From Alphaproteobacteria bacterium (GTDB taxonomy: Bacteria; Pseudomonadota; Alphaproteobacteria; UBA828): 64,000 nucleotides of DNA. Shown piece by piece: positions 1 to 64,000 of this stretch. A program made the translations under genes and the position numbers. Below the pieces are notes generated by a model. It did not search any database. It worked only from the letters and a program-made list of their open reading frames with translations, and was not told the DNA's origin. Position 1 is the first letter of the stretch; every line of letters begins with the position of its first letter. Location of the stretch: positions 2,720,001 to 2,784,000 of the forward strand of contig CBDCCI010000002.1 of assembly GCA_965214705.1 (NCBI GenBank). Reading direction: 5' to 3'.

Positions 1-1173
1 GGTGAAGCCGCCCCAGCCCCACTGGTTCTTCAACTCGTCGAAGCCGTTCTCCGCGTCCGCCCGATCCCGGTAGAGCTGGGCGATCGAGAGAACCTCCAGA
101 TCCAGAGACGTCGCCAGAACCGCAAACTCCCACACCTTGGTGCCAGGCTGCGCGTCGGCCCAGAAGAGATCGCCCTGACCGTCGTCTGCGCGCGTCAGCG
201 CCACCGTCCCGGGAAGCCGACGGCGCAGCACCACCACGCGACGCGTCCGGCTCCAGCCATGCAAGCGAAGCTCGGCCTCGATCCCCGACCAGCCCGGGCC
301 CGCGTCCGTCCACTCGTCCCGCGTCATCAGGCACTCGGCAAGCCGGCGCGCGCCCTTGGTCAGGCGCAGCTTGAACAGATAGTCGAGACCCGCCCCCTCG
401 CACGACGCCATGTTGCCCTCGTTGCCCCAGTCCTTGTCGCCCCGTACGAGCCGCGGCCAGTTCTCACGGCCGAGGCGGTCGAGCAAGGCCCACAGCGAAG
501 GCGCCGCGTTCTTCGAGTGGTGACGGTTCCCGGGCGCGACATCGACGTCCAGAACAAGGCGCGTGCCCGCCATCAGGAACGCATGGTAGGCATGCGACGG
601 ACGGCCCGGCTTCTTCGGGTTGTAGCTCACCACAGCCCCCTCCTGGTGGCCGTAGAGCGGCTTGATCGTTGTGTCGCAATCCAGAACCCACGGCTCGCTC
701 AGCAAGGGCCGCGCCGTGTCGTCGAGATGGCCGTGCAGCCAGGAAGCGCCGTCCTCCGCGTCGATCCGTCCCAGGCCGCGCCGAACCGAGTCCTCGCTCG
801 CCACCTTGGTCATGCCCAACAGCGACGGATTGACGCCGTCGCCGCGCAGCGCCGTGATGTGCGCGTAGCGCCAGTGTCCTGCGAGGGCCGACAGCATCAC
901 CGTCCCCAGCACGTCCCGCTTCGAGGGCGCGTTCGGGCTCGTGTAGTGCAGCGGGCAGTCCGCCACCAGCGCGTCGAAGCGGCCGCTGACTTTCAGGTAT
1001 TCGGCGAAGAACACCAGATGACCCAGCGGTGTGGCCGCCGCATCCGGGTCCCATTCGACGTGGACGGTGCCGCCGAAGGTGTCCACCTTCACGGCCTCTC
1101 GGGCGAGCTCCCGCGCAGTGCTGGGACCATCACCCGCAGGGTGAGCCTCAAGGGCCTGTTTCGATTCGCTCAT
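1..1173 (-). CDS. IS1380-family transposase, runs off the window start
   Basis: Manual translation from ATG 1173 gives MSESKQALEAHPAG..VDTFGGTVHVEWDP..TPLGHLVFFAEYL, and near base 1 QLYRDRADAENGFDELKNQWGWGGFT. Absent from the ORF track because there is no stop in the window. Confidence 0.85.
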   Translation of the reverse strand, partial: MSESKQALEAHPAGDGPSTARELAREAVKVDTFGGTVHVEWDPDAAATPLGHLVFFAEYLKVSGRFDALVADCPLHYTSPNAPSKRDVLGTVMLSALAGHWRYAHITALRGDGVNPSLLGMTKVASEDSVRRGLGRIDAEDGASWLHGHLDDTARPLLSEPWVLDCDTTIKPLYGHQEGAVVSYNPKKPGRPSHAYHAFLMAGTRLVLDVDVAPGNRHHSKNAAPSLWALLDRLGRENWPRLVRGDKDWGNEGNMASCEGAGLDYLFKLRLTKGARRLAECLMTRDEWTDAGPGWSGIEAELRLHGWSRTRRVVVLRRRLPGTVALTRADDGQGDLFWADAQPGTKVWEFAVLATSLDLEVLSIAQLYRDRADAENGFDELKNQWGWGGFT

Positions 1174-1231
1174 GCCCCTAGCCTACAAGGCTTTTTCGTG
1201 ATCGGCCCCGAAACCAACTGCGGGATTTAGG
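1..1231 (-). mobile_element. IS1380-like element, one end visible
   Basis: Terminus CCTAAATCCCGCAGTTGG (minus strand) at 1231; decarboxylase coding sequence resumes mid-codon at 1232. Confidence 0.7.
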
Positions 1232-2264
1232 ATCAATGCACCTGGCTGGTCGCGAGCGGCCCCAGCCAGCTGGAGCTGGTCGTCATCGACTGGTTCAGGC
1301 GTTGGCTCGGCTATCCGGAGGGCGCGGGCGGGCTCTTCACCAGCGGCGGCTCGGCGGCGAGCGTCGACGCCTTCGTCGCGGCGCGCGAGGCGGCGGGCCA
1401 CCCCGAACGCGCCACTGTCTACATGAGCGACCAGAGCCACAGCGCGCTCTCCCGCGCGGCGATGATCGTGGGCGTCCGCCGCGAGCGCATTCGCATGATT
1501 CCGAGCGACGCGGACTTCCGCATGGACATGGATGCCCTCGCCAGCGCCGTGGCCGCAGACCGCGACGCCGGCCTTAGCCCCATCGCGGTCGCCGCCAACG
1601 CCGGCACGGCGGGCACGGGCGCCATCGACCCACTTGAGGAGATGGCCGACTTCTGCGCGGCGGAAGGCCTCTGGCTGCATGTCGACGCCGCCTACGGCGG
1701 CTTCGCGGTGGTGACCGAGCGCGGCAAGCGGCTTCTCCGCGGCATCGAACGCGCCGATTCGGTCGGGCTGGATGCGCACAAGTGGCTCTTCCAGCCCTAT
1801 GAAGCGGGCTGCCTGCTGGTTAAGGACGAGAATACGCTCACGAACGCCTTCGGGGTCCGGCCCGACATCCTTCAGGACACGGTATGGGGAGCAAACCATC
1901 CCAACTTCTCGAACCTCGGCCTGCAGCTGAGCCGCTCGGTTCGTGCGCTGAAGGTCTGGATGTCGGTCCAGACCTTCGGCATGGCGGCGTTCCGGCGCGC
2001 TGTCGAGACGGGGATGCAGCTGGCCGAGACGGCGGAAGAGTACATCCGTGAGAGTCCAGTCCTGGAAGCCACAAGTACGCCGACGCTGGGGATCGTGTGC
2101 TTCCGGGTCAATCCGTCTGACGATGAACTCGACGAGGCGGTACTGGACAAGGTCAACAGGACGGTCCTCGCCCGCATGTTCTGGGATAATCCTGCGTTCA
2201 TGTCGTCAATGCTGCTGCACGGGACGTTCACGCTCAGGATGTGCATCATCAACCACACCACGAC
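1232..2264 (+). pseudogene. PLP-dependent group II (aromatic-L-amino-acid-like) decarboxylase, copy 1, central fragment
   Basis: QCTWLVASGPSQLE..FTSGGS..LHVDAAYGG..DAHKWLF..LRMCIINHTT. The 5' part is cut off by the IS1380 and the 3' part is displaced to 40756. Confidence 0.9.
2254..2264 (+). repeat. Left 11-bp direct repeat (attL-like core or target duplication) CACACCACGAC
   Basis: Identical to 40756-40766; decarboxylase homology stops exactly after it. Confidence 0.9.
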
Positions 2265-2427
2265 GCGCACCTACGGTGCTAATCTACTGATAAAGCGTTG
2301 CTTTTTTCCTCCTGCTTTGGCCGATGGCCGCGGAATCGGTCCCCGATTTCGCCCCGGCTGCAACGCAGCGCAGGAGGAATATCAATGGCGACGCTTCGCC
2401 TCAACCAACGCCGCGTCGACGCGCTCA
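2265..2427 (+). repeat. 163-bp imperfect inverted repeat, copy A (element end, leader, RBS and first 14 integrase codons)
   Basis: Ungapped match to the reverse complement of 6911-7073, about 26 mismatches by manual count. Confidence 0.9.
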
Positions 2428-2753
2428 AGCCCCGCAAGTCCGCCTACGACGTGCGCGACCGCGATCTCAAGGGCTTCGGCGTAAGGGTCCTGCCCTCGGG
2501 CGCCAAGCGCTACTTCGTCCATACCCAGCACCAGGGCCGGCGGGTCTGGAAGATCGTCGGCCAGGCCGGGGCCATCGGCGCCGACGAGGCCCGCGACCGG
2601 GCCAGGACCCTGGTGGCCTCGCTCCGCAAGGGCGACGGCGGCGAAGCCGCGGCGGCGCCGGACATCCCGTTCGAGACGGTCGCCGATGAAGTCTTGCGCC
2701 GCTACGCCCGGAACTGGAAGCCGTCCACGCTCAAGGTCAACCGCTACTACTAC

Positions 2754-4956
2754 CAGGGCGAATTTGTCCAAGCCTGATTTTTGAGTTCTGCGCTACGAGT
2801 TGACCTTGGGTCTGGTCAGCGCGCGCCAACCCTGCTATGGATTGAGGCGACTGGATTCGCGGTGTTCTGCTGCGGATCGGCTTCGAGCAGGGGGACGGTT
2901 TCTACGGTGGATCTTTCCGAGGTCGATGTCGCTGCTGTCCGGCCGGAGGACGAGGCCCGGTTCCGCGCGCTGATGGAGGGGCATCACTACCTGGGTGCGT
3001 CTGCGAAGGTGGGGGCGACGGCGTGGTACGTCGCCCATCGGCGCGGCGAGTGGCTGGCGCTGGCCGTGTTTTCGGCTGCGGCGCGCAAGTGCCGGGCGCG
3101 GGACGAGTGGATCGGCTGGGACTTCCGCACGCAGCACGGGCGGCTGCATCTGATCGCGAACAACGCGCGCTTCCTGATCCTGCCGGGACGGGGTGTTCCG
3201 AACCTCGGCTCGCGGGTGCTGGGGCTTTGCGCGCGGCGCTTGGCGCGCGACTGGCCGGCCCGCTTCGGCCACCCCGTGCTGATGCTGGAAACATTCGTGG
3301 ACGCGGCGAGGTTCCGGGGCACGGTCTACCGGGCGGCTGGATGGCTGGCGGTCGGCCAGACCCGCGGCTTCCGGCGCCACCGCTCGGGCTATGTCGCCGG
3401 CTCGACGCCGAAGCTTGTGCTGCTGCGCCCCCTGGTTCCCGACGCCTGCCGCCGGCTGTCCGCTGCCGGGCTGGATCGGGAGTTGTGGAAGAAAGGAGTT
3501 CCGAGAACCATGATCAGCGCCGCTCAGCAAGAGTCGCTCTACGCCTACTTCAAGGACATCGACGACCCCCGCACGCGCAAGGGACGGCGGCATTCGCTGC
3601 CCAGCGTGCTCGCGCTTGCGAGTGGCGCGACGCTCTGCGGCATGCGAGGCTGGAAGGCCATCTCCGAGTGGGTCGACGATCTCGGCGAGAAGGCGCTGGC
3701 CCGCTTCGGCGTGCGGCTGCGCGACGGGGTGCGCCGGCCGCCTTCGATGTCGACCATCCGCAATGTGGTGATCCGGGTGGACCCGGACCAGTTGGACGAG
3801 GCGTTGCGCAAGTGGCAGGAGGCCCACGGCTCAGGCGACGCGGCGCTTGCCATCGACGGCAAGACCCTGAGGGGGGCCATCGACGAGGACGGGACCCAGG
3901 CTCATGTCATGAGCGCGGTCGGGCACGAGACCAAGGCCACGCTCGCCCAAAAAAACTTCTCCTGAAAGTCGGGGCCGACGAGGAGACAAAGCGCACCAAC
4001 GAGATCGGCACCGTGACGGCGCTGGTGGACCTGATCCCGAACATCGCGGGCAAGACGGTCACGACGGACGCGCTGCTAACCCAGCGCAAGTTCGCCCGCT
4101 ACCTGCTCGACCGGGGCGCGCACTTCATGTTCATCGTGAAAGGGAACCAGAAGACCATGCGGGACGATGTGACGCTGCTCTTCGAAGAGGCGCCGGAGCG
4201 TGAGCCCGACTTCGAGGAGGAGGCCGCGCTGTCGCACGGACGCATCGAGCAGCGGGCAATCTGGACGAGCACGGAGTTGAACGGCTTTCTCGACTTCCCG
4301 GGCGTCGGCCAGGTCTTCATGATCGAGCGCTCCCGCCAGGACAAGAAGACCGGCGAGACCGGCACCGAGACCGCCTACGGGATCTCCAGCCACACGCCCG
4401 GCACGGCCAACGCGCAGAGCCTGCTCGCCCTCAACCGCGGCCACTGGTGCATCGAGAACAGCTCGCACCACTGCCTCGACTGGACCTGGGACGAGGACCG
4501 CAGCCGCATACGCACAGGCTTCGGCCCCGAGAACATGACCCGCCTGCGGCGCTTCGCCATCGGCCTGATCAAGGGCCGGGGGCTCGAGGTCGCCTCGACC
4601 GTGCGCAGGCTCGCCCGCAACGTCCGCGCCGTCCTCGACTTCCTGAAAATGACCGGGAACACCCAGCCGAGGACCGCAAAGCGCGCCGCGCCGGCCTGAA
4701 CCCCGGCGCCCGGCAAGCCGGGCGCAAAGATCGTACCTGCCCTCGCTCCCGACCACGCCGGTGGCGCGATCCATCATGTCGGGGCACCGCCAAATCGCGA
4801 CGGCACCGCCCGCACCGCCCACACGGTAATGCCAGAACCCTCTGACCGAACCGGATGCTCGGCCAGACCCCGCCGCAAACCCCGCAACAAAGCCGATCCG
4901 CACAACCCGTGGCCAGAACTCAACTGCCTACCAGCCGCTTGGACAAATTTGCCCTG
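2754..4956 (+). mobile_element. ISAs1-family IS, 2203 bp
   Basis: Terminal IRs CAGGGCGAATTTGTCCAAGC / GCTTGGACAAATTTGCCCTG; 10-bp target duplication CTACTACTAC (2744-2753, 4957-4966). Confidence 0.92.
2907..4699 (+). CDS. DUF4338(DruA-like)-fused ISAs1 transposase with probable -1 frameshift at the A7 run 3949-3955
   Basis: ORF1 has HHYLG..RDEWIGW..NNARFLILP..ETFVD..GTVYRAAGW, then DDPRTRKGRRH..AIDGKTLRG. The -1 frame continues KRTNEIGT..TTDALLTQ..VKGNQ..HGRIE..RGHWCIEN. Start codon uncertain. Confidence 0.8.
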
Positions 4957-5725
4957 CTACTACTACCGGAACCAGATACTACCCTGGTTCAAAGGACGCT
5001 CCATCGCCGGCATCGCCGCAACCGACGTACAGTGCTGGTTTGCATCCCTTCACGAGACCCCCGTGTCGGCCGACCGCTCGGCCCCCGTGCTCTCGGTCAT
5101 CATGCGCCAGGCCGAAGTCTACGGCTACCGGCCGGAGGGGACCAATCCGTGCGCGGGCATCAAGCGCTATCGGCGCCAAGGGCGGGAGCGCTTCCTGTCC
5201 ACCGCCGAGATAGGCCGGCTGGGCGAGGTGCTGGCACGCCACGAGGCGGACCAGCCGCAGGCCGTGGCGATCGTACGGCTGCTCCTGCTCACCGGTTGCC
5301 GGGCAGGCGAGATCGTCTCCCTGAAATGGCGCGACTACCGCGAGGGCAAGCTGTTCCTGCGCGACTCCAAGTCCGGTCCGCGCACGGTCTGGCTCTCGTC
5401 TGCCGCGTGCGCGGTCCTCGACGGCCTTCCCCGCAAGGCAACCTGGATCTTCCCCTCGCCGCACAGGGACAGCTGTCTGTCCGGAGCGACGGTCACTCGT
5501 GTCTGGCATTCCGTGAGGGCGGAAGCGGACCTGCGCGACGTCCGCCTTCACGATTGCCGGCACTCGTACGCCAGCATGGCGCTCGCGCAAGGCGAGACGG
5601 TCCTGACCATCGGCCGGCTGCTCGGACACCGCGATCCGGCGACGACGCTGAAGTACATCCATCTGTCCGACACCATGGTGCGCGAGGCCGTCGACATGGT
5701 CGGCGCTGCCTTGGAGGGCTGACAC

Positions 5726-6913
5726 ATGGCCGCGAGGAGGCGGCGTCTGACCGACGCCAGCGTGGCCCGGCTGATGCCGGCGGCCCGGGAGTACACGGTC
5801 TGGGACACGCGGCAGGCGGGTCTCGGCGTGCGGGTCCGTCCGTCGGGGCACCGCAGCTTCGTGTATTGCCGGAAGGGCGACGGCGGCGCGCGCAGGATCA
5901 CGCTGGGACCTGCCGCGGTGACGGGCGTCGAGGAGGCGCGCGCGCGGTGCCTGGATATCGAGACCGGAGCGCGGTCCGGCGGGCCGGAACGCGGAGCGGT
6001 GCCGACGTTCGGCAAGTTCGCCGCGGGACCGGGCAAGGCGTGTTTCGAGCGGGGCAAGCCGTCCACGCGAGAGGCCCAGGCCAGGGTCGTCGCCGCGCGC
6101 CTGCTTCCGGCCTTCGGCTCCCTGCCGCTCGACCGGATCGACCGGGCCGGCGTGACCCGCTGGTTCGACGAATACAGCCGCACCGCGCCGGGCGGGGCCA
6201 ATGAGGCACTGGGTCTGCTCTGTCGAATCCTGAACCATGCGATCGTCTGCGGCCATCTCCGGTCGAACCCGGCCCGGGGCATCAAGCGGAACCCCAGGCC
6301 GAAGCTCACGCGCTTCCTGTCGCGCGGGGAGATCCGCCGCCTTCACCGCGAGCTGGATCGTTACGCCGGCGCGCGGCCGTCGCGCGCGCGGCAGGCGGAC
6401 ATCATCCGCCTGCTGCTGCTGACCGGCTGCCGCAAGAGCGAGATCCGGACCCTGCGCTGGCGGGACGTGGACGGGGACACGCTCAATCTGGCCGACGCCA
6501 AGACCGGCCCGAGACGGGTTTTCCTCAATGCGCCGGCCCGCGCCATCGTGGAACGGCAGCCGCGATCCGGGAGTGCCCTCGTCTTCCCCTCGCCGATCGA
6601 CCCGGGTAGGCCACTGTGCTCCGACTTGCCGCTCTGGTACTCGGTGCGCAGGGAGGTCGGGGTCGAGGACGTGCGAATTCATGACCTTCGGCATACGTTC
6701 GCCAGCCACGCCGTGCTGCAAGGCGTCCCACTACCCGTTGTCTCGCGCCTGCTCGGCCACAAGCACCCGAGCATGACGCTTCGCTACGCGCACGTCGGCG
6801 ACCGCGAGACCGAGGCGGCGGCGGAGCGCATCGGCGCGGCCATCGCGCAGGCGCTGGGACTGGGCACTCAACTGCACCCCTCGGATGCGTCGAGCGGCAG
6901 CTCGTCCGGGTGA
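5726..6913 (+). CDS. Tyrosine recombinase 2 with N-terminal arm-binding-type domain
   Basis: RLTDASV..VWD..GLGVRVRPSG; catalytic LTGCR, DAKTG, IHDLRH, LGH, RYAH. Starts 3 bp after the recombinase 1 stop. Confidence 0.93.
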   Translation: MAARRRRLTDASVARLMPAAREYTVWDTRQAGLGVRVRPSGHRSFVYCRKGDGGARRITLGPAAVTGVEEARARCLDIETGARSGGPERGAVPTFGKFAAGPGKACFERGKPSTREAQARVVAARLLPAFGSLPLDRIDRAGVTRWFDEYSRTAPGGANEALGLLCRILNHAIVCGHLRSNPARGIKRNPRPKLTRFLSRGEIRRLHRELDRYAGARPSRARQADIIRLLLLTGCRKSEIRTLRWRDVDGDTLNLADAKTGPRRVFLNAPARAIVERQPRSGSALVFPSPIDPGRPLCSDLPLWYSVRREVGVEDVRIHDLRHTFASHAVLQGVPLPVVSRLLGHKHPSMTLRYAHVGDRETEAAAERIGAAIAQALGLGTQLHPSDASSGSSSG

Positions 6914-7073
6914 GCGCATCGACCCGGCGCTCGGTGAGGCGAACCGTCGCCATTGACATTCCTCCTGCTTTCCGTTGCAGCCGGGGCGAATTCGTGGACC
7001 GATTCCGTGTGTTCCGGCCAAGTCAGGAGGAAAAAAGCAACGCTAAGTCAGTATATTAGAGCCGTAGGTGCGC
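6911..7073 (-). repeat. 163-bp imperfect inverted repeat, copy B (encodes only MATVRLTERRVDAL)
   Basis: Reverse complement of 2265-2427; overlaps the TGA of recombinase 2. Confidence 0.9.
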
Positions 7074-7107
7074 CGAACACACACGACAATACAGGCGATG
7101 TGTTCTT

Positions 7108-8538
7108 CTACATCGCCTCTAGCCCGAATCGCTCGACCGCTTCGAGCGTCTCACGAACGTCGTCCCACGATGTGGTGTGGTTGATGATGCACATCCTGAG
7201 CGCGAACGTTCCACGCAGCATCGTCGACGACATGAACGCCGGATCGTCCCAGAACATGCGGGCGAGCACGGTCCTGTTGACCTTTTCCAGCACTTCCTCG
7301 TCGAGGTCAGCGCCCGCCGGATTGACCCGGAAGCACACGATGCCCAGCGTCACCGTGTTCAGGGACTCCAGGACCGAACTCGCGCGGACGTACTCTTCAG
7401 CCTGGGTGGAAAGTTCCATCCCTCTGGCGACCGCACGCCGAAACGCCGCCATCCCGAAGGTCTGAACCGACATCCAGACCTTGAGGGCGCGAACCGAGCG
7501 GCTCAGCTGCAGGCCGAGATTGGAAAAATTGGGGTGGTTCGCCCCCCAGACCGTGTCCTGAAGAATATCGGGTCGGACCGCGAATGCATCCGCGAGCGTG
7601 CTCTCGTCCTTCACAAGCAGGCAGCCCGCCTCGTAGGGCTGGAAGAACCACTTGTGCGCATCCAGTCCGACCGAATCGGCGCGTTCGATTCCGCGGAGAA
7701 GCCGCTTGCCGCGCTCGGTCACCACGGCGAAGCCGCCGTAGGCGGCGTCGACATGCAGCCAGAGGCCTTCCGCCGCGCAGAAGTCTGCCATCTCCTCCAG
7801 CCTATCGATGGTCCCTGTGCCGGTCGTGCCGGCGTTGGCGGCGACCGCGATAGGGCTGAGGCCGGCGTCGCGGTCTGCGGCCACAGCGCGAGCGAGGGCA
7901 GCCATGTCCATGCGGAAGTCCGCGTCGCTCGGAATCATGCGGATGCAGTCGCGCCGAATGCCGACGATGAACGCTGCGCGGGAAAGGGCGCTGTGGCTCT
8001 GGTCGCTCATGTAGACAGTGGCGCGTTCGGGGTGGCCCGCCGCCTCGCGCGCCGCAACGAAGGCGTCGACGCTGGCAGCCGAGCCGCCGCTGGTGAAAAG
8101 GCCGCCCGCGCCCTCCGGGTAGCCAAGCCAACGCCTGAACCAGTCGATGACGACCAGTTCCAGCTGGCTAGGCCCGCTTGCAACCAGCCACGTACTTTGG
8201 TTGATGTGATAGCCGGCGGCCGCGAAGTCGGCCACCACGCCGGGCCAGGTGGGCGACGACGGGATGAAGCCGAAGCAGCGTGGATGATCAAGACGTGTGG
8301 CGTAGGGGAGAATGTCGCGCGCCGCCCGCTCGATCACCTCTTCTGCGGACCTCCCGTCCTCTGGCGGGTCCTCGAGCAGCTGGTCTTCGAGGACCTGCCG
8401 GAACTCACCCTCCCAGGCATTCTCTCCCGGCAGGCTCTCGATCCGCTCTACCACGAGCTCAAGCGCCTTTTGCCCGAGGTCGAGCATCTGCTCACGCGAC
8501 ATCTGGAGTTCGGCAGCCGCCTGCGCGTCAAGATCCAC
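7108..8538 (-). CDS. PLP-dependent group II (aromatic-L-amino-acid-like) decarboxylase, copy 2
   Basis: HPRCFGFIP, FTSGGS, HVDAAYGG, DAHKW (PLP lysine). Close paralog of copy 1. The native start may be TTG at 10662, separated by IS1634. Confidence 0.9.
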   Translation of the reverse strand: MDLDAQAAAELQMSREQMLDLGQKALELVVERIESLPGENAWEGEFRQVLEDQLLEDPPEDGRSAEEVIERAARDILPYATRLDHPRCFGFIPSSPTWPGVVADFAAAGYHINQSTWLVASGPSQLELVVIDWFRRWLGYPEGAGGLFTSGGSAASVDAFVAAREAAGHPERATVYMSDQSHSALSRAAFIVGIRRDCIRMIPSDADFRMDMAALARAVAADRDAGLSPIAVAANAGTTGTGTIDRLEEMADFCAAEGLWLHVDAAYGGFAVVTERGKRLLRGIERADSVGLDAHKWFFQPYEAGCLLVKDESTLADAFAVRPDILQDTVWGANHPNFSNLGLQLSRSVRALKVWMSVQTFGMAAFRRAVARGMELSTQAEEYVRASSVLESLNTVTLGIVCFRVNPAGADLDEEVLEKVNRTVLARMFWDDPAFMSSTMLRGTFALRMCIINHTTSWDDVRETLEAVERFGLEAM

Positions 8539-8549
8539 CTCGGACTTGA

Positions 8550-10645
8550 CCCATCTTTGCCATTTTGGCGCGCGCCTGCGACCTAAGTAGTTGCGATGAT
8601 GGGCTGATTTTCTGGCCCATCTGGGATTATGGCACTACGTTTGTGCGCTCATCGCGACACTCCCGGGAGCACCGCCCGGCGCCTGTGGGGATCCACCGTG
8701 AGGCCCGCCGCCTGCGCGATGACGCGCGCCTCGGCGTCGGGTTGAGCATCCTGGCGGATGACGATGCGGTTTCCGTCCACCTCCCGGATGGTGGAGGTGA
8801 GACGCACCCAGCCCGCGAGCTTGTCGCGGATCGTACTCCAGCGGTCATGCAAGCCGTGCGCCGCCAGACGGGTTCGCAGCAGATGAACCGCGTGGTAGGC
8901 GAGGACGGCGATGAACAGGTGGGCGGCGATGCGCGAGGTCTTGGAGTGCCAGACCGGGCGCAGGCCGATTTCGGATTTCAGGCTGCGGAAGGTGGCCTCG
9001 AGCTCTGTGAGCTTCCAGTAGGTTCGGACCACGGTTTCAAGATCCCACTCGACGTGGCTGGTGCGCAGCACATAGATGCCCGCTTGGCGGTCGCGCTCGG
9101 CATGGAGAGCGTTGCGCCTCCAGCGGACCGCACTGGCCCGCCCCTTCTCTCCGGGCTCGACCTCGATGTCGTACTGACGGTGGACGCGCCTGTACCTTTC
9201 CTTCAGCCGGCCCAGCTTCTCCATCACCTTGGTGAACTGCTTGATGTGGTTCTTCTTCGACAGCCCGCCATGCAGGGCGCGCAGGGCGTCCTCGAAGTTG
9301 TGACGCTGACGGGCGAGCACGGCCTCGTCCTTCTGCTGGCGCTCATGGCTCCAGACGCACAGGTGCGCTTCGTCGTCCCCTGCCGCGAGACGCCAGGCGC
9401 GGGCATCGTGGCCGGCCCGGGTTTCGAAGGCGGCATCGGCTTCGCGCCCGGGCGGCGCCGAGACGCCGCGGCGAACGGTGATCCAGTGATAGCCGCCCGC
9501 CCGCAGCCAGGCGAGGTTGGCCTCGGTGGAGATGCCGGCGTCCATGATGACCGTGGGCCTGGGGGCGTTGCTGCCGCGCGCTTGGCATTCCAGCCGCCCG
9601 ATGGCGTCGGCGAGAGTGGCCGGCTCGGAGATGTTGCCGGGCAGGATCTCGCTGTGCTGCGGAAAGCCGGCCTGGTTCAGCGACAGGGCCAGGGTCACGA
9701 TCGGACAATCGTCACGCCTCTGCTTCGAGCGCCCGAAGCGGGCCAGCGCGGAGCTGGGCCGTCCGGTCATATGGGTGTTGGTCAGGTCGAAGAAGACGAT
9801 GGTGTCGGGGATGCCGAAGAGATCGCGCTCCCGGGCGCACAGCGCCTCTTCAAGCGCCGCGCGGTGACGCCACAAGAGGTCGCCGATGCGGTAGAGCTTG
9901 CTGAGCGTGAGCGACTTGCCGCTGTCGACATCGAGCAACTCCAGGGTCGCGCTGTTCGCGCTCAGCCAGCGGAAGGCCTCGCGCTCGCTGGAGGGATGGA
10001 TCATGCGCGCGACCACCAGTGCCGCCGCGATGCGTGCGTCGCGCTCACTTGCGCCCAGCCTCTCCAGCGTCTCGATGAAGCGAAGGTCGTCAAGCGCGGC
10101 GAGAGCCAGGCGCTCGCAGCCCACCGAGCGGACCTGTTCGTGGGAGAGGCTATCGAGACGGACCGTGGCCAGGTCGCTCTCGTCCCCGGGCCGCGACGCG
10201 CCGAGATCGCGGGCGTGAAGCCGCCGTACGACGTCCTCGGCGACGGGGCGCAAGGCGGCATCCGGCTCCAGCAGCGGCTCGCTGCCGGCGAGAAGGGTTT
10301 CGATCAGAAGCGCCAATTCGCGCCATTGCTCCTCGGGCACACCGAAGTCGGCGCCGAGATTGAGGAGCGTGACCTGGCGCACCCTTCCGCCGATGCGTTC
10401 GCTGCGCACGAGGCGGTAGGTGGCATAGCGCTCGCCACCGTCTCCGCGACCGGTGAGGGTTTTGCGAATGAACATGGCGGCAGGGTCACGGACAGTTTGC
10501 GGACTGTCAAGGAGCGCCGGCCCACAGACCAAAGATTATGGCACTACAATGGACTTCCCAAAACACAATCCAACAAAATCAGTGCCTTAGATCCCAAAGG
10601 CTACCCAAAATCAGGCCTTCGGGACCGAAAAGTGGCAAAGATGGG
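8550..10645 (-). mobile_element. IS1634-family IS
   Basis: IRs CCCATCTTTGCCA / TGGCAAAGATGGG, flanked by TTGA on both sides. Confidence 0.85.
8649..10475 (-). CDS. IS1634-family transposase
   Basis: MFIRKT..VRQVTLLNLG..FFDLTNT..FGRSKQRR..IMDAG..LEATFRSLKSEIGLRPVWH..AHLFIAVLAY. Confidence 0.9.
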   Translation of the reverse strand: MFIRKTLTGRGDGGERYATYRLVRSERIGGRVRQVTLLNLGADFGVPEEQWRELALLIETLLAGSEPLLEPDAALRPVAEDVVRRLHARDLGASRPGDESDLATVRLDSLSHEQVRSVGCERLALAALDDLRFIETLERLGASERDARIAAALVVARMIHPSSEREAFRWLSANSATLELLDVDSGKSLTLSKLYRIGDLLWRHRAALEEALCARERDLFGIPDTIVFFDLTNTHMTGRPSSALARFGRSKQRRDDCPIVTLALSLNQAGFPQHSEILPGNISEPATLADAIGRLECQARGSNAPRPTVIMDAGISTEANLAWLRAGGYHWITVRRGVSAPPGREADAAFETRAGHDARAWRLAAGDDEAHLCVWSHERQQKDEAVLARQRHNFEDALRALHGGLSKKNHIKQFTKVMEKLGRLKERYRRVHRQYDIEVEPGEKGRASAVRWRRNALHAERDRQAGIYVLRTSHVEWDLETVVRTYWKLTELEATFRSLKSEIGLRPVWHSKTSRIAAHLFIAVLAYHAVHLLRTRLAAHGLHDRWSTIRDKLAGWVRLTSTIREVDGNRIVIRQDAQPDAEARVIAQAAGLTVDPHRRRAVLPGVSR

Positions 10646-11073
10646 TTGAAATCGTCAGGCAAGGGGTCACCTGTCTTCCTTGTCACCGGTCGATCCGCCA
10701 TTTTCACTTCGTACTTTCATTCCCAGATCCCAACACGTGCGCCGCGGGAAGGAAACTCCGAGCAGCAAATGCGGCGCGCCGCTGTATGCGGCCAACAACG
10801 AAAACCCATCCCGGAAACGGCGGTCACACGGTAGTAGAGACGGCAACATGGAGCACTGCCCCGGACGGGACGCTGCGCTCTCCACGCCCAAAGCCCCAGC
10901 TTCGACGTCGCAGACCGGGTTCTCACCTTGTTTGGCGTGATCAGATAGTTCATTGGCGCGTTCGGGTGATGATCTGGCACGTCTTTGCCCCCACATTTCT
11001 GGCTACGACAACACTTGGCAACAACGCGGGCGATCTGGCCTGCAATCAAGACCCTATTGAAAGGAGACCCAAC

Positions 11074-12088
11074 GTGAGCCAAACAATATTCATTACCGGC
11101 GCTTCGAGCGGCATCGGCAGGGCGACGGCGATTTTCTTTCAGGAAAGGGGATGGAACGTCGTTGCGACGATGCGCCGTCCCGAAAACGAAAAGGAGCTGA
11201 CCCAACTCGACAACGTGTTCGTTACGGCACTCGATGTTCAGAACCCCGCTTCGATCGCCGATGCGGTGGAAGCAGGCATCGAGCGATTCGGCAAGATCGA
11301 AGTGCTGTTGAACAACGCGGGTTACGGATCCTACGGCGTGCTCGAAGCCACGCCGATGGAAAAGGTGCGGCGGCAGTTCGACGTCAACGTGATCGGCCTG
11401 CTGACCCAACTCGACAACGTGTTCGTTACGGCACTCGATGTTCAGAACCCCGCTTCGATCGCGATGCGGTGGAAGCAGGCATCGAGCGATTCGGCAAGAT
11501 CGAAGTGCTGTTGAACAACGCGGGTTACGGATCCTACGGCGTGCTCGAAGCCACGCCGATGGAAAAGGTGCGGCGGCAGTTCGACGTCAACGTGATCGGC
11601 CTGCTGGAAACCACCAAGACCGTGCTTCCCCATTTCCGAGCCAATGGGGGTGGCGCCATCATCAATGTTTCTTCGGCGGCAAGATGACCTTTCCGCTCGG
11701 CACCCTTTACCACGGCTCCAAGTTCGCAGTGGAGGAACTATCCGAGGCTTTGAGCTTCGAGATGGAAGCCATTGGGGTGAAGGTCAAGATCGTCGAGCCG
11801 GGCATAATCAACACCGACTTCAGCGGCCGCTCTCTCGACATCAATAACGATGAGAGCCTGACTGAATACCAGGAGTTCGTCGGCAAGATCTTCACTGCCT
11901 TTGGCTCGCGGACGGACCCCGGATCGGAGCCGGAGACGGTCGCCGAGGTGATCTACGACGCCGCAACCGACGGATCGAACCAGCTGCGCTACACCGCCGG
12001 GCCCGACGCCGTCGAGATCATCGCCAGCCGCAAGGCTGCTGACGACGCGACTTTCATCGGCGGCATCAAGGACCAATTCGGGCTTTGA
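11074..12088 (+). pseudogene. Short-chain dehydrogenase with ~204-bp internal tandem duplication and frameshifts
   Basis: ITGASSGIG, NNAG (twice), YHGSK. 11197-11400 is repeated at 11401-11603 with a 1-bp loss; second frameshift near 11675. Confidence 0.85.
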
Positions 12089-12108
12089 TTCGCCGGGGAG
12101 TGACAAGG

Positions 12109-13710
12109 ATGAAAGCGAAAGAGGCCGTTGACCGTTTGGACCCGAACAAGTGGTCCCGAACCCCGCCCGCAGAGCGCCTGCATTTCCTTGAGCAAGTGCG
12201 CGGGAACCTCAAGACGTATGGCAACGAGCTCGCCGCCGCCGACACGAGGATGAAAAACGGACTGATGGGCGAGACCCTGTTCAACGATGCGCTCTCGAAA
12301 GTTGCCACCATGGTGCCGATGGCGAACACCGTCACCGCGGCGATCGAGCTCTACGAAGAGCTGGTGCACGGCGAGATGCCAGAACCGCTGGCGATCACCA
12401 AGATTGACAAAGGCCTCTACGACATCAATGTGTTTCCGTCGTCGGCGAAAGACCGACTGATGTACGGTGATCGCACGGAAGTGCTGCGCGTGACAGGCGA
12501 GCCGAAACAGATCGATCCCATGGATAAGCCCGCCGGCATCGTCGCTGTGCTTGGAGCAGGCAACTACTCGTCGTCGCTGGAAATGCTCAAGGCGATGTTC
12601 TTCGAGAACTGCACCGTCGTGCACAAACCCCACCACTTGAATGCCGCGACGGATGCGGTGTGGGAGAAGATTATGGAGCCGCTGGTGGAGCACGGCGTGC
12701 TCAGCTTCGTCGACCACGACCAAGGGCGCGACCTCACCGTCGATCCGCGGCTCAGCAAGATCTACTTCACGGGTGGCACGAGTACGGCGCTGGCAATCAT
12801 GAAAGCCACCGATACGCCGATGGTCAGCGAGTGCGGTGGCAACAACCCCTGCCTGATCGTGCCGGGAGAACGGCCGTGGACCGACAAGGAAATCACCCAT
12901 CAGGCCCAGCAGATAGCCACGATCTCCAAGATGAACGGCGGCGCCGTCTGCGGTCGGGTCCAGACGGTGGTGACCTCCAGGAACTGGCCGCAGCGGGAAG
13001 CATTCCTGGTCGCGCTGAGACGGGCAATAGCCGAGGATACGCCGGCAGCGGGCACCTATTATCCCGGGTCCGACGAAACCGCCCAGGCCTTCCGTGAAGC
13101 CTACCCGAACGCCGAGATCCTCGAGCCGGAGGGCGGAAGATTCGAGCATGCCGATTTCGTGCTGATCACCAACGCCGAAGAGCAAGGCTACGCCACGGCC
13201 CACGAGGCCTTTTGCCAGATCATCGGCGAAGTACCGCTGGACACGGAGGCGAATGCGGATGACTTTCTGCCCAAGGCGGTCGCCTTCTGCAACGCCCACC
13301 TGCTCGGTACGTTGGCAGGCTGCATCCTGATCGACGAAGACACGAAGAAGGTGCATCAGGCCGCGCTGGATCAGGCAGTGACCGACATGGAGTATGGGGC
13401 GATCGCGATCAACACCATGCCCCCCTTTATCTTCCTCAGCCCTTGGCTGACCTGGGGAGGCAACGAGGAAGGCAAAGAGTTCGTTTCCGGCCACGGCAAT
13501 TTCGGCAACGGGATGAATTTCGAGAATGTGCAAAAGTCGATCATGACCGCCGGTTTCATGTCTCCCGGACACATGATCCAGACCAACAAGACTGCCTTCG
13601 ATCGCATGGCGACCAACATGGCGCGCTATGCCGTCGAACCGAACTGGATGAACCTCATCCGGCTGATGGGCGGCGCCGTCGCTGGTTCTTTGCGCCACAA
13701 GGATTTCTAG
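12109..13710 (+). CDS. Aldehyde dehydrogenase family protein
   Basis: GAGNY, YFTGG, ECGGNNP, NGGAVC (catalytic Cys region), EAFC. Confidence 0.8.
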   Translation: MKAKEAVDRLDPNKWSRTPPAERLHFLEQVRGNLKTYGNELAAADTRMKNGLMGETLFNDALSKVATMVPMANTVTAAIELYEELVHGEMPEPLAITKIDKGLYDINVFPSSAKDRLMYGDRTEVLRVTGEPKQIDPMDKPAGIVAVLGAGNYSSSLEMLKAMFFENCTVVHKPHHLNAATDAVWEKIMEPLVEHGVLSFVDHDQGRDLTVDPRLSKIYFTGGTSTALAIMKATDTPMVSECGGNNPCLIVPGERPWTDKEITHQAQQIATISKMNGGAVCGRVQTVVTSRNWPQREAFLVALRRAIAEDTPAAGTYYPGSDETAQAFREAYPNAEILEPEGGRFEHADFVLITNAEEQGYATAHEAFCQIIGEVPLDTEANADDFLPKAVAFCNAHLLGTLAGCILIDEDTKKVHQAALDQAVTDMEYGAIAINTMPPFIFLSPWLTWGGNEEGKEFVSGHGNFGNGMNFENVQKSIMTAGFMSPGHMIQTNKTAFDRMATNMARYAVEPNWMNLIRLMGGAVAGSLRHKDF

Positions 13711-13755
13711 GCGGTCGAACTGGCGAAGCTGAACCCGGCGCGGTAGGAAGAGAAG

Positions 13756-14751
13756 GTGGTTACATACGACTACGCGCTCGACGTAGGCTGGCGCGCGCTC
13801 CTCGCCGATCTTGGAGTATCCCCCGCAGATGTGCTGCGGCGTGCGGCTTTACCGGAAGACCTTTTCTCGCGGCCGGATGCGCGACTCGAGCCACAGGCGT
13901 TCTATCGCTTTTGGGAGAGCCTCGAAGCCGAGTTCGACGATCCGCTGTGGCCTATTCACCTGTGCCAGGCCGTACGGTCGGAATCATTCTCCCCTCCCCT
14001 GTTCGCCGCCATGTGCAGCTCGAACTTCCTCTCCGCAGCGAAGAGGATCAGCCAGTACAAGCCGCTGATCGGACCTCTGCGGCTCGACGTCGCCGAAGAA
14101 GGGGAATTGGTCCGGCTCACACTGGAATGGTTGGGGTCAGCATCGAATCCCCCCGTTTCACTGGTGACCGTCGAGCTATTATTCTTCGTGTGCTTGATCC
14201 GCATGGCGACGCGAGCCCCGATCTGCCCAATCGAGGTCACCACGCCTGTTCCCCCGGAACCTGCCCAACCATATGAGGAGTTCCTTGGCGCGCCCGTCAG
14301 TAGTTCTGCTACGCATACCCTGCGCTTCAGCCGCGACGACGCTTTGCTTCCGTTTCTTACGGCAAGCGACGGCATGTGGCAGGCGTTCGAGCCCGAGTTG
14401 CGCCGCCGACTCGCTGAGCTCGACGAATCGGCCAAGATGTCGGAACGCGTGCGTGCGGCGTTGCTGGAATGCCTGCCAAGTGGGCGAATATCGATAGACT
14501 CGGTGGCCAAAACGCTCGCGCTGAGCAAGCGTACGCTCCAGCGCCGACTGAGCGACGAAGACACGAGCTTCCAGTTTGTCCTGAAAGCCACGCGTGAGGC
14601 ACTTGCCCGCCACTACCTGCAACAGACAACGCTGCCGGCAGCGGAGATCTCCTTTCTGCTCGGCTTCGAAGAGCCGAACTCGTTCTACCGAGCCTTCAGC
14701 GACTGGACGGGGCAGACGCCGGACAGTGTTCGCCAAGCTGCGCTCCATTGA
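13756..14751 (+). CDS. AraC-family regulator
   Basis: C-terminal VAKTLALSKRTLQRRL..ISFLLGFEEPNSFYRAFSDWTG. Confidence 0.9.
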   Translation: MVTYDYALDVGWRALLADLGVSPADVLRRAALPEDLFSRPDARLEPQAFYRFWESLEAEFDDPLWPIHLCQAVRSESFSPPLFAAMCSSNFLSAAKRISQYKPLIGPLRLDVAEEGELVRLTLEWLGSASNPPVSLVTVELLFFVCLIRMATRAPICPIEVTTPVPPEPAQPYEEFLGAPVSSSATHTLRFSRDDALLPFLTASDGMWQAFEPELRRRLAELDESAKMSERVRAALLECLPSGRISIDSVAKTLALSKRTLQRRLSDEDTSFQFVLKATREALARHYLQQTTLPAAEISFLLGFEEPNSFYRAFSDWTGQTPDSVRQAALH

Positions 14752-14769
14752 TACTCAATCTCAACGGGC

Positions 14770-15062
14770 CGGCGATTGCAGATATCATTCCCAACGCACA
14801 CGCCTCACAGGCCATCGTGAACGCGTCGATCTTGCCGCAGCTATTCATCTCCGATGTGTTCATCCGGATGGAGAACGCGTCGGCGTGGCCCACGACCTTC
14901 GCGGACGTGTTCCCGGTGCGACACATGGAGCTGGCCCGACATGCATGCTTCGAACCCTTTGAGACCGTAAGTGGATTCGAGTGGGTGCTGGCCGTCATGG
15001 CGACATGGCTGGTCGGTGGACTGCTGGTCACGGTGCGCTCTTTCCGGTGGGAGCCGCGCTGC
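14770..15062 (+). pseudogene. ABC-2 type permease C-terminal remnant
   Basis: AIVNASILPQLFISDVF..FADVFPVRH..LAVMATW..FRWEPR; no N-terminal half. Confidence 0.5.
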
Positions 15063-15093
15063 TGGGCGCCGCTCCGGCTGGCGCAGACTTAAA

Positions 15094-17185
15094 CCGAACT
15101 TCCGTTAGCATCTGATTGCCGATCTGGCCGGATTTTGCCTGTTTCCGCCCTTTCTGCGCAGTTTAGCGCCCGGTTTGGCGCGAAATTCCCGAAATGATCG
15201 CCGAAACCGCCGCGATTCGGCGCTCCAGCGCTGGATCACGCCGTCCCGGCGCATCCACCAAAACCTGAATACTAGTCAGTAGATAGTTTTCTCGTTACGA
15301 TAATTGCTCCGCATTCCCAAGCCTTTCCGATATGATTGCCGCGATTCGCTAGGCAGATCGATATGCACATCGAAACCACCCGGTCCGGAAACTCCCGCTG
15401 CCACCTCCTCAGACAGTCCTACTGGCAGGACGGAAAACCCAAGAAGCGCACCCTGTGCAACCTCTCCGCCCTCCCGGAACACGCCATCGAAGCCCTCAAA
15501 CGCGCCCTCAAGCGCGGACCCGCCCTCAATCCCGACAGCGCCGACGTCGAACTGCGCGCCAGCCGGGCGCACGGCGCCGTCAGCGCCGTTCTCGGCACCC
15601 TTCGCGACATCGGCCTCGACCGCGTCATCTTCCACCGGCCCGATCGCCGCAGGGCCCTCGTCATCGCCATGATCGTCGCCCGCCTGATCCGGCCCGGCGC
15701 CAAGCTGCGCGTCGAGCGCGAACTGGGAGCGGCCGGCACAACCACCCTCGCCGCCCTGCTCGGCGTCGAAGGCGTCAGCGTCGACGAACTCTACGCCGCC
15801 ATGGACTGGCTGGGCGCGCGACAGGGCGCGATCGAGCGCAAGCTCGCCCGGCGCCATCTCGGAGAGGACGATCTCGTCCTCTACGACGTGTCCTCGAGCT
15901 ACATGGAGGGCAACGCCTGCCCCATGGCGAAGCGCGGCTATTCGAGGGATCGCCGGGGCGACCGCCCGCAGATCGTCTACGGCCTCCTCTGCACCCGCGA
16001 TGGCTGTCCGGTCTCGATCGAGGCCTTCGCCGGCAACACCGGCGACCCGATGACTCTGGCCAGCCAGGTGCGCAAGGTCCGCGACAGCTTCGGCATCCGG
16101 CGGGTGGTGTTGGTGGGGGACCGCGGCATGATCGCGCAGACCCGCATCGACCGCGACCTCGCGCCCAACGGCATCGACTGGATCACGGCGCTGCGCGCAT
16201 CCTCGATCCGCAAGCTCGTCGACCGGGGGCATGTCACGCCCGGCCTGTTCGACACCTGGGGCCTCGCGCGGGTGACCACGCCGGACTATCCCGGCGAGAG
16301 GCTGATCGTCTGCTACAACCCGGTTCTGGCGGCCGAGCGCAAGCGCAACCGCGACGGGCTGCTCAATGCGACCGAGACGGACGCGCGCGATTTCGCCGCG
16401 CGCCACGCCGCCGGCGACATCGACCGCGACGAGTTGAACCGTCGGCTGGGAACCTTGCGCCGCCGCAAGATGGCCAAGCACTTCCGCTTCGAATTCGACG
16501 AGGGCAGCGGCACCTTCAGTTGCGAACGCGACCGGGCGTCGATCGACGCCGAGGCCGCCCTCGACGGTCTCTACGTCATACGCACCAACGTGGACGAGGA
16601 CGAGATCGAGGACGTCGAGGCGGTCCGCGTCTACAAGAGCCTGTCACGCGTCGAGCGCGCCTTCCGCTCGCTCAAGACGGTGTCGTTGCGGATCCGCCCG
16701 ATCTTCCACTGGCGCGACGACCGAGTACGGGCGCATCTTCTGATCTGCATGCTGGCTTGGTATGTCGAGTGGCACATGCGCCGCAGGCTGGCGCCGCTGC
16801 TGTTCGCCGAGGAGGACGGAGCGCCGCTGTCCGCGAACCCGGTGGCGCCGCCGGAACGCTCGGAAAAGGCCCGGCGCAAGGACAAGCGCCGAAAGACGGA
16901 TGATGGACTTGCGGTGTGCGACTTCCGCGATCTCCTCGGCCATCTCGGCACGCTTGCTGCCACTGAGATCGCCACCGGAACCGACTTCGCCGTGCCCGCC
17001 CTGACCAAGCCGACCGAACTGCAGGAAAGGGCGTTCGCATTGCTCGGGCTGCGGCCCCATCCTGCGCCCGCGCTCACCGAAAAGGGGATGACCACCGCCA
17101 AACCTGTCCAGTAATCGTCGCTTCGAAACTCGCCGAAACCCCTGCCGCACAACGGTTCTTTGACTATCCCACACTGGAAGTTCGG
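15094..17185 (+). mobile_element. IS1634-family IS (second, distinct)
   Basis: IRs CCGAACTTCC / GGAAGTTCGG; 6-bp target duplication CTTAAA (15088-15093, 17186-17191). Confidence 0.88.
15363..17114 (+). CDS. IS1634-family transposase
   Basis: LYDVSSSYMEG..GYSRD..VGDRGM..VERAFRSLKT..IRPIFH..RAHLLICMLA. Confidence 0.92.
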   Translation: MHIETTRSGNSRCHLLRQSYWQDGKPKKRTLCNLSALPEHAIEALKRALKRGPALNPDSADVELRASRAHGAVSAVLGTLRDIGLDRVIFHRPDRRRALVIAMIVARLIRPGAKLRVERELGAAGTTTLAALLGVEGVSVDELYAAMDWLGARQGAIERKLARRHLGEDDLVLYDVSSSYMEGNACPMAKRGYSRDRRGDRPQIVYGLLCTRDGCPVSIEAFAGNTGDPMTLASQVRKVRDSFGIRRVVLVGDRGMIAQTRIDRDLAPNGIDWITALRASSIRKLVDRGHVTPGLFDTWGLARVTTPDYPGERLIVCYNPVLAAERKRNRDGLLNATETDARDFAARHAAGDIDRDELNRRLGTLRRRKMAKHFRFEFDEGSGTFSCERDRASIDAEAALDGLYVIRTNVDEDEIEDVEAVRVYKSLSRVERAFRSLKTVSLRIRPIFHWRDDRVRAHLLICMLAWYVEWHMRRRLAPLLFAEEDGAPLSANPVAPPERSEKARRKDKRRKTDDGLAVCDFRDLLGHLGTLAATEIATGTDFAVPALTKPTELQERAFALLGLRPHPAPALTEKGMTTAKPVQ

Positions 17186-17421
17186 CTTAAAGCCCGGCGC
17201 CGCTCAACTCCTCCTTCAGTGCGGGCAATCGACCAAAGCGTTCTCGCAACTCGGCAATGAAGCGGGTCTGCGGGGGGAGGGGCTCGGCAACGACCCCTCC
17301 TACCCTGCCGGAAAAACTCGCAGCACCCGCACGCTCCGAGCGTACCATTGAACAGAACTGTCACGGCCGCGCAACGATGCGCGCATCCAGTCTTGAAACC
17401 CAGTTCCTCGACATCCCCGAG

Positions 17422-17979
17422 CTACACCACTGATATTCCGAACAGCGCGTCGTGATAGTGCATCAGCAGCCCGGCCACGACGAGACCGCCAACAACCGCC
17501 GCCACGTCCATCGCGATACGGGGCGCCCTGCTTACGGCCGGTCGCCTGGCCCGCACAATCGCGCTGAGCGTCGCCACCATTGCGAATCCCGCGAAGCCGC
17601 CGAAGAGCACGATGGAATGCAGATCGCCGTTCGCGAGGAGGTGGGCAAGCGCCCACAGAAGTAGCCCGAGCAACATCGGATGCCGGACAGCTGCACGGAT
17701 GTGGGTAGGCATGTTGGCGGCCGCGAAGAGAACCAGCCCGATCGGTACCGCAACCAACGCCGCGTCGTGCCCCCAGCTCGGAGGAACGTACACCGGATCG
17801 GAAGGCGCTTCGGAGTATCCCCACACAGTCAAGGCGAGGCCCGCCAGCGCTACGAGCGAGAACACGCCGCGGTAGGCTCTCTCGCCCATGAGTGCCACCA
17901 TGGCGGCACGCAGGGGCGCAACGCTCGGGACCAAGTGTATGGTGAAGAACAGCACGAGGCCAACAATGAGAAGAGGCAT
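17422..17979 (-). CDS. NnrU-family membrane protein
   Basis: GLVLFFTIH..RHPMLLGLLLWALAHLLANGD..LFGGF. Confidence 0.85.
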   Translation of the reverse strand: MPLLIVGLVLFFTIHLVPSVAPLRAAMVALMGERAYRGVFSLVALAGLALTVWGYSEAPSDPVYVPPSWGHDAALVAVPIGLVLFAAANMPTHIRAAVRHPMLLGLLLWALAHLLANGDLHSIVLFGGFAGFAMVATLSAIVRARRPAVSRAPRIAMDVAAVVGGLVVAGLLMHYHDALFGISVV

Positions 17980-18186
17980 GAGGATGTTCCTGACTGATGC
18001 GTCACGATCATGCGAAACAAACGCTGCAATATGCGAGGCGAAATTTCCGCTCGCGTGGCCTCGGCTCCACTAAACCCACGGAAAGCGATGCTACACGCTG
18101 TTCGGCGTTTCTTACAGATTACTCCGTATTGCAATCACCACGTGCTCGGCGGCGATGCCTCCCGATCGCGCCGATCATGCAGGCTC

Positions 18187-19242
18187 ATGATCCCGACGAT
18201 GGCCATCCGGTTCGTCCGCCGATGCTTGGGTATATGTGCCGTCACGGGCTTTTTGGGCGCGGCGATGACCGGCGTCGAAGGCCGCGAGCTCCTGTGGCAG
18301 ACCAACGCCGAAGGCGACGACGTTCACGTCTTCGACGTCGAGACCGGCGCGTTGGTGCGCCGGCTTGTGGTCGGCGCGAACCCCCATGGGATCGCGGCGA
18401 CGTCCGAGGGAGAGACCGTCTATCTGTCGCTCGAGCGAAACGGTGAGGCCCGGGGCGAGCTGATTTGGGTCAACCGTCGGACCTTCGAGATCGAGCATCG
18501 CCTGGAGGTCGGCCCGGAGCCTCACGCCATCGCCGTAACGCCCGACGGCCGCTGGGTCTACGTGCCGTGTCGCGACGGGCACTATTGGGTGATCGACGGG
18601 ACCCGGCGCGAAATCGTCGCGCGGATCGAGACCGGCGGCCGGCCGCACAACACAATGGTTGCGCCCGACGGCAGCCACGTCTTCCTCTCGCCGATGGGAT
18701 CGCCCGAGAGGGTCTCTATCGTCGATCCCGATGTCGGTCACCGGGTGGTGGGGACCATTTCGTTCTCATCGTCCGTGCGCCCGCCGGCGATCGCCTTCTC
18801 GCGCAACCTGTTCTTCCAGCACGTGGACGGTCTCAACGGTTTCGAGGTCGCCGACCTCGACACCCGAACGGTCATTGCCCGGGTGGAGCACAGCGCCGGT
18901 CTGGGGATCCCGGTCTGGCCGGCCCGACTCGGGTTCCTCGGCCTCTCTGGGCTCAGTCGCTGCCACGGTCTCGCCGTGCGCCCGGGCGATCGGGAAATCT
19001 GGTCGATATGCGGCACCAACGCGACCGTTCACGCGCTCGCGGACCGCACCTTCCCCGAAGAGGCCCATCTCGACCTGCCGGGAAAGGGATACTGGCTCAC
19101 CTTTTCTGCGGACGGCCGCTACGTCTTCGTCGCGCTCTCGGCGGAATCGCAGGTCGCGATGATCGACGCGGAGACGCGCGAGATCGTCCGAATTCTCGAC
19201 GCCGGTGCCGGACCCAAGAGGAACCTGATTCTCGCTGAGTGA
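18187..19242 (+). CDS. Secreted YncE/YVTN-type beta-propeller protein
   Basis: Signal-like N-terminus; repeated VGANPHGIA, VGPEPHAIAVTPDG, GGRPHN..APDG blades. Start uncertain. Confidence 0.8.
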   Translation: MIPTMAIRFVRRCLGICAVTGFLGAAMTGVEGRELLWQTNAEGDDVHVFDVETGALVRRLVVGANPHGIAATSEGETVYLSLERNGEARGELIWVNRRTFEIEHRLEVGPEPHAIAVTPDGRWVYVPCRDGHYWVIDGTRREIVARIETGGRPHNTMVAPDGSHVFLSPMGSPERVSIVDPDVGHRVVGTISFSSSVRPPAIAFSRNLFFQHVDGLNGFEVADLDTRTVIARVEHSAGLGIPVWPARLGFLGLSGLSRCHGLAVRPGDREIWSICGTNATVHALADRTFPEEAHLDLPGKGYWLTFSADGRYVFVALSAESQVAMIDAETREIVRILDAGAGPKRNLILAE

Positions 19243-19400
19243 GCGCCTCTCTCGAATAGCGACTGCCCGAGCCGTTGCTGTTGCCCCGAGAGCGCGGATC
19301 AGTTTCTATGCTGCCCGCTGCTGCCGCGGGGTCGCCGACCACATGATGGCGTTTCGGACCGCCTTGTGAAAGGATCGTGACCGAACCACGGAGAGACTCC

Positions 19401-19811
19401 ATGACACGCGATGTCGGACCGTTCGATCTGCAGACCGTCCGTCTGATCATGGATCCGCGCGGCCGCGCGACGCCGAAGCGGGTGGGGCCAGATTTTTACA
19501 GCGAGCTCGACGCCGAGTTCGACGGCTTTGCCGGCCACCTGTTGATCTCAAAGCATGAATTCTCCGAACCATGGGGCGCCTGGGAGATGCATCCGAAGGG
19601 CGACGAGATCGTTTATCTGCTGTTCGGCGGTGTCGACTTCGTGCTCTGGACCGCCGGTACCGAGCGCGTGGTCCGCCTCAGCGAGCCGGGCTCCTATGTA
19701 CTCGTTCCCCAGGGCACCTGGCACACCGCGCGGCCGCACGAGAGGAGCGCGCTGCTCTTCGTCACTACGGGCGAAGGCACGCGGCACAGCGAGGCTCCTG
19801 AGACAGTTTGA
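19401..19811 (+). CDS. Cupin domain protein
   Basis: WEMHPKGDEIVYLLFG..VPQGTWHTA; GGAGAG RBS. Confidence 0.85.
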   Translation: MTRDVGPFDLQTVRLIMDPRGRATPKRVGPDFYSELDAEFDGFAGHLLISKHEFSEPWGAWEMHPKGDEIVYLLFGGVDFVLWTAGTERVVRLSEPGSYVLVPQGTWHTARPHERSALLFVTTGEGTRHSEAPETV

Positions 19812-19940
19812 GGTGTCTTGGCGGCCACCGCCCCGACTTCGACGTCGAACCGCCGTTGGCTGCACACGATAAGGAGATGGACGTCAACGGCGTCGGTTGC
19901 CGACAACGCTATGCTAGCACGTCAAGCTGAAATATCGGAT

Positions 19941-21442
19941 GAGCCACTTGCAAAACTCCCAGGCGCGGTCTGCTTTTCCCGAGAGCCCGGCGTGAGGACA
20001 TTGACGGTCGGAACGTAACATGAACTTCGGGACGAGCGGACGTCGCTGGCTGCCGCCGGGGCGCCGATTCGCCGCAAACCGATGCCCATGCGGGCGCATT
20101 TTGGACCCGCCGTCGCGATGCGGACATGGCTTTTTGCGCCTCCGCGGAGGGAGGCGTGCCGGCGTGACAGCGACGGAGGCGCCGCTCAGGCCAGGAGGCG
20201 CATCAGCTGGTCGACCGTCAGCACCAGGATGCCGAACATCAGGTGGCAATGAACCTTGGCATGGCCGCGCACGCGGACATGGCGGCCCCCGCAGTTGTCC
20301 TTCAGCCCACCGTTGATGCGCTCGATGTTCGAGCGCTCGTTGTAGCGCTCGTCCGCCGGGTGGCGGTGACCGACGCCTCTCTGCGCCCTGGCCTCGCGCG
20401 CCAGCTCCTCCTTGTACTCCTTGTCGCGAGGGTTGACGTCGATGATCGGGACGTGGCCCAGCAGGTAGCTGTGCCAGCCGATCTCGGGCGCGTCATAGGC
20501 TGAGTCCATGAGGTCGTACAGATTGGTGACGCGGTCGGCGGTCATACTCGCCAGCGGGATCGCGGCCTGGCTGTCGTGCAGCGAGGCGGACGTCAGGATG
20601 CAACTGATCGGAATGCCGCCATCGGCGGCGTCGATGTGCAGCTTGTAACCGATCCACGATGTGGTATGGCCCCTGGCGTTGCGCTTGGTGCCGACGTCGC
20701 AGGCTTTCGGCAGGTCGTCGAGCATCTGGGGCAAGCTCATCGTGAGCTGGCGTTTCACGCGGCGCTCCTCCTTGGGCCGCTCCTCGCCCTTGCGCGGGCG
20801 GCCGCGCTTGCGCTTCGGCTTCTCCGCCTTGGGCTTGGGCTGAGGCTTCTCGCGCGCCTCGATCGCCGTCGAGTCGCGCGAGACGTGCCCGACCAGATGG
20901 TCTCCGAGGGTCTGCTTGATCAGCGCCTCATGCACGCGAGCGGGCAACGCACTCTCGGAGAACTCCGCAAACGCCCGCGAAAACGTCGCCTCGCTCGGGA
21001 TCTCTGCGGCATAGGTCCAGCCGCAGAGACGGCGTAGCGTCTTGTCGTTCTCAAGGCGCTCGATCAGGGCGCGCGTCGTGGGTACGTCGAACACCGCCTT
21101 GGCGATGAAGGCGCGGGCCAAGGCCGCCCGATCCTCGACCGGCCGACCGGGCAGGCCATGGAAATGGGGAAGGAAGCTCTCGACCCGCGCAAGCTCAAGC
21201 ACGGTGACGAAGCGCCGGTACCTCTCGCCGAGCGGCCCGAGCTCCTCCTCAAGCCACGGGAAAAGATCCGCTTGAATGTGATGCCAGAATCCGGATAGTG
21301 TCTGTCCCAGCGACATGGGGCCGCCCTCTCCGTCGACGTTGTCCGAAACCCGACAGGAACAGAGAGCGGTCCCGATTTCCAGGACAATCTGACCGCCACG
21401 GCGGCAAAATCCCGCTCAAATGCGGAATTTTGCAAGTGGCTC
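19941..21442 (-). mobile_element. IS1182/IS5-like IS
   Basis: IRs GAGCCACTTGCAAAA / TTTTGCAAGTGGCTC; GGAT duplicated on both flanks. Confidence 0.85.
20186..21316 (-). CDS. DDE transposase (DUF772-type N-terminus)
   Basis: PSEATFSR, SRDSTAI, WIGYKLH, MDSAYD, YNERSNIERINGGLK. Confidence 0.88.
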   Translation of the reverse strand: MSLGQTLSGFWHHIQADLFPWLEEELGPLGERYRRFVTVLELARVESFLPHFHGLPGRPVEDRAALARAFIAKAVFDVPTTRALIERLENDKTLRRLCGWTYAAEIPSEATFSRAFAEFSESALPARVHEALIKQTLGDHLVGHVSRDSTAIEAREKPQPKPKAEKPKRKRGRPRKGEERPKEERRVKRQLTMSLPQMLDDLPKACDVGTKRNARGHTTSWIGYKLHIDAADGGIPISCILTSASLHDSQAAIPLASMTADRVTNLYDLMDSAYDAPEIGWHSYLLGHVPIIDVNPRDKEYKEELAREARAQRGVGHRHPADERYNERSNIERINGGLKDNCGGRHVRVRGHAKVHCHLMFGILVLTVDQLMRLLA

Positions 21443-21498
21443 GGATGAGACGGCCGCCAGGGCCTTGGCGGGCCTTCCTGTACGCGGGGGTCAGGTCG

Positions 21499-22340
21499 TT
21501 GAGTGAATCGCAGACGGGCAAAGGGCAAACATTCAAGGACTTGCATTTGGCCGATGGCATATTCGTGATGCCGAATGCGTGGAATGCCGGCAGTGCCCGC
21601 ATGCTGGAAGCAGCGGGCTTCGCCGCGGTCGGCACCTCTAGCGCGGGCATCGCATTCTGTCTGGGTCTGCCCGACTATGAAGGGGCGCTCACCCGTCAAG
21701 CGGCGCTTGAGGAGACCAACCGGATTGTAGGCGCGCTTCGGATACCCGTCAGTATGGACGCGGAAAACGGCTATGGACATACGCCGGAACAGGTGGCCGA
21801 CACCGTCCGCCGAGCGGCCGAGATCGGCGCAGTGGAGCCAGCATCGAAGACTATGCTGCTGCCTGCGGCACAGGCGATCTTTACGATCGGGCGTTATCGG
21901 TGGCGCGGATCAAGGCTGCGGTGATAGCCGCCGTGTCGCTGCCTTTCCCCTTTACCCTGACCGCGAGAGCCGAGTGCTATCTCATCGGACACCCGAACCC
22001 GTTCGAGGAATCGGTGGCAAGGGTCAACATGTATCGGGAAACGGGCGCGGACTGCCTGTATGTGCCCGGCATCAGGGACGCCGAGACCATCGGCAGGTTG
22101 GTGAAGGAGGTCGACGGACCGGTCGACGTCGTCATGGGTCTTGCCGGCAGTCCGATGAGCGTACGCCAACTCGAGGACCTGGGGGTCAAGCGGGTGAGCA
22201 TCGGCGGTTCGCTGGCCCGGGCCACATTTGGTGTCATCCGTCGGGCGGCGACGGAAATGCGTGACCGCGGCACCTTTGCATTTGCCGAAGATCAGGTGCC
22301 GAATGGCGAGCTCTGCCGGTATTTTGCCAAGCGACCGTGA
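21499..22340 (+). pseudogene. Isocitrate lyase/PEP mutase family protein, frameshifted
   Basis: MPNAWNAGSA..TSSAG..MDAENGYG, then 1-bp loss near 21835 in GAVGASIED; continues TARAE..GADCLYVPG..GVKRVSIG. Confidence 0.8.
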
Positions 22341-22636
22341 CCGGCCCGTGCATCATAGGCCTGCAGGCGCGGTGGCGGACGCGGATGCGGCGGAGCCGGT
22401 CGCATCGAAGCCCTCGATCTGCGTCTTGGTGCAGCCGTCGAGCACGAACTCGGCCGACGCCGCGCCGAGGTCGGGGCGAGGCAAGAGCTGTGGCCGGCGA
22501 AGTCGAAGACATGGACCAGGCCATGTGTGGTTCGGCTCAGGCAGAGCGCAGGGAGGTGCTCCGGGGTGCAGCCCTCGACTTCATTCCAAAAACCAATCGG
22601 GAAACCCTTTCTACCTACCGACTTCGGCCAAAGGTT

Positions 22637-22678
22637 AAGGGTTGGGCAGGCTCTCTCTCGAGAGCCTGCCCAACCCTT
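22637..22678. terminator. Perfect 19-bp stem hairpin (terminator-like)
   Basis: AAGGGTTGGGCAGGCTCTC-tctc-GAGAGCCTGCCCAACCCTT. Confidence 0.6.
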
Positions 22679-22940
22679 TTGAACGAAGCCGCGGGCCACG
22701 AGAGGCGAAGTTGAGCTATGTGGAAAGTGCGCTGATGTCAGCGTCAGGCGGCATCCACCGGCAGCAGAGTTGCGCATAAAATCGACGCTCGCGCCGGTCT
22801 TTCGGCAGGCATGCGGGCGCACGCTGCGAGGACTGAGCGGGGTGTGAGCCGAGGGCTGTCAGCCCGGCTCAAGCGGAGACAGGTTCGGTCGTGCGTCGGC
22901 GCTTTGGCGCCGTTGCGCGGGGCCGAAGCGAGCGGGCGTC

Positions 22941-24182
22941 TCACGGTTTCCCCCTGTGGGTCGGCGGCAGCGCCGGCGGGCCGCGCGTCGAGCGGGGCTC
23001 ATGGCGGCGGCGGATTTCGCGGACGAGGCGCATGACGCCGCCGCAGTGGGGGCAGGCCACGGGCGCGGTGCCGATCTCGGGCTCTTCGTCGGGCTCGGCC
23101 CGAGCGCCGTCCACGCTTCCCTCGGGGGCGGCGCAGCCGAGGGCGCCGAGAGCCTGGCGTGCTCTCTCCAGCGTGCTGGCGCGGCAGCCGTTGGCGAGGA
23201 TGCCGAAGTAGCGAATGCGGTGCATGCCGTCCGGCAGGACGTGCCTCAGGAAGCGGCGGATGAACTCGTCGGCGCTCACGGTGGCGATGCCGTAGCGCGG
23301 CTTTCTCTGCCCCGGCGCCTTGGGCTTTCGGTGGCGGAAGGAGACCGTCTCGCCGTCGAAGGAGACGATGCGGCTGTCGGAGATGGCGATCCTGTGCGTG
23401 TAGTGCGACAGGTACCGGAAGACCTGCTCAGGCCCGCGGAAGGGCCGCTTGGCGTAGACCACCCAGTCCCTGGCCCGGGCGGCGGCAAGCGTGGCGTGGA
23501 ACTCGCCGGGATTGGCGAGGTGGGCGACGGTGCCGTGGAACTCCAGGTCCCCCCGGCCGTGGGCGCGGGCGAGCTCCTCGAGGAAGAGGCGGCGGAACAG
23601 GCTGCCGAGGACCTTGACGGGGGCGAGGAAGGTGGTGCTCCCCGTCTTCCACTCGCCACTGTCTACGTCGAAGCCCGCGTTGGGCACGACCACGTGCAGG
23701 TGCGGGTGGAAGCGGAGCTTCTGATCCCAGGTATGGAGGACCGCGGTGCCGCCGATGCGCATGCCGCCGTGGCGGGGATCGGCGGCGATGGTGCGCAGGG
23801 TCTCGGCGACGGCCCGGAAGAGGATGTCGAACACCACCCTGCGGTTGCAGAAGGCAATGGCGGCAACCTCCTTGGGCAGGGTGAAGACCACATGGAAGTA
23901 GGGCACCGGCAGGATGTCCCCGGCGCGCTCCTCGCTCCAGAGGTTGGCGGCGAGACCCTGGCAGGTGGGGCAGTGGCGGTTGCGGCAGGAGTTGAAGAGC
24001 GGATGCTCGCGCCCGCAGCCCTCGCAGGCGTACATGTGGCCGCCGAGCACGGCGGTGCGGCACGCCTCGATGGCGCCCATGACCTTGAGCCGGGCGGCGT
24101 CGATGCGCCCTTTGTGGCGCTCACGGAAAGCGGCGCCGGCGCGGCGGAAGATCTCCGCCACGCCCGCGCGTTCGGCCTCCAC
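22941..24182 (-). CDS. IS91-family (HUH/Y2) transposase
   Basis: CRT..LGGH..NSCRNRHCPTCQ zinc motif, HVVFTLP, LHTWDQ..HPHLH, YLSHYTHR, RIRYFG. Confidence 0.93.
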   Translation of the reverse strand: MEAERAGVAEIFRRAGAAFRERHKGRIDAARLKVMGAIEACRTAVLGGHMYACEGCGREHPLFNSCRNRHCPTCQGLAANLWSEERAGDILPVPYFHVVFTLPKEVAAIAFCNRRVVFDILFRAVAETLRTIAADPRHGGMRIGGTAVLHTWDQKLRFHPHLHVVVPNAGFDVDSGEWKTGSTTFLAPVKVLGSLFRRLFLEELARAHGRGDLEFHGTVAHLANPGEFHATLAAARARDWVVYAKRPFRGPEQVFRYLSHYTHRIAISDSRIVSFDGETVSFRHRKPKAPGQRKPRYGIATVSADEFIRRFLRHVLPDGMHRIRYFGILANGCRASTLERARQALGALGCAAPEGSVDGARAEPDEEPEIGTAPVACPHCGGVMRLVREIRRRHEPRSTRGPPALPPTHRGKP

Positions 24183-24188
24183 GCGCCG

Positions 24189-25067
24189 TCAGTTGCGCAA
24201 CGCTGCGAAGCCTGAGATCGGGTGGTCGAGGCCCTCGAACATCTTGCCGGTGACGCGGGCGTAGTGACGGGTCGTGTTCGCGCTTCGATGGCCGAGCATG
24301 TCCCGGATCACCTCGATATCGCCGCCGCGCTCGAGGAGATGGGTCGCCGCCGAATGGCGCAGGCAATGGAAGGTGTAGCTGCGGTCGAGCTCGGCAATGT
24401 CGCGCGCCCTCCTGAAGGCGGCCTGCAAGGTCTCCGTTGCGATGGGCCTGTCGAGCGAGACGCCGTAGAAGAGCCAGTTCGTCGGACGCGGCCAGATGTT
24501 CCTGTAGTAGACGCGCAAGTAGTGGATGACGATGTCCGGCAACGGTGCCATTCTCTCGGTGCCGCCTTTGCCGGAGGGGATGTGCAGCAGCTTCTTCTCC
24601 GACAGGATGTCGCCGACCTTGATGGCCAAGGTCTCGGAGATGCGGAGCCCGCCGCCATAGCCGGTGACAATGGCAGCACGGTGGCGGAGGTCGGGTGTCG
24701 CAAGGATGAGGTGCTCGACCTCCTGCTCCGACATGTAGCGCGGCAGCTTGCCGGGCTTCTTGCGGGAGCGCAGGCCGGCGACATGGTCAGGCCAGCCGAG
24801 TGTGTCGATGTAGAGGAAGTTCAGCGCGGCGAAGGAGACGTTGGTCGTGCCCGGACTGAGCCCCTTGTCGATCCGCCCCAGGTACCACTGGCGCACCTGC
24901 TCGGCGTCGAGCTCGTCCGGCGAGGCGTCGTAGTACCTGGCCAGGTTCTTGATCTCGCAGATGTAGGCCTTGGACGTGCTCGCGGCCAGATTGGCGATGC
25001 GGAGCTGCTCCTCCATGCGCTGGCGAAGAGGGGTGACGGTGTTCGTGTCGCACGCGGTCCCGGTCAT
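24189..25067 (-). CDS. Tyrosine recombinase of the IS91-like element
   Basis: TPLRQRM..YGGGLRISE..GKGGTER..HCLRHSAATHLLE..LGH..HY. Confidence 0.9.
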   Translation of the reverse strand: MTGTACDTNTVTPLRQRMEEQLRIANLAASTSKAYICEIKNLARYYDASPDELDAEQVRQWYLGRIDKGLSPGTTNVSFAALNFLYIDTLGWPDHVAGLRSRKKPGKLPRYMSEQEVEHLILATPDLRHRAAIVTGYGGGLRISETLAIKVGDILSEKKLLHIPSGKGGTERMAPLPDIVIHYLRVYYRNIWPRPTNWLFYGVSLDRPIATETLQAAFRRARDIAELDRSYTFHCLRHSAATHLLERGGDIEVIRDMLGHRSANTTRHYARVTGKMFEGLDHPISGFAALRN

Positions 25068-25458
25068 TATCGATCTCCCTGGATCGCGACGGCGCGCCGC
25101 CGGACCGATCCGGCGACGGTCCGTCGCAGGGGTCGATACTAACCACTGGTGATCGGGAGGCTGCTGGGGATCCGCCACCCGACGGGCGGAGCGCCACTGA
25201 CGCAACCGGGAAGCGAACGCACAGAACAAACGGCACCCGCGACGCCTCGGAAATGAATGAACTCTACGCCGCTAACTCCGCGTAGCGGCTTCGTTCAAGT
25301 TGCAGTGGCGCCATCGACGGCCACATCTAGCCGCTCGACGGCCCGGTTTCTGGGCCCGACATATACAAGACGGTGCTCGACTGCTGCCTCGCTGTTTCGG
25401 TTGCCCGCATTGTCCCGGAGAGCGCGAAGCTGCGGCTCCTTGCGCCCATGAAGGAGTG

Positions 25459-25851
25459 ATGAAAATGCCATCGACCAAGCACGGCGAGGTCCACTGGAAC
25501 GAGCTCATGACCCGGAATGTCGCGGATGCCAAAGCGTTCTATTCGGAGACATTGGGCTGGCAATACGAGGCATTTCCGATGCCCGAGAGCGAATACACGG
25601 TGTGCAAATCCGGCGATGTGCCGGTGGGCGGCATGATAGAAATGAGCGGCGCCTTGTTTGACGGCATCCCGAACCACTGGTTCGCCTATATCGCGGTCGA
25701 CGACATCGATGCCCGGCTCGCCAAAGTCGAGGCGGCCGGCGGTGACATCATCCGCCCGGCCTTCGATGTGCCGAAGGTGGGGCGCATCGCGGTCGTGAAA
25801 GACAAGACCGGCGCCGCGATCGGCTGGATCACCCCGGCTGAGCAGGGCTGA
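25459..25851 (+). CDS. VOC/glyoxalase family protein
   Basis: WNELMT..FYSETLGW..HWFAYIAVDD..VGRIAVVKDKTGA; AAGGAG RBS. Confidence 0.88.
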   Translation: MKMPSTKHGEVHWNELMTRNVADAKAFYSETLGWQYEAFPMPESEYTVCKSGDVPVGGMIEMSGALFDGIPNHWFAYIAVDDIDARLAKVEAAGGDIIRPAFDVPKVGRIAVVKDKTGAAIGWITPAEQG

Positions 25852-26218
25852 GCACCTCCTGTGCGCTGACCAAGTCCCGGGCGAGAACAACGCATCGCGT
25901 GAGCCCCGCCGGGGCACATGTCTACGGCAAGTATGGCTCACGCACGGCTGTGGTCGACGGACGTCTGAGAATGAGCCGTTCAGGCTCCGAAAGCAGCCCA
26001 GCGTGCACCGTCGAGATCATGATTGCTTCACCGTGCAGTGGTTTCGCTTGCACGAGACCTCGGGTCGGTTCGCCGCCATTGCGATGATTTCCTGACGGGT
26101 CTCGCTTGCTCGTGGCAGAATGCGCTGAATCGCCTCCTCCTCCATGAAGTCTCATGTTGGGCGACAGCGACCAAGGTCTCACACACACCGAAAGTGGGAA
26201 GGCGGCGAAGAACGAGAG

Positions 26219-26725
26219 GTCGCGGTAGGGACGCCGGTTCCCCCCCCCCCCACAGATCCGGACGTGGTCGTTAAACCATCCGGTTCCTACCTCTGGTATT
26301 TGACGTTGAACCGCTGTCACCGGCCACGGGTGGCGGATCCACGGCTTGGGCCAGTATCGGTCCACCAGGGCTTGCAGCCGTTGCCAACTGAAGCGATCCC
26401 GTTGCGACCGTCGGTGCAAAGCCCTCAGCCATATCCGTTTCAGGATGTAGGTGAAGCGTCACAGGAAGCGGGCGCTTGTCGGGACGGCATAGTAGTTCAG
26501 CCATCCGTTGACGACCCGTCCCAGCCACCGCGCGACCTCGTGGAGATCGTGGTGCCTGCGCCGCCGCAGAACCTCCGCGATGCGCTTCGGCGTGCGGCTC
26601 ATCCGCTTTGCAGCGGGCTTGCGTCCGAGCCCGAACCGTCCGCTCCTGGTCGTCCTGCAGTAGTGCGTGAAGCCCAGGAAGTCGAACGCCTTCGGGCGGC
26701 CTAGTCCCCGTGCCCGACGGTCCAC
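26219..26725 (-). mobile_element. 5'-truncated group II intron remnant (maturase domain X, DV, DVI)
   Basis: FDFLGFTHYC..GWLNYYAVP (in-frame stop)..RRSQR..HPWP, then DV-like GAACCGGATG..CACGTCCGGATCTGTGGGGG and 3' end CCCTACCGCGAC. Confidence 0.85.
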
Positions 26726-26729
26726 TTCC

Positions 26730-27195
26730 TATCGCCAACCTGGCGATCTTCGGCCACATGATCGTCAGCGCCATCATCACTGTTCTCGCGCCGACTCAGT
26801 TGATCGGGCCGCTCCGCAGGCGCTATCCGCGTGTTCACCGATAGTCAGGCTACCTGCTGGTCGGCTGCGCCATACCGACCGCCGTCGGTGGGATCGCCTA
26901 TATCGCAACGCGCGGCACGATCGGCGGTCAATTGATAGACTATGCGTTCGCGGGCTACGGCGCTTGCGTCCTCATCGCCGCTGTCCAGACGGTGCGCCAC
27001 GCCCGCGCACGCAACCTCACGCGGCACCGCGAATGGGCGCTCCGTCTCTTCGTCTTGGCAATCGGTTCCTGGATATACCAGGTTCACCATGAGATCTGGT
27101 ACGGGCTCACCGGCGGCCTCTGGACTGCGCCCGGCTTCTCCGGCCCGTGCGCCACGTTCCAGCCCTTCGCCTTCCACGTGCCGTACCCTCTCTCT
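26730..27195 (+). pseudogene. DUF2306-like membrane protein remnant
   Basis: GHMIVSAIITVLAPTQL..PRVHR*SGY..HREWALRLFVLAIGSWIY; 5' end missing, internal stop. Confidence 0.6.
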
Positions 27196-27300
27196 CGCGC
27201 TCGAGGTCTATTTCAGACGAACACGAAAAGGCGACCACCCGTCGTTCTCGACGGGATCTCACGCAATGGGTTCCCGCGGGCAGACCGAGCGACTCGCCTA

Positions 27301-27390
27301 GGGCCTGTTTACACTAACGCACAGCATCGTAGATGCGTGCGAAGTGGACGAAGCCCAGGAACGGGGCATCGAGTTTCTCGAAGCCATTGC
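27301..27390 (-). pseudogene. IS5-family transposase C-terminal scrap with IS end
   Basis: FEKLDAPFLGFVHFA..* followed by TGTAAACAGGCCCTAG. Confidence 0.55.
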
Positions 27391-27449
27391 AACAGGGAAC
27401 CGGCTTCGAGGCTGATCGCGGCGATCTCGTGCGGCAGATTGCCCATGAA

Positions 27450-27580
27450 TCGTCGAGAACCGGCTCGTCACGGTAGGCGAAACTCACCGCGTCGAAGACG
27501 ATGTCGGCACCCTCCGGCTTTGCGGCTGCCGAAGCCGGCGGCTCGGGGAGAGGCGGTGTCGCGAGCAGCGTGTCCATCCG
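27450..27580 (-). pseudogene. ABC transporter NBD-linker scrap
   Basis: LLATPPLPEP..DIVFDAVSFAYRDEPVLD. Confidence 0.45.
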
Positions 27581-27667
27581 CGCCAGGCTGTTGCGACTCA
27601 CCCCCATCGGTGCCGTCGATCGTCGAGGATCTCGTCCATCGTGCTTCGTTGGAAGAGCTGCCGAATT

Positions 27668-28192
27668 CTAGTTGCCCGGCCTTGTCGCCATCAGCTGAAC
27701 TCTTTGCGCCAACGCTTCGTTTGCCGCCGAGTAGGCAGGTTCGATCCAGTCCGTGTCCACGAACCAGAGGCCGATGCCCCGGTCCACCTCGTGCTGAACG
27801 ACCCGCGTCCCGCCGTCCATGGGCTCCAACAGCCAGCGATGGTCGAAGGTCAGAATTCCGGGGATGCCCCCCGATTGGCGCAGTTCCACGCCTGGACGAA
27901 AGGTCTCAACCAACGCGGTCATTTCGAGGATCGCTCCGCCCGGGTCGCGGACCCTGTTCAGCACCGTCTCTCCCTCCGCGTAGGCACCTTCGACCTCGAC
28001 GAAGACCGGATTCCACTGCGGGTAGGCCTCCGTGTCGGCCAGGACCGCCCACACCGCGTCCGGCGACGCGGGGATATCGATCTCAACATGAAAGGTCTTG
28101 TTGGTGGCGAACGAAGCCGCCGCAGCGATGGCGACCAGGGTTAAGACAACCCAAAGTGCGGGCAAGCCCCGTTTGGCGAGTGACCGGAACAT
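27668..28192 (-). CDS. SRPBCC (polyketide cyclase-like) protein with N-terminal membrane/signal segment
   Basis: EIDIPASPDAVWAVLAD..YPQWNP..ANEALAQRV. Confidence 0.85.
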   Translation of the reverse strand: MFRSLAKRGLPALWVVLTLVAIAAAASFATNKTFHVEIDIPASPDAVWAVLADTEAYPQWNPVFVEVEGAYAEGETVLNRVRDPGGAILEMTALVETFRPGVELRQSGGIPGILTFDHRWLLEPMDGGTRVVQHEVDRGIGLWFVDTDWIEPAYSAANEALAQRVQLMATRPGN

Positions 28193-28470
28193 CGGCGCCT
28201 CACATGTGCTTGTCGAACCAGTTCACCGGGTCGCCGGGAACGCGGCCGATATAGTCATGGGCAGCTAACCAGCGACGCCCGCAAGACTCGGTCCGCCCGG
28301 GCTTCCCTCGGACGAATCGTGAAAATCCAAGGGCCAGGATTGCACCCTGAATCGCACCAAATGCTGCCGTCACGAGGGACGACTTTGGTGAGTTTCGGCG
28401 GCTACTCTCGCGAGTTTGCGCAAGTCGAGTTTGGTTCCGGGACACGAGAATCTTCCGACAGCTTCGTCCC

Positions 28471-29487
28471 TCACATATGTGCGTCGTACCAAACAATCAT
28501 TTCCTCGGGCCTCTGGCTGAAATAGCGGTAGCCCTCGTAGCGCACCGGTGTGCCCTCGATCCACAGCAGCTTCTTGTCCGGGTTCGGCAGCTTGTCATGT
28601 ATGCCCTGCGCATCCGAAGGCTTGGTGGTCACGTCATCCCTCACCTGCACGACCATGGTTGGGCATTCGACCGCGTGGGCCCAGGCGATGGCGTTGGAAT
28701 CCGTGTGGCGGAAACTGGAATAGTAGGAGTAGCGCTCGTTGAAGCGTTCATAGGCGTTCTTGACGCCCTGGTCGATCAGGGCGCGCTCGATGAAGGGCGC
28801 GGCCGACAGCGGCTGCAGCGCGATCATGCAGGCGATGTGTTCGAACTCGTCGGGATGCCGTGCCATGGCGATGAAGGTCGCATTGCAGCCCATGCACAGG
28901 CTGTGCAGCCCAATCTTCATGCGCATGGTGTCATGGCGTGACCTGGCGTAGCGCATGGAGCCGATCACGTCGCGCCATTCGATGGCGCCGACGCCGGTGA
29001 TGTTGCCGGCACCGTCCGCCGAATGGCCATGACCCCGCAAATCGTAGGCGAGCACGTTGTAGCCGGCCTCGTGCAATGTCTTGTAGGCTTGGACAAAGTT
29101 CACCTCGAACCCGCCCTGCTGGTCCCAGGGTGCCAAATGGCCGGGATAGCCGTAGCGGTTGGCGCCGATGAAGTGGTTGCAGATGATCAGCTTGTCGGAG
29201 CCTTGCGCAGGAACGAACCAGCCATCCAGCATCACCCCGTCCGCGGCGGGGAAGAATACGTCTTCGTAGTCCAGCCCGTAGTCCGACGGCCGCCGCAGGA
29301 TAGGCGTGCGGAAGGAGTAGCTTACCCCCTTGGCGATCTGATCGATCATTGCGTCTTCCTGTGTCGGGTCCATGGCTGTTCCCTTCGTTTGGGTGTTCTC
29401 GGCAGCATCTGCCAAGCGCAGCGGTGCGATGGTTGCGGCGGCGGCAACGGCGCCGACTTTCAACAGGTTGCGTCTTGTCTGGTTCAT
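28471..29487 (-). CDS. Tat-exported alpha/beta hydrolase
   Basis: TRRNLLK twin-arginine signal; YDLRGHG; LHSLCMG nucleophile elbow with Cys. Confidence 0.85.
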   Translation of the reverse strand: MNQTRRNLLKVGAVAAAATIAPLRLADAAENTQTKGTAMDPTQEDAMIDQIAKGVSYSFRTPILRRPSDYGLDYEDVFFPAADGVMLDGWFVPAQGSDKLIICNHFIGANRYGYPGHLAPWDQQGGFEVNFVQAYKTLHEAGYNVLAYDLRGHGHSADGAGNITGVGAIEWRDVIGSMRYARSRHDTMRMKIGLHSLCMGCNATFIAMARHPDEFEHIACMIALQPLSAAPFIERALIDQGVKNAYERFNERYSYYSSFRHTDSNAIAWAHAVECPTMVVQVRDDVTTKPSDAQGIHDKLPNPDKKLLWIEGTPVRYEGYRYFSQRPEEMIVWYDAHM

Positions 29488-30257
29488 CGAGGAGTCCTCC
29501 ATTCACCGGTTGGTTGACTGTACACATGTACTATTCTTGCACAGTAGTATGCTACACTCAGACGGGGATCGTCAAGATGTAAAATGCGGCTCTTGAAGCG
29601 ACCGAAACTCGGCAGGCTCGGTCGAGGCGGAGAGGCGCTGAAGCCGAGACCTCCGCGTTGCAGCGATGCCAGAGACCCCATCCGCGATCTTGACGGCTCG
29701 CTCTGACAGAGAGCGTCCGACGACGCTCGTGTCCGCTCACACCGATGGCACGTCAATGCCCGGCGGCGCGGACGATGGTGGCGACCATGATGTTTGGCAC
29801 GGGCTCTTCGACCGCGGCGCAGGAGCAGAATTTGTGCCGCCGGCGATCTGCAGCGCTATTCCCCAATCCCTGAGCCGCCCTCCGACCGCCCCCTCGCACG
29901 ACATTGCGCAAGCCTTCGCCCGCAGCCTCCCGGTGCTCGCAATAGCCCGCGACCGAGACCGCTGCGGTTTGTCCACCTCCGTGGCCTTCTTGAAGATCGG
30001 CCTTGTCACCAGCTTCACAAGATCGACGCAGCCATCGCCCGACGACCCTCCATCAGGTCCGAAAGGGATTCGCGCGTGCGTATCGACCCAAGTATTCTTG
30101 TCGCCACAGATGCCTCGGCGCCTCCGTGCCGGGGCCGGCGGCAAGCGGCACCGGTTGGCCAATCGTCAACAGGGTGCGTCCCAGCCGAAATTCCCTGCAA
30201 ATCTAGAATTTTCCAGAACGCTCCAGAAACGGCCCCCAACAGGATCGGCAAGACGAG

Positions 30258-30836
30258 ATGACCGCGACGGAACAAAAGATCATCGAGGCCGCCATCCGCA
30301 CTTTCGTGCGCTATGGCGCGCGCAAGACGGCGATGGCCGACATCGCGTCAGAGGCCGGCGTGTCGCGTCAGACGCTTTACGACACCTTCGGCGGCAAGAA
30401 TGAGCTGATTGTCGCCTCCATTCGCTGCATCACGGACAGGAACCTGCAAGCGGTCAGGGACGAGCTTGCGGGACGCACGTCATTGTCGACGCAACTCGAC
30501 GCCTATTTTGAGGGAACGGTAGTCAAGTCGTTCGAGCTGCTGCAGACATCGGGTGATGCGGAGGACCTGGTCAGCGGCCACAATCAGGCTGGGCGCGAAG
30601 AGATAGAGCGCTCCCATGACAAGCATCACGCCTTGATCGCCGAGCTGTTGAGGCCCCACTCGAGAGTGTTGGCAGACTCCGGCCTGACGCCCGACCAACT
30701 GGCGCATCTTGTCGTCACAGTCGTGATGGGCCTGAAATATTCGGCGAAAAGCCGAGACGACCTGGACGCCCTTCTTGTCACGTTGAAGGTAGCGGTGTTG
30801 GCGCTCTTGGGAGTCTCGGTGCCGGAAATGGCTTAG
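30258..30836 (+). CDS. TetR-family regulator
   Basis: IIEAAIRTFVRYG..MADIASEAGVSRQTLYDTF. Confidence 0.9.
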   Translation: MTATEQKIIEAAIRTFVRYGARKTAMADIASEAGVSRQTLYDTFGGKNELIVASIRCITDRNLQAVRDELAGRTSLSTQLDAYFEGTVVKSFELLQTSGDAEDLVSGHNQAGREEIERSHDKHHALIAELLRPHSRVLADSGLTPDQLAHLVVTVVMGLKYSAKSRDDLDALLVTLKVAVLALLGVSVPEMA

Positions 30837-30838
30837 CC

Positions 30839-31022
30839 TCAACACTCCCGGCTGCGGTGGCGTGGGAAGCATTGCTCGATGATCTCGCCGGCGACGATGT
30901 CCAGCGCCGCGAACAGCGTGGTGGTGCCACGGCGCAAATGGTCATGGGTACGCCGCTCGACCTGGCCGGGCCGCATGGGCAGCATCGGCTGGGAACGATC
31001 CAGCGCCTGGATCTGGCTCTGT
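30839..31022 (-). pseudogene. IS630-family transposase fragment
   Basis: [37 protein letters not shown]. Confidence 0.8.
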
Positions 31023-31107
31023 CGTTTCGACGATTCGGCGGCAGGGACGATACCACCAGGAAAGACAGCCATGCGGCTGCCGTTCCCTCAAGTACTGTGC
31101 CGGGGAG

Positions 31108-34100
31108 CTATTGCCTATGCACACCGAAAGAGCCTGCTAGACCTCTCTCGCTTTGCTGGTTGTCGTCCCACACATACGCGGAGAAGGCCCCGCCGATCGA
31201 TGTCGGCAGATCGGTCGGTGCAGCACCGTTTCCGAAGAACATGCCGCTCCAATAGCCGCTCATGTACGAGCCGTCGTCCGCACTTCCCCCCTCAATTTGA
31301 CCGCTGATCCAGCCTCCGCGGCTAGGAGCGGAGACTGTCGGCCAAGACCGATCGAATATGTTTTGGCTGCCTTGTTCGACGCCATAACCGTCGAAGGCGT
31401 TCGCCGTCAGGCTCAACGCGGTTGGGTACAGAGAGGAAACAGAAGAGCTCGCATCGCCATCGAATACGAAATTGCTCACTGCTCCGCTGACTACTCCGTA
31501 TTCGCTGCTCGACTTAAAGTCGGCCATCAGGTCGACGTCCGCAGTGAAGGTCCCGATGTCTGGGCTGCTTGACAAACCGTTTGCGTAGTACACTCCAGCC
31601 GCGTCGCCACTGTAAGTCGCCGTGCCGGTCAACGCCACGATATTGTTGACCTGGAACGCATCGCCACCGCTCGCGAAGACGCCGAAGTCATACGCATCCG
31701 CGTCCGTCTCGTCTTCAGACACGTAGAGCCAACGGCCGAATGCCAGATAGTCGGCAGGCGTCGCGGAAAGCAGCTCTGTCGGAATAACCGGCTGTGGCGT
31801 TCCACCGTCCGGAGTAAATGTTACGCCGGGATCGGCAGCATAGTACGATCCCCGATAGCGATTATCGATGAACACGCAACCGTCTTCATTGGCACAGGAA
31901 AAAGTGCCTGTGACACCGCTAAGCGATCCCTCCGTGGTCTCGCCGTCACCAATCCAAGCGACCATGAAGTCCTTGTCGATCTCTAGAGTCGGGGCTCCTG
32001 ACAAGTGGATATTATAATCCGGATATAGCTCGCCGCTGAACGGGTCCACTGAGCCGTCGCTCGCTTGCGCGTCAGTAGCGACGTAGATGTCGAGCGTGCT
32101 GGCATTTTCGTAAATGTTTGTGAGTTTTTCCACACGCCAGCCCGCCAACTCAGGATCGAATACCGGACGTCTGAACCAAGTTACTCCTTCCAAATCGGCG
32201 TTGTTCTGATATGTGTTGATGTATCGGCCGTCTCGAACCCAGGGACCGGCTTGCTGAAGCGGGTTATCTCCGGGTATTGAGACATTGAATTGGAGCTGCC
32301 CGTTCCGCGATGCCAGTGTGACCGACGCTGGCATCGAAGAGGCCACGTCGTCTTCGAACTCGAAGCTGTTCACTTCTCCGCTGATGAAGCCCGTCTCAAT
32401 GCCATCGCCGAAATCGGCTGTCAGCGTGGCATCGGCAGTGAATGATCCAACAGTCGGGTTATCCGACAACCCGTCAACGTAGTACTTTCCGACCGCATCG
32501 CCCACGTAGGTCGCCGTGCCGGCCAACGGTGCAAGATGGGAGATTTCGAAGGGATCGCCGCCGCTCGCGTACACGCCGAACTCGTAGTTGACCGAGTCCG
32601 TCACATCTTCCGGTACGTAGAGCCAGTGACCCAACGCCAGATAGTCCGCACTTGTCACGATACCGATCGAGCGTGCCAGCACCGGCTGTGCCGTTCCAAC
32701 ATCCGGGGTAAAGGTTAAACCAGTGTCACTGGCGTAGTAGCCCCCCGGTGTGTGATCGTCGACGAATGCGCAGCCATCAGGATTGGCGCAGGAGAACGTA
32801 CCCGCGACACCATCAAGCGATCCCTCTATGGAGTCACCGTTGGGAATCCAGGCCACCAGAAAGTCCTGATCGGCGGGAAGCGCCGGCGCCCCGGAAAGTT
32901 CGATATTATGATCGACTTCCGCAGCGGTCTCGAACGGATCCACCGACCCGTCGCTCGGCTGCACGTCCGTCGCAACATAGATGGTCAGAGTACCGCCGGT
33001 GTCGTAGTCGGCGGTCAGCTCTGTCACCTGCCACTTCGATCCGAGCCCATGATCGGAAATTGAGCGCGTGGAATTGGTCACCCCCTCCAACTGCTCCGGA
33101 GTCTCGTACGTATTGATATATCGACCGGCTCGGGACCACGGATCGGCTTGCTGCAACGGGTTGATCTGAAATACCGCCACATTGTGCTGAAGCTGCCCGC
33201 TTTCATCGTGGGATACGATCGCGTTTACGAACTGGCCGCCACGATAAGTCCCGGTGACGACCGCTTGCTGCGCACCGATGTCATGGGAGCGCCACCAGTG
33301 TCCACCGACATAGTTGCCGAAGAGGTCCTGCCTGCTGTCGTTAGCGACCAGGTCGATCACGTTGGCCAGGGCATCCGGCGAGGGAACATCGCTCGGCATC
33401 ATGCCGTCAGCATCCTGGCGATCCACGTCGACGGAAACCATTTGTACATCGGGACTGAACTGGAACGTGAAGCTTAGTGTGTCTTCTGTGGACTCTGTGA
33501 ATTCGAACGTGCTTTGTCCGAACGAGAAGCTGAGGACTCCGTTCTGGATCGAGGCAGTGACGGGGCCATCGGGCGAAATTTCCAAGACAAAGGGTTGGCC
33601 GCCCCTTTCTTGATGCCGGTACGTCCCCGTCACCTGCCCATCGGACGAGACCGAAGTGATTGCAAGGACCGTGCGTGCCCCACCGGGCCAATCGCCGGCC
33701 CACTTCCCGACGACAGGGTGCGCCGTCGCTTTGCGATCGGTGTACGCATCGGAGTTCATCGCGGTCACCATGCCGCCGGTCGACGTGGCGCTCACCGTGC
33801 CGTCGGTGCCCACCGCCACTATGACCTCGCAATCCGCTCCGCCGGCCGCGCAGCTGAACGCGATATCGCCGTGATCGACCGACTGGCCCGCAGGCACCTG
33901 GACAGTGCCCGCCCCGGCCATGAAACCGGCCGTCACTGGAGCAAGGTCCACAGCCATGGGCGTGATCCGCGCGGTATACGCGTCGGAGTTCATCGCGGTG
34001 ACCATGCCGCCGGTCGACATGGCGGTCACCGAACCGTCGGTGTCCACCTCCACAACGACCGAACAATCGTTACCGCCGGCGGCGCAGCTGAACTCGATAT

Positions 34101-34536
34101 CGCCAAGAACGACCGACTGGCCTGCCGTGACTGTGACTGTGCCGGCCTGAGCCATGAAGCCGGACGTCACTCGGGCAAGGTCCACAGCCATGGGCGTAAT
34201 CCGCGCGGTGTAAGCATCGGAGTTCATCGCCGTCACGATCCCACCGGTCGATGTGGCGGTGATGGCGCCGTTCGCATCCACCTCCACCGTGACCGTGCAG
34301 TTGGAACCCCCGGCGGCGCAGCTGAAAGCGATATCGCCGTGATCATGCGACTCACCCGCAGCCACCTGGACAATGCCGGCCACGGCCACGAAGCCGGCCG
34401 TTGCATTAGAGAGGTCTACGTCCTCGGGCATCGCTTGGCCGTCGCCGGCCACAGGTCCGCCGCCTCCGCCGCATGCGGACATGGTCAGCGCCAGCGCAGC
34501 GATCGTTGCGGTCAGCGCATACTTCTTGCCGATCAT
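31108..34536 (-). CDS. Large surface lipoprotein (1142 aa) with three 78-aa repeats and two TbpB-like modules
   Basis: MIGKK..LTMSAC lipobox followed by GGGGG. GTATYxGDAxGxY occurs twice; C-terminal GYWSGMFFG..SIGGAF..LAGSFG barrel signature. Confidence 0.8.
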   Translation of the reverse strand: MIGKKYALTATIAALALTMSACGGGGGPVAGDGQAMPEDVDLSNATAGFVAVAGIVQVAAGESHDHGDIAFSCAAGGSNCTVTVEVDANGAITATSTGGIVTAMNSDAYTARITPMAVDLARVTSGFMAQAGTVTVTAGQSVVLGDIEFSCAAGGNDCSVVVEVDTDGSVTAMSTGGMVTAMNSDAYTARITPMAVDLAPVTAGFMAGAGTVQVPAGQSVDHGDIAFSCAAGGADCEVIVAVGTDGTVSATSTGGMVTAMNSDAYTDRKATAHPVVGKWAGDWPGGARTVLAITSVSSDGQVTGTYRHQERGGQPFVLEISPDGPVTASIQNGVLSFSFGQSTFEFTESTEDTLSFTFQFSPDVQMVSVDVDRQDADGMMPSDVPSPDALANVIDLVANDSRQDLFGNYVGGHWWRSHDIGAQQAVVTGTYRGGQFVNAIVSHDESGQLQHNVAVFQINPLQQADPWSRAGRYINTYETPEQLEGVTNSTRSISDHGLGSKWQVTELTADYDTGGTLTIYVATDVQPSDGSVDPFETAAEVDHNIELSGAPALPADQDFLVAWIPNGDSIEGSLDGVAGTFSCANPDGCAFVDDHTPGGYYASDTGLTFTPDVGTAQPVLARSIGIVTSADYLALGHWLYVPEDVTDSVNYEFGVYASGGDPFEISHLAPLAGTATYVGDAVGKYYVDGLSDNPTVGSFTADATLTADFGDGIETGFISGEVNSFEFEDDVASSMPASVTLASRNGQLQFNVSIPGDNPLQQAGPWVRDGRYINTYQNNADLEGVTWFRRPVFDPELAGWRVEKLTNIYENASTLDIYVATDAQASDGSVDPFSGELYPDYNIHLSGAPTLEIDKDFMVAWIGDGETTEGSLSGVTGTFSCANEDGCVFIDNRYRGSYYAADPGVTFTPDGGTPQPVIPTELLSATPADYLAFGRWLYVSEDETDADAYDFGVFASGGDAFQVNNIVALTGTATYSGDAAGVYYANGLSSSPDIGTFTADVDLMADFKSSSEYGVVSGAVSNFVFDGDASSSVSSLYPTALSLTANAFDGYGVEQGSQNIFDRSWPTVSAPSRGGWISGQIEGGSADDGSYMSGYWSGMFFGNGAAPTDLPTSIGGAFSAYVWDDNQQSERGLAGSFGVHRQ
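33735..34425 (-). repeat. Three 234-bp intragenic repeats
   Basis: GGAGTTCATCGC recurs at 33751, 33985 and 34219. Confidence 0.9.
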
Positions 34537-34567
34537 GGGAACAGGGCCTCCCTCCCGAACGCGCTTC

Positions 34568-34606
34568 AAAGAGGCCCCGTAAAGAGGCCCCGTAAAGAGG
34601 CCCCGT
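34568..34606. repeat. Tandem 13-mer AAAGAGGCCCCGT x3
   Basis: Three perfect copies about 30 bp upstream of the lipoprotein start. Confidence 0.9.
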
Positions 34607-34961
34607 GAAGAGAACGAGGTCAGGTTAGCACATCTGGCTAATGCCGTCAGCAATCGTGTTCGCACAATCGCGTTCGCGAGGCATGTGCGCGTTCTCCGGT
34701 GCGAGGCGGCTGGCTTGTAGGGGTCGGATGTCGTCTGCCGGGATCGCTCGGGCGCGGCGCCACAACTCTGGTCGAATCCGCCGAGGGCGCAGAGTTTTCG
34801 CAAGAATTTTGGTCTGATCCGCTCGCTGGGGCGATGTTTGGAGATGGTCAGCATCTGGGCTGTCTGGCCGGCATCACGGCCATCCCTTGCCAATCAGCCT
34901 GCCGGCTCCGATATCCCTTACTGCACTGTCATCAACGTCCGGTGCTTACGGGGAGGAGAGC

Positions 34962-35856
34962 ATGGCGCCCGACGACGAGACGCGCCGCAGTTCCAATTCC
35001 GGGGAGGACGCGTTCGACGGCCGCGACCTCCTGGTCGGCCGGCCGGAAGAGGCAGTGGAGGGCAGGTCGGCTGCCGAGGCGGCAGATGTGCCGCCTGCGA
35101 CGCCAATCCCGCAGCCCGCAGAGCCATCCCCGCAGCCTGCTGCGCACGACGACGCCATCGCGGAGATCCTCGCGACGGTGCGGGCCACCGCCGCACGCTT
35201 CGACGCGCTCCAGGACGAGTCAGGACCGGGCCACGAGACCGCCGAGACGCTTCCGCGAGACGGCGGCGCTGGCTCAGGCGGTCGCAGACGCGCGTGGCGC
35301 GCTCGCGAAGGCGGCAGAATTAGCCTCGCGCCGGGACGGGGCGGCGGAGACAGCGCGCACGCTGGCCGGGGCCGCCGCCGCGCTGAAGACGCAGGGCGAG
35401 GCCCTCGACCAGCGTATCCACGCCACGGAACGGCAGTCGGCTGTGGCCGCCCACAGCATGGAGGACATGAACCAGTCGGCGACGGCGCTCGGCGACCAGC
35501 TGCGCTCCCTCCGCAACGACTTGTCCCGCATCGCCGAGAGACTGCGGTGGCGGCACTGGCGCTTCGACCTCGCCGTGGCGGGCGCGGCGTTCGTCTTCTT
35601 TGTACTGGGCACATTGCTGCAGCGGGAGTCCGATGTCGTGTCCTTCGGTGACCCCCGCCACGCTTGGAACGATTTCGTCGCCGAGCACTACGCGCCGTCG
35701 CTCGCAATCTGCGCGTCGAAGGCCCGTCTCGACGAGAGAACCATTCGGTGCGGGCTGGATATCGACCCCTCGCTGGTTGTGACGGTCCCCTTCTATCCGG
35801 GAACTCTGACCAAAGTGCCGCCCGAAGAGGAATTCGACGGCACGACGGACCGGTAG
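34962..35856 (+). pseudogene. Frameshifted coiled-coil plus single-TM hypothetical protein upstream of the relaxase
   Basis: GGAGGAG RBS, MAPDDETRR..; frame changes near 35250 into ETAALAQAVADA..LAVAGAAFVFFVLGTLL..; ends 6 bp before the relaxase. Confidence 0.55.
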
Positions 35857-35862
35857 GCAACC

Positions 35863-38800
35863 ATGGTCGCGACTGTCACGCGCCTGAAGGCCGCCGCCAC
35901 GACGGTGCACTACTTCGAGGCCGACGGGTATTACGCGAAGGGAGACCCCGAGCACCGGAAGGCCAGCGGCTGGTACGGCGAGGCGGCGACGTTGATGGGC
36001 CTGCATGGGCCGGTCAAGCCGAAGCGCTTCGAGGCCCTGCTTGCGGGCTACGTGCCCGGCACCGACATTCGCCTCGGCCGCCTGCGCGACGGCGAGCACC
36101 AGCACCGGCCCGGCGTGGACGTGACCTTCTCCGCTCCGAAGTCCGTATCCCTGGAGGCGCTGGTCTACGCGGCGCCGAAGACGGGGGCACGGGTGGTGAG
36201 GGCGCACAACGAGGCGGTGCGCGCCACGCTGGGCTTCATCGAGAACGAGCTGTTGCAGACACGGAGCTACGATCCGGCGACCGGCCGCAGGCCCAGGGTG
36301 GAGGCGGACGGCATGGCGGCGGCGACCTTCCGGCACCTGGCGAGCCGCAACCTCGATCCACAGCTGCATACGCACGCCGTGGTCGCCAACATGACCCGCG
36401 GCCGGAACGGGGAGTGGCGGAGCGCCGAGTTTACCGCCGTCGAGCGGTCGAAGCTGCTGATCGGCGCCTACTACCGCAACGAGCTGCGCACGGGGCTCGA
36501 AAAAATCGGCTACGCCACGGTGCCGACGCTTGTGGGCCGGATGCCGGGGTTCGAGATCGCGGGCTACGGCAAGCCGATGCTGGACGCCTTCTCGACCCGC
36601 CGCCGCGAGTTGCTGGACTACATGCAGGAGCGTGGCTGGGAGAACACGCCGGCGAGAGCACAGCAGGCAGCGCTCTACACACGGCAGCGCAAGGCGGAGC
36701 CAGATCGGCAGGTCCTGCACCGGACATGGAAGGAACGGGCCCAGGAACTCGGCCCTGCGCGCGACCGGGACATCGCAAGGGGCCGCGACGGGATCGGCGC
36801 ATCGGCAACCCCCGTGCCCGAGCCGCGGGCGCAGCCGTCCGCGCTTGCGGTGGTGCGGCAGGCCGTGGAGCACCTGGAGGAACGGCGCACGGTGTTCTCC
36901 GCCAACGACCTGCGCGCCTGGGCGCTGGCCCACGGGGGCGGCCGGCACTCGCTCGAAGCGCTGGACGTCGAGATCGCCCGGCTCCGGCGCGACGGGCACC
37001 TGATCGAAGCGGCAGCGCGAAGGGCGGACCTGGCCTTCGTCACCGACCGGGCGCGCAACGCCGAGCGCGACATTATCGCCGGGATGCGCGCGGGCCTGGA
37101 TGCCGGGCGGAGCCTGGCGCCGGCAGAGGCGGTCGAGGCTGAGCTCGACGCGGCCGGCCTGAACCCCGGCCAGCGCGACGCGGTGCGCGGAATCCTGCTC
37201 TCGCCTCATGTCACGGTAGGGGTGCAGGGCCACGCGGGCTCCGGCAAGACCACCATGCTGCGCACGGTGGCGGCGCTGACGGGCGAGCGTCAGATCATCG
37301 GCCTGGCCCCTTCGGCAAGCGCCGCGCGCGTGCTCGAAGGCGAGGCCGACATCCCGGCCCGCACGCTGCAATGGTTCCTCACGCGCTACCGCGACGTGGG
37401 CGACGGCATCGCCTCGCCCGAGAGGACGGAGGAAGCGCGCAAGGCCCTGGGCGGTTCGGTGCTGATCCTCGACGAAGCATCGATGGTCGGCACGACCCAG
37501 ATGCGGGCGTTGACGCGGATTGCTGCCGAGACCGGCGTCGAGCGCCTCGCGCTGATCGGCGACAGGAGGCAGCTGCGCGCGGTCGAGGCGGGCCAGCCCT
37601 TCGCCCTGCTGCAGGACGCAGGGATGCCCACCGCCAGGATGGACGAGGTGGTGCGCCAGCGCGACGCGGACCTGCGCCAAGCCGTGCTGCACATGGTGGC
37701 GGACGAGCCGCGCCTGGCGGTCGAGGAACTCGGCAACGGCGTCCTGGAGACGGCGGGTGACGAGCTCGGCAGGAAGGCGGCGCAACTCTGGCTCGACCTC
37801 GACCCGGACCAGCGGCTCGGAACGGCGATTCTGGCGCCCACGCACGAGCTCAGGGCCGAGATCAACGCAGCCGTCCGCCACGGCCTGGAGGACGAAGGGG
37901 TGCTGCACGGCCCCGAGCTGGAGATCGAGCGCTACGTCAACCTCCACCTGACCCGCTCCCAGAAGGGCGACATCGCCAACTACAGGGAAGGCGATGTCGC
38001 CGTCTTTCACCATGACGTCTACGGCGTCCGCGCGAAGGCCGGCGACGCCTGCTGCGTGACCGAAGTCGGAGACGAGCGCGTCGTGCTCACCATGCCCGGC
38101 GGCAAGGAGCGCGCCATCGATCCCTCCGGCTATATCCGCTACCGCCTCGACCTCTTCGAGACCCGGCCGATGGTGCTCAAGGCCGGAGACCGGGTGCGCT
38201 GGACCCGCAACGATTCCACGCGCGGCCTGATCAACGGTGAGAATGCCGAAGTGCTGTCCATCCGCCGGGTGAACGTCACGATACGCACAGTGGACGGCCG
38301 CGAGATCGTCATGGCCCGCGACGATCCTCAGCTTCACCACCTGGACCACGCCTACTCGTCCACCGTGCACGCCGCCCAGGGCATCACATGCGACCGGGCC
38401 ATCGCCGTCCTGGATACCGAGCGCGGGGGAGTGGCCGACCAGGCGACCTTCTACGTGGAGCTCACCCGCGCCCGCGACAACGTGGTGCTGCTGACCGACG
38501 ACCGGGAGGCGCTGATCGAAGCCCTGGAGACTTCGCCTGCAGAGCAGATGTCGGCGCTCAGGGCCATCGGCGAGCAGTTCGAGACCTCGGTCTCGGTCTC
38601 GACCTCGCCGGAGAATGTTCCCCGGCACCCGCCTCCAGAGAGGGAAGCGGTCCTGGACGACGCGGAAAGGGAGAACCGCAAGGCTGCGGAACGCTTCCTG
38701 GACGGGGCTCTGTCAGCGGCCGCCTCCTTGATCCGGCAGCGCGAAGAGCACGCGACGATTGCTGCCAGTAACCGCGCCCATGTCACCGAGGATCCCGGCT

Positions 38801-39042
38801 ACGGCGAATGGCGCGACGATGCGCGGCGCGCCCTCGACGGCTGCCGCCGTATCCTCGACGACCCCGAGACCTACGGCAGGCATTTTTCGCGCCGTCCGGG
38901 CGCGGAGGACGAGATCAGACGCCTTTCGGCGAAGATCGAAACCACCCTGGCATCGGACAAGGCCGAGATCGAACGTCGTCAGCAGGAGCTCGAAGCCAGT
39001 AAGGCGAAGGAGCGCGACATCGACATGGGCCTCGAGCTGTGA
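35863..39042 (+). CDS. MOBF (TrwC/TraI-like) relaxase-helicase
   Basis: YFEADGYY, DVTFSAPKSVS, RNLDPQLHTHAVVAN (HUH), FSTRR, GHAGSGKT, LDEASM, GDRRQL, HAYSSTVHAAQG; ends ERDIDMGLEL. Confidence 0.95.
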   Translation: MVATVTRLKAAATTVHYFEADGYYAKGDPEHRKASGWYGEAATLMGLHGPVKPKRFEALLAGYVPGTDIRLGRLRDGEHQHRPGVDVTFSAPKSVSLEALVYAAPKTGARVVRAHNEAVRATLGFIENELLQTRSYDPATGRRPRVEADGMAAATFRHLASRNLDPQLHTHAVVANMTRGRNGEWRSAEFTAVERSKLLIGAYYRNELRTGLEKIGYATVPTLVGRMPGFEIAGYGKPMLDAFSTRRRELLDYMQERGWENTPARAQQAALYTRQRKAEPDRQVLHRTWKERAQELGPARDRDIARGRDGIGASATPVPEPRAQPSALAVVRQAVEHLEERRTVFSANDLRAWALAHGGGRHSLEALDVEIARLRRDGHLIEAAARRADLAFVTDRARNAERDIIAGMRAGLDAGRSLAPAEAVEAELDAAGLNPGQRDAVRGILLSPHVTVGVQGHAGSGKTTMLRTVAALTGERQIIGLAPSASAARVLEGEADIPARTLQWFLTRYRDVGDGIASPERTEEARKALGGSVLILDEASMVGTTQMRALTRIAAETGVERLALIGDRRQLRAVEAGQPFALLQDAGMPTARMDEVVRQRDADLRQAVLHMVADEPRLAVEELGNGVLETAGDELGRKAAQLWLDLDPDQRLGTAILAPTHELRAEINAAVRHGLEDEGVLHGPELEIERYVNLHLTRSQKGDIANYREGDVAVFHHDVYGVRAKAGDACCVTEVGDERVVLTMPGGKERAIDPSGYIRYRLDLFETRPMVLKAGDRVRWTRNDSTRGLINGENAEVLSIRRVNVTIRTVDGREIVMARDDPQLHHLDHAYSSTVHAAQGITCDRAIAVLDTERGGVADQATFYVELTRARDNVVLLTDDREALIEALETSPAEQMSALRAIGEQFETSVSVSTSPENVPRHPPPEREAVLDDAERENRKAAERFLDGALSAAASLIRQREEHATIAASNRAHVTEDPGYGEWRDDARRALDGCRRILDDPETYGRHFSRRPGAEDEIRRLSAKIETTLASDKAEIERRQQELEASKAKERDIDMGLEL

Positions 39043-39133
39043 CTCGCCCCGCCGGCCCACCTGTTGATCGCCCCCGGTCCAATCTGCCGGCACGGCGCCC
39101 GGCCCCCGCAATCGGCGGCGGTCCGCCTCTCGA

Positions 39134-39580
39134 TCATGGCGGGTCGGAACTCCCGGCGCTCGTTCGCGCGCGGAACCGGTCGACGGTGGCCGCCGCAACC
39201 TGCTCGCCAAAGAGGTCCCTCAGCATCGCCCGCAGCTCCTCCTCGCGGCCCTCGCGCATCATCCTTCGCATCGTTTCGTCGACCAGGAAGGCGAGAGAGT
39301 TGCGAACCCTCGTCATCACCGCCTCGTCCGTCTCTGCCTCCACCGTGCGCTCGGCAATGGCGGCCACACGGTCCAGAAGGGTGCGCTGCTCCGCCTCGTC
39401 CAGCACGAGGCGGGGCGGCGATTCAGGCTCGGTCTCGGGGTCCACGGTGAGCCCGCGCTCGACCATGTAGCGCGAGATGGACAAGCCCTTCCGCTCGGCC
39501 AGCACCCGCACGCGTCCCCAGTCGGAGTCGGTGCATGACAGCGAATACGCCTTCGGCCGGGTCCGGTCACGCCTCCTCAT
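39134..39580 (-). CDS. Small RHH/MobC-like protein 3
   Basis: AYSLSCTDSDWGRVRVLAERKGLSISRYMVE strand-helix-helix pattern. Confidence 0.7.
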   Translation of the reverse strand: MRRRDRTRPKAYSLSCTDSDWGRVRVLAERKGLSISRYMVERGLTVDPETEPESPPRLVLDEAEQRTLLDRVAAIAERTVEAETDEAVMTRVRNSLAFLVDETMRRMMREGREEELRAMLRDLFGEQVAAATVDRFRARTSAGSSDPP

Positions 39581-39939
39581 GAACCGTCTCCGCCGTCATC
39601 GCCGGACCTGGCGCGCGCCTCCCGGGCCAGGAAGGCGAGTGCGCCGAGCGCCGATATCTCCGTCCCCGGCAGACGAGAAAGCAGCGCCTCGTTGCACCGA
39701 TCAAGAAGCGCCACGCGCTCGTACAGAACCCTCTGCTCATCCTCGGACAGAACTAGGCGAGGACCTTCCTCGTCGTCATCGGCGTCCGCCCCATGAAGCG
39801 CGCATAAGACCATGAAGCGCGAGAAGCTCATCCCCGCCTCCTTGGCCCGCCGTCCGATCAGAGCGCGGTTCTCCGGCGAGCAGTAGACGCTGCGAATGCG
39901 CGCAATCTCCCGCTTCCCGCCACCCTTGATGGCCGTCAT
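39577..39939 (-). CDS. Small RHH/MobC-like protein 2
   Basis: RSVYCSPENRALIGRRAKEAGMSFSRFMV; shares PRLVL.E.EQR.L..RVA with protein 3; 4-bp overlaps with both neighbours. Confidence 0.7.
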   Translation of the reverse strand: MTAIKGGGKREIARIRSVYCSPENRALIGRRAKEAGMSFSRFMVLCALHGADADDDEEGPRLVLSEDEQRVLYERVALLDRCNEALLSRLPGTEISALGALAFLAREARARSGDDGGDGS

Positions 39940-40262
39940 CCTAGCGCCTCCTCGGCATCGCTCCGTGCACCGGCCCGACGCACCAGAGCCTGCCAGGTCT
40001 CCGCCCCTGCGGAACCCTCGACGCGCTCTTTCTCGACCTCGTAGAGCACCCTGACCATGCGCTCGATGCGCGCCACCGCGCCCGCGAGATCGCGCCTCAA
40101 GTTCACGTCATCCGGCACCGCAACAGGCGCCGTCAGCCGCTCCATGATGAAGCGCGACACGTCCATTCCCACAGCGTCCGCGTGCTCCTTGAGCGCCTGC
40201 CAGTCGCTGTCCGTGGCCATCACTGCGCGCTGCCGTTTGCGCCCCTGCGCTGCCTCGTTCAT
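39936..40262 (-). CDS. Small RHH/MobC-like protein 1
   Basis: RAVMATDSDWQALKEHADAVGMDVSRFIME; GGAGG RBS. Confidence 0.7.
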   Translation of the reverse strand: MNEAAQGRKRQRAVMATDSDWQALKEHADAVGMDVSRFIMERLTAPVAVPDDVNLRRDLAGAVARIERMVRVLYEVEKERVEGSAGAETWQALVRRAGARSDAEEALG

Positions 40263-40299
40263 GCCGTCCGCCTCCTCCGGTATAACCGCTCCGCCCGCG

Positions 40300-40500
40300 T
40301 CCTGTGTCTCTCCTGTGTTGCTATAAGATGAGCGAATGTCGCGCGAAATACGCTACGACATTCGCGCGACATCCGCCAACGACTCGCCTACAGGCACCAT
40401 AGCTGCCATAGACACTATAAAACATATGTTATGTCTTCTACAGTCAAGCTCACCAGCGGCTTCCGCCAGAGAGCCACCAAACTGCACCCGCGACATTCGA
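40300..40500. promoter_or_regulatory. Candidate oriT / RHH operator region
   Basis: 12-bp IR ATGTCGCGCGAA/TTCGCGCGACAT (40336-40372); three CGACATTCG motifs; minus-strand TAGTGTCT^ATGG resembling the R388 nic site. Confidence 0.45.
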
Positions 40501-40671
40501 ATGAAATACGTTAAGTCCCTGAATACAACTATCGAGCTATCGAGAACTCTGCCTTATGGACCCCGCCTCTCCGCCAAAAGCCCGTTGACGACGCCCCCAA
40601 GGCACTGTACTATAACCATTATCAGGAGGAGATTGCAACGCTGTACAGAACCACAAAATTGCTTGATCTCG

Positions 40672-40755
40672 CTCATGTTTTGTCTCATGTTTTGTCTCAT
40701 GTTTTGTCTCATGTTTTGTCTCATGTTTTGTCTCATGTTTTGTCTCATGTTTTGT
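40672..40755. repeat. Tandem 12-mer CTCATGTTTTGT x7
   Basis: Seven perfect copies ending at the base before the right direct repeat. Confidence 0.95.
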
Positions 40756-40766
40756 CACACCACGAC
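40756..40766 (+). repeat. Right 11-bp direct repeat (attR-like) CACACCACGAC
   Basis: Identical to 2254-2264. Confidence 0.9.
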
Positions 40767-40866
40767 CTGGGACGACGTGCGCGAGACCCTGGAGGCAGTC
40801 GAGCGCTTCGTTCAAGAAGCGCTGTCGAAGAGCGACGCCCTCGACCCGCGGCTGCGGGGCGCGTAA
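40756..40866 (+). pseudogene. Displaced 3' end of decarboxylase copy 1
   Basis: HTTTWDDVRETLEAVERF..* matches the copy 2 tail HTTSWDDVRETLEAVERF. Confidence 0.9.
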
Positions 40867-40869
40867 AGC

Positions 40870-41697
40870 CTATCGGTAGGGCGAAAGCTCGGCCGGTAAC
40901 TCGTAGGACTCCCGCAGCCGGCGGTACTTGCCGGTGGCGACCATGGCGGCGACCGCGTGCTCGACCGCGTGGTGCAGCTTGTCGTTGTCCGCCCTGATGG
41001 CGAAGCCCACCTCGCGCACCGGGCGGAACACGCCGTCGACCAGGCGGTTGCGCGCGTGGGGATCGGCGTCGACCGCCACCGCGCTCACGGTCTGGATGAA
41101 GTAGCCCTGGGCGTGGCCCATGGAGACGGGGAAGTGGGTCCAGCGCTCGTCGGGGAAGGAGTGAACGTGCATGGGCGCGCGGCCCTCGGCCTCGAACTCC
41201 CGGTTGAGGGCGTGGGCGAACTGCTCTCCCGTCGAGCCCGAAGTAACAGAGGTGACCCGGCCGCTCAGGTCGCCCGTCTCGCGGATGCGGAACGGGTTGC
41301 CGCGCAGCACCATCAGGTGATCGCCGACCACCAGATAGGGCACGGTCTTGATGTCCGCCGGCTCCCTCTCCATGGCGAGCGTGTTGGCGACGTCCACCTC
41401 GCCTGCTGCCAGCGCCGCCGCCAGCTTCGCGCGCGGCAGGCGGACGACCTCCAGCACGAGCCCGTGGGCCTCGGCGACCGCCTGCGCCATCTCGACCTCG
41501 AAGCCTCGCACCACACCGTCCCTCTTGTAAGCGAAGGGCTGGCCGGTGAGCGCGATGCCCACGGTCAGCGTGTTCCTGCTGTGCAGCGCCTGGTTCAGAT
41601 CGACGTAGTGCGCCGAGGCCATCGCCGGCGCGGCGACGAGCAAGAGCAGGAACAGTGCGAGTCTGCGGACCCTGCGTGCCATGGCGGTCCCCTTCAT
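40870..41697 (-). CDS. Family 3 ABC substrate-binding protein
   Basis: Signal peptide, LTVG..PFAY..GFEVEMAQAVA..GKYRRL; ATGA overlap with the choV stop. Confidence 0.8.
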   Translation of the reverse strand: MKGTAMARRVRRLALFLLLLVAAPAMASAHYVDLNQALHSRNTLTVGIALTGQPFAYKRDGVVRGFEVEMAQAVAEAHGLVLEVVRLPRAKLAAALAAGEVDVANTLAMEREPADIKTVPYLVVGDHLMVLRGNPFRIRETGDLSGRVTSVTSGSTGEQFAHALNREFEAEGRAPMHVHSFPDERWTHFPVSMGHAQGYFIQTVSAVAVDADPHARNRLVDGVFRPVREVGFAIRADNDKLHHAVEHAVAAMVATGKYRRLRESYELPAELSPYR

Positions 41698-42932
41698 GGT
41701 TCGTGCGGCGGCGGCGCGGCCTCTGACGTGTCCGCCTCCTCGGGCGGCGGGCCGGCGCCGCGGTGCACCAGAGCCGCCAGAAGCTCGGCGGCGCCAATCA
41801 CGCCGACCAACCGCCCGCCGTCGTCGAGCAGTGGCATCGCCCGCCCGGTTTCGTGGCGCACCTCAAGCGCGGTGCGCATGGTCGTCGCGGGGCTGCCGGC
41901 GACGATCGTGCCGTTGCCGAGCGAGGCAAGATCGAGGCCGTCACGGTACGGCACGAGCACGGCCCGCGTGCCTTCGAGGCTGAACGCCTCGGGGCGCCCG
42001 TCCGCGTCCAGCCGGCAGAACATGGCCGATGCCTCGTCAAGCAGGTGAACGTCGTCCTCGCTGCGGAGCTCGGCCAGCGGGCGCATCAACGTGATGCCGC
42101 GCAGGACGTTGAGCGGATTCACGTTGGCGACGAACTGGCGCACGTACTCGTCCGCCGGCTCGGTGACGATCTGCTCCGGCGGCCCGACCTGGATGATGCG
42201 TCCGCCCTCCATGATGGCGATGCGCGTGCCGATCTTGAGCGCCTCGTCGAGGTCGTGGCTCACGAACAGGATGGTGCGGCGCAGCGTCTCCTGCAACGCC
42301 AGCAGCTCGTCCTGCAGGCGTTCGCGGATCAGCGGATCGAGGGCGGAGAAGGGCTCGTCCATGAGCAGGATTTCGGCATCGGTGGCGAAGGCGCGGGCGA
42401 GGCCCACGCGCTGCTGCATGCCGCCGGAAAGCTCGTGCGGGTAGTGGTCGAGCCACGAGCCGAGCCCCACCTGGTCCAGCACCTCCGCCACCCGCTTGCG
42501 GCGCTCGGCCTTGGGCACGCCGCGCACCTCCAGCCCGAAGGCGACGTTGGCGCCGATGGTGCGCCACGGCATCAGCGCGAACTGCTGGAAGACCATGGAG
42601 ACGCGGTCCATGCGCAGCCTGCGCATGAGCTTGGGGTCGCAGTCGGTGACGTCGATCTCGGTGCCGCCGTCGTCGATCAGGACCCGGCCGCGCGTGGCCT
42701 GGTTGAGCCCGTTGACGCAGCGCAGCAGGGTCGACTTGCCGGAGCCCGAGAGCCCCATGAGGACGAATATCTCGCCGGCCTCGACCTGGAGCGAGGCGTC
42801 CTGCACGCCGACCACCTGGCCGGTCTCTTCGAAGATGCGGTCCTTGTCGGCGCCGGCATCGAGCAAGGCAATCGCCTCCTTGACCCGCCGGCCAAAGATG
42901 ACATCGACCCGGTCGAAGGTGATGACGGCCAT
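41694..42932 (-). CDS. choV: Choline ABC transporter ATP-binding protein
   Basis: MGLSGSGKS, LSGGMQQRVGLARA, LMDEPFSALDPLIR, FVANVNPL. Confidence 0.88.
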   Translation of the reverse strand: MAVITFDRVDVIFGRRVKEAIALLDAGADKDRIFEETGQVVGVQDASLQVEAGEIFVLMGLSGSGKSTLLRCVNGLNQATRGRVLIDDGGTEIDVTDCDPKLMRRLRMDRVSMVFQQFALMPWRTIGANVAFGLEVRGVPKAERRKRVAEVLDQVGLGSWLDHYPHELSGGMQQRVGLARAFATDAEILLMDEPFSALDPLIRERLQDELLALQETLRRTILFVSHDLDEALKIGTRIAIMEGGRIIQVGPPEQIVTEPADEYVRQFVANVNPLNVLRGITLMRPLAELRSEDDVHLLDEASAMFCRLDADGRPEAFSLEGTRAVLVPYRDGLDLASLGNGTIVAGSPATTMRTALEVRHETGRAMPLLDDGGRLVGVIGAAELLAALVHRGAGPPPEEADTSEAAPPPHEP

Positions 42933-43807
42933 CAGCGTGCTGCGGTGCCGCGCTTGCCCTTGCGCCTCTCGACCTGCTTCAGGATGCGATCGAGCACGAT
43001 GGCGACGACCACGATGGCCAGTCCGGCCTCGAAGCCCTGGGCGACGTTGACCGTGGTGAGCGCGCGGACCACCGGCACGCCGAGGCCGTCGGCGCCCACC
43101 AGCGCGGCGATCACCACCATCGAGAGCGAGAGCATGATGCACTGGGTCACCCCCTGCATGATGCTCGGCATCGCGTGAGGAAGCTCAACCTTGAGCAGGA
43201 GCTGCGTGTCGCTGGCGCCGAAGGCGCGGCCCGCCTCCAGCAGCGGCCGGGGCGCGCTGGAGATGCCGAGATGGGTGAGACGAATGGGCGCCGGGATGGC
43301 GAAGATCACGGTGGAGATCAGCCCCGGCACCAGGCCCAGCCCGAAGAAGGTGAGCGTTGGGATCAGATAGACGAAGGGCGGGATGGTCTGCATCAGGTCG
43401 AGGATCGGCCGCAGCATCCGGTAGAGCCAGGGCCGGTGCGCCGCGGCGATGCCGATGGGCACGCCCACCAGGATGCAGACGACGGTGGACGCCGAGACCA
43501 GCACCACCGTGAACAGCATCTCGTCCCAGTAGCCGATGTTGAGGACCAGTAGCAGCCCGATGACCACGCCGATCACGAGCACGATGCTGCGATGCAGATA
43601 AAAGGCGACAGCCGCCACGAGGAAGACAAAGACCGGCGGCGGGATCAGACCGAGGAAGTAGGCGAAGGCTTCGAGCACCCAGTCCAGGCCGCCGGAGAAC
43701 GCTCGGAGCTCGTGGAAGAAGTTGTCCTTGATGAACTCGATTGCGTTGGCGACCCACTTGCCGATCGGAATTTTCTCGGTAAGGACTCCGAGATCGTCGG
43801 TGCCCAT
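42932..43807 (-). CDS. choW: Choline ABC transporter permease
   Basis: KIPIG..LDLMQTIPPFVYLIP..TQCIMLSLSMVVIAALVGA. Confidence 0.88.
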   Translation of the reverse strand: MGTDDLGVLTEKIPIGKWVANAIEFIKDNFFHELRAFSGGLDWVLEAFAYFLGLIPPPVFVFLVAAVAFYLHRSIVLVIGVVIGLLLVLNIGYWDEMLFTVVLVSASTVVCILVGVPIGIAAAHRPWLYRMLRPILDLMQTIPPFVYLIPTLTFFGLGLVPGLISTVIFAIPAPIRLTHLGISSAPRPLLEAGRAFGASDTQLLLKVELPHAMPSIMQGVTQCIMLSLSMVVIAALVGADGLGVPVVRALTTVNVAQGFEAGLAIVVVAIVLDRILKQVERRKGKRGTAAR

Positions 43808-43903
43808 GACGCCCCTCCCCGACCGGACGGGACAGGCGGCCGGCGCCTCTCAGCGCCGACCGCCCGCAGACTCGGCCCGCTGGACCGCCCGCGTAATCGG
43901 TCG

Positions 43904-44854
43904 CTACATGCCGAGATGGGCCTTCACGGCAGCCGCGCCATCCTGGCCGTCAAGCGTGGTCACGCCCGTGAGCCACTCGTCGACCAGCTCGGGGTGCATC
44001 TCGACGAGCTTCCGGGCGGCCGCCTGCGGGTCCATCCCGTCGTCGAGCATATAGCCCATCATCTCGTTCTCAAGCGCCAACGAGAAGCGCATGTTCTTCA
44101 GCAGCGCGCCCACGTTGGGGCAGGCCTCTGTGTAGCCGGCGTGGGCCAGCGTGTAGACCGTGGCGCCGCCGAAGTTGGCGCCGAAGTAGTCGTCGCCGCC
44201 GTCGAGATAGCTCATGTCGAAGCGGCGGTTCATGGGATGCGGCTCCCAACCGAGGAAAACGATCCACTCGTCGCTCCTGACTGCGGCCTCCACCTGGGAG
44301 AGCATGCCCTGCTCGCTCGATTCCACGACCTCGAAGCCGCTGAGGCCGAAGGCGTTGTCGTCGATCATGCCCTGGATGATCATGTTGCCGTCGTTGCCGG
44401 GCTCGATGCCGTAGAACTTGCTGTCGAACTTGTCGGCATGGGCGGCGATGTCGCCGAAGGTCTTGACCCCTGCCTCGAAAACATAGGTGGGCACGGCGAG
44501 GGTGTACTTGGCGCCCTCGAGATTGACGCCCACGTTCTCGACGGTGCCGTCGTTGAAGTAGGGGTCGATCATGCTCTGCTGGGTCGGCAGCCAGAGCCCG
44601 AGAAATGCGTCGATATCGCCGTTGGAAAGGCTGGCGAAGGTCACCGGCACCGAAAGCACGGTCGCCTTCGGCTCATAGCCGAGCCCTTCGAGGACGGTGG
44701 TTGCCACGGCGGTGGTCGCCGTGATGCAGCTCCAGCCGACATCCGAGAATTCCACCTCGCTGCAGGTGGCGGCGTCGTCGGCGTAGGCATTGCCCGCCAT
44801 GGCCGCGGCGCCCATGGCGACGGCGGCGATTGCAGATGTCATCCGAATGTGCAT
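43904..44854 (-). CDS. choX: Choline ABC transporter substrate-binding protein
   Basis: FSDVGW..NLEGAKYTLAVP..YGIEPGNDGN..FLGWEPHPMN. Confidence 0.9.
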   Translation of the reverse strand: MHIRMTSAIAAVAMGAAAMAGNAYADDAATCSEVEFSDVGWSCITATTAVATTVLEGLGYEPKATVLSVPVTFASLSNGDIDAFLGLWLPTQQSMIDPYFNDGTVENVGVNLEGAKYTLAVPTYVFEAGVKTFGDIAAHADKFDSKFYGIEPGNDGNMIIQGMIDDNAFGLSGFEVVESSEQGMLSQVEAAVRSDEWIVFLGWEPHPMNRRFDMSYLDGGDDYFGANFGGATVYTLAHAGYTEACPNVGALLKNMRFSLALENEMMGYMLDDGMDPQAAARKLVEMHPELVDEWLTGVTTLDGQDGAAAVKAHLGM

Positions 44855-44904
44855 TGAACCCTCCCTCACGCTCGCTTCGTTCAGGCGACTCTCGCAATCT
44901 TTTG

Positions 44905-44924
44905 TTGATTGGTCAACCAACCAA
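44905..44924. promoter_or_regulatory. Putative BetI operator in the divergent choX/betI promoter
   Basis: Imperfect palindrome TTGATTGG-tcaa-CCAACCAA next to TATAAT. Confidence 0.6.
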
Positions 44925-44953
44925 TATAATGGTCCCGAGTACAGGAGTAGCCG

Positions 44954-45535
44954 ATGCCAAAGACCGGAATGGCGCCCGTGCGCCGACGTGCCTTCGTGGA
45001 GGCCGCGATCAGGAGCATTCACGACCGCGGGTTCGTCGACCTGACCACCGGCGATGTCGCGCGCGAGGCCGGCCTCTCCCAGGGGCTGGTCCATCACTAC
45101 TTCGGCTCCAAGGGCGCGCTCATCATCGCCACCATGCGCCACCTCCTGATCGAGTTCGGCGCCGGCATCAGGGAGCGCCTGCGCGAAGCCAAGACCCCGC
45201 GCGAGCGGCTTTCCGCGATCATGGACGGCAGCTTCTGCGACGAGCAGCTCCAGCCCGAGGTGATCTCCGCCTGGCTCACCTTCTACGTGCAGGCCCTTAC
45301 AGAGCCGGAGGTGCGCCGCTTGCTGCTCATCTACCAACGCCGGCTGATCAGCAACCTGCGTCACGAGTACCGGCAGTTGCCGACGCGGGAGACGGCGGAA
45401 ATCGCCGCCGAATCCACCGCGGCCATGATCGACGGGCTGTGGCTCCGCCGCGTTCTCGGTGACACGGAGCCCCACGGCGAGAGCGCGATGGCAATCATGG
45501 AAGCGCACATCGACAGTCAGCTCGAGTCCTTTTGA
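44954..45535 (+). CDS. betI: Choline-responsive TetR-family repressor
   Basis: MPKTGMAPVRR..HHYFG..WLTFY..YQRRLISNL..IDGLWLR. Confidence 0.92.
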   Translation: MPKTGMAPVRRRAFVEAAIRSIHDRGFVDLTTGDVAREAGLSQGLVHHYFGSKGALIIATMRHLLIEFGAGIRERLREAKTPRERLSAIMDGSFCDEQLQPEVISAWLTFYVQALTEPEVRRLLLIYQRRLISNLRHEYRQLPTRETAEIAAESTAAMIDGLWLRRVLGDTEPHGESAMAIMEAHIDSQLESF

Positions 45536-45537
45536 TG

Positions 45538-45624
45538 TCCCTCAAGCGCCGGGCGCTCACTCCGTTCGCTTGGCTCCGCGCTACGCGCGCGGCGCGGTCG
45601 CGCCGTCCGGGCCTTCGGCCCGGT
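45538..45624 (+). repeat. 87-bp dispersed intergenic repeat, copy 1
   Basis: Near-identical to 55817-55903. Confidence 0.85.
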
Positions 45625-45673
45625 GCTCCTAACCGAGCGGCGGCGGGCGCGTGATCGCGATAACCGCAGCTCG

Positions 45674-47344
45674 ATGACCGCCCGCTTCGACGACGAGTTC
45701 GACTATGTAGTCGTGGGATCGGGGTCCGCCGGCTGTGTGCTCGCCGCGCGGCTCTCCGAAGACGAGCGCAATCGCGTGCTGGTGCTGGAGCACGGCGGGA
45801 CCGACGCCGGCCCGCTTATTCAGATGCCGGCTGCCCTCTCCTACCCCATGAACATGCCCCGCTACGACTGGGGCTTCGTGACCGAGCCCGAGCCGCACCT
45901 CGGCGGGCGGCGGCTTGCGACGCCGCGCGGCAAGGTGATCGGCGGCTCCTCCTCCATCAACGGCATGGTCTACGTGCGCGGCAACGCCTGCGACTTCGAC
46001 ACCTGGGAGGAGCTGGGCGCGGCGGGCTGGGGCTACCGCCACGTGCTGCCCTACTACCGGCGCATGGAACATTCCCATGGCGGGCAGGCCGGCTGGCGCG
46101 GCAGCGACGGCCCCCTCCATGTCACCCGCGGGCCGATGGAGAACCCGCTTTACCGGAGCTTCGTCAAGGCGGGCGAGCAAGCCGGCTACGCCATGACCGC
46201 CGACTACAACGGCGAGCGCCAGGAAGGTTTCGGGGCGATGGAGATGACCGTGTGGCGCGGCCGCCGCTGGTCAGCCGCCAACGCCTATCTCAAGCCCGCG
46301 CTGCAGCGCCGCAACCTGGTGCTCCGGTCGCGGGCCCACGTCCGCCGCGTGGTGATGGAGGACCGGCGCGCGGTCGGCGTCGAGTACGAGACCGGCGGCA
46401 CGGTCCATCGCGTGCGCGCGAACGCCGAGGTCATCCTCGCCGCCTCCTCGATCAACTCGCCGAAGCTGCTCATGCTCTCCGGCATCGGCCCGGCGGAGCA
46501 CCTGCAGGAGCACGGCATCGAGGTCGTGGCCGACCGGCCCGGCGTCGGCGCCAACCTGCAGGACCATCTGGAAATCTACCTGCAAGTGAAGTGCCGGCAG
46601 CCGATCACGCTCTATCGCCACTGGAACCTGTTCTCCAAGGCGGTGATCGGGGCGCGCTGGCTCATGTTCAGGGACGGGCTCGGCGCCACCAATCACTTCG
46701 AATCCTGCGGCTTCATTCGCTCCCGCGCCGGCGTGAGGTACCCGAACATCCAGTACCATTTTCTGCCCTTCGCGGTGCGCTACGACGGCAAGGCCGCCGC
46801 CGAGGGCCACGGCTTCCAAACCCATGTCGGGCCGATGCGCTCGAAGTCTCGTGGCCGGGTGCGGCTCGCGTCGTCCGAGCCCGCGGCGGCGCCCTCGATC
46901 CTCTTCAACTACATGTCCCACGAGGATGACTGGCAGATTTTTCGGGCCTGCATCCGGCTGACCCGGGAAATCCTCTCCCAGCCCGCGCTCGCCGATTACA
47001 CCGGCGAGGAAATCGCGCCAGGCGCGCAGGTGCAGAGCGACGAGGACATCGACGAATTCGTGAAGGGCGCCGTGGAGAGCGCCTACCATCCCTGCGGCAC
47101 CTGCCGCATGGGCGCGGCTAACGATGCCGACGCGGTGGTGGACCCGGCCTGTCGCGTCATCGGCGTGGACGGGCTGCGCGTGGCCGACAGCTCGATCTTC
47201 CCGCACATCACCAACGGCAACCTCAACGCGCCTTCCATCATGGTGGGCGAGAAGGCGTCGGACCACATCCTCGGCCGCGAGCCGCTGCCGCCGGCCAACG
47301 ACGTGCCCTGGGTCCACCCCGACTGGGAGCACCAGCAGCGCTAG
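45674..47344 (+). CDS. betA: Choline dehydrogenase
   Basis: [52 protein letters not shown]. Confidence 0.95.
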
Positions 47345-47433
47345 GGTCGTGTGCGGTGTTGCCCGCGTCTGCACCCGGTGAGACAGTGGGCTGAAATCGA
47401 TTCGCAACTGACGACAGCGACAAGGAGGGAGCG

Positions 47434-48542
<1,109 letters not shown>

Positions 48543-48543
<1 letters not shown>

Positions 48544-50393
48544 TGGCGCTGGGCAGGGACGCCAACGGGCGCCCCCGCCGCCGGGCGGCGCCCCGGTGGC
48601 TGCTGCCGGCGGCGGCACTGGTCGCGCTGGCGCTGGCGAGCGCGCCGGCCCTGGCGGCGTCCACCCACGGAATCGCGATGCATGGGGCGCCGAAGTACGG
48701 CCCCGACTTCCAGCATCTCGACTATGTCAACCCGCATGCGCCCAAGGGCGGCGAGCTTCGGCGTGCCGTCACGGGCACCTTCGATAGTCTCAATCCGTTC
48801 ATCATCAAGGGCGTGGCAGCGCCGGGGCGGCACCTTACCTTCGAGAGCCTGCTCAAGCGCACCTGGGACGAGCCCTTCTCCCTCTACGGGCTGATCGCTG
48901 AATCGGTGGAGGTGCCGGACGACCGCTCGTCCGTCCTGTTCCGCCTGCGGCCGGAAGCGCACTTCCACGACGGCAGCCCGATCACGGTCGACGACGTGAT
49001 TTTCTCGTGGGAGACGCTGAAGGAGCAGGGCCGCCCCAACCACCGGCTCTACTACAACAAGGTGCGGAAGATCGAACGGCCGGACGAGCGCTCGGTGCAC
49101 TTTTTCTTCGATACCGAGACGCCGGACCGCGAGCTGCCACTGATCCTCGGGCTCATGCCGATCATCTCGAAGGCCTACTATTCGTCGGTCACGTTCGAGG
49201 AGACGACGCTGACGCCGCCGCTCGGCAGCGGTCCCTACAAGATCGAGAGCGTCGATGCCGGCCGCGGCATCGTCTACCGCCGCGATCCCGACTACTGGGG
49301 TCGGAACCTGCCGATCAACCAGGGGCAGCACAACTTCGACCGCATCAGCTACGACTACTACCGCGACGACGAAGTGATGATGGAAGCGTTCCGCGCGGGC
49401 GAGTACGACCTGCGCCTGGAACGCTCGGCGACTCGGTGGGCGACCGGCTACGATTTCCCGGCGGTGGAAGACGGCCGGGTCACCATCGAGCAGCTGCCGC
49501 ACGGACGTCCTTCCGGCATGTTCGCGCTGGTCTTCAACACGCGGCGGCCGATGTTCGAGGATCGCGCGGTGCGCTACGCGCTCTCGCTCGCCTTCGATTT
49601 CGAGTGGGTGAACCGGGCGCTGCTGCAGGGCGCCTACGTGCGCACCAACAGCATCTTCGACAACTCGGAGCTTGGCTCGCGCGGCCTGCCGGAAGGCGGC
49701 GAGCTGGCCCTGCTGGAGCCCCATCGCGATCGGCTCTGGCCCGAGGTGTTCGATACCGCCTATCACGCACCCGAGGTGGAGGGCGGCCTGCGCAAGAATC
49801 TCGGGACAGCCAGGCGCCTGCTCGCCAAGGCGGGATGGGAGGTGCAGGACGGGACGCTCCGGCGGGCGGCGGATGGCCTTCCGCTCGCGTTCGAGATCCT
49901 GTTGGTGAATCCGGGGAACGAGAAAATCGGGCTCGCCTACGCGCGCAATCTCGAGCGGCTCGGCGTCGAGGCCAAGGTGCGCACGGTGGACACGGCGCAG
50001 TACCAATACCGGCGCAACGTCTACGACTTCGACATGATCATCTATCGCTGGGGCATGTCGCTCTCGCCGGGCAACGAGCAGGCGTTCTACTGGGGCGCCG
50101 AGGCCGCGGACCAGGAGGGCACACGCAACTATCCGGGGATCAGGGACCCGGTCGTCGACGACCTTATCGCCCGCATGACCCAGGCGCGGGAGCGCGAGGA
50201 CTTCGTCGACACCATCCGCGCCATGGACCGGGTGATTCTGTGGGGGCACTACCTCCTCCCCCTCTATCACCTGAACGACGACCGCTACGCCTATTGGAGC
50301 AAGTTCGGCCGGCCCGATGTGATACCGGTCTATGGCACCGTTCTCGATGCGTGGTGGGAGGAGCCCGGCAAGGCCGAAACGCTCGACCGCTGA
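48543..50393 (+). CDS. Family 5 ABC substrate-binding protein (YejA-like)
   Basis: HGIAMHGAPKY..YVNPHAPKGG..GTFDSLNPF..PLGSGPY..SPGNEQ. Confidence 0.88.
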
Positions 50394-50526
50394 CGAGCGG
50401 GCCCCCCTCCTCCGCCGTCTCTTATGCCGCATCAGATCGCGGCTCGGCGCGGTTGATGCGCCCGGCCGCTGGCCCTACGTTGTGGCGCCACGACACATCA
50501 ATCCACGGACCAAAGGGAGATCGTCG

Positions 50527-51714
50527 ATGTTGAAACGAATGGTGGGCGCCGTCATGGCCGGCGCACTCGTCGCCGGCGGAGCGACCGCCGTGCAGGCGGA
50601 CGACCACGAGATCGTGGTCGGCTTCGCCGTCTCGACCAGCGGCTGGCAGGCGGCCTACACCGGCCCCGCGACGCTCGCGGCGCAGATCAGGCTCGAGGAG
50701 ATCAACGCCGCCGGCGGGCTGCTCGGCAAGCAGCTCGTGATCGCGCAGGCAGACTCGAAGTCCGAGCGTGAGGAAGGCGTCAAGGCGGGTCAGATCGTCA
50801 TCGACGATGGCGCCAGCGTGGTCTTCGTCGACTGCGACTTCGACATGGGCGCGCCCGCGGCCAACGTGGCGCAGAACGCGGGCCTGATCTCGTTCTTCCT
50901 CTGCGCCGGCGACGCCAAGGCCGGCATCGAGGGCATCGGCCCCTTCGCCTTCACCGGCGGTCAGGCGGCGCATCTCGACGGCGCCTCCATCGCCACTTAC
51001 GCCTACGATAATCGCGGCGCGCGCACGGCCTACCTGCTGCGTGACGACACCATCGAGTACAACAAGTCGGTCTGTGCCGGCTTCGAGTGGGCCTGGCCGC
51101 GCATGGAAGGCACCACGATGCTGGGCCTCGACGTGTTCCAGAACAACGACCCATCGATCCAGGGCCAAATCGACCGCATCAAAGCCCTCGACACGAAGCC
51201 TGACGTGATCGCCGTCTGCTCCTACGTGCCGGGCGCTGCGTCCGCCATCAAGCAGATGCGGGCATCTGGCATCGAGACGCTGATCGTCTCGGGCGTCGCG
51301 ATGGACGGCCACTACTGGCTCGACGCCGTGCCCAATCTCAGCAACTTCTGTGCGGCGGCGTTCAGCTCGCTGTACGGCGGTGCCGGCGAGGAGGTGGAGG
51401 CGTTCTTCAAGAAGCTGGAGGCCAAGGAAGGCGAGCCGACCGCCACCTCGCTCCCCATCGCGGGCTACGTGCTGATGGACCTCTGGGCCAAGGCGGTCGA
51501 GAGCGCCGGCACGGTGGATTCGGCGGCGGTCACGGCCGAGATGGAGAAGTTCACGGACGAGCCGACGCTGATGGGCCCGCGCAGCTTCTCCGACCAGCTC
51601 CACATCCAGGACAAGGCGCGGTACGCCATCATCTGCACCGATGACGGCAAGCCACGGATGGAGGGCTACGTGACGGCAGGCCCGATTCCGAAGGACGTCA
51701 TTCTCAAGAACTAG
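50527..51714 (+). CDS. Branched-chain amino acid-type ABC substrate-binding protein
   Basis: Signal peptide; EEINAAGGLLGKQL..D motif. Confidence 0.85.
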   Translation: MLKRMVGAVMAGALVAGGATAVQADDHEIVVGFAVSTSGWQAAYTGPATLAAQIRLEEINAAGGLLGKQLVIAQADSKSEREEGVKAGQIVIDDGASVVFVDCDFDMGAPAANVAQNAGLISFFLCAGDAKAGIEGIGPFAFTGGQAAHLDGASIATYAYDNRGARTAYLLRDDTIEYNKSVCAGFEWAWPRMEGTTMLGLDVFQNNDPSIQGQIDRIKALDTKPDVIAVCSYVPGAASAIKQMRASGIETLIVSGVAMDGHYWLDAVPNLSNFCAAAFSSLYGGAGEEVEAFFKKLEAKEGEPTATSLPIAGYVLMDLWAKAVESAGTVDSAAVTAEMEKFTDEPTLMGPRSFSDQLHIQDKARYAIICTDDGKPRMEGYVTAGPIPKDVILKN

Positions 51715-51722
51715 CACTCGAA

Positions 51723-51754
51723 GCGGGGTCCGCGGCCAGCGCTGTGGACCCCGC
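51723..51754 (+). terminator. GC-rich intergenic hairpin
   Basis: GCGGGGTCCGCGG..CTGTGGACCCCGC; no U-tract. Confidence 0.35.
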
Positions 51755-51801
51755 AATCCGCGCTGGATGGCGGCGCGCGTAAGGAAAAAAGGGAGACAGT
51801 T

Positions 51802-52275
51802 ATGGCGGCAAGCGACCTGGAACGCCGCGTCGAAACCCTCGAATCGGTCGAGGCGATCAAGCGGCTGAAGCACCAGTACTGCGCCTATTGCGATGACGGC
51901 TACGACGCCGATGGCATCGCCGGGCAGTTCGTCGAGGATGGAATCTGGGATGGCGGCGAGGATTTTGGCCGTCACGAGGGCCGCGATGCGATCCATGCGC
52001 ACTTCGCGCGGGTCTCCTCGCAGATCGTCTTCGCCGGCCACCTGGTGATGAACGAGATCATCGACGTGGACCTGGATAACGACAGCGCTCGCGGGCACTG
52101 GTGGATCATCATGCCGGCGACCATCATGATGGAGGGCGTGAAGACGGCGGTCTGGCTCCTCGGCGAATACGAGGACCACTACGTGCGCCGCGACGGCACC
52201 TGGCTGTACCAGACGCTGACCGTCGACATCCACTTCGTGAAGCCGCACAAGGACGGCTGGGTGGACGCAGAATGA
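51802..52275 (+). CDS. SnoaL/NTF2-like protein
   Basis: LESVEAIKRLKHQYCAYCD..H..NEIIDVD..A.G.W..YEDHYVRRDGTW. Confidence 0.85.
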   Translation: MAASDLERRVETLESVEAIKRLKHQYCAYCDDGYDADGIAGQFVEDGIWDGGEDFGRHEGRDAIHAHFARVSSQIVFAGHLVMNEIIDVDLDNDSARGHWWIIMPATIMMEGVKTAVWLLGEYEDHYVRRDGTWLYQTLTVDIHFVKPHKDGWVDAE

Positions 52276-52736
52276 GCGCGACTCTGGAAGAGCGCATCCA
52301 GCGGCTCGAGGACATCGAGGCCATTCGCCGCCTCAAGTACCGCTACATGTCCTACGCGGACGACGGCTACGACGCAGACGGCATCGTGACGCTGATGACG
52401 CCCGACGCGGTCTGGGACGGCGGCGAGGCCTTCGGCCGGCAGGAGAGCGCCGAGGCCTTCGGCAACATGGTGCGCGAGGTCGGCAAGCAGATCAGCTTCG
52501 CCGCCCATCTGGCGCTGAACGAGATCATCGACGTGGACGGCGACACCGCACGCGGCCAGTGGTGGCTGCTCATGCCGTGCACGGCGCTGAACGAGGACGG
52601 CAAGGACGAGGCGCGCTGGATTTTCGCGAGCTACGACGACCGGCTGGTGAAGCGCGACGGCCGGTGGCTCTTCGCCCACACGATCTTCGACGTGAAGACC
52701 TTCTGCGCCCACAAGGACGGCTGGGCGGAGGCGTAG
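52272..52736 (+). CDS. SnoaL/NTF2-like protein (paralog)
   Basis: LEDIEAIRRLKYRY..NEIIDVDGDTARGQW..YDDRLVKRDGRW. Confidence 0.85.
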   Translation: MSATLEERIQRLEDIEAIRRLKYRYMSYADDGYDADGIVTLMTPDAVWDGGEAFGRQESAEAFGNMVREVGKQISFAAHLALNEIIDVDGDTARGQWWLLMPCTALNEDGKDEARWIFASYDDRLVKRDGRWLFAHTIFDVKTFCAHKDGWAEA

Positions 52737-52767
52737 CGAGGCTCAGAAACGGGCGGGTTTCCTCTCC

Positions 52768-53061
52768 TCACGCCACGTCGCGCGGACGAATCGCGCGCAA
52801 GGCGTCGGAATTCGCCCGCTCGGCGATATCCAGCTCGTAGCGGTCCTGAAGGTTCATCCAGCTCCGGGCATCGGTGTTGAAGTACCGAGCCAGGCGCAGC
52901 GCGGTCTCGGCCGTGATGCCGCGGCGCCCGCGCACGATCTCGTTGATCCGCGCCGGCGTCACGCCGATCGCCTTAGCCAGCGCCGTGGCCGAGAGCCCGA
53001 ATGGCTCCATGAAGTCGTGCTTCAACACCTCGCCCGGGTGAACCGGCTCCAATCGGGTCAT
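52768..53061 (-). CDS. higA: HigA-family antitoxin
   Basis: PVHPGEVL..RINEIVRGRRGITAETALRLARYF..WMNLQ. Confidence 0.9.
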   Translation of the reverse strand: MTRLEPVHPGEVLKHDFMEPFGLSATALAKAIGVTPARINEIVRGRRGITAETALRLARYFNTDARSWMNLQDRYELDIAERANSDALRAIRPRDVA

Positions 53062-53089
53062 GATCGCCGCCTCCGCTCCCAATCGCGGC

Positions 53090-53383
53090 TCAGGCGTCGG
53101 TCACGTCGAAGTGCCGGATGCTCGGGGGCTCGGCGAGGGCCTGCTTGAGCCGGTCGCTGACGCCCCTCTCCCGCTGCCAGGCCAGATACTTCTCGTATTG
53201 CTCGTGGGTGTCCCAATCTTCCACCAGGAGCACATTGTCGGCGTCGTCGCTGTTCTGCAGCGTTTCGACGCGCGTACAGCCCTCATAAGCGCGCGTCTCC
53301 GGAAGGATCGACCTGAAGAACGCAACCACCTCGTCCCCGGTGCCCGGCTTCGCCTTGACTTCGAGAATCACCCTCACGGCCAT
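53090..53383 (-). CDS. Antibiotic biosynthesis monooxygenase family protein
   Basis: AKPG..TRAYEGC..LVEDWDT..YLAWQRE. Confidence 0.85.
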   Translation of the reverse strand: MAVRVILEVKAKPGTGDEVVAFFRSILPETRAYEGCTRVETLQNSDDADNVLLVEDWDTHEQYEKYLAWQRERGVSDRLKQALAEPPSIRHFDVTDA

Positions 53384-53471
53384 TTCAAGCTCTCCCGTTT
53401 GCGTCCGTAACGCTAACAGCATCGCCGGTCCGTTACACCCGGCCATTCAGGAGTCGATCATGTCCCTGCCG

Positions 53472-55673
53472 TCAGGAGGGATCGTCTCCCGGCTCGGCCT
53501 GGAAATTGCCGGTGAGCAGGTAGCGGTAGAGCCTGAACGCGAGATGTTCCCGGTGCGATTCCAGCCAGCGCCGGGTGTCGGGCGTGAGCGCCAGAGACTG
53601 GCAGGGCTGGTCTGCGACCACGCTGCTGGCGTTCGCGTCGAGCGCCCCCGCTGGCCAGATCGCGTCGCCGGGGCCGAGCTGGTAGAGCCGCGCACCGGCG
53701 TCGTCGTATGCAGAGGCCCGGCCGGATAGCAGCAGCTGCAGGCCCTGGTCCGGCGCGTCCTGCCCGGCGAGGGGTTGGCCCGCGGCATAGTCGCGAGGAT
53801 GCAGCCACTCTCCAAGGTCCGCGATCAGGTCCTCGAACTGAATCTGCCGGTCCAGGTGGCGCTCCAGGTCTTCGCCGGCGTGCTCCAGTAATTCCGCGCG
53901 CCGCTCTCCTGCCGCGCCGACGTCCCCTCTCCAGGCCGCGATGACGATGTCCTCGCAGCGCTCGAGCGCGCGGTCCGCATTCGGCTCCACCAGCAATTCG
54001 GCGAACGCGGCCGGCGGCAGGGTCCGCTCCAGCCCCATGCGCAGCGGCTCGGAGACCCCGCACAGGACCACCCGAACCCCGGCCGCGCCGGCCCGTTGCA
54101 GGAACCGGCCGAGGACGCTGACCGCAGAGAAGTCGAAGCCGGAGACGCGGGCGAAGTCCAGCATCAGACAGGCCGGCGGCACGGGACCGCTCAGGACTTG
54201 CCGGAGCTGATCGGCCAGGGGCACGACACTGCCGAAGAAGATATAGCCGCGCAGACGATACGCCTGCACCCGGTCCCCCTCCGCCAGCAGGATGGCGCGA
54301 TCGGGGACGGGCCGGGCCTTGTTGCTCTGGTGCTCGCGCAGGGTGAACCGGGCCTCGACGGAGTCCACCCGGCCGAGGCGAACGGCGAAGAGCACGAGCG
54401 TCGCCGCGATGCCTGCGCCCACGCCCTCAAGCAGCCCGAGCGCGATGATGATCGCGAAGATCAGCAGGATGATGGCGTACTCTTGTCGGGGCAGCCGCTT
54501 CCAGCTTTTCACCATCCCCTCGTCCAGCATGCCGGCTCCGGCAAAGACCAGCATGCCGCCGACGAGCGGTGCCGGGACCAGCTCCAGCATCCCGTCGCCG
54601 AGCAGGAGTGCTATTCCGATGACAAGGGCGGCGATGACGCCGGTGAGCCGCGTCGTTGCGCCGAACAGCTTGCTGCGCAGCGAGGCGGGAACGACCAGGG
54701 TCGACACCGTGCCGCCCCCCAGGCCGGAGACCACGGTTGCGAAGCCCTTGGCCCTGAACTCCCGGTCCCAGTCGAGCTCGCTGTTCACCGCAAGCTCCAG
54801 GCCCGCGATGTTCATGACGACGCAGATGAGGGCGACCAGGATCAGCGTCAGCATGTCGGGGACTTGCCCAGCCATCGCCGACCAGTCCACATGCGCGAAG
54901 TCGGCTGGCGCCCAAACCGGCCAAAGGCTTTCCTCTACCGTGCTCGTGAACAGCAGGCCGGCCGCTCTCGCCTCCTCGCCGCTTATGTCGAGGGCGTAGA
55001 GAGCGAGATGGCATGCGCCGACGAAGAGCACGACGCTGACCGGCAGGATCAACGGATGGCGCCAGCGCCTCATCGACAAGTAGAGGGCGAGCCCGTAGGC
55101 CGCACCCGGCGCCCACTTCCACAGCACGTCGGGATCGAAGAACCCCGGAACCGCCGACCAGTGCGGTTCGACCCCCATCATGGAGAGCGCCGCGATGCAA
55201 ACGGCGCCGCCGATTCCGGCGACAAACCCTCCCGCGACCGGGTAGGGAATGAAGCGCACCACGTTGGCGAGACGAAATTGGCCGATGATGAGGCAGAACA
55301 CGCCGGTGGCGACGGCGGCGATAATCAGCGCGACCGCGGTGGTGACGAACAGCGCGTGACCCTCGGCCGCCATGGTGGAGCCGATGAGCGCCATCCCGAT
55401 CACGAGTGCTGGCGAAAGTCCCGCAATCGCACCGCGATAGCCGCTTGCGAGCGCGATGAGCAGACAGGCGGCGAAGTTCCCGAACAGGACAAGGCCGACT
55501 CCCTGCGACGTATAGGGAGCCAACGGTCCCGAGAAGATGAAGGCGCCGAAGGCGACCTGGGCGGCAAGCAGCCCCAAGCCCGAGGTAAAGCCCGCCGACA
55601 GCGCCGGTGTGGCCTTCCCGGACACGATGTCCGCACGAAGCTCGGACGCGAATTGCCGGAGTGCTGACGTCAC
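53472..55673 (-). CDS. SulP-family anion transporter with STAS and cNMP-binding-like domains
   Basis: RFIPYPVAGGF, multiple TM helices, LRGYIFFGS..LDFARVSGFDFSA, C-terminal LGPG..SVVADQPC. Confidence 0.88.
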   Translation of the reverse strand: MTSALRQFASELRADIVSGKATPALSAGFTSGLGLLAAQVAFGAFIFSGPLAPYTSQGVGLVLFGNFAACLLIALASGYRGAIAGLSPALVIGMALIGSTMAAEGHALFVTTAVALIIAAVATGVFCLIIGQFRLANVVRFIPYPVAGGFVAGIGGAVCIAALSMMGVEPHWSAVPGFFDPDVLWKWAPGAAYGLALYLSMRRWRHPLILPVSVVLFVGACHLALYALDISGEEARAAGLLFTSTVEESLWPVWAPADFAHVDWSAMAGQVPDMLTLILVALICVVMNIAGLELAVNSELDWDREFRAKGFATVVSGLGGGTVSTLVVPASLRSKLFGATTRLTGVIAALVIGIALLLGDGMLELVPAPLVGGMLVFAGAGMLDEGMVKSWKRLPRQEYAIILLIFAIIIALGLLEGVGAGIAATLVLFAVRLGRVDSVEARFTLREHQSNKARPVPDRAILLAEGDRVQAYRLRGYIFFGSVVPLADQLRQVLSGPVPPACLMLDFARVSGFDFSAVSVLGRFLQRAGAAGVRVVLCGVSEPLRMGLERTLPPAAFAELLVEPNADRALERCEDIVIAAWRGDVGAAGERRAELLEHAGEDLERHLDRQIQFEDLIADLGEWLHPRDYAAGQPLAGQDAPDQGLQLLLSGRASAYDDAGARLYQLGPGDAIWPAGALDANASSVVADQPCQSLALTPDTRRWLESHREHLAFRLYRYLLTGNFQAEPGDDPS

Positions 55674-55786
55674 ACGGATGACCTATAGCGAATTCAAAAG
55701 GCCGAGGTGGCCGAAGCGGCTACGGGTAGTGTACGCAATCGAGGGCTTCTCGCCGACGTTCTCAATACGGTTGCGGCCAGTATCGC

Positions 55787-55801
55787 GGGGGGGGGGGGGG
55801 G
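55787..55801. repeat. G15 homopolymer
   Basis: Fifteen consecutive G upstream of the sulP start. Confidence 0.9.
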
Positions 55802-55816
55802 CGTGACTCAATCATT

Positions 55817-55903
55817 TCCCTCAATCGCCGGGCGCTCACTCCGTTCGCTTGGCTCCGCGCTACGCGCGCGGCGCAGTCGCGCCGTCCGGGCCTGCGGTCC
55901 GGT
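55817..55903 (+). repeat. 87-bp dispersed intergenic repeat, copy 2
   Basis: Near-identical to 45538-45624. Confidence 0.85.
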
Positions 55904-56120
55904 TCGCGTCAATATCAAATTCCTCGTTTGTTGCCGGCAAGTATCCCCGGACCATGGTGCGGTGCACGCGGTGTCGTTCCCGCGTCAGGATCGCGCCATG
56001 CAGTGCGAATACCAGCAGGCCACAGCAAGCAAGATAGACGGCGATCAGGACCTTGCCGTCGCGCCCGCGACTCTTTGTGCCGCGCGGACGACGCCTCGCG
56101 CGCCCGTGCCTCCGATCACG

Positions 56121-56194
56121 CCACCTTGGACCACCTTGGACCACCTTGGGCCACCTTGGGCCGCCCGCCCTGAGCCACCTTGGACCACCTTGGG
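56121..56194. repeat. 10-mer CCACCTTGGR tandem, 4+2 copies
   Basis: Four copies at 56121-56160 and two at 56175-56194. Confidence 0.9.
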
Positions 56195-56231
56195 CCGGAA
56201 TAGACCGCCAAATCCCGCATCAAAATTAATG

Positions 56232-56632
56232 GGGCTTATCCGTGACACTCCGCCAGAAGGAGCGTATGTTCTCAATATGTTCTGGATGCGGAGGTCTCGG
56301 ATGTGGCCTTCAAGGTGGCATCGCGCGTGCGCAGGTTGAGCGACGAGACGTTTCGCAAGGCCTTCGGCTCGGAGGAGCAGAGCCGCGCGGCGCTGATTCG
56401 GCGGACGCAAGGAGGCTGGATCGAGCGCTACAACACCACGCCGGTGCTCACCGAGACCTTCGTCGAGACCCCGCGCTACACTGGCGCGGTCTATCGGGCC
56501 TCGGGCTGGACTTACGTCGGGACCACCCAGGGACGAGGGCGCTACGACCGCGACAAACTCTACGACAGGCCCCGAAAGGACGTCTGGCTACGGCCTCTCA
56601 AAAGAGAGTGGAAACGCACCCTCAACCGCTAG
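56232..56632 (+). pseudogene. IS1595-family left end and N-terminus fused to a DUF4338 C-terminal fragment
   Basis: 56232-56400 is paralogous to 58091-58260; then RYNTTPVLTETFVE..GAVYRASGW..GTTQGRGR. Confidence 0.7.
56268..56282 (+). promoter_or_regulatory. Alphaproteobacterial-type LexA box
   Basis: GTTC-TCAATAT-GTTC just upstream of the transposase RBS. Confidence 0.65.
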
Positions 56633-56826
56633 AATCCGCCGGATCGGACGGCTCAGCACGGCTTGCCGGAATCCTTACCTCTGTGCGGCCGGGTATGAGA
56701 AGGGTCGTTGACGCGCCGCCGCTCCAGCCGCCTCCGGTCATAGAATGTTGGTTGGATTCCACCGATTGGACGCTCGCTTCCAGTCGCGCCTCAACGATGA
56801 ACCCGGCGTCCGATGAATGCATCCGG

Positions 56827-58005
56827 CTATGGAGCGATCACCTTGGGAGCGATGAAATACCCTACGAACTCGCCTCGACTCCCATCCGGATGACTGAATT
56901 GCGCACCGGTCGTTCCGGCAACGAGACGAGGATCGCCAGACCCGTCAAAAGCGGGAAGCCCCGAAAACCTGCCGCCCCAGTATCCCTGGACGCTGGAAAC
57001 GGGTACGCTGAATGGAACGGCACGCCCGCCTATGACGATTTCTACATTGTCGCCCGTGAAAGTGCCGTCCGAATTGATGGGAGTGGTTTCAAACTTGATC
57101 GAGGCCAGGCTCAGAGAGGTATAGATTTCGCTTCTGTTGCCGTCCGCATCCACCAGGACTTCCGTCGTCTCAAGGTTTTCGTCGCAACCGATGCAGCCCC
57201 TTACGGTGCTGGCCGAAAAATCGGCGGAGAGCGTCATCACGCCCGAGTACTCGCCTGTCGCCTTGTCTCCGTCATCGAGACGAGGATCCAACGGTTTCCA
57301 CATCGGACCGTAGATGAACGTATACAGCCCCGCCGCATGACCTCTGTAGGTCGCCGTTCCAGCTTCCGGCATGTCCGGAGCGTTGGAAAACTCGGGGCCA
57401 TGGACAAATACGCCAAAGTTGGCGTTCTCAATCGAATCCGCGGCAAGATCGCCGTCCAGATGCATCCAGTAGCCACCGGCCAGATAATCGCTCGGATCGT
57501 CCCTGTGCCAGCTGACCGAAACGGAAGCAGACGAGGTACCGTCTTCCCGAGTGTCGAACAGCGCCCAACGGCTATGATAATGACGGCGAACCGGAGAAGG
57601 CGGAAGCGCGCGCTTTTCCACCATGCTGGACACCGAATGGGCATCCGAGTCCAGGACCAGTTTGCTGCCATCCCCGGAAGAGGTTTCCAACGTCACATCG
57701 GCATTGCCGCGGTTAATGCCATCATCCAGGTCCGGCGGAAAAAGGCGATCGAAGATTATCGAAACAGCGCCGATGGCGGTGCCGGTCGAGTCGGTATCCG
57801 ACGATTGCAGGACACCCTCGTCCGTGAAGCGTGGAATGCTGTTCGCGGCTCGTGATGCAGCAACTGCCAATTCATCGGGGGACGAACTCCAGGCATCGGT
57901 GAGTGTGGGGTGAGAGACAGTGCTTCGCTCCCCCCGGCCGCAGGCTGCGAGCATCAGCAGTGCGCCGACCATAACCATAACCGTCGACAGTAAACGCTTC
58001 GACAT
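56827..58005 (-). CDS. TbpB-like surface lipoprotein (392 aa)
   Basis: MSKRLL..LAAC lipobox; DYLAGGYW, GTATYRGHAAGLY, GYWGGRFS..LVAGTTG..FVGYF. Confidence 0.8.
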   Translation of the reverse strand: MSKRLLSTVMVMVGALLMLAACGRGERSTVSHPTLTDAWSSSPDELAVAASRAANSIPRFTDEGVLQSSDTDSTGTAIGAVSIIFDRLFPPDLDDGINRGNADVTLETSSGDGSKLVLDSDAHSVSSMVEKRALPPSPVRRHYHSRWALFDTREDGTSSASVSVSWHRDDPSDYLAGGYWMHLDGDLAADSIENANFGVFVHGPEFSNAPDMPEAGTATYRGHAAGLYTFIYGPMWKPLDPRLDDGDKATGEYSGVMTLSADFSASTVRGCIGCDENLETTEVLVDADGNRSEIYTSLSLASIKFETTPINSDGTFTGDNVEIVIGGRAVPFSVPVSSVQGYWGGRFSGLPAFDGSGDPRLVAGTTGAQFSHPDGSRGEFVGYFIAPKVIAP

Positions 58006-58089
58006 AGGAATCGCCTCCCGAAAACGTAAAGCTAGGCGAGTCGGGCAAGCTTGCGCGCGCTCCATTTGGGGGAGATCGGCAAATAAATT

Positions 58090-58817
58090 CCTGCTTATCC
58101 GTGACTCTCCGCATGGGAATGCGGCATGTTCTCTATATGTTCCATATGGGAGGTCACGGATATGGCATTCAAAGTGGTATCGCGCGCGCGGGTTGAGCGA
58201 CGAGGCGTTTCGCCGGGCCTTCGGCACGGAGGAGCAGTGTTGCGCGGCGCTGGTCCGGTTGCGCTTGCCGGACGGCTTCGTCTGCCCCTCCTGCGGCCAT
58301 CGCGAGCATTGCCTGCTGGCGGGCCGGGGGCTCTACCAGTGCAACCGCTGCAAGAGGCAGATCTCGCCCACGGCGGGCACGATCTTCCATGCGACCAAGC
58401 TGCCGCTGAGGCTCTGGTTCGCGGCCATCCACCTGATCGTGACGGCGAAGAACGGCGTCTCGTCGGTGGAACTCGGTCGCCGCCTCGGGGTTAGGCAGCC
58501 GACGGCCTGGGCCATGAAGCACAAGATCATGGCAGTAATGGCCCGGCGCGAAGGCGAGATGCGGCTCTCGGGCCGGGTGGAGATGGACGACGCCTATCTC
58601 GGCGGCAGGCGTTCCGGCGGCAAGCGGGGCCGGGGTGCGGCGGGCAAGACGCCCTTCGTGGCGGCGGTCTCGACCGGCCCCGAGGGGCGCCCGCGCAAGC
58701 TGGAGCTGGCGCTACCAGCTCCAGACCATGATCCCCCGCTTCGTCCAAAGCGCCGCTCGAACCAGCCCCATGCCTTACCAAGCCCTCGTCGCTGGACGAG
58801 AATCAGGGATAAGCAGG
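58090..58817 (+). mobile_element. Internally deleted IS1595-family element
   Basis: IRs CCTGCTTATCCGTGA / TCAGGGATAAGCAGG; Zn-ribbon CPSC..YQCNRC, GTIFHATKLPL, VEMDDAYLGG; frameshift near 58190 and deletion near 58705. Confidence 0.85.
58128..58142 (+). promoter_or_regulatory. Alphaproteobacterial-type LexA box
   Basis: GTTC-TCTATAT-GTTC upstream of GGAGG and ATG 58162. Confidence 0.65.
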
Positions 58818-58880
58818 AATTAATATTCACGTACGTCTCAAGGAACGCGGCGCTGGCCGCGACCAGGGTAACAATCGGGG

Positions 58881-59513
58881 CTAACTCAGCGGGATCATCA
58901 CGTGGGTGCGGAAGTGCGCGCGCTCCTGCAGCCGCTCGTTCCAGGCCGCGATGTTGGGGAGCGCCGGGCGTTCGATATCCAGCGCGTGGTAGCGATAGCA
59001 GGTCGCACCGACCGCGATGTCGCCCATGGTGAGCGTGTTCGCCGCGACGAAGCTGCGCCCCTCCATATGGGCATCGAGGATGCGCCAGGTCTCGCCCATG
59101 GCCCGAGCACAGCGCTCGATCCGTGCCATGTCGCGCTTCTCGGCCGGCGTGCGGATGAGGCCGATGAAGACCGGCGCGAGGTCCGGCAGGAGCGTCGTCT
59201 GCATCCAGTCGAGCCAGCGGTCGGCAAGCGCCCGGGCCGACGGGTCCTCGGGCCAGAGGTGGCCTGCGCCGTAGCGCGCGGCGAGGTAGCGCACGCAGCT
59301 ATGCGATTCCCAGATGGTGGTGCCGTCCTCGTCCACGATGGTCGGGATGCGCCGGTTGGGATTGAGCGTGCCGTAGTCGTCCGTATCGAGCCCGCCGAAG
59401 GGACCGCCCACGTCCTTCCGCTCGTGGGCCAGGCCCAGCTCGGCCACGGTCCACATCACCTTCTGCACGTTGATCGAGTTCTTGCGGCCCCACACCACCA
59501 GCATCTTGCGCAA
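58881..59513 (-). CDS. Glutathione S-transferase (GstB-like)
   Basis: WGRKNSINVQKVMW..NPNRRIPTI..WESHSCVRYL..DRWLDW. Confidence 0.9.
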   Translation of the reverse strand: MRKMLVVWGRKNSINVQKVMWTVAELGLAHERKDVGGPFGGLDTDDYGTLNPNRRIPTIVDEDGTTIWESHSCVRYLAARYGAGHLWPEDPSARALADRWLDWMQTTLLPDLAPVFIGLIRTPAEKRDMARIERCARAMGETWRILDAHMEGRSFVAANTLTMGDIAVGATCYRYHALDIERPALPNIAAWNERLQERAHFRTHVMIPLS

Positions 59514-59679
59514 CCTCCCCAGCCCCTTGTCCCGCGAGGCCGGCAGTATGCCGGATGGCGGCGGACCGGGCCACGGGCAGCGGCGAAATCCATCGCGCTT
59601 CCGCTAGCCGTCGCGTCCGCGCCGCGATAGGCTCTGGCCCACGGGCGCCGGGAGCCGTCCGGCGCGAGAGGAGGGTGCG

Positions 59680-61083
59680 ATGAAGGGGAACTTTCAGCAG
59701 TACGACAACGCAGACCTTTGGCAGAAGGACCGGGACCACAACATCCATCCCTGGACCGACTTCGCGACCTTCAAGGAGGAAGGCTCCGAGGTCATGGCGG
59801 AGGCCGAGGGGGTCTACGTCTACAACGCCGAGGGCGAGCGCTACATGGACGGCATCGGCGGCCTCTGGTGCGTCAATATCGGCTATGGCCGGGAAGAGAT
59901 GGCGCAGGCGATCGCCGATCAGGTGCGCCGTATCCCCTACTACTCGACCTTCACCCACCTGACCACGCCGCCGGCGGCGGAGCTTGCGGCGAAGCTCGCC
60001 GAACTCGCGCCGGCCAGCATCAACCACGTGTTCTACGGCACCGGCGGCTCGATGGCGAACGACACCGCCATCCGCGTGATTCACTTCTATTTCAACCGCC
60101 TGGGCAAGCCGAACAAGAAGAAGATCATCTCGCGCGTCGACGCCTATCACGGCTCGACCTACCTCGCGATGACCATGACCGGGGTGAAGTTCGACCATGA
60201 CGGCTTCGACCTCGCGCCCGACCTCGTGCACCACATTCCGGCACCCCACACCTATCGGCGCCCCGATGGCATGAGCGTGGAAGAATTCTGCGACGAGAAG
60301 GTGGCCGACCTCGAGAACAAGATTCTGGAGCTCGGGCCGGAGAACGTCGCCTGCTTCATTGCGGAGCCGATCATGGGTGGAGGCGGCGTGATCGTGCCCC
60401 CGCCTGGCTACCACGCCCGCACCAAAGCGGTGTGCGAGAAGTACGAGGTGCTCTATATCTCGGACGAGGTGGTGACCGGCTTCGGGCGGCTCGGGCACTT
60501 CTTCGCTTCCGAGCCGGTGTTCGACTTCACGCCCGACGTGATCACCTCGGCCAAGGGGCTCACCTCGGGCTACATCCCGCATTCGGCGACGCTGTTCTCC
60601 GACGCGATGTACGAGGTGATCAGCGTGCCTCAGTCCGACGGCGCGCTTTTCACCCACGGCTTCACCTATGCCGGGCACCCGGTCTCCTGCGCCGCCGGCG
60701 TCAAGAACATCGAGATCATGGAGCGCGAGGACCTGTGCGGTCACGTGCGCGAGGTCGGCCCCTACTTCGAGGAGCGGCTGAACGAGCTGCTGACGCTGCC
60801 GCTGATCGGCGACGTGCGGGGCAAGAAGTTCATGATGTGCGTCGAGGCGGTGAAGAATAAGGAGACCAAGGAGGTCTTCGCAGCGGATGCCAAGATCGGC
60901 GCGCGGATCACGCGCCACTGCCAGAGCCGAGGCCTGCTGGTGCGCCCGCTCGGCCACATGAACGTGCTCTCGCCGCCGCTCACGCTCACGCGCGAGCAGA
61001 TCGACACGCTCGTGGAGACCCTGCGGGAGAGCATCATCGCGACCCAGAACGACCTGGTCCGCGAGAATCTCTGGAAAGGCTGA
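59680..61083 (+). CDS. Class III PLP aminotransferase
   Basis: DGIGGLWCVNIGYGR, AYHGST, FIAEPIMG, DEVVTGFGRLG, SAKGLTSGY, HGFTYAGHP. Confidence 0.92.
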   Translation: MKGNFQQYDNADLWQKDRDHNIHPWTDFATFKEEGSEVMAEAEGVYVYNAEGERYMDGIGGLWCVNIGYGREEMAQAIADQVRRIPYYSTFTHLTTPPAAELAAKLAELAPASINHVFYGTGGSMANDTAIRVIHFYFNRLGKPNKKKIISRVDAYHGSTYLAMTMTGVKFDHDGFDLAPDLVHHIPAPHTYRRPDGMSVEEFCDEKVADLENKILELGPENVACFIAEPIMGGGGVIVPPPGYHARTKAVCEKYEVLYISDEVVTGFGRLGHFFASEPVFDFTPDVITSAKGLTSGYIPHSATLFSDAMYEVISVPQSDGALFTHGFTYAGHPVSCAAGVKNIEIMEREDLCGHVREVGPYFEERLNELLTLPLIGDVRGKKFMMCVEAVKNKETKEVFAADAKIGARITRHCQSRGLLVRPLGHMNVLSPPLTLTREQIDTLVETLRESIIATQNDLVRENLWKG

Positions 61084-61152
61084 GACGCGGGCAGGAACGC
61101 GGCAGCGAGATGATGGCCGCCGCTGCGGCCTGAAAGCCAGGAGGATCGGGAC

Positions 61153-61818
61153 GTGGCACTACCGCTCGCACCACAGCTGATCGTCAACAGCCGCATGCTC
61201 TACTTTTGCTGGGTGCCGGAAGACCCGGCAGCGGCTGCGGCGCTGCTGCCGGAAGGCCTTACACCGGCCGAGAATCAGGCGATCTTCATCAACCAGTACG
61301 TCGTGGATCGCGACGATCAGACCTCGCACTTCGGCGCCTATTCGCTGACTTACGCCGGGCTCGATCTGGCCGGCCTCGACCTTGAGGACGGCACGCCCGG
61401 CCGCTGGTGGACCCACTATCTCAACTCGAACCCGGTGATGTGCGACTATGCGGCGAAGCGCGGCGTGCCGGCGGTGCCGGGCCGCACGACGCTCTACCGC
61501 GACGGCGATCGGGTGACCGCGACCACCTACGCGGACGACCAGCCGATCATCCGCAGTGTCGCGCGCATCGGCTCAGGGATCGCGGACACGGCGCGCGGCC
61601 ATCTGCGCTACATCACCGCCGTCGACGGCCGCCTGATGAGCGGCAACTACGCCTACGTGGGTGAGCTATCGGACGATTTCGAGCTGCTCTCGTTGGAGTT
61701 CCTGGCGCCGGACCACTCGTGCCACGCGCTGCGTCCGGCGTCGCCGACCGAGGTCACCTTCGGCTTCTATGGGCCGCGTGTCTCGTTCTGCTATCCGGGC
61801 GGCGACGGGCCGCTATAG
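61153..61818 (+). CDS. Acetoacetate decarboxylase-like fold protein
   Basis: DPAAAAALLPEGLTP..FGAYSLTY..G.P pattern; GGAGGA RBS. Family assignment tentative. Confidence 0.55.
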   Translation: MALPLAPQLIVNSRMLYFCWVPEDPAAAAALLPEGLTPAENQAIFINQYVVDRDDQTSHFGAYSLTYAGLDLAGLDLEDGTPGRWWTHYLNSNPVMCDYAAKRGVPAVPGRTTLYRDGDRVTATTYADDQPIIRSVARIGSGIADTARGHLRYITAVDGRLMSGNYAYVGELSDDFELLSLEFLAPDHSCHALRPASPTEVTFGFYGPRVSFCYPGGDGPL

Positions 61819-61946
61819 GCTTTTTCGCTCACGGCAGCCGGCCTGCGGCCGGCGCCTGCACGGGCGCGCCGCATTAGCGGCGGGCCGCAGTCGCGGCCTG
61901 TCGCGTGTCCGTCTGAGACGGACACACTCCAATGCATGAGGCGAAT

Positions 61947-62786
61947 CTACTCCGGCGAATAGCCGGGGCAGATCACGTACTTTGGCTCGGTGCAGCCGCC
62001 GGTGAGTTCGCGCAGGCGCTCCTGATAGTTCCAGGCGCGCACCGCCTCGTAGTGATCGAAGGCGTGCTTGACCAGGAATTCGACCGGGTCGATCACCTCC
62101 TCGCGGCGCACCACTCCCTCGCCGATGGCGAGCACGGCGCGCGGCGTGAGCGCGAGCAGGTAGGCACGCGGATCGATCACGCCATCGACGCCGAAGCCCA
62201 CGGCGTCTCGGGCTGCCGTCGGGCCGAAGATAGGCAACACCAGATAGGGGCCTTCGCCGACGCCGTAATGGTGGAGCGTCTGGCCGAAGTCGGCGTCGTC
62301 CGCTTCCAGGCCCAAATCGGTCGCAACGTCGAAAAGCCCTGCCGCGCCGGCGGTGCTGTTGACCACGAAGCGACCGAAGCTCGTGGCGGCGCGGTCCGGG
62401 TTGAGCTGTAGCAGGTGGTTCGCGGTGACCACCGGCTCCGCCATATTGGTGAAGGCGCGGCTGACAGCCTGCCGTGCGTCGCTCGGCATGAAGCCCCGGT
62501 AGAACCGGGCCACCGGTTCCAAGAGAAGAAAGTCGAACACGCCGTTGATGTAGTAGAAGACTTGGTTCACCTCCTCGAAGGGATCGTCATAGCCGTCTTT
62601 CCCGCCCTCGCGCGGCAGAACCGGCCAGTCGGCGCCACGGCTCTCAATTGACGGAGCACCGTCGAGGGAGGCGGGCTCATCGTCAATGAACCGTTCGAGC
62701 ACCGTGCAGCCCTGCACGATGGGGACAGCCAGGAGCAGCGTGACCAGCGCGACGGCGAACCGACCCGCGCGGCCCTGCGATTTCAT
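61947..62786 (-). CDS. mlaA: MlaA/VacJ lipoprotein
   Basis: VQGC lipobox, DPFEEVN, RFVVNSTAG..DFGQTL..GPYLVLPIFGP..RDAVG. Confidence 0.9.
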   Translation of the reverse strand: MKSQGRAGRFAVALVTLLLAVPIVQGCTVLERFIDDEPASLDGAPSIESRGADWPVLPREGGKDGYDDPFEEVNQVFYYINGVFDFLLLEPVARFYRGFMPSDARQAVSRAFTNMAEPVVTANHLLQLNPDRAATSFGRFVVNSTAGAAGLFDVATDLGLEADDADFGQTLHHYGVGEGPYLVLPIFGPTAARDAVGFGVDGVIDPRAYLLALTPRAVLAIGEGVVRREEVIDPVEFLVKHAFDHYEAVRAWNYQERLRELTGGCTEPKYVICPGYSPE

Positions 62787-62790
62787 TCGG

Positions 62791-63852
62791 CTAGCTGGCG
62801 GCAGGATCATCGCCCTGATGCAGGACCGCGTGGAAGGTGGCGGGATCGACGTTGCCGCCCGAAAGCACGGCGACCACCGTGCGCCCGGCGGTGGCGATCT
62901 TGCCGGCAAGCACCGCCGCGAGCGCCACCGCGCCACCGGGCTCGACCACGAGCTTGAGATGCAGGAAGGCCGTCCGCATGGCCGCGCCCACCTCGGCGTC
63001 GCTCACGGCTACGCCGCTGTGCACCCGCTCCACGTTGATCGGGAAGGTAAGCGCGCCGGGCTTCGGAGCGAGGAGTGCGTCGCAGAAGCTCTGGCCTTGT
63101 GCACCGGAGACGCCGACGCGACGGCCCTGTTCGAACGACATGGCGTGGTCATCGTAGCCCTGCGGTTCGGCGGTGTGAAGGCGGGTCTCCGGCCAGGCGT
63201 CGGCAATGGCGAGAGACGTTCCGGCCATCAGACCGCCGCCGCCGGCAGGCACGACCACGGCCTCGGGCCGGCAGCCGAACGCTTTGCATTGCCTGACGAT
63301 TTCGTGCCCGACCGTGCCCTGGCCGGCGATGACATTGAAGTCGTCATAGGGCTTGACCAGCGTCGCGCCGCGTTCCTCCGCGATCCGCTTGCCGAGGGCC
63401 TCGCGCGCTTCAGAAGCGCGGTCGTAAAGCACGATCTCGGCACCGTGGCGGCGGGTACCGGCGATCTTCACCTCGGGCGCGTCCCGCGGCATGACGATCA
63501 CTGCCGGCACGCCGACGAGCCTGGCCGCCGCCGCGACGGCCTGGGCGTGGTTGCCGGAGGAATAGGTGACCACGCCGCTCTGCCTGGTGGCCTGATCGAG
63601 CTGCAACAGACGGTTGCACGCGCCCCGGAACTTGAACGAGCCGGTGCGCTGGAGCGGCTCCGCCTTGAGCAGCAGGCGCCCGCCGATCAACTCGTCGAGG
63701 GCGTCGGCCCTGAGCAGCGGCGTCTCGACCGCGTGGCCAGCCAAGCGCTCCGCAGCCCCGCGCACGTCGGAGGGCTTGGGCAGCAGCTCCGACGCCGCCG
63801 TATCCGAAGCGGCACCCTGCGGGTCGCTCACCGGAGCCTCCGCCGCCGCCAT
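62791..63852 (-). CDS. Threonine/serine dehydratase
   Basis: KAEPLQRTGSFKFRGA, SSGNHAQ, GQGT, GGGGL, EPGGA, LSGGN. Start uncertain. Confidence 0.9.
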   Translation of the reverse strand: MAAAEAPVSDPQGAASDTAASELLPKPSDVRGAAERLAGHAVETPLLRADALDELIGGRLLLKAEPLQRTGSFKFRGACNRLLQLDQATRQSGVVTYSSGNHAQAVAAAARLVGVPAVIVMPRDAPEVKIAGTRRHGAEIVLYDRASEAREALGKRIAEERGATLVKPYDDFNVIAGQGTVGHEIVRQCKAFGCRPEAVVVPAGGGGLMAGTSLAIADAWPETRLHTAEPQGYDDHAMSFEQGRRVGVSGAQGQSFCDALLAPKPGALTFPINVERVHSGVAVSDAEVGAAMRTAFLHLKLVVEPGGAVALAAVLAGKIATAGRTVVAVLSGGNVDPATFHAVLHQGDDPAAS

Positions 63853-64000
63853 CCTGCGCGGCGGGACTCGCCCCGATCCGGCCGGTCGACTGGCGTGACG
63901 CCGTCGTCGCGCGAAAACCGACACAGCGCACGAAAATCGACATGGGCGCCCCGCTCGCCGTTGCCGATTCGCGCGCAATGAGCAGCCACGGTCTGCCGGG

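Follow-up and report, generated by a model that had tools for sequence, protein, structure and literature searches.

The GInts (ginABCD islands of Pseudomonas and other bacteria) are described as having a multi-recombinase operon at the 5' end, variable cargo that begins at the stop codon of this operon, and a short, poorly conserved 3' end (PMC5385486). According to the same description, they have 10-11-nt direct imperfect repeats and an outward promoter, and their excision makes att variants that steer later targeting. Tn554 and the SEs, as characterized in PMC10214605, encode two catalytic tyrosine recombinases in one end operon that has a small protein as its third or fourth product (TnpC, Srap), and they transpose among a few sites; a table note in that paper lists RIT (recombinase in trio) elements as abundant in Alphaproteobacteria. 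Among the elements of Bacteroidota, MTnPi1-3 are reported to encode a tyrosine integrase duo (PMC5704250), and in CTnDOT recombination a short conserved motif is used together with a variable overlap (PMC2817482). A 2017 review states that no canonical integrative mobilizable element (IME) was known with MobF.

Here we analysed a 64-kb stretch of DNA, denoted as the window, in which positions 2265-40766 form an insertion within a decarboxylase gene. By sequence homology, the insert belongs to a large, multi-copy family with a conserved integrase pair. The family is apparently undescribed in the literature, since we found no published description of it. In layout it is nearest to the GInts and Tn554-like elements, while meeting none of their definitions.

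An insertion in decA and its rearranged interior

The target gene, decA, encodes a PLP-dependent decarboxylase. Residues from about 113 to 457 lie before the insertion point (1232-2264, + strand), and the 3' end of the gene lies after it (40767-40866, +). The insert is bounded by two copies of the direct repeat CACACCACGAC, attL at 2254-2264 (+), which comprises an ACACC motif and the variable pentamer ACGAC, and attR at 40756-40766 (+); no other occurrence was found on either strand of the 64-kb window at one mismatch or fewer. Deletion of 2265-40766 gives an open frame ending in ...CIINHTTTWDDVRETLEAVERF...*, and the rejoined C-terminus is native, with the paralog decB aligning across the junction at 88% identity over 364 residues (BLASTP). 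In the relatives L021, L024, and L020 (98.9%, 96.6%, and 89.9% identity to window positions 1232-2264, respectively), the decarboxylase gene is uninterrupted and contains a single copy of the 11-mer, and the two flanks meet without a gap or an extra base; colinearity on the right continues for 1,534 bp in L020. Since three relatives hold decA uninterrupted with one copy of the 11-mer, 38,502 bp have been inserted. An earlier note on this DNA had proposed a genuine insertion that is delimited exactly by a direct repeat and whose removal restores an in-frame gene end, and had suggested looking for the empty site; the three relatives and the match to decB bear this out. decA is also split near residue 113 by an IS1380-like IS end that lies outside the element (1-1231, −). 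This IS has at least six near-identical copies in the genome, its NCBIfam IS1380 match is under the cut-off, and the N-terminal piece of decA is found beyond it at C3:2719225-2719560.

The left end of the insert (2265-2384, +) is conserved among aligned family left ends. It starts with GCGCACCT.CGGTGCTAA and contains one sub-terminal inverted-repeat arm at 2294-2314. It is followed by the 5' part of int1 (2385-2753, +), recognized by its Arm-DNA-bind_3 domain (PF13356, 38 bits against a cut-off of 27) and by alignment to the intact Int1 of another family member (copy 2). A 2,203-bp IS (2754-4956, +) with a 10-bp target duplication CTACTACTAC and more than 25 genome copies separates it from the 3' part with the catalytic domain (4957-5722, +; Pfam Phage_integrase, 83% identity to the Int1 of copy 2). 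The IS has an ORF with DruA-like and DDE_Tnp_1_assoc domains, and ORF 2781-3965, considered as a recombinase, was rejected because it belongs to this IS. The second gene, int2 (5726-6913, +), encodes a tyrosine recombinase that is intact, with Pfam matches for the arm, central, and catalytic domains. Two arm-domain tyrosine recombinases had been noticed earlier at the left end, and Pfam supports both, though int1 is split by the IS. With one of its integrases broken, the window copy is unlikely to be autonomous.

An inverted stump of a second family member, consisting of a left end and about the first 15 codons of int1, lies directly after int2 (6914-7074, −). It shows 87% identity, reversed, to the left end of copy 2, and comparison of the junction with four other loci showed a short microhomology where it meets the int2 stop. 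The stop of decB (7108-8538, −), an intact gene for a 476-aa PLP decarboxylase that is 88% identical to decA (Pyridoxal_deC, 222.7 bits; BLASTP), is 35 bp from the stump. Five IS copies total 10.6 kb within the 38.5-kb insert. Besides the one that splits int1, they are an IS of about 2.1 kb (8549-10646, −; more than 20 copies, weak DDE_Tnp_1 match), one of 2.1 kb (15088-17190, +; about 15 copies), one of 1.5 kb (19940-21442, −; about 25 copies, DUF772 and DDE_Tnp_1), and an IS91-family unit with about 100 genome copies that encodes a Y2 transposase and a Xer-like tyrosine recombinase (22631-25298, −). The latter recombinase is IS-borne and was rejected as an integrase of the element. The cargo genes encode short-chain dehydrogenase fragments (with a 203-bp tandem duplication), an aldehyde-dehydrogenase-like ORF, and an AraC-type regulator (10786-14751, +); an NnrU-like protein, a beta-propeller protein, and a cupin (17422-19811); and a glyoxalase-like protein, an SRPBCC protein, a TAT-signal alpha/beta hydrolase, a TetR regulator, and a 1,261-aa repeat protein of no assigned family (25300-34893). 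The insertion thus spans 38.5 kb, as had been claimed, but it is not one 38.5-kb unit: the backbone shared with other copies is about 8 kb (2.4 kb on the left and 5.9 kb on the right), and the remainder consists of cargo, five IS, and rearranged interior DNA that includes the stump of a second element. Given this chimeric interior, with the inverted stump beside decB, the 38.5 kb need not have arrived in its present form. The insert is a decayed family copy with a rearranged interior.

Integrase pairs and the target motif of the family

Of the 35 Int2-type genes (at least 50% identity) found in the genome, 28 are preceded by an Int1-type gene in the same orientation at a distance of 7-22 nt; the remaining seven are truncated or IS-interrupted. 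In relatives, nearly all Int2 matches among 80 loci have Int1 just upstream, except where the contig ends. A quick tree of clades A and B and two integrase pairs from Shewanella and Paracoccus plasmids placed the first and second genes in two mirrored lineages. The label of first or second gene changed twice on the tree, compared with a mean of about 16 after shuffling, and this was reached in none of 500 shuffles. Copy 2 (C1:1337680-1355106, 17.4 kb) has both integrases intact. A further member, copy 3, runs from a right end at C1:597586 to a left end at C1:655650, has the perfect repeat CACACCGACAA, and has another family member nested in its int1.

The conserved left end gave 38 motif matches genome-wide, of which 35 are preceded by ACACC at positions -10 to -6 and two by ACACG. 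Of 23 left ends in relatives, 20 have ACACC at a distance of 5 or 6 bases from the end. Because 35 of 38 left ends follow ACACC and five variable bases, the repeat is a short target or crossover motif and not a decarboxylase-specific site. The use of ACACC and a variable pentamer at dozens of unrelated sites indicates the behaviour of a low-specificity mobilizable transposon and not of an island specific to one gene.

The pentamer varies between copies, yet it is the same at both ends in the window copy, copy 3, and 11 further delimited members. This pattern would also suit a target-site duplication, in which the repeat arises from staggered cuts and repair and not from attP/attB identity in conservative recombination, but we regard such an origin as unlikely. 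The sole conserved enzymes are tyrosine recombinases, which rejoin DNA without synthesis. Furthermore, the first perfect-repeat catalogue demanded identical pentamers and was biased towards perfect repeats. Homology alone revealed 10 new right ends, which were paired with left ends by nearest neighbour (uncertain for four of the eight paired ends). The repeats of four of these 10 match at four of the five variable bases, with the mismatch always at base one or two. Mismatches in the ACACC-proximal one or two bases, seen in all four clear cases, are expected for arm-derived as opposed to overlap bases. In addition, the pentamers of close copies form series of single-base steps, and in seven clade-B copies that are almost identical, the pentamer invariably ends in CG and varies only at positions 1-3.

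The right module and the extent of the mobile unit

The conserved right module starts with a segment (34886-35856, +) that includes the 3' part of a 385-aa ORF ending 7 bp before the relaxase gene. Homology starts at 35342 for copy 2 and at 34886 for copy 3, and the ORF matched no Pfam family. The relaxase gene (35863-39042, +) encodes an intact MOBF relaxase-helicase of 1,059 aa, with a TrwC relaxase domain (254.7 bits) and an SF1B helicase (AAA_30), and scored 247 bits against the NCBIfam MobF cut-off of 100. Copies of it are found at C1:1339314 (95% identical) and C1:599217 (94%). Three NikA/MobA-like ribbon-helix-helix (RHH) genes of 148, 120, and 108 aa (39134-40262, −) are kept in copies 2 and 3. 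The Pfam cut-off was passed by the middle ORF only (30.2 against 27); the first ORF is paralogous to it (35% identity, E 1e-10), and the third is weakly similar (E 0.006). The three are presumed to be relaxosome accessory proteins. The non-coding right end (40263-40755, +) is also conserved. It contains an inverted repeat that is a candidate oriT or operator (40332-40376), a predicted outward sigma-70-like promoter (TTGACG-17-TACTAT, 40585-40613) kept in copies 2 and 3, the second sub-terminal repeat arm (40623-40642), and a 12-bp array, CTCATGTTTTGT x7.1 (40672-40756). Promoter-like sites in this region number three, compared with 0.4 expected.

The integrase pair and the relaxase module occur together twice more in this genome, in copies 2 and 3. 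Six relaxase loci of at least 79% identity were found in five other genomes, and in four of them a family int2 (64-81% identical) lies on the same strand, 9-24 kb upstream; the MOBF relaxase and NikA-like proteins recur at the opposite end in three other species. The earlier note had described a MOBF relaxase, RHH genes, and a repeat array at the right end and had proposed a search for their co-occurrence with the integrase pair. These descriptions agree with our results, with one RHH protein over the Pfam cut-off and 7.1 units in the array. It had also seen no VirB4, VirD4, or Rep, and none of these families matched among the 30 insert ORFs scanned, which include no mating-pore or coupling-protein genes. 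No excisionase or nick site was identified for the element.

The mobile unit might be the 2.4-kb module alone (left end, int1, int2, and the DUF5372 gene that is sometimes present), with the relaxase/RHH block and the rest being passengers or neighbouring DNA before an unrelated ACACC site. The cargo is entirely different among copies 2, 3, and the window copy; seven clade-B copies of 96-98% identity share the 2.4-kb module and nothing past the end of int2; and for many clade-B copies no right end was found. However, the empty site in relatives puts all 38.5 kb between the repeat copies, and right ends are of a few conserved types that abut ACACC and a pentamer the same or nearly the same as that of the paired left end. 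Three copies here, together with G017, G005, and G008, have this right module behind one and the same integrase clade, and no ACACC-plus-pentamer repeat was found directly after int2 in the clade-B copies. We therefore give a module-only unit little credence, although the clade-B copies imply that not every member need bear a relaxase. It is highly improbable that only one protein of the pair is a recombinase and the other a directionality or targeting factor or a MOB_M-kind tyrosine-recombinase-like relaxase: relaxases of this kind exist and are often annotated as integrases, according to bioRxiv 10.64898/2026.01.13.699239, and a TrwC gene is absent near many of the integrase pairs here, but both paralogs keep the arm domain and the six catalytic residues (R, K, H, R, H, and Y, invariant in 16 of 16 Int1 and 16 of 16 Int2 sequences with 58-94% identity to the first row of each alignment), and the window element already has a complete MOBF relaxase.

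Comparison with described elements and a possible mechanism

The family resembles the GInts, as these are described, in the operon at the 5' end, the variable cargo after it, the short, poorly conserved 3' end, the 10-11-nt repeats, the predicted outward promoter, and the proposed drift of targets. However, the GInts require three recombinase-like genes and ginD and are called non-mobilizable, whereas in this family there are two P4/SXT-type arm-domain integrases, to which a DUF5372 gene may be added and a MOBF relaxase often is. It is transposon-like and has a two-recombinase operon at one end, as do Tn554 and the SEs. The latter two leave a 6-bp footprint copied from the donor left flank, which is not a direct repeat, and neither has a relaxase; in SEs, which are found only in Gammaproteobacteria, tfp separates intA from intB. 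In contrast, the family has 10-11-bp repeats and an empty site in relatives. In RIT elements, tandem tyrosine recombinases likewise form the entire mobility module, but the family has two recombinases and 8+8-bp sub-terminal repeats. The mobilizable transposons of Bacteroidota (NBU1, Tn4555, MTnPi1-3) and CTnDOT resemble the family as IMEs that have little target specificity and are present in more than one copy per genome, and are set apart by their descriptions, having different integrase families, relaxase families (MobP, Q, V, or C), and hosts. XerC/XerD at dif offer an analogy of co-evolving, both-catalytic paralogs, each of which would serve one asymmetric half-site. Membership in XerC/XerD was rejected, since the integrases score 46-61 bits against NCBIfam XerC and XerD cut-offs of about 330, have P4-type arm domains, and are element-borne. 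This comparison of definitions upholds the earlier claim that no named multi-recombinase family (RIT, Tn554) matches. The claim of an undescribed element class is too strong, as the family falls within known kinds of IMEs and multi-recombinase elements.

We consider it likely that the insert at 2265-40766 is a decayed copy of a low-specificity IME family with a two-integrase recombinase, ACACC targeting, and helper-dependent transfer. The family core would be the 2.4-kb left module, a conserved end followed by translationally coupled P4/SXT-type int1 and int2, whose products may work together as the two subunits of one recombinase, with a division of labour like that of XerC and XerD at dif. 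After excision as a circle, the element would recombine through its joined ends with a chromosomal ACACC and about five matching or nearly matching bases, the matched five being those that the element brought from its previous site. Such recombination would leave a 10-11-bp direct repeat and let the preferred target drift from jump to jump. The outward promoter of the right end may read over the circle junction into int1-int2; no circle junction was found in the contigs of four runs compared with copy 2. The right module, with its MOBF relaxase, three RHH proteins, and the 0.5-kb non-coding end as the probable site of oriT, would enable nicking of the circle and its transport through mating machinery that a helper element supplies. 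Because its int1 is IS-broken and its interior is rearranged, the window copy could now move only with Int1 from a sister copy.

Possible helpers are present in the same genome. PF03135 (VirB4) had no match there, and pore ATPases were assigned from AAA_10 matches only; on this basis, four type IV secretion clusters (TrbI and a VirB4-like protein) accompanied by TrwB-type coupling proteins were recognized. Seven TrwB-type and four VirD4/TraG-type coupling proteins are encoded elsewhere in the genome.

Insertion in a decarboxylase gene and contents of the insert

The 11-mer CACACCACGAC occurs at 2254-2264 and 40756-40766 and, with up to one mismatch allowed, at no other site on either strand of the window. 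When 2265-40766 was taken out by sequence reconstruction, the frame of a gene for a PLP-dependent decarboxylase (decA) was reopened. The restored protein was 88% identical over 364 residues to the product of decB, an intact paralog within the insert (7108-8538, minus strand; 476 aa; Pyridoxal_deC, 222.7 bits), and the alignment ran through the junction. Uninterrupted decA was found at three loci of relatives (L021, L024, and L020), with 98.9, 96.6, and 89.9% identity to window 1232-2264, respectively. At all three loci, the matches to 1232-2264 and to 40767 onward join base to base with a single copy of the 11-mer, and the right flank of L020 is colinear over 1,534 bp. Since relatives carry decA uninterrupted, the 38,502 bp are an insertion, and two independent controls, the alignment of decB across the junction and the contiguous gene in relatives, show that the restored gene end is native. 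The earlier note had proposed a repeat-bounded insert whose removal restores an in-frame gene end, and had asked for a contiguous decarboxylase in relatives; both are confirmed. The insertion is recent at genus scale, the empty allele of L021 being 98.9% identical. An IS1380-like element at window 1-1231 breaks decA a second time, near residue 113, and the gene's N-terminal piece is found directly upstream of the window.

Open reading frames (ORFs) were called by third-position GC, and 30 ORFs of the insert were scanned against Pfam. A non-coding left end (2265-2384) precedes two tandem tyrosine integrase genes. The 5' part of int1, encoding an Arm-DNA-bind_3 domain, starts at 2385 and is separated from the catalytic part (4957-5722) by an insertion sequence (IS) of 2,203 bp (2754-4956), which is present in more than 25 near-identical copies genome-wide and shows a target duplication of 10 bp. 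The following gene, int2 (5726-6913), is intact and encodes arm, central, and catalytic domains. Thus, the two arm-domain recombinases reported earlier at this end are both present, but int1 is split. Further IS copies occupy 8549-10646, 15088-17190, 19940-21442, and 22631-25298, and the five internal copies sum to 10,575 bp. The unit at 22631-25298 belongs to the IS91 family (Y2 transposase and its own Xer-like tyrosine recombinase) and has about 100 near-identical full or partial copies on three contigs.

The cargo is mixed and partly fragmentary, and includes SDR, ALDH-like, AraC, NnrU, beta-propeller, cupin, glyoxalase, SRPBCC, TAT-signal hydrolase, and TetR genes, half of a PEP mutase gene, and a gene for a 1,261-aa repeat protein. 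The short-chain dehydrogenase fragments hold a 203-bp tandem duplication (99% identical; 11196-11606). The 1,261-aa ORF (31108-34893, minus strand) lies in a lower-GC stretch, contains a 234-bp tandem repeat (2.8 units), and gave a sub-threshold match to Slam-dependent surface lipoproteins.

The right end comprises a 385-aa ORF that belongs to no known family, an intact gene for a MOBF relaxase-helicase (35863-39042), and, on the strand opposite to the relaxase, three NikA/MobA-like ribbon-helix-helix (RHH) genes (39134-40262). In a PDB sequence search, the middle RHH protein had no match and Int2 matched generic integrase catalytic domains only. The final 0.5 kb is non-coding and terminates in a 12-bp array of 7.1 units and the 11-bp repeat. 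Relaxase, RHH trio, and array are therefore arranged as first described, and the reported lack of VirB4, VirD4, and Rep agrees with the Pfam scan, in which none of the 30 ORFs matched coupling protein, pore, or replication families.

A family with a tandem integrase pair

The host genome (G000; 7.9 Mb in 3 contigs, C1 and C3 among them) contains two further copies that share both the left and the right module. Copy 2 (C1:1337680-1355106; 17.4 kb) has both integrase genes intact, and copy 3 extends from a right end at C1:597586 to a left end at C1:655650, with another family member nested in its int1. Only ~2.4 kb at the left and ~5.9 kb at the right are common to these copies and the window copy, and the middles are wholly different. 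The 12-bp unit beside the attR core (40672-40756 in the window) forms an array of 7.1 units in the window copy, compared with a single unit in copies 2 and 3. It is probable that the window insert is a member of an integrative element family, and the main value of the locus is the family it reveals, the window copy itself being a degraded example.

A tblastn search (at least 50% identity, at least half covered) found 35 Int2-type genes in the host genome. An Int1-type gene lies 7-22 nt upstream on the same strand in 28 of them; in the remaining seven, the gene is truncated or an IS or nested element lies in between. Fourteen genes form clade A (68-100% identical to the window Int2) and 21 form clade B (55-60%). 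The host genome (like L090-L111) also carries 17 more tandem integrase pairs that are ~38% identical to Int1 and have a spacing of ~100-160 bp. All 20 sampled genomes of the genus contain Int2 matches with E values of 1e-40 or better, with up to 46 scored per genome. Many Int2 matches (57-63% identity; G000, G004, G017, and others) have exactly one in-frame TAG, which may be due to the alignment overrunning the stop codon.

The 80 loci of relatives come from Alphaproteobacteria, Rhodospirillales, and Defluviicoccus MAGs, with a few from Paracoccaceae, Thalassobaculaceae, and Gammaproteobacteria, and the int1-then-int2 order was found wherever the contig was long enough. Tandem pairs with a 4-bp overlap and 37-43% identity are also present on 37 plasmids, where they are annotated merely as "site-specific integrase"; these include the Shewanella oneidensis MR-1 megaplasmid (L119) and Paracoccus versutus pTAV1 (L120). 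On these two plasmids, a CACACC ~165-170 bp upstream of the first integrase gene is a possible left boundary, and chance occurrence of this 6-mer is also possible.

All 16 Int1 and 16 Int2 rows of the alignments, whose lowest identities to the first row are 61% and 58%, respectively, share the catalytic residues R, K, H, R, H, and Y without exception. Both proteins have the catalytic domain PF00589, and the arm domain PF13356 (Arm-DNA-bind_3; cut-off 27) scored 38 bits with the N-terminal part of Int1 and 28.6 bits with Int2. IntSXT/P4 integrases are delimited, in PMC8138268, as a subgroup with a DUF4102 arm domain, and Int1 and Int2 belong to this group by their domain sequences. In a quick maximum-likelihood tree of 47 sequences, all second genes from clade A, clade B, and the two plasmid pairs formed one group (support 98) and the first genes another, with mirrored branching within the two groups; the distant clade C pairs (~38% identical) appeared as a separate duplication. 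The old duplication, the fixed order, the tight spacing, and the intact active sites argue that Int1 and Int2 act together, as a co-evolving pair in which both members would be active. They would divide the labour in a manner like that of XerC and XerD, and the chances for and against such a heteromeric mechanism seem to us evenly balanced. The likeness to XerC/XerD is no claim of membership, since the NCBIfam Xer scores (46-61 bits) are far under the curated cut-offs (330-335). A complex prediction for Int1 and Int2 based on the 16-row alignments scored 0.29 against a mark of 0.32, which weighs neither for nor against binding.

The left ends of every clade A and clade B copy have the sequence [G/A]CGCACCT.CGGT.CTAA, ~120 bp before int1. 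A pattern search found 38 left ends in the host genome, with ACACC at positions -10 to -6 in 35, ACACG in two, and another sequence in one; ACACC was 5 or 6 bases away in 20 of the 23 left ends of relatives. The five bases between ACACC and the left end (the pentamer) vary, and the flanks are mutually unrelated save for a few repeated targets. With flanks so varied, the decarboxylase gene is not what the element aims at; decA merely happens to have the stretch CAC-ACC-ACG-AC.

The right ends fall into about four sequence types, each stopping just before ACAC(C/A/G) and a pentamer. The window copy and copy 3 have perfect 11-bp repeats, and 11 more members of 13.9-88 kb have perfect 10-bp repeats; the latter were found by demanding pentamer identity, a search that is biased towards perfect repeats, with ~1.3 chance matches expected per element. 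Because of this bias, right ends were sought again by homology alone, which gave 10 new ones. Four of these match the nearest left end at four of the five variable bases (TTCAG/ATCAG in copy 2, TGACG/GGACG, AGCGT/ATCGT, and TTAAC/TCAAC), with the mismatch always at base 1 or 2. Three others match at three bases and one at two (pairing uncertain), and two have no partner. A one-motif search for right ends near every RHH-C homolog recovered only the three clade A copies. Seven close clade B copies (96-98% identical) carry the pentamers AGACG, GTGCG, GCGCG, TGACG, GGACG, ATGCG, and GCTCG, which share a terminal CG and are small steps apart.

Taken together, the end, repeat, and pentamer sequences fit conservative recombination; the rival reading of these same repeats, perfect and mismatched, is that they are true target duplications. 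Under conservative recombination, the attP would carry ACACC and the pentamer taken from the last site, integration would favour sites identical or nearly identical to them, and occasional mismatched events would alter the pentamer carried onward. Two 8-bp blocks, CAGGAGGA and GCAACGCT, are inversely oriented at 2294-2314 and 40623-40642. A predicted sigma-70-like promoter (TTGACG, 17 nt, TACTAT; 40585-40613) points outward from the right end, is kept in copies 2 and 3, and would read into int1-int2 in a circle. Near C1:360465, the right end of the member with its left end at C1:382340, the core and pentamer are present in about six tandem copies with a 12-bp period, which may represent a repetitive target gene. 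An uninterrupted duplicate of the target of another member (C3:1721120-1741985), with one copy of ACACCACCCT, lies in the C3:1718363 region, 2.7 kb past the right end of that member.

Relaxase module and comparison with known elements

The N-terminal TrwC-type domain of the window relaxase (PF08751) scored 254.7 bits (cut-off 25), and the protein exceeded the cut-offs of the MobF equivalog NF041492 (247.1 versus 100) and TIGR02686 (221.5 versus 145.5). The C-terminal part is an SF1B (RecD-like) helicase (AAA_30, 160.7 bits, with partial RecD2 and RecD matches). On these profile scores, the relaxase is MOBF. No oriT was located in the element, and its conserved 0.5-kb right end holds a 16-bp inverted repeat (40332-40376).

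The recurrence of the integrase pair with the relaxase module, which the earlier note had set as a check, was found in copies 2 and 3 and in other species of the genus. Relaxases at least 79% identical to that of the window are present at six loci in five genomes, and four of the six have a same-strand family int2 9-24 kb upstream (64-81% identical; two in G017 and one each in G005 and G008). Of the other two loci, one is on a short contig and one has no listed partner. Clade B pairs are likewise correctly oriented relative to relaxases of a second TrwC clade with RHH genes, at distances of 20-45 kb (~1,800-aa frames, 51-55% identity; e.g., C3:480173-509265 and C1:614735-654614).

The host genome has 31 TrwC-type matches and, outside the window element, seven TrwB-type and four VirD4/TraG-type coupling proteins. 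Four clusters (C3:240-260 kb, C1:1840-1888 kb, C1:1953-1974 kb, and C1:3027-3049 kb) combine TrbI, a 945-aa VirB4-like AAA_10 ATPase, a TrwB-type coupling protein, and a MOBF relaxase of a third clade, 42-45% identical to that of the window. These clusters, which came from AAA_10 and TrbI, as the VirB4 family PF03135 had no match in the genome, are plausible conjugative helper elements.

The insert shows features of an integrative mobilizable element (IME), with 11-bp direct repeats on its flanks, an empty site in relatives (L020, L021, and L024), recombinase genes beside one end (the IS-split int1 and int2; 2385-6913), and its own relaxase with no coupling or mating-pore genes among the 30 scanned ORFs. 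According to a 2017 review (PMC5704250), canonical IMEs with MOBF were not known, and none of the canonical IMEs described came from Proteobacteria. By life style, the closest elements are mobilizable transposons such as the MTnPi elements, described in the same review as having "a duo of tyrosine integrases".

By layout and repeats, the closest elements are GInts, with which the family shares a tripartite layout and imperfect direct repeats of 10-11 nt (as described in PMC5385486). However, GInts have three recombinase-like genes and ginD (ginABCD), whereas all 28 pairs here have two recombinase genes, and the small third gene (DUF5372) follows int2 at four loci only. Tn554 and SEs (strand-biased circularizing integrative elements) come closest in having two catalytic recombinases and an optional small protein. 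Tn554 (tnpA, tnpB, tnpC) produces no target duplication or direct repeat, in contrast to the 10-11-bp direct repeats here, and the window copy is without a third gene. SEs have the order intA-tfp-intB with srap, whereas no gene lies in the 7-22-nt gap between int1 and int2, and the NCBIfam GmtZ match reached just 15 bits (cut-off 600). RIT elements have three tandem tyrosine recombinase genes, unlike the two per unit found here.

The family thus fails a defining feature of GInts, Tn554, SEs, MTnPi-like mobilizable transposons, and RITs, and the view that the combination matches no named family, put forward with RIT and Tn554 in mind, stands. Full-text literature searches outside subscription journals and supplements turned up no account of elements with tandem P4-type integrases or of DUF5372. 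The further suggestion of an undescribed element class is upheld only in part, as we file the family as a variant among known kinds, namely IMEs and multi-recombinase transposons; the earlier interpretation overall is partly supported.

A wider reading, which we advance tentatively and hold to be somewhat less probable than its opposite, is that Int1-Int2 elements are an undescribed transposon-like superfamily. Its members would use an obligate heteromeric P4-type pair and recognize a 5-bp ACACC half-site together with near-identity to the inherited pentamer, so that specificity would drift stepwise. The module would be old (with paralog lineages on Shewanella and Paracoccus plasmids), would have reached dozens of copies in one alphaproteobacterial genus, and would have recruited MOBF modules to ride resident conjugative elements.

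Textbook integrative elements have a single integrase and a single target gene. To our knowledge, multi-recombinase elements (Tn554, SEs, GInts, and RITs) are few and their mechanisms unresolved. In the present family, both ends, empty sites, and repeat mismatches of graded extent are available for dozens of natural insertions, so that the crossover region, the target rule (ACACC and a drifting pentamer), and the need for two active recombinases can be read and tested directly. It also shows that a MOBF relaxase can be joined to an integration module that is almost free of site restriction, and that a genome can be riddled by such elements together with expanding ISs (35 genes of Int2 type and 31 TrwC-type matches in 7.9 Mb).

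Activity and rearrangement

The window copy has no intact int1. Part of copy 2 was present in eight sequencing runs, and the contigs of four of them (X4-X7, all from one study that may have supplied the assembly) were compared with L116, the locus carrying copy 2. A joint skipping 17,437 bp (876 to 18314, exactly copy 2, with 4 ambiguous bases) was found in three of the four runs, at depths of 3.8, 22, and 14.3 versus ~7-10, 45, and 60-87 inside the element. The shorter side of the joint is just 19-21 nt and was flagged as unreliable, and a paralogous uninterrupted site (C1:1526348-1526461; 92% identical, with 3 differing bases within 12 nt of the joint) could be its source. For these two reasons, the joint was not taken to prove excision, and no circle joint on copy 2 was listed for the contigs of the four runs.

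The interior of the window copy is rearranged. From 7074 down to ~6914 on the minus strand lies a second, inverted left end of the family, 87% identical to that of copy 2. This stump holds roughly 15 codons from the start of an int1 and directly abuts the int2 stop codon, and the decB stop codon is 35 bp from it. At four other loci (L117:5918-6223 and L118:6404-6709, both minus strand, and C1:2598706 and C1:4142132 in the host genome), this int2 tail also occurs and precedes a DUF5372 gene for a 101-aa protein; the GTG start codon of the latter gene overlaps the TGA stop of int2. In the window, the DUF5372 gene is absent after int2, and the joint is at a microhomology of 7-8 bp. Read most simply, a second member of the family would have inserted beside decB within the element and then been mostly lost by deletion, decB being either cargo or captured flanking DNA. 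Among 40 sampled genomes, the closest relatives of decB are only 89% identical.

The idea that the window Int2 tail (…GLGTQLHPSDASSGSSSG) is itself a product of rearrangement was rejected, since the tail is identical before the DUF5372 gene at the four other loci; a small convergent ORF after int2 was likewise dropped in favour of the same-strand DUF5372 gene. Four additional DUF5372 genes occur elsewhere in the host genome. Another solo left end (C1:514292-514454) is cut at the same int1 codon (~15) as the window stump and is joined to DNA unlike that found there.

What the first reader, a model, noticed from the sequence alone, without database searches (positions are those of the whole stretch)
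2265..7073. Recombinase duo bracketed by 163-bp inverted repeats that each contain the integrase start: invertible switch or autonomous module
Seen: 2265-2427 and the reverse complement of 6911-7073 align without gaps (about 84% by hand count). Both hold the leader, AGGAGG RBS and first 14 codons (MATLRLNQRRVDAL vs MATVRLTERRVDAL). Homology begins exactly at GCGCACC, the base after the 11-bp repeat. The 11 bp outside copy B are different (GTGTGTGTTCG). Inference: GCGCACC is a real element end. Crossover inside the repeats would flip the pair and keep recombinase 1 in frame under the other leader, with the unused leader facing antisense. Different outer 11-mers suggest flexible targets with an 11-bp duplication, which is unusual for tyrosine recombinases.
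Basis: partly seen in the sequence, partly recalled or inferred. Interest (0 to 1): 0.85.

Follow-up and report, generated by a model that had tools for sequence, protein, structure and literature searches.

The report
Rearrangement scar inside two-integrase mobile island
The inverted repeat is real, but it is two left ends of two different copies of a multicopy mobile island that carries a pair of integrases, one end working and one a stump, and not a built-in invertible switch.

Summary
The 163-nt inverted repeat is real (137 of 163, ungapped) but is not a designed bracket.

Copy A is the left terminus of a 38.5-kb integrative, mobilisable island (2265-40755). The island split a native PLP-decarboxylase gene. 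Three relatives have that gene uninterrupted, with one copy of the 11-mer that flanks the island twice here.

The island belongs to a multicopy family: 38 full left ends in this genome, and 48 of 80 loci in other species. Its layout is a left terminus plus two tandem DUF4102-type tyrosine integrases, then variable cargo, then a TrwC relaxase/NikA module and a different ~60-nt right terminus. It inserts at ACACC-N5 with a 10-11-bp direct repeat.

Copy B is a stump of a different family member, closer to k4 and k3 than to copy A. It lies in the cargo beside a foreign decarboxylase paralogue and has the only non-canonical flank of the 38.

No other pair has an inverted left end after int2 (0 of 25 here; 0 of 48 elsewhere). 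Contigs of four runs show no other orientation, and int1 is broken by an IS.

The family itself seems undescribed and is mechanistically odd.

The parts
1..1232 (-). IS that runs off the window start and interrupts the native decarboxylase gene (decarbA). The 5' part of the gene lies beyond it at G000:C3:2719210-2719557.
   Evidence: Pfam DDE_Tnp_1_4 and DDE_Tnp_1 for 1-1173(-). Relatives join window 1233 directly to window -442. The 5' part was found.
1233..2264 (+). Middle part of decarbA, the native syntenic PLP-dependent decarboxylase gene, cut at 2264 by the island.
   Evidence: Pfam Pyridoxal_deC, 7.9e-54. It is 98.9% and 96.6% identical to the uninterrupted genes of relatives G006 and G017, which have the same flanks.
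2254..2264 (+). Left copy of the 11-bp direct repeat CACACCACGAC (target sequence).
   Evidence: It occurs once in the empty sites of 3 relatives.
2265..2427 (+). Copy A: left terminus (IRL) of the island. It holds the terminus GCGCACCTACGG, the inner box GCGTTGCTTTTTTCCTCCTG (2295-2314), the RBS (2372-2377), the int1 ATG (2385) and the first 14 codons.
2385..5722 (+). int1, a tyrosine integrase (Arm-DNA-bind_3 plus Phage_integrase). It is interrupted by an IS: coding parts are 2385-2754 and 4968-5722.
   Evidence: Pfam. The uninterrupted sister k3 aligns to 2265-2756 and 4960-6834.
2755..4955 (+). ISAs1-like IS inside int1. Its transposase has DruA-like, DDE_Tnp_1_assoc and DDE_Tnp_1 domains and is broken near 3860-3965. 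The 12-bp target duplication GCTACTACTACC is at 2743-2754 and 4956-4967.
   Evidence: (I3). A 98-99.6% identical copy in k12 has about 0.2 kb more.
5726..6913 (+). int2, a tyrosine integrase (Arm-DNA-bind_3, Phage_int_M, Phage_integrase). Catalytic R, HxxR, H and Y are kept. The last ~52 nt (6862-6913, including the stop) come from a cargo block, not from the int2 lineage.
   Evidence: Pfam; alignment to HP1 integrase 1aih; tail analysis.
6911..7073 (-). Copy B (k7): a stump of the left terminus of a second, diverged family member, holding terminus to codon 14 only. Its flank is non-canonical.
7074..7107 (-). 34-nt spacer between copy B and the decarbB stop. Its origin is ambiguous: native 3' sequence or right-end-like.
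7108..8538 (-). decarbB, a full-length paralogous PLP-decarboxylase gene carried inside the island. It is 85-87% identical to the genus orthologues and 88% identical to decarbA.
   Evidence: Pfam, 8.3e-66.
8549..10650 (-). IS with a 627-aa transposase-like ORF (8649-10532). The right boundary is approximate. The same IS type cuts int1 of family copy k4.
   Evidence: k4 junction; joint 2469->8549. No Pfam hit.
6862..35341 (.). Variable cargo of the island. It holds the copy B stump, decarbB, ISs, an SDR gene with an internal 204-nt duplication, an aldehyde-dehydrogenase-like gene, AraC, NnrU, a cytochrome-D1-like beta-propeller, an IS5-like IS, a PEP-mutase fragment, an IS91-like Y2 transposase plus integrase, glyoxalase, hydrolase, TetR and a 1261-aa ORF without a family.
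   Evidence: It is unrelated to the cargo of sister k3.
35342..40687 (.). Conserved right module, 91% identical to k3 and 90% to k12. It holds the TrwC relaxase/helicase gene (35863-39042, +) and three NikA-like ribbon-helix-helix genes (40262 down to 39137, -).
40623..40755 (+). Right terminus (IRR): the box CAGGAGGAGATTGCAACGCTG (40623-40643), which is inverted relative to the IRL box, followed by 7.1 copies of CTCATGTTTTGT (40672-40756).
40756..40766 (+). Right copy of the 11-bp direct repeat CACACCACGAC.
40767..40866 (+). 3' end of decarbA, in frame with 1233-2264 once the island is removed.

Best explanation
The two arms are left termini of two different members of one family of mobile islands.

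The family layout is: left terminus (GCGCACC..., an inner box, then the promoter/RBS/start of int1), two tandem paralogous DUF4102-type tyrosine integrases, variable cargo, often a TrwC relaxase with NikA-like genes, and a ~60-nt right terminus that shares only a ~25-nt box with the left one. Members insert at ACACC-N5 sites, and that 10-11-mer then stands on both sides.

Copy A is the working left terminus of a 38.5-kb member (2265-40755) that split the native decarboxylase gene. Copy B is all that is left of another member: its terminus to codon 14 of its int1. It sits in the cargo beside a foreign decarboxylase paralogue, and its inner break is joined to a truncated cargo block 52 nt past the int2/cargo boundary. 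The inverted repeat is therefore a rearrangement scar with no designed function.

Shown: the island limits, the empty site, the family anatomy, and the uniqueness of copy B. Inferred: that int1 and int2 together carry out insertion and excision, that the relaxase makes the island mobilisable, and how copy B was cut down (by deletion or by aberrant recombination).
For: Island limits. The 11-mer is at 2254-2264 and 40756-40766, and decarbA resumes at 40767. Three of three syntenic relatives examined (G006, G017, G008) have the uninterrupted gene with one copy of the 11-mer.

Family. There are 15 copies of the 163-nt segment and 39 profile hits, of which 38 have a full 5' end. Of those 38, 35 have ACACC at -10..-6, 2 have ACACG, and copy B has TGTGT. 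Eleven elements of 13.9-58 kb have an exact 10-mer repeat next to a right-end box, against 6 of 38 chance hits on the control side. There are two further before/after comparisons: k11 inside the int2 of k15, and an empty copy of the k10/k12/k13 target. Sister k3 shares both end modules but not the cargo. In other species, 48 of 80 loci have a left end, all 49 hits are sense-strand and upstream of int1, and none is inverted downstream.

Copy B. It is closer to k4 (89.6%) and k3 (87.1%) than to copy A (84.0%), and 91% identical to left ends in relatives G006 and G014. decarbA is 97-99% identical to orthologues, while decarbB is only 85-87%. The int2 tail continues as CGCACCCGTTTCATCC in G017, G008 and m5 but is cut at 6913 here. 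Of the other pairs here, 0 of 25 have an inverted leader.

Proteins.
Against: How copy B came to lie 34 nt behind a decarboxylase paralogue, in the same orientation as copy A behind decarbA, is not explained. Two independent insertions within 95 nt of homologous positions is a coincidence unless the family prefers this gene region. In none of the 40 relatives searched was a left end joined to a decarboxylase gene.

As a complete left terminus with both boxes, copy B could in principle still be bound by the recombinases.

Only contigs, not raw reads, were available, so rare inversion is not excluded. The unitig that supports the int2/copy B joint has only 27 nt on the int2 side, under the tool's 31-nt rule.

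Seven of the 38 left ends had a 10-mer match downstream without a right-end box, and 20 had none. So for most copies the right end was not found.
Confidence: 0.8

Rival explanations
1. Invertible switch. Crossover within the 163-nt arms flips 2428-6910 and puts int1 under the other leader, as a regulated on/off or promoter-swap device.
For: The arms are inverted and 84% identical, and they include the start of int1, so a crossover inside them would keep int1 in frame.
Against: The arrangement is not conserved: 0 of 25 other pairs here and 0 of 48 loci elsewhere have it. int1 is broken by a 2.2-kb IS, so nothing would be switched. The longest exact run is 21 nt, while the flanking decarboxylase arms have runs of 68 and 59 nt and would be the likelier RecA substrate. 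The arms are not each other's closest relatives. No strand-changing joint was seen in contigs of 4 runs from 2 studies, although contigs drop rare variants.
Confidence: 0.04
2. Autonomous minimal module. The stretch 2265-7073 is a small transposable unit that uses an inverted left end as its right end.
For: Copy B carries both the terminal GCGCACC and the inner box that true right ends share with left ends, so it might be recognised as an end.
Against: There is no direct repeat at 7074: the flank there is CGAACACACAC, whereas CACACCACGAC recurs at 40756. No second copy of such a unit was found in this genome, in 40 relatives or in 80 loci of other species. All 11 delimited elements are 13.9-58 kb with a distinct right terminus. 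Relatives lack the whole 38.5 kb at this site, not just 4.8 kb.
Confidence: 0.04
3. In-situ inverted duplication. The junction 'decarboxylase + left end' was copied in inverted orientation by a replication or repair error at this locus.
For: The inverted similarity extends over about 1.2 kb on each side: 1028 nt plus 163 nt.
Against: The arms differ by 12-16%. decarbA is 97-99% identical to orthologues in relatives, while decarbB is 85-87% identical to all of them. Copy B is closer to other family members than to copy A. The arms therefore have different origins.
Confidence: 0.02
4. Same scar, different origin. Copy B was not cut down by a random deletion. It was joined to the cargo by the element's own recombinases acting on a secondary site, which captured the neighbouring host gene (decarbB) as cargo.
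For: The joint shows the microhomology TGA(G)CGCA. The copy B side reads GCGCATC, which matches the terminus GCGCACC at 6 of 7 positions. The undisturbed cargo side reads CGCACC directly after the TGA. The outer edge of copy B is exactly the element terminus but has the only non-canonical flank of 38. The int2/cargo boundary is a repeated breakpoint: 97%-identical heads carry unrelated cargo, and the same cargo block is fused to int2 genes of two classes.
Against: The motifs are short and could match by chance. No reciprocal product was found in the window (0 matches to the expected continuation). No other example was found among 38 left ends here or 48 loci elsewhere.
Confidence: 0.2

Closest known systems
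[quoted passage not shown] 2017, PMC5385486, passages read)
   Same: The recombinase operon sits at one end of an island, followed by variable cargo of tens of kb and a poorly conserved far end. The island is bordered by short (10-11 nt) repeats, and insertion often falls in or at the end of genes.
   Different: GInts have four core genes (ginA, ginB, ginC, ginD), and their att repeats are imperfect hybrids. Here there are two paralogous DUF4102-type integrases, with no third or fourth core gene behind int2 (homology ends at the int2 stop). The repeats are perfect and target-derived in 11 elements. There are dozens of insertion sites sharing only ACACC. A relaxase module is frequent.
Strand-biased circularising integrative elements, SEs (PMC10214605, passages read)
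   Same: SEs have two tyrosine recombinases at the left end, imperfect terminal inverted repeats and a transposon-like spread. No other nicking enzyme is needed.
   Different: The SE core is intA-tfp-intB-srap, with one large recombinase, 13-19-bp inverted repeats and a 6-bp footprint copied from the donor flank. Here the two genes are adjacent (gaps of 6-25 nt) and of equal size. The repeat is 10-11 bp and identical to the new target.
Tn554 and RIT elements (as summarised in PMC10214605 and PMC3414803, passages read)
   Same: Both are multi-recombinase mobile units driven by tyrosine recombinases. RITs have terminal inverted repeats.
   Different: Tn554 has TnpA, TnpB and TnpC and one preferred site. 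RITs have three recombinases, are about 3.5 kb long and carry no cargo. Neither has the anatomy found here.
IntSXT-subgroup (P4-like, DUF4102) integrase islands and integrative mobilisable elements (PMC8138268, passages read; PMC5704250, term search only)
   Same: The domain architecture of int1 and int2 matches (PF13356 plus PF00589). The integrase is at the island edge, direct repeats flank the island, and a relaxase occurs without a seen mating-pore system.
   Different: Those elements use one integrase and one conserved attB next to a housekeeping gene. Here a tandem pair is conserved across species, and one genome holds 38 left ends at many sites.
Recombinase-driven invertible switches (fim-type or shufflon-type; recalled, no call)
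   Same: Inverted repeats flank a segment next to recombinase genes.
   Different: In real switches the repeat architecture is conserved among homologues and both orientations coexist. Here the arrangement is unique to this locus and one arm is a gene stump.

Membership tests
Invertible DNA switch | Inverted repeats flank the segment | tested here: met
   The arms are 163 nt and 84% complementary.
Invertible DNA switch | The architecture is conserved in homologous loci | tested here: not met
   None of 25 other pairs in this genome has it, and none of 48 loci in other species.
Invertible DNA switch | Both orientations are present in a population | tested here: inconclusive
   No strand-changing joint was seen in contigs of 4 runs from 2 studies. 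Raw reads were not available, and contigs drop rare variants.
Invertible DNA switch | Inversion changes expression of an intact gene | tested here: not met
   int1 is interrupted by a 2.2-kb IS.
Integrative (mobilisable) genomic island driven by tyrosine recombinase | Integrase gene(s) lie at one edge | tested here: met
   int1 and int2 start 120 nt from the left terminus.
Integrative (mobilisable) genomic island driven by tyrosine recombinase | Direct repeats flank the island and relatives have an empty site | tested here: met
   The 11-mer is present twice here and once in each of 3 relatives that share the flanks.
Integrative (mobilisable) genomic island driven by tyrosine recombinase | A relaxase is present without its own mating-pore genes | tested here: inconclusive
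   A TrwC relaxase and 3 NikA-like genes are present. No T4SS or coupling-protein family appeared among the 33 island ORFs or segments scanned, but not every ORF was scanned, and a 1261-aa ORF has no family.
Integrative (mobilisable) genomic island driven by tyrosine recombinase | Excision to a circle and transfer | not testable with these tools
   This needs PCR for the circle junction and mating assays.
GInt | A four-gene core ginABCD with three integrase-like genes | tested here: not met
   Only two integrase genes are present, and homology among copies ends at the int2 stop.
GInt | Bordered by 10-11-nt repeats | tested here: met
   The repeats are 10-11 nt. They are perfect in 11 elements and imperfect (8 of 10) in k3.
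SE | Core intA-tfp-intB-srap and a 6-bp donor-derived footprint | tested here: not met
   There is no gene between int1 and int2 (gaps of 6-25 nt). The repeat equals the new target.
RIT | Three recombinase genes in a unit of about 3.5 kb | tested here: not met
   There are two genes, and the elements are 13.9-58 kb.
Tn554-like | TnpA, TnpB and TnpC with a single preferred site | tested here: not met
   No third core gene was found. The 38 left ends sit at many sites.
IntSXT subgroup of tyrosine recombinases | N-terminal DUF4102 arm-binding domain plus a catalytic domain with R, HxxR and Y | tested here: met
   PF13356 and PF00589 match both proteins. The int2 catalytic residues align with HP1 integrase. 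The int1 residues were read by eye only. No phylogenetic placement was done.

The most novel reading that the evidence does not exclude
The family is a further, undescribed class of tyrosine-recombinase transposon. A pair of paralogous DUF4102 integrases makes genuine 10-11-bp duplications of ACACC-N5 targets, which the usual 6-8-bp crossover model does not produce. The 12-nt tandem arrays exactly at right junctions (k1, k15) would be footprints of that mechanism. Copy B would then be a fossil of how cargo is acquired: an aberrant recombination between a left end and a secondary GCGCAYC-like site at the int2/cargo boundary that pulled a neighbouring host gene into the island.
Probability: 0.2. 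Interest if true: 0.7.

Novelty: new variant of a known kind. Interest (0 to 1): 0.4.

Why it matters
The finding as written does not matter: it is a one-off scar.

What surrounds it may matter to people who study mobile DNA. One 7.9-Mb genome holds 38 left ends and about 34 TrwC relaxase genes of islands that move with two tandem integrases. The same module occurs in many uncultured Alphaproteobacteria. Simple tandem pairs at about 40% identity also sit, unremarked, on plasmids of Shewanella and Paracoccus.

Perfect target-derived 10-11-bp repeats are hard to reconcile with textbook tyrosine-recombinase chemistry. A tractable member would therefore allow a test of how multi-recombinase elements such as GInts, SEs and Tn554 really transpose.

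The case is also a practical warning. Inverted repeats that include a gene start can be two ends of two elements.

Tried and rejected
BIM elements were rejected as a comparator. They pair one recombinase with an SMC-like protein.

k4 was considered as a second 'solo' left end and rejected. Its int1 is simply cut by an IS of the type at window 8549-10650.

I looked for a reciprocal product of an inversion in the window, namely the continuation CGCACCCGTTTCATCC or its complement. There were 0 matches.

I looked for a minus-strand integrase pair to the right of decarbB, as expected if a permuted circle had been inserted. No further family integrase lies in the window. The integrase at 24192-25229 is of another type and sits beside an IS91-like gene.

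The 34-nt spacer was compared with right-end termini and with native 3' sequence of relatives. Both fit in part (13 of 15 with gaps by eye; 11 of 18), so it is unresolved.

The terminal signature was sought in the 40%-identical pairs of Shewanella MR-1 and Paracoccus pTAV1. There was no profile hit, only one loose motif match, and nothing is claimed.

On sequencing runs, only Logan contigs were on offer. X1 and X2 have little or no cover over 6874-7407, which says nothing either way. X17-X20 may be the source sample and are not independent support. The loose end at 6913 and the joint 2469->8549 fit paralogous copies (the cargo block and k4), not this locus.

I did not use structure prediction, complex prediction, fold tools, RNA tools or the large protein searches, because no open question needed them.

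Literature: four searches found no description of tandem DUF4102 integrase islands with ACACC-N5 repeats. I read passages only of PMC3414803, PMC10214605, PMC5385486, PMC5704250 and PMC8138268. Supplements were not opened: GInt Tables S2 and S3, the SE additional files, and the appendix figures of PMC8138268 may hold att sequences or tandem cases that bear on novelty.

Full report
OBSERVATION. The inverted repeat exists as described. Arms 2265-2427 and 6911-7073 are 163 nt, ungapped and 84% complementary (I2), with identity 0.840 and a longest exact run of 21 nt. Each arm holds a leader, an AGGAGG and 14 codons, MATLRLNQRRVDAL versus MATVRLTERRVDAL. Chance is excluded: blast gives E=1.9e-48.

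A 1028-nt, 88% inverted repeat (1234-2261 versus 7172-8199) lies directly outside the 163-nt one (I1). The alignment of both junctions shows one long inverted similarity, 'PLP-decarboxylase gene + leader', with a 95-nt stretch present only on the right side. Pfam identifies both flanking genes as Pyridoxal_deC and both internal genes as integrases with an Arm-DNA-bind_3 (DUF4102) domain and a Phage_integrase domain.

THE 163-NT SEGMENT IS THE LEFT END OF A REPEATED ELEMENT. The genome (7.9 Mb, 3 contigs) holds 15 copies at 79-100% identity. In all 15, homology starts at the same base, GCGCACCT. In 14 of 15 the flank has ACACC five bases outside it, and copy B is the exception.

A profile search finds 39 left ends. 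Of these, 38 have a full 5' end: 35 have ACACC at -10..-6, 2 have ACACG, and copy B has TGTGT. tblastn shows dozens of tandem integrase pairs at about 80%, 60% and 40% identity.

WHERE THE WINDOW'S ELEMENT REALLY ENDS. The 11-mer left of copy A (CACACCACGAC, 2254-2264) recurs once in the window, at 40756-40766, and the missing 3' end of the left decarboxylase gene follows it. Relatives G006, G017 and G008 have this gene uninterrupted (98.9%, 96.6% and 89.9% identity to 1233-2265). They have the same upstream and downstream neighbours and a single copy of the 11-mer. So a 38.5-kb unit (2265-40755) was inserted into a native gene, decarbA. An IS at 1-1232 hit decarbA a second time.

The right decarboxylase gene, decarbB, is only 85-87% identical to every orthologue in the genus and lies inside the island.

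ANATOMY OF THE FAMILY. Two more before/after comparisons agree with the first.
- Element k11 sits inside the int2 gene of element k15. ACACCGTCTG(G) is on both sides and occurs once in uninterrupted int2 genes.
- k10, k12 and k13 occupy the same site of a repeated sequence, of which an empty copy exists.

Eleven elements of 13.9-58 kb have an exact 10-mer repeat next to a recognisable right end. The control search on the outer side gave chance hits for 6 of 38. Sister k3 has an imperfect repeat, ACACCATCAG / ACACATTCAG.

Right ends carry an AGGAG..GCAAC box about 60 nt from the repeat. This box is the inverted counterpart of the box at 2295-2314. Their termini (..GTGC..GGACC..TTGTC) differ from GCGCACC. 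True right ends therefore share about 25 nt with left ends, not 163 nt at 84%.

The window's island shares its left module (83-86%) and a 5.3-kb right module (91%) with k3, but not the cargo between them. The right module encodes a TrwC relaxase/helicase and three NikA-like ribbon-helix-helix proteins that read inward from the right end. The genome has 34 TrwC hits longer than 250 aa.

int2 keeps the catalytic R, HxxR, H and Y in an alignment with HP1 integrase. The corresponding int1 motifs are visible in its translation (read by eye). int1 of the window is interrupted by a 2.2-kb ISAs1-like IS with a 12-bp target duplication.

THE SAME ANATOMY IN OTHER SPECIES. A scan of one genome per species returned 80 loci, mostly from uncultured Alphaproteobacteria. 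In 48 of them the left-end profile hits, giving 49 hits in total. All 49 are on the sense strand just upstream of int1 and all begin with a (G/C/A)CGCACC-like terminus. All have ACACC in the flank or a one-base variant of it. None is inverted downstream of int2 within the up to 6 kb held.

Simple overlapping tandem pairs at about 40% identity occur on plasmids of cultured bacteria: the Shewanella oneidensis MR-1 megaplasmid and Paracoccus versutus pTAV1. They are annotated only as site-specific integrases. I could not show the terminal signature there.

WHAT COPY B IS. It is a left end cut after codon 14.
- It is closer to family members k4 (89.6%) and k3 (87.1%) than to copy A (84.0%), and copy A is closer to k2, k3 and k4 than to copy B.
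- Left ends 91% identical to it head normal elements in relatives G006 and G014.
- Its outer flank is the only non-canonical one of 38.
- Its inner break abuts the int2 stop codon.

That stop belongs to a cargo block, not to int2. The same block (GGGACTGGGC...GGGTGA, then CGCACCCGTTTCATCC...) follows int2 genes of another class (m5) and of relatives G017 and G008. In the window it is cut after 52 nt. So the joint at 6913/6914 is a secondary rearrangement inside former cargo.

None of the 25 other complete pairs in this genome has an inverted copy of its upstream 480 nt within 1.5 kb after int2. The method does find the window's repeat. None of the 48 loci elsewhere has one. No relative among the 40 searched joins a left end to a decarboxylase gene or to an int2 end.

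Contigs of four public runs from two studies show the copy B/decarbB junction without differences in two runs of one study, and no strand-changing joint. They are contigs, so rare variants are not excluded, and these runs may be the source sample.

A crossover within the arms would indeed keep int1 in frame, but int1 is IS-broken. The best substrate for homologous inversion is the decarboxylase pair, with exact runs of 68 and 59 nt, rather than the 163-nt pair at 21 nt.

HOW IT MOST LIKELY WORKS. Shown: the family inserts as a unit bounded by the left and right termini at ACACC-N5, with that 10-11-mer on both sides. Inferred: int1 and int2 together bind the termini and the arm-type repeats and carry out excision and insertion, and the relaxase with its NikA-like partners lets a helper's mating pore transfer the excised island.

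The perfect, target-derived repeats do not fit a 6-8-bp crossover with a heteroduplex, which would leave one old and one new spacer. This part of the mechanism is open.

The origin of copy B is also inferred. One possibility is that a second member sat beside decarbB and was deleted down to a stump. The other is that the element's own recombinases joined a left end to a secondary GCGCAYC-like site (microhomology TGA(G)CGCA).

COMPARISON WITH KNOWN SYSTEMS. The known groups of tyrosine-recombinase transposons are ICE/IMEs, SEs, GInts, RITs and Tn554 (PMC10214605, passages). The closest in layout are GInts: recombinase operon at one end, cargo, and 10-11-nt bordering repeats (PMC5385486, passages). 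But the four-gene core is absent here. The SE, RIT and Tn554 cores are also not met.

By domain content, int1 and int2 fall in the DUF4102 'IntSXT' subgroup (PMC8138268, passages). Its members normally work singly at one conserved site. BIM elements are unrelated (PMC3414803, passages). Four literature searches found no description of this family. Supplements were not seen.

VERDICT. The switch and module interpretations are not supported. The element-end and 11-bp-repeat inferences are supported. The locus is a scar inside a member of an apparently undescribed two-integrase island family, which I class as a new variant of a known kind with moderate interest.

Noticed in passing
window 40672-40756; G000:C1 right junction of k15 (about 360.4 kb): Two of 11 delimited elements have 12-nt tandem arrays exactly at the right junction. 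In k1 the element's terminal 12-mer CTCATGTTTTGT is repeated 7.1 times just inside the repeat. In k15 the target 10-mer plus 2 nt (CGACACCACCCG) is repeated about 6 times just outside it. ACACC in the flank and GCACC in the left terminus are also 12 nt apart. No explanation was found.
   Followed up: partly
window 6858-6913; G000:C3:592243 (m5); L028, L029: The int2/cargo boundary is a recurrent breakpoint. Six heads of the ~60% class are 97% identical, yet the cargo behind them is unrelated in m2 and m6, only weakly and partly similar in m4, and partly shared in m3 and m5. One cargo block is fused in frame to int2 genes of two different classes, where it supplies their last codons and stop.
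   Followed up: partly
window 7074-7107: The spacer between copy B and decarbB (…ATCGCCTGTATTGTC plus 11 nt) resembles right-end termini of k3 and k12. That would make it a right-end/left-end joint like a circle junction. It also aligns 11 of 18 with native 3' sequence of a relative's decarboxylase gene.
   Followed up: partly
window 7108-7125: decarbB ends at a TAG where relatives read TCG and continue for some ten or more codons, so the island's paralogue is slightly shortened. decarbA, the native copy, is broken twice, by an IS and by the island.
   Followed up: no
window 2755-4955; k12 in G000:C1: The IS inside int1 has a transposase with an N-terminal DruA-like (Druantia) domain fused to ISAs1-type domains. 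A 98-99.6% identical copy in k12 has about 0.2 kb more, so the window copy carries a deletion that breaks the frame near 3860-3965.
   Followed up: partly
window 11196-11606: A perfect tandem duplication of about 204 nt (63 nt plus 145 nt, both 100% identical) lies inside a short-chain dehydrogenase gene and splits it into two overlapping ORFs.
   Followed up: no
G000 whole genome: The mobile load is extreme: 38 full left ends of this family, dozens of tandem integrase pairs, 34 TrwC relaxase hits longer than 250 aa, 58 NikA-like hits, and many IS copies. k10, k12 and k13 sit in the same site of a sequence that is itself repeated.
   Followed up: partly
window 22944-25229: An IS91-like Y2 transposase (Y2_Tnp, Zn_Tnp_IS91) lies next to a SAM-like-domain integrase on the minus strand. 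This is another recombinase pair of a different kind inside the cargo.
   Followed up: no
window 31111-34893 (-): A 1261-aa ORF just left of the conserved right module has no Pfam family. The only hit is a sub-threshold MycE_N match.
   Followed up: no
L111 (Shewanella oneidensis MR-1 megaplasmid 32496-34993); L112 (Paracoccus versutus pTAV1 27945-30475): Overlapping tandem integrase pairs about 40% identical to int2 occur on plasmids of cultured bacteria and are annotated only as site-specific integrases. In pTAV1 a BrnT/BrnA toxin-antitoxin pair follows directly.
   Followed up: partly
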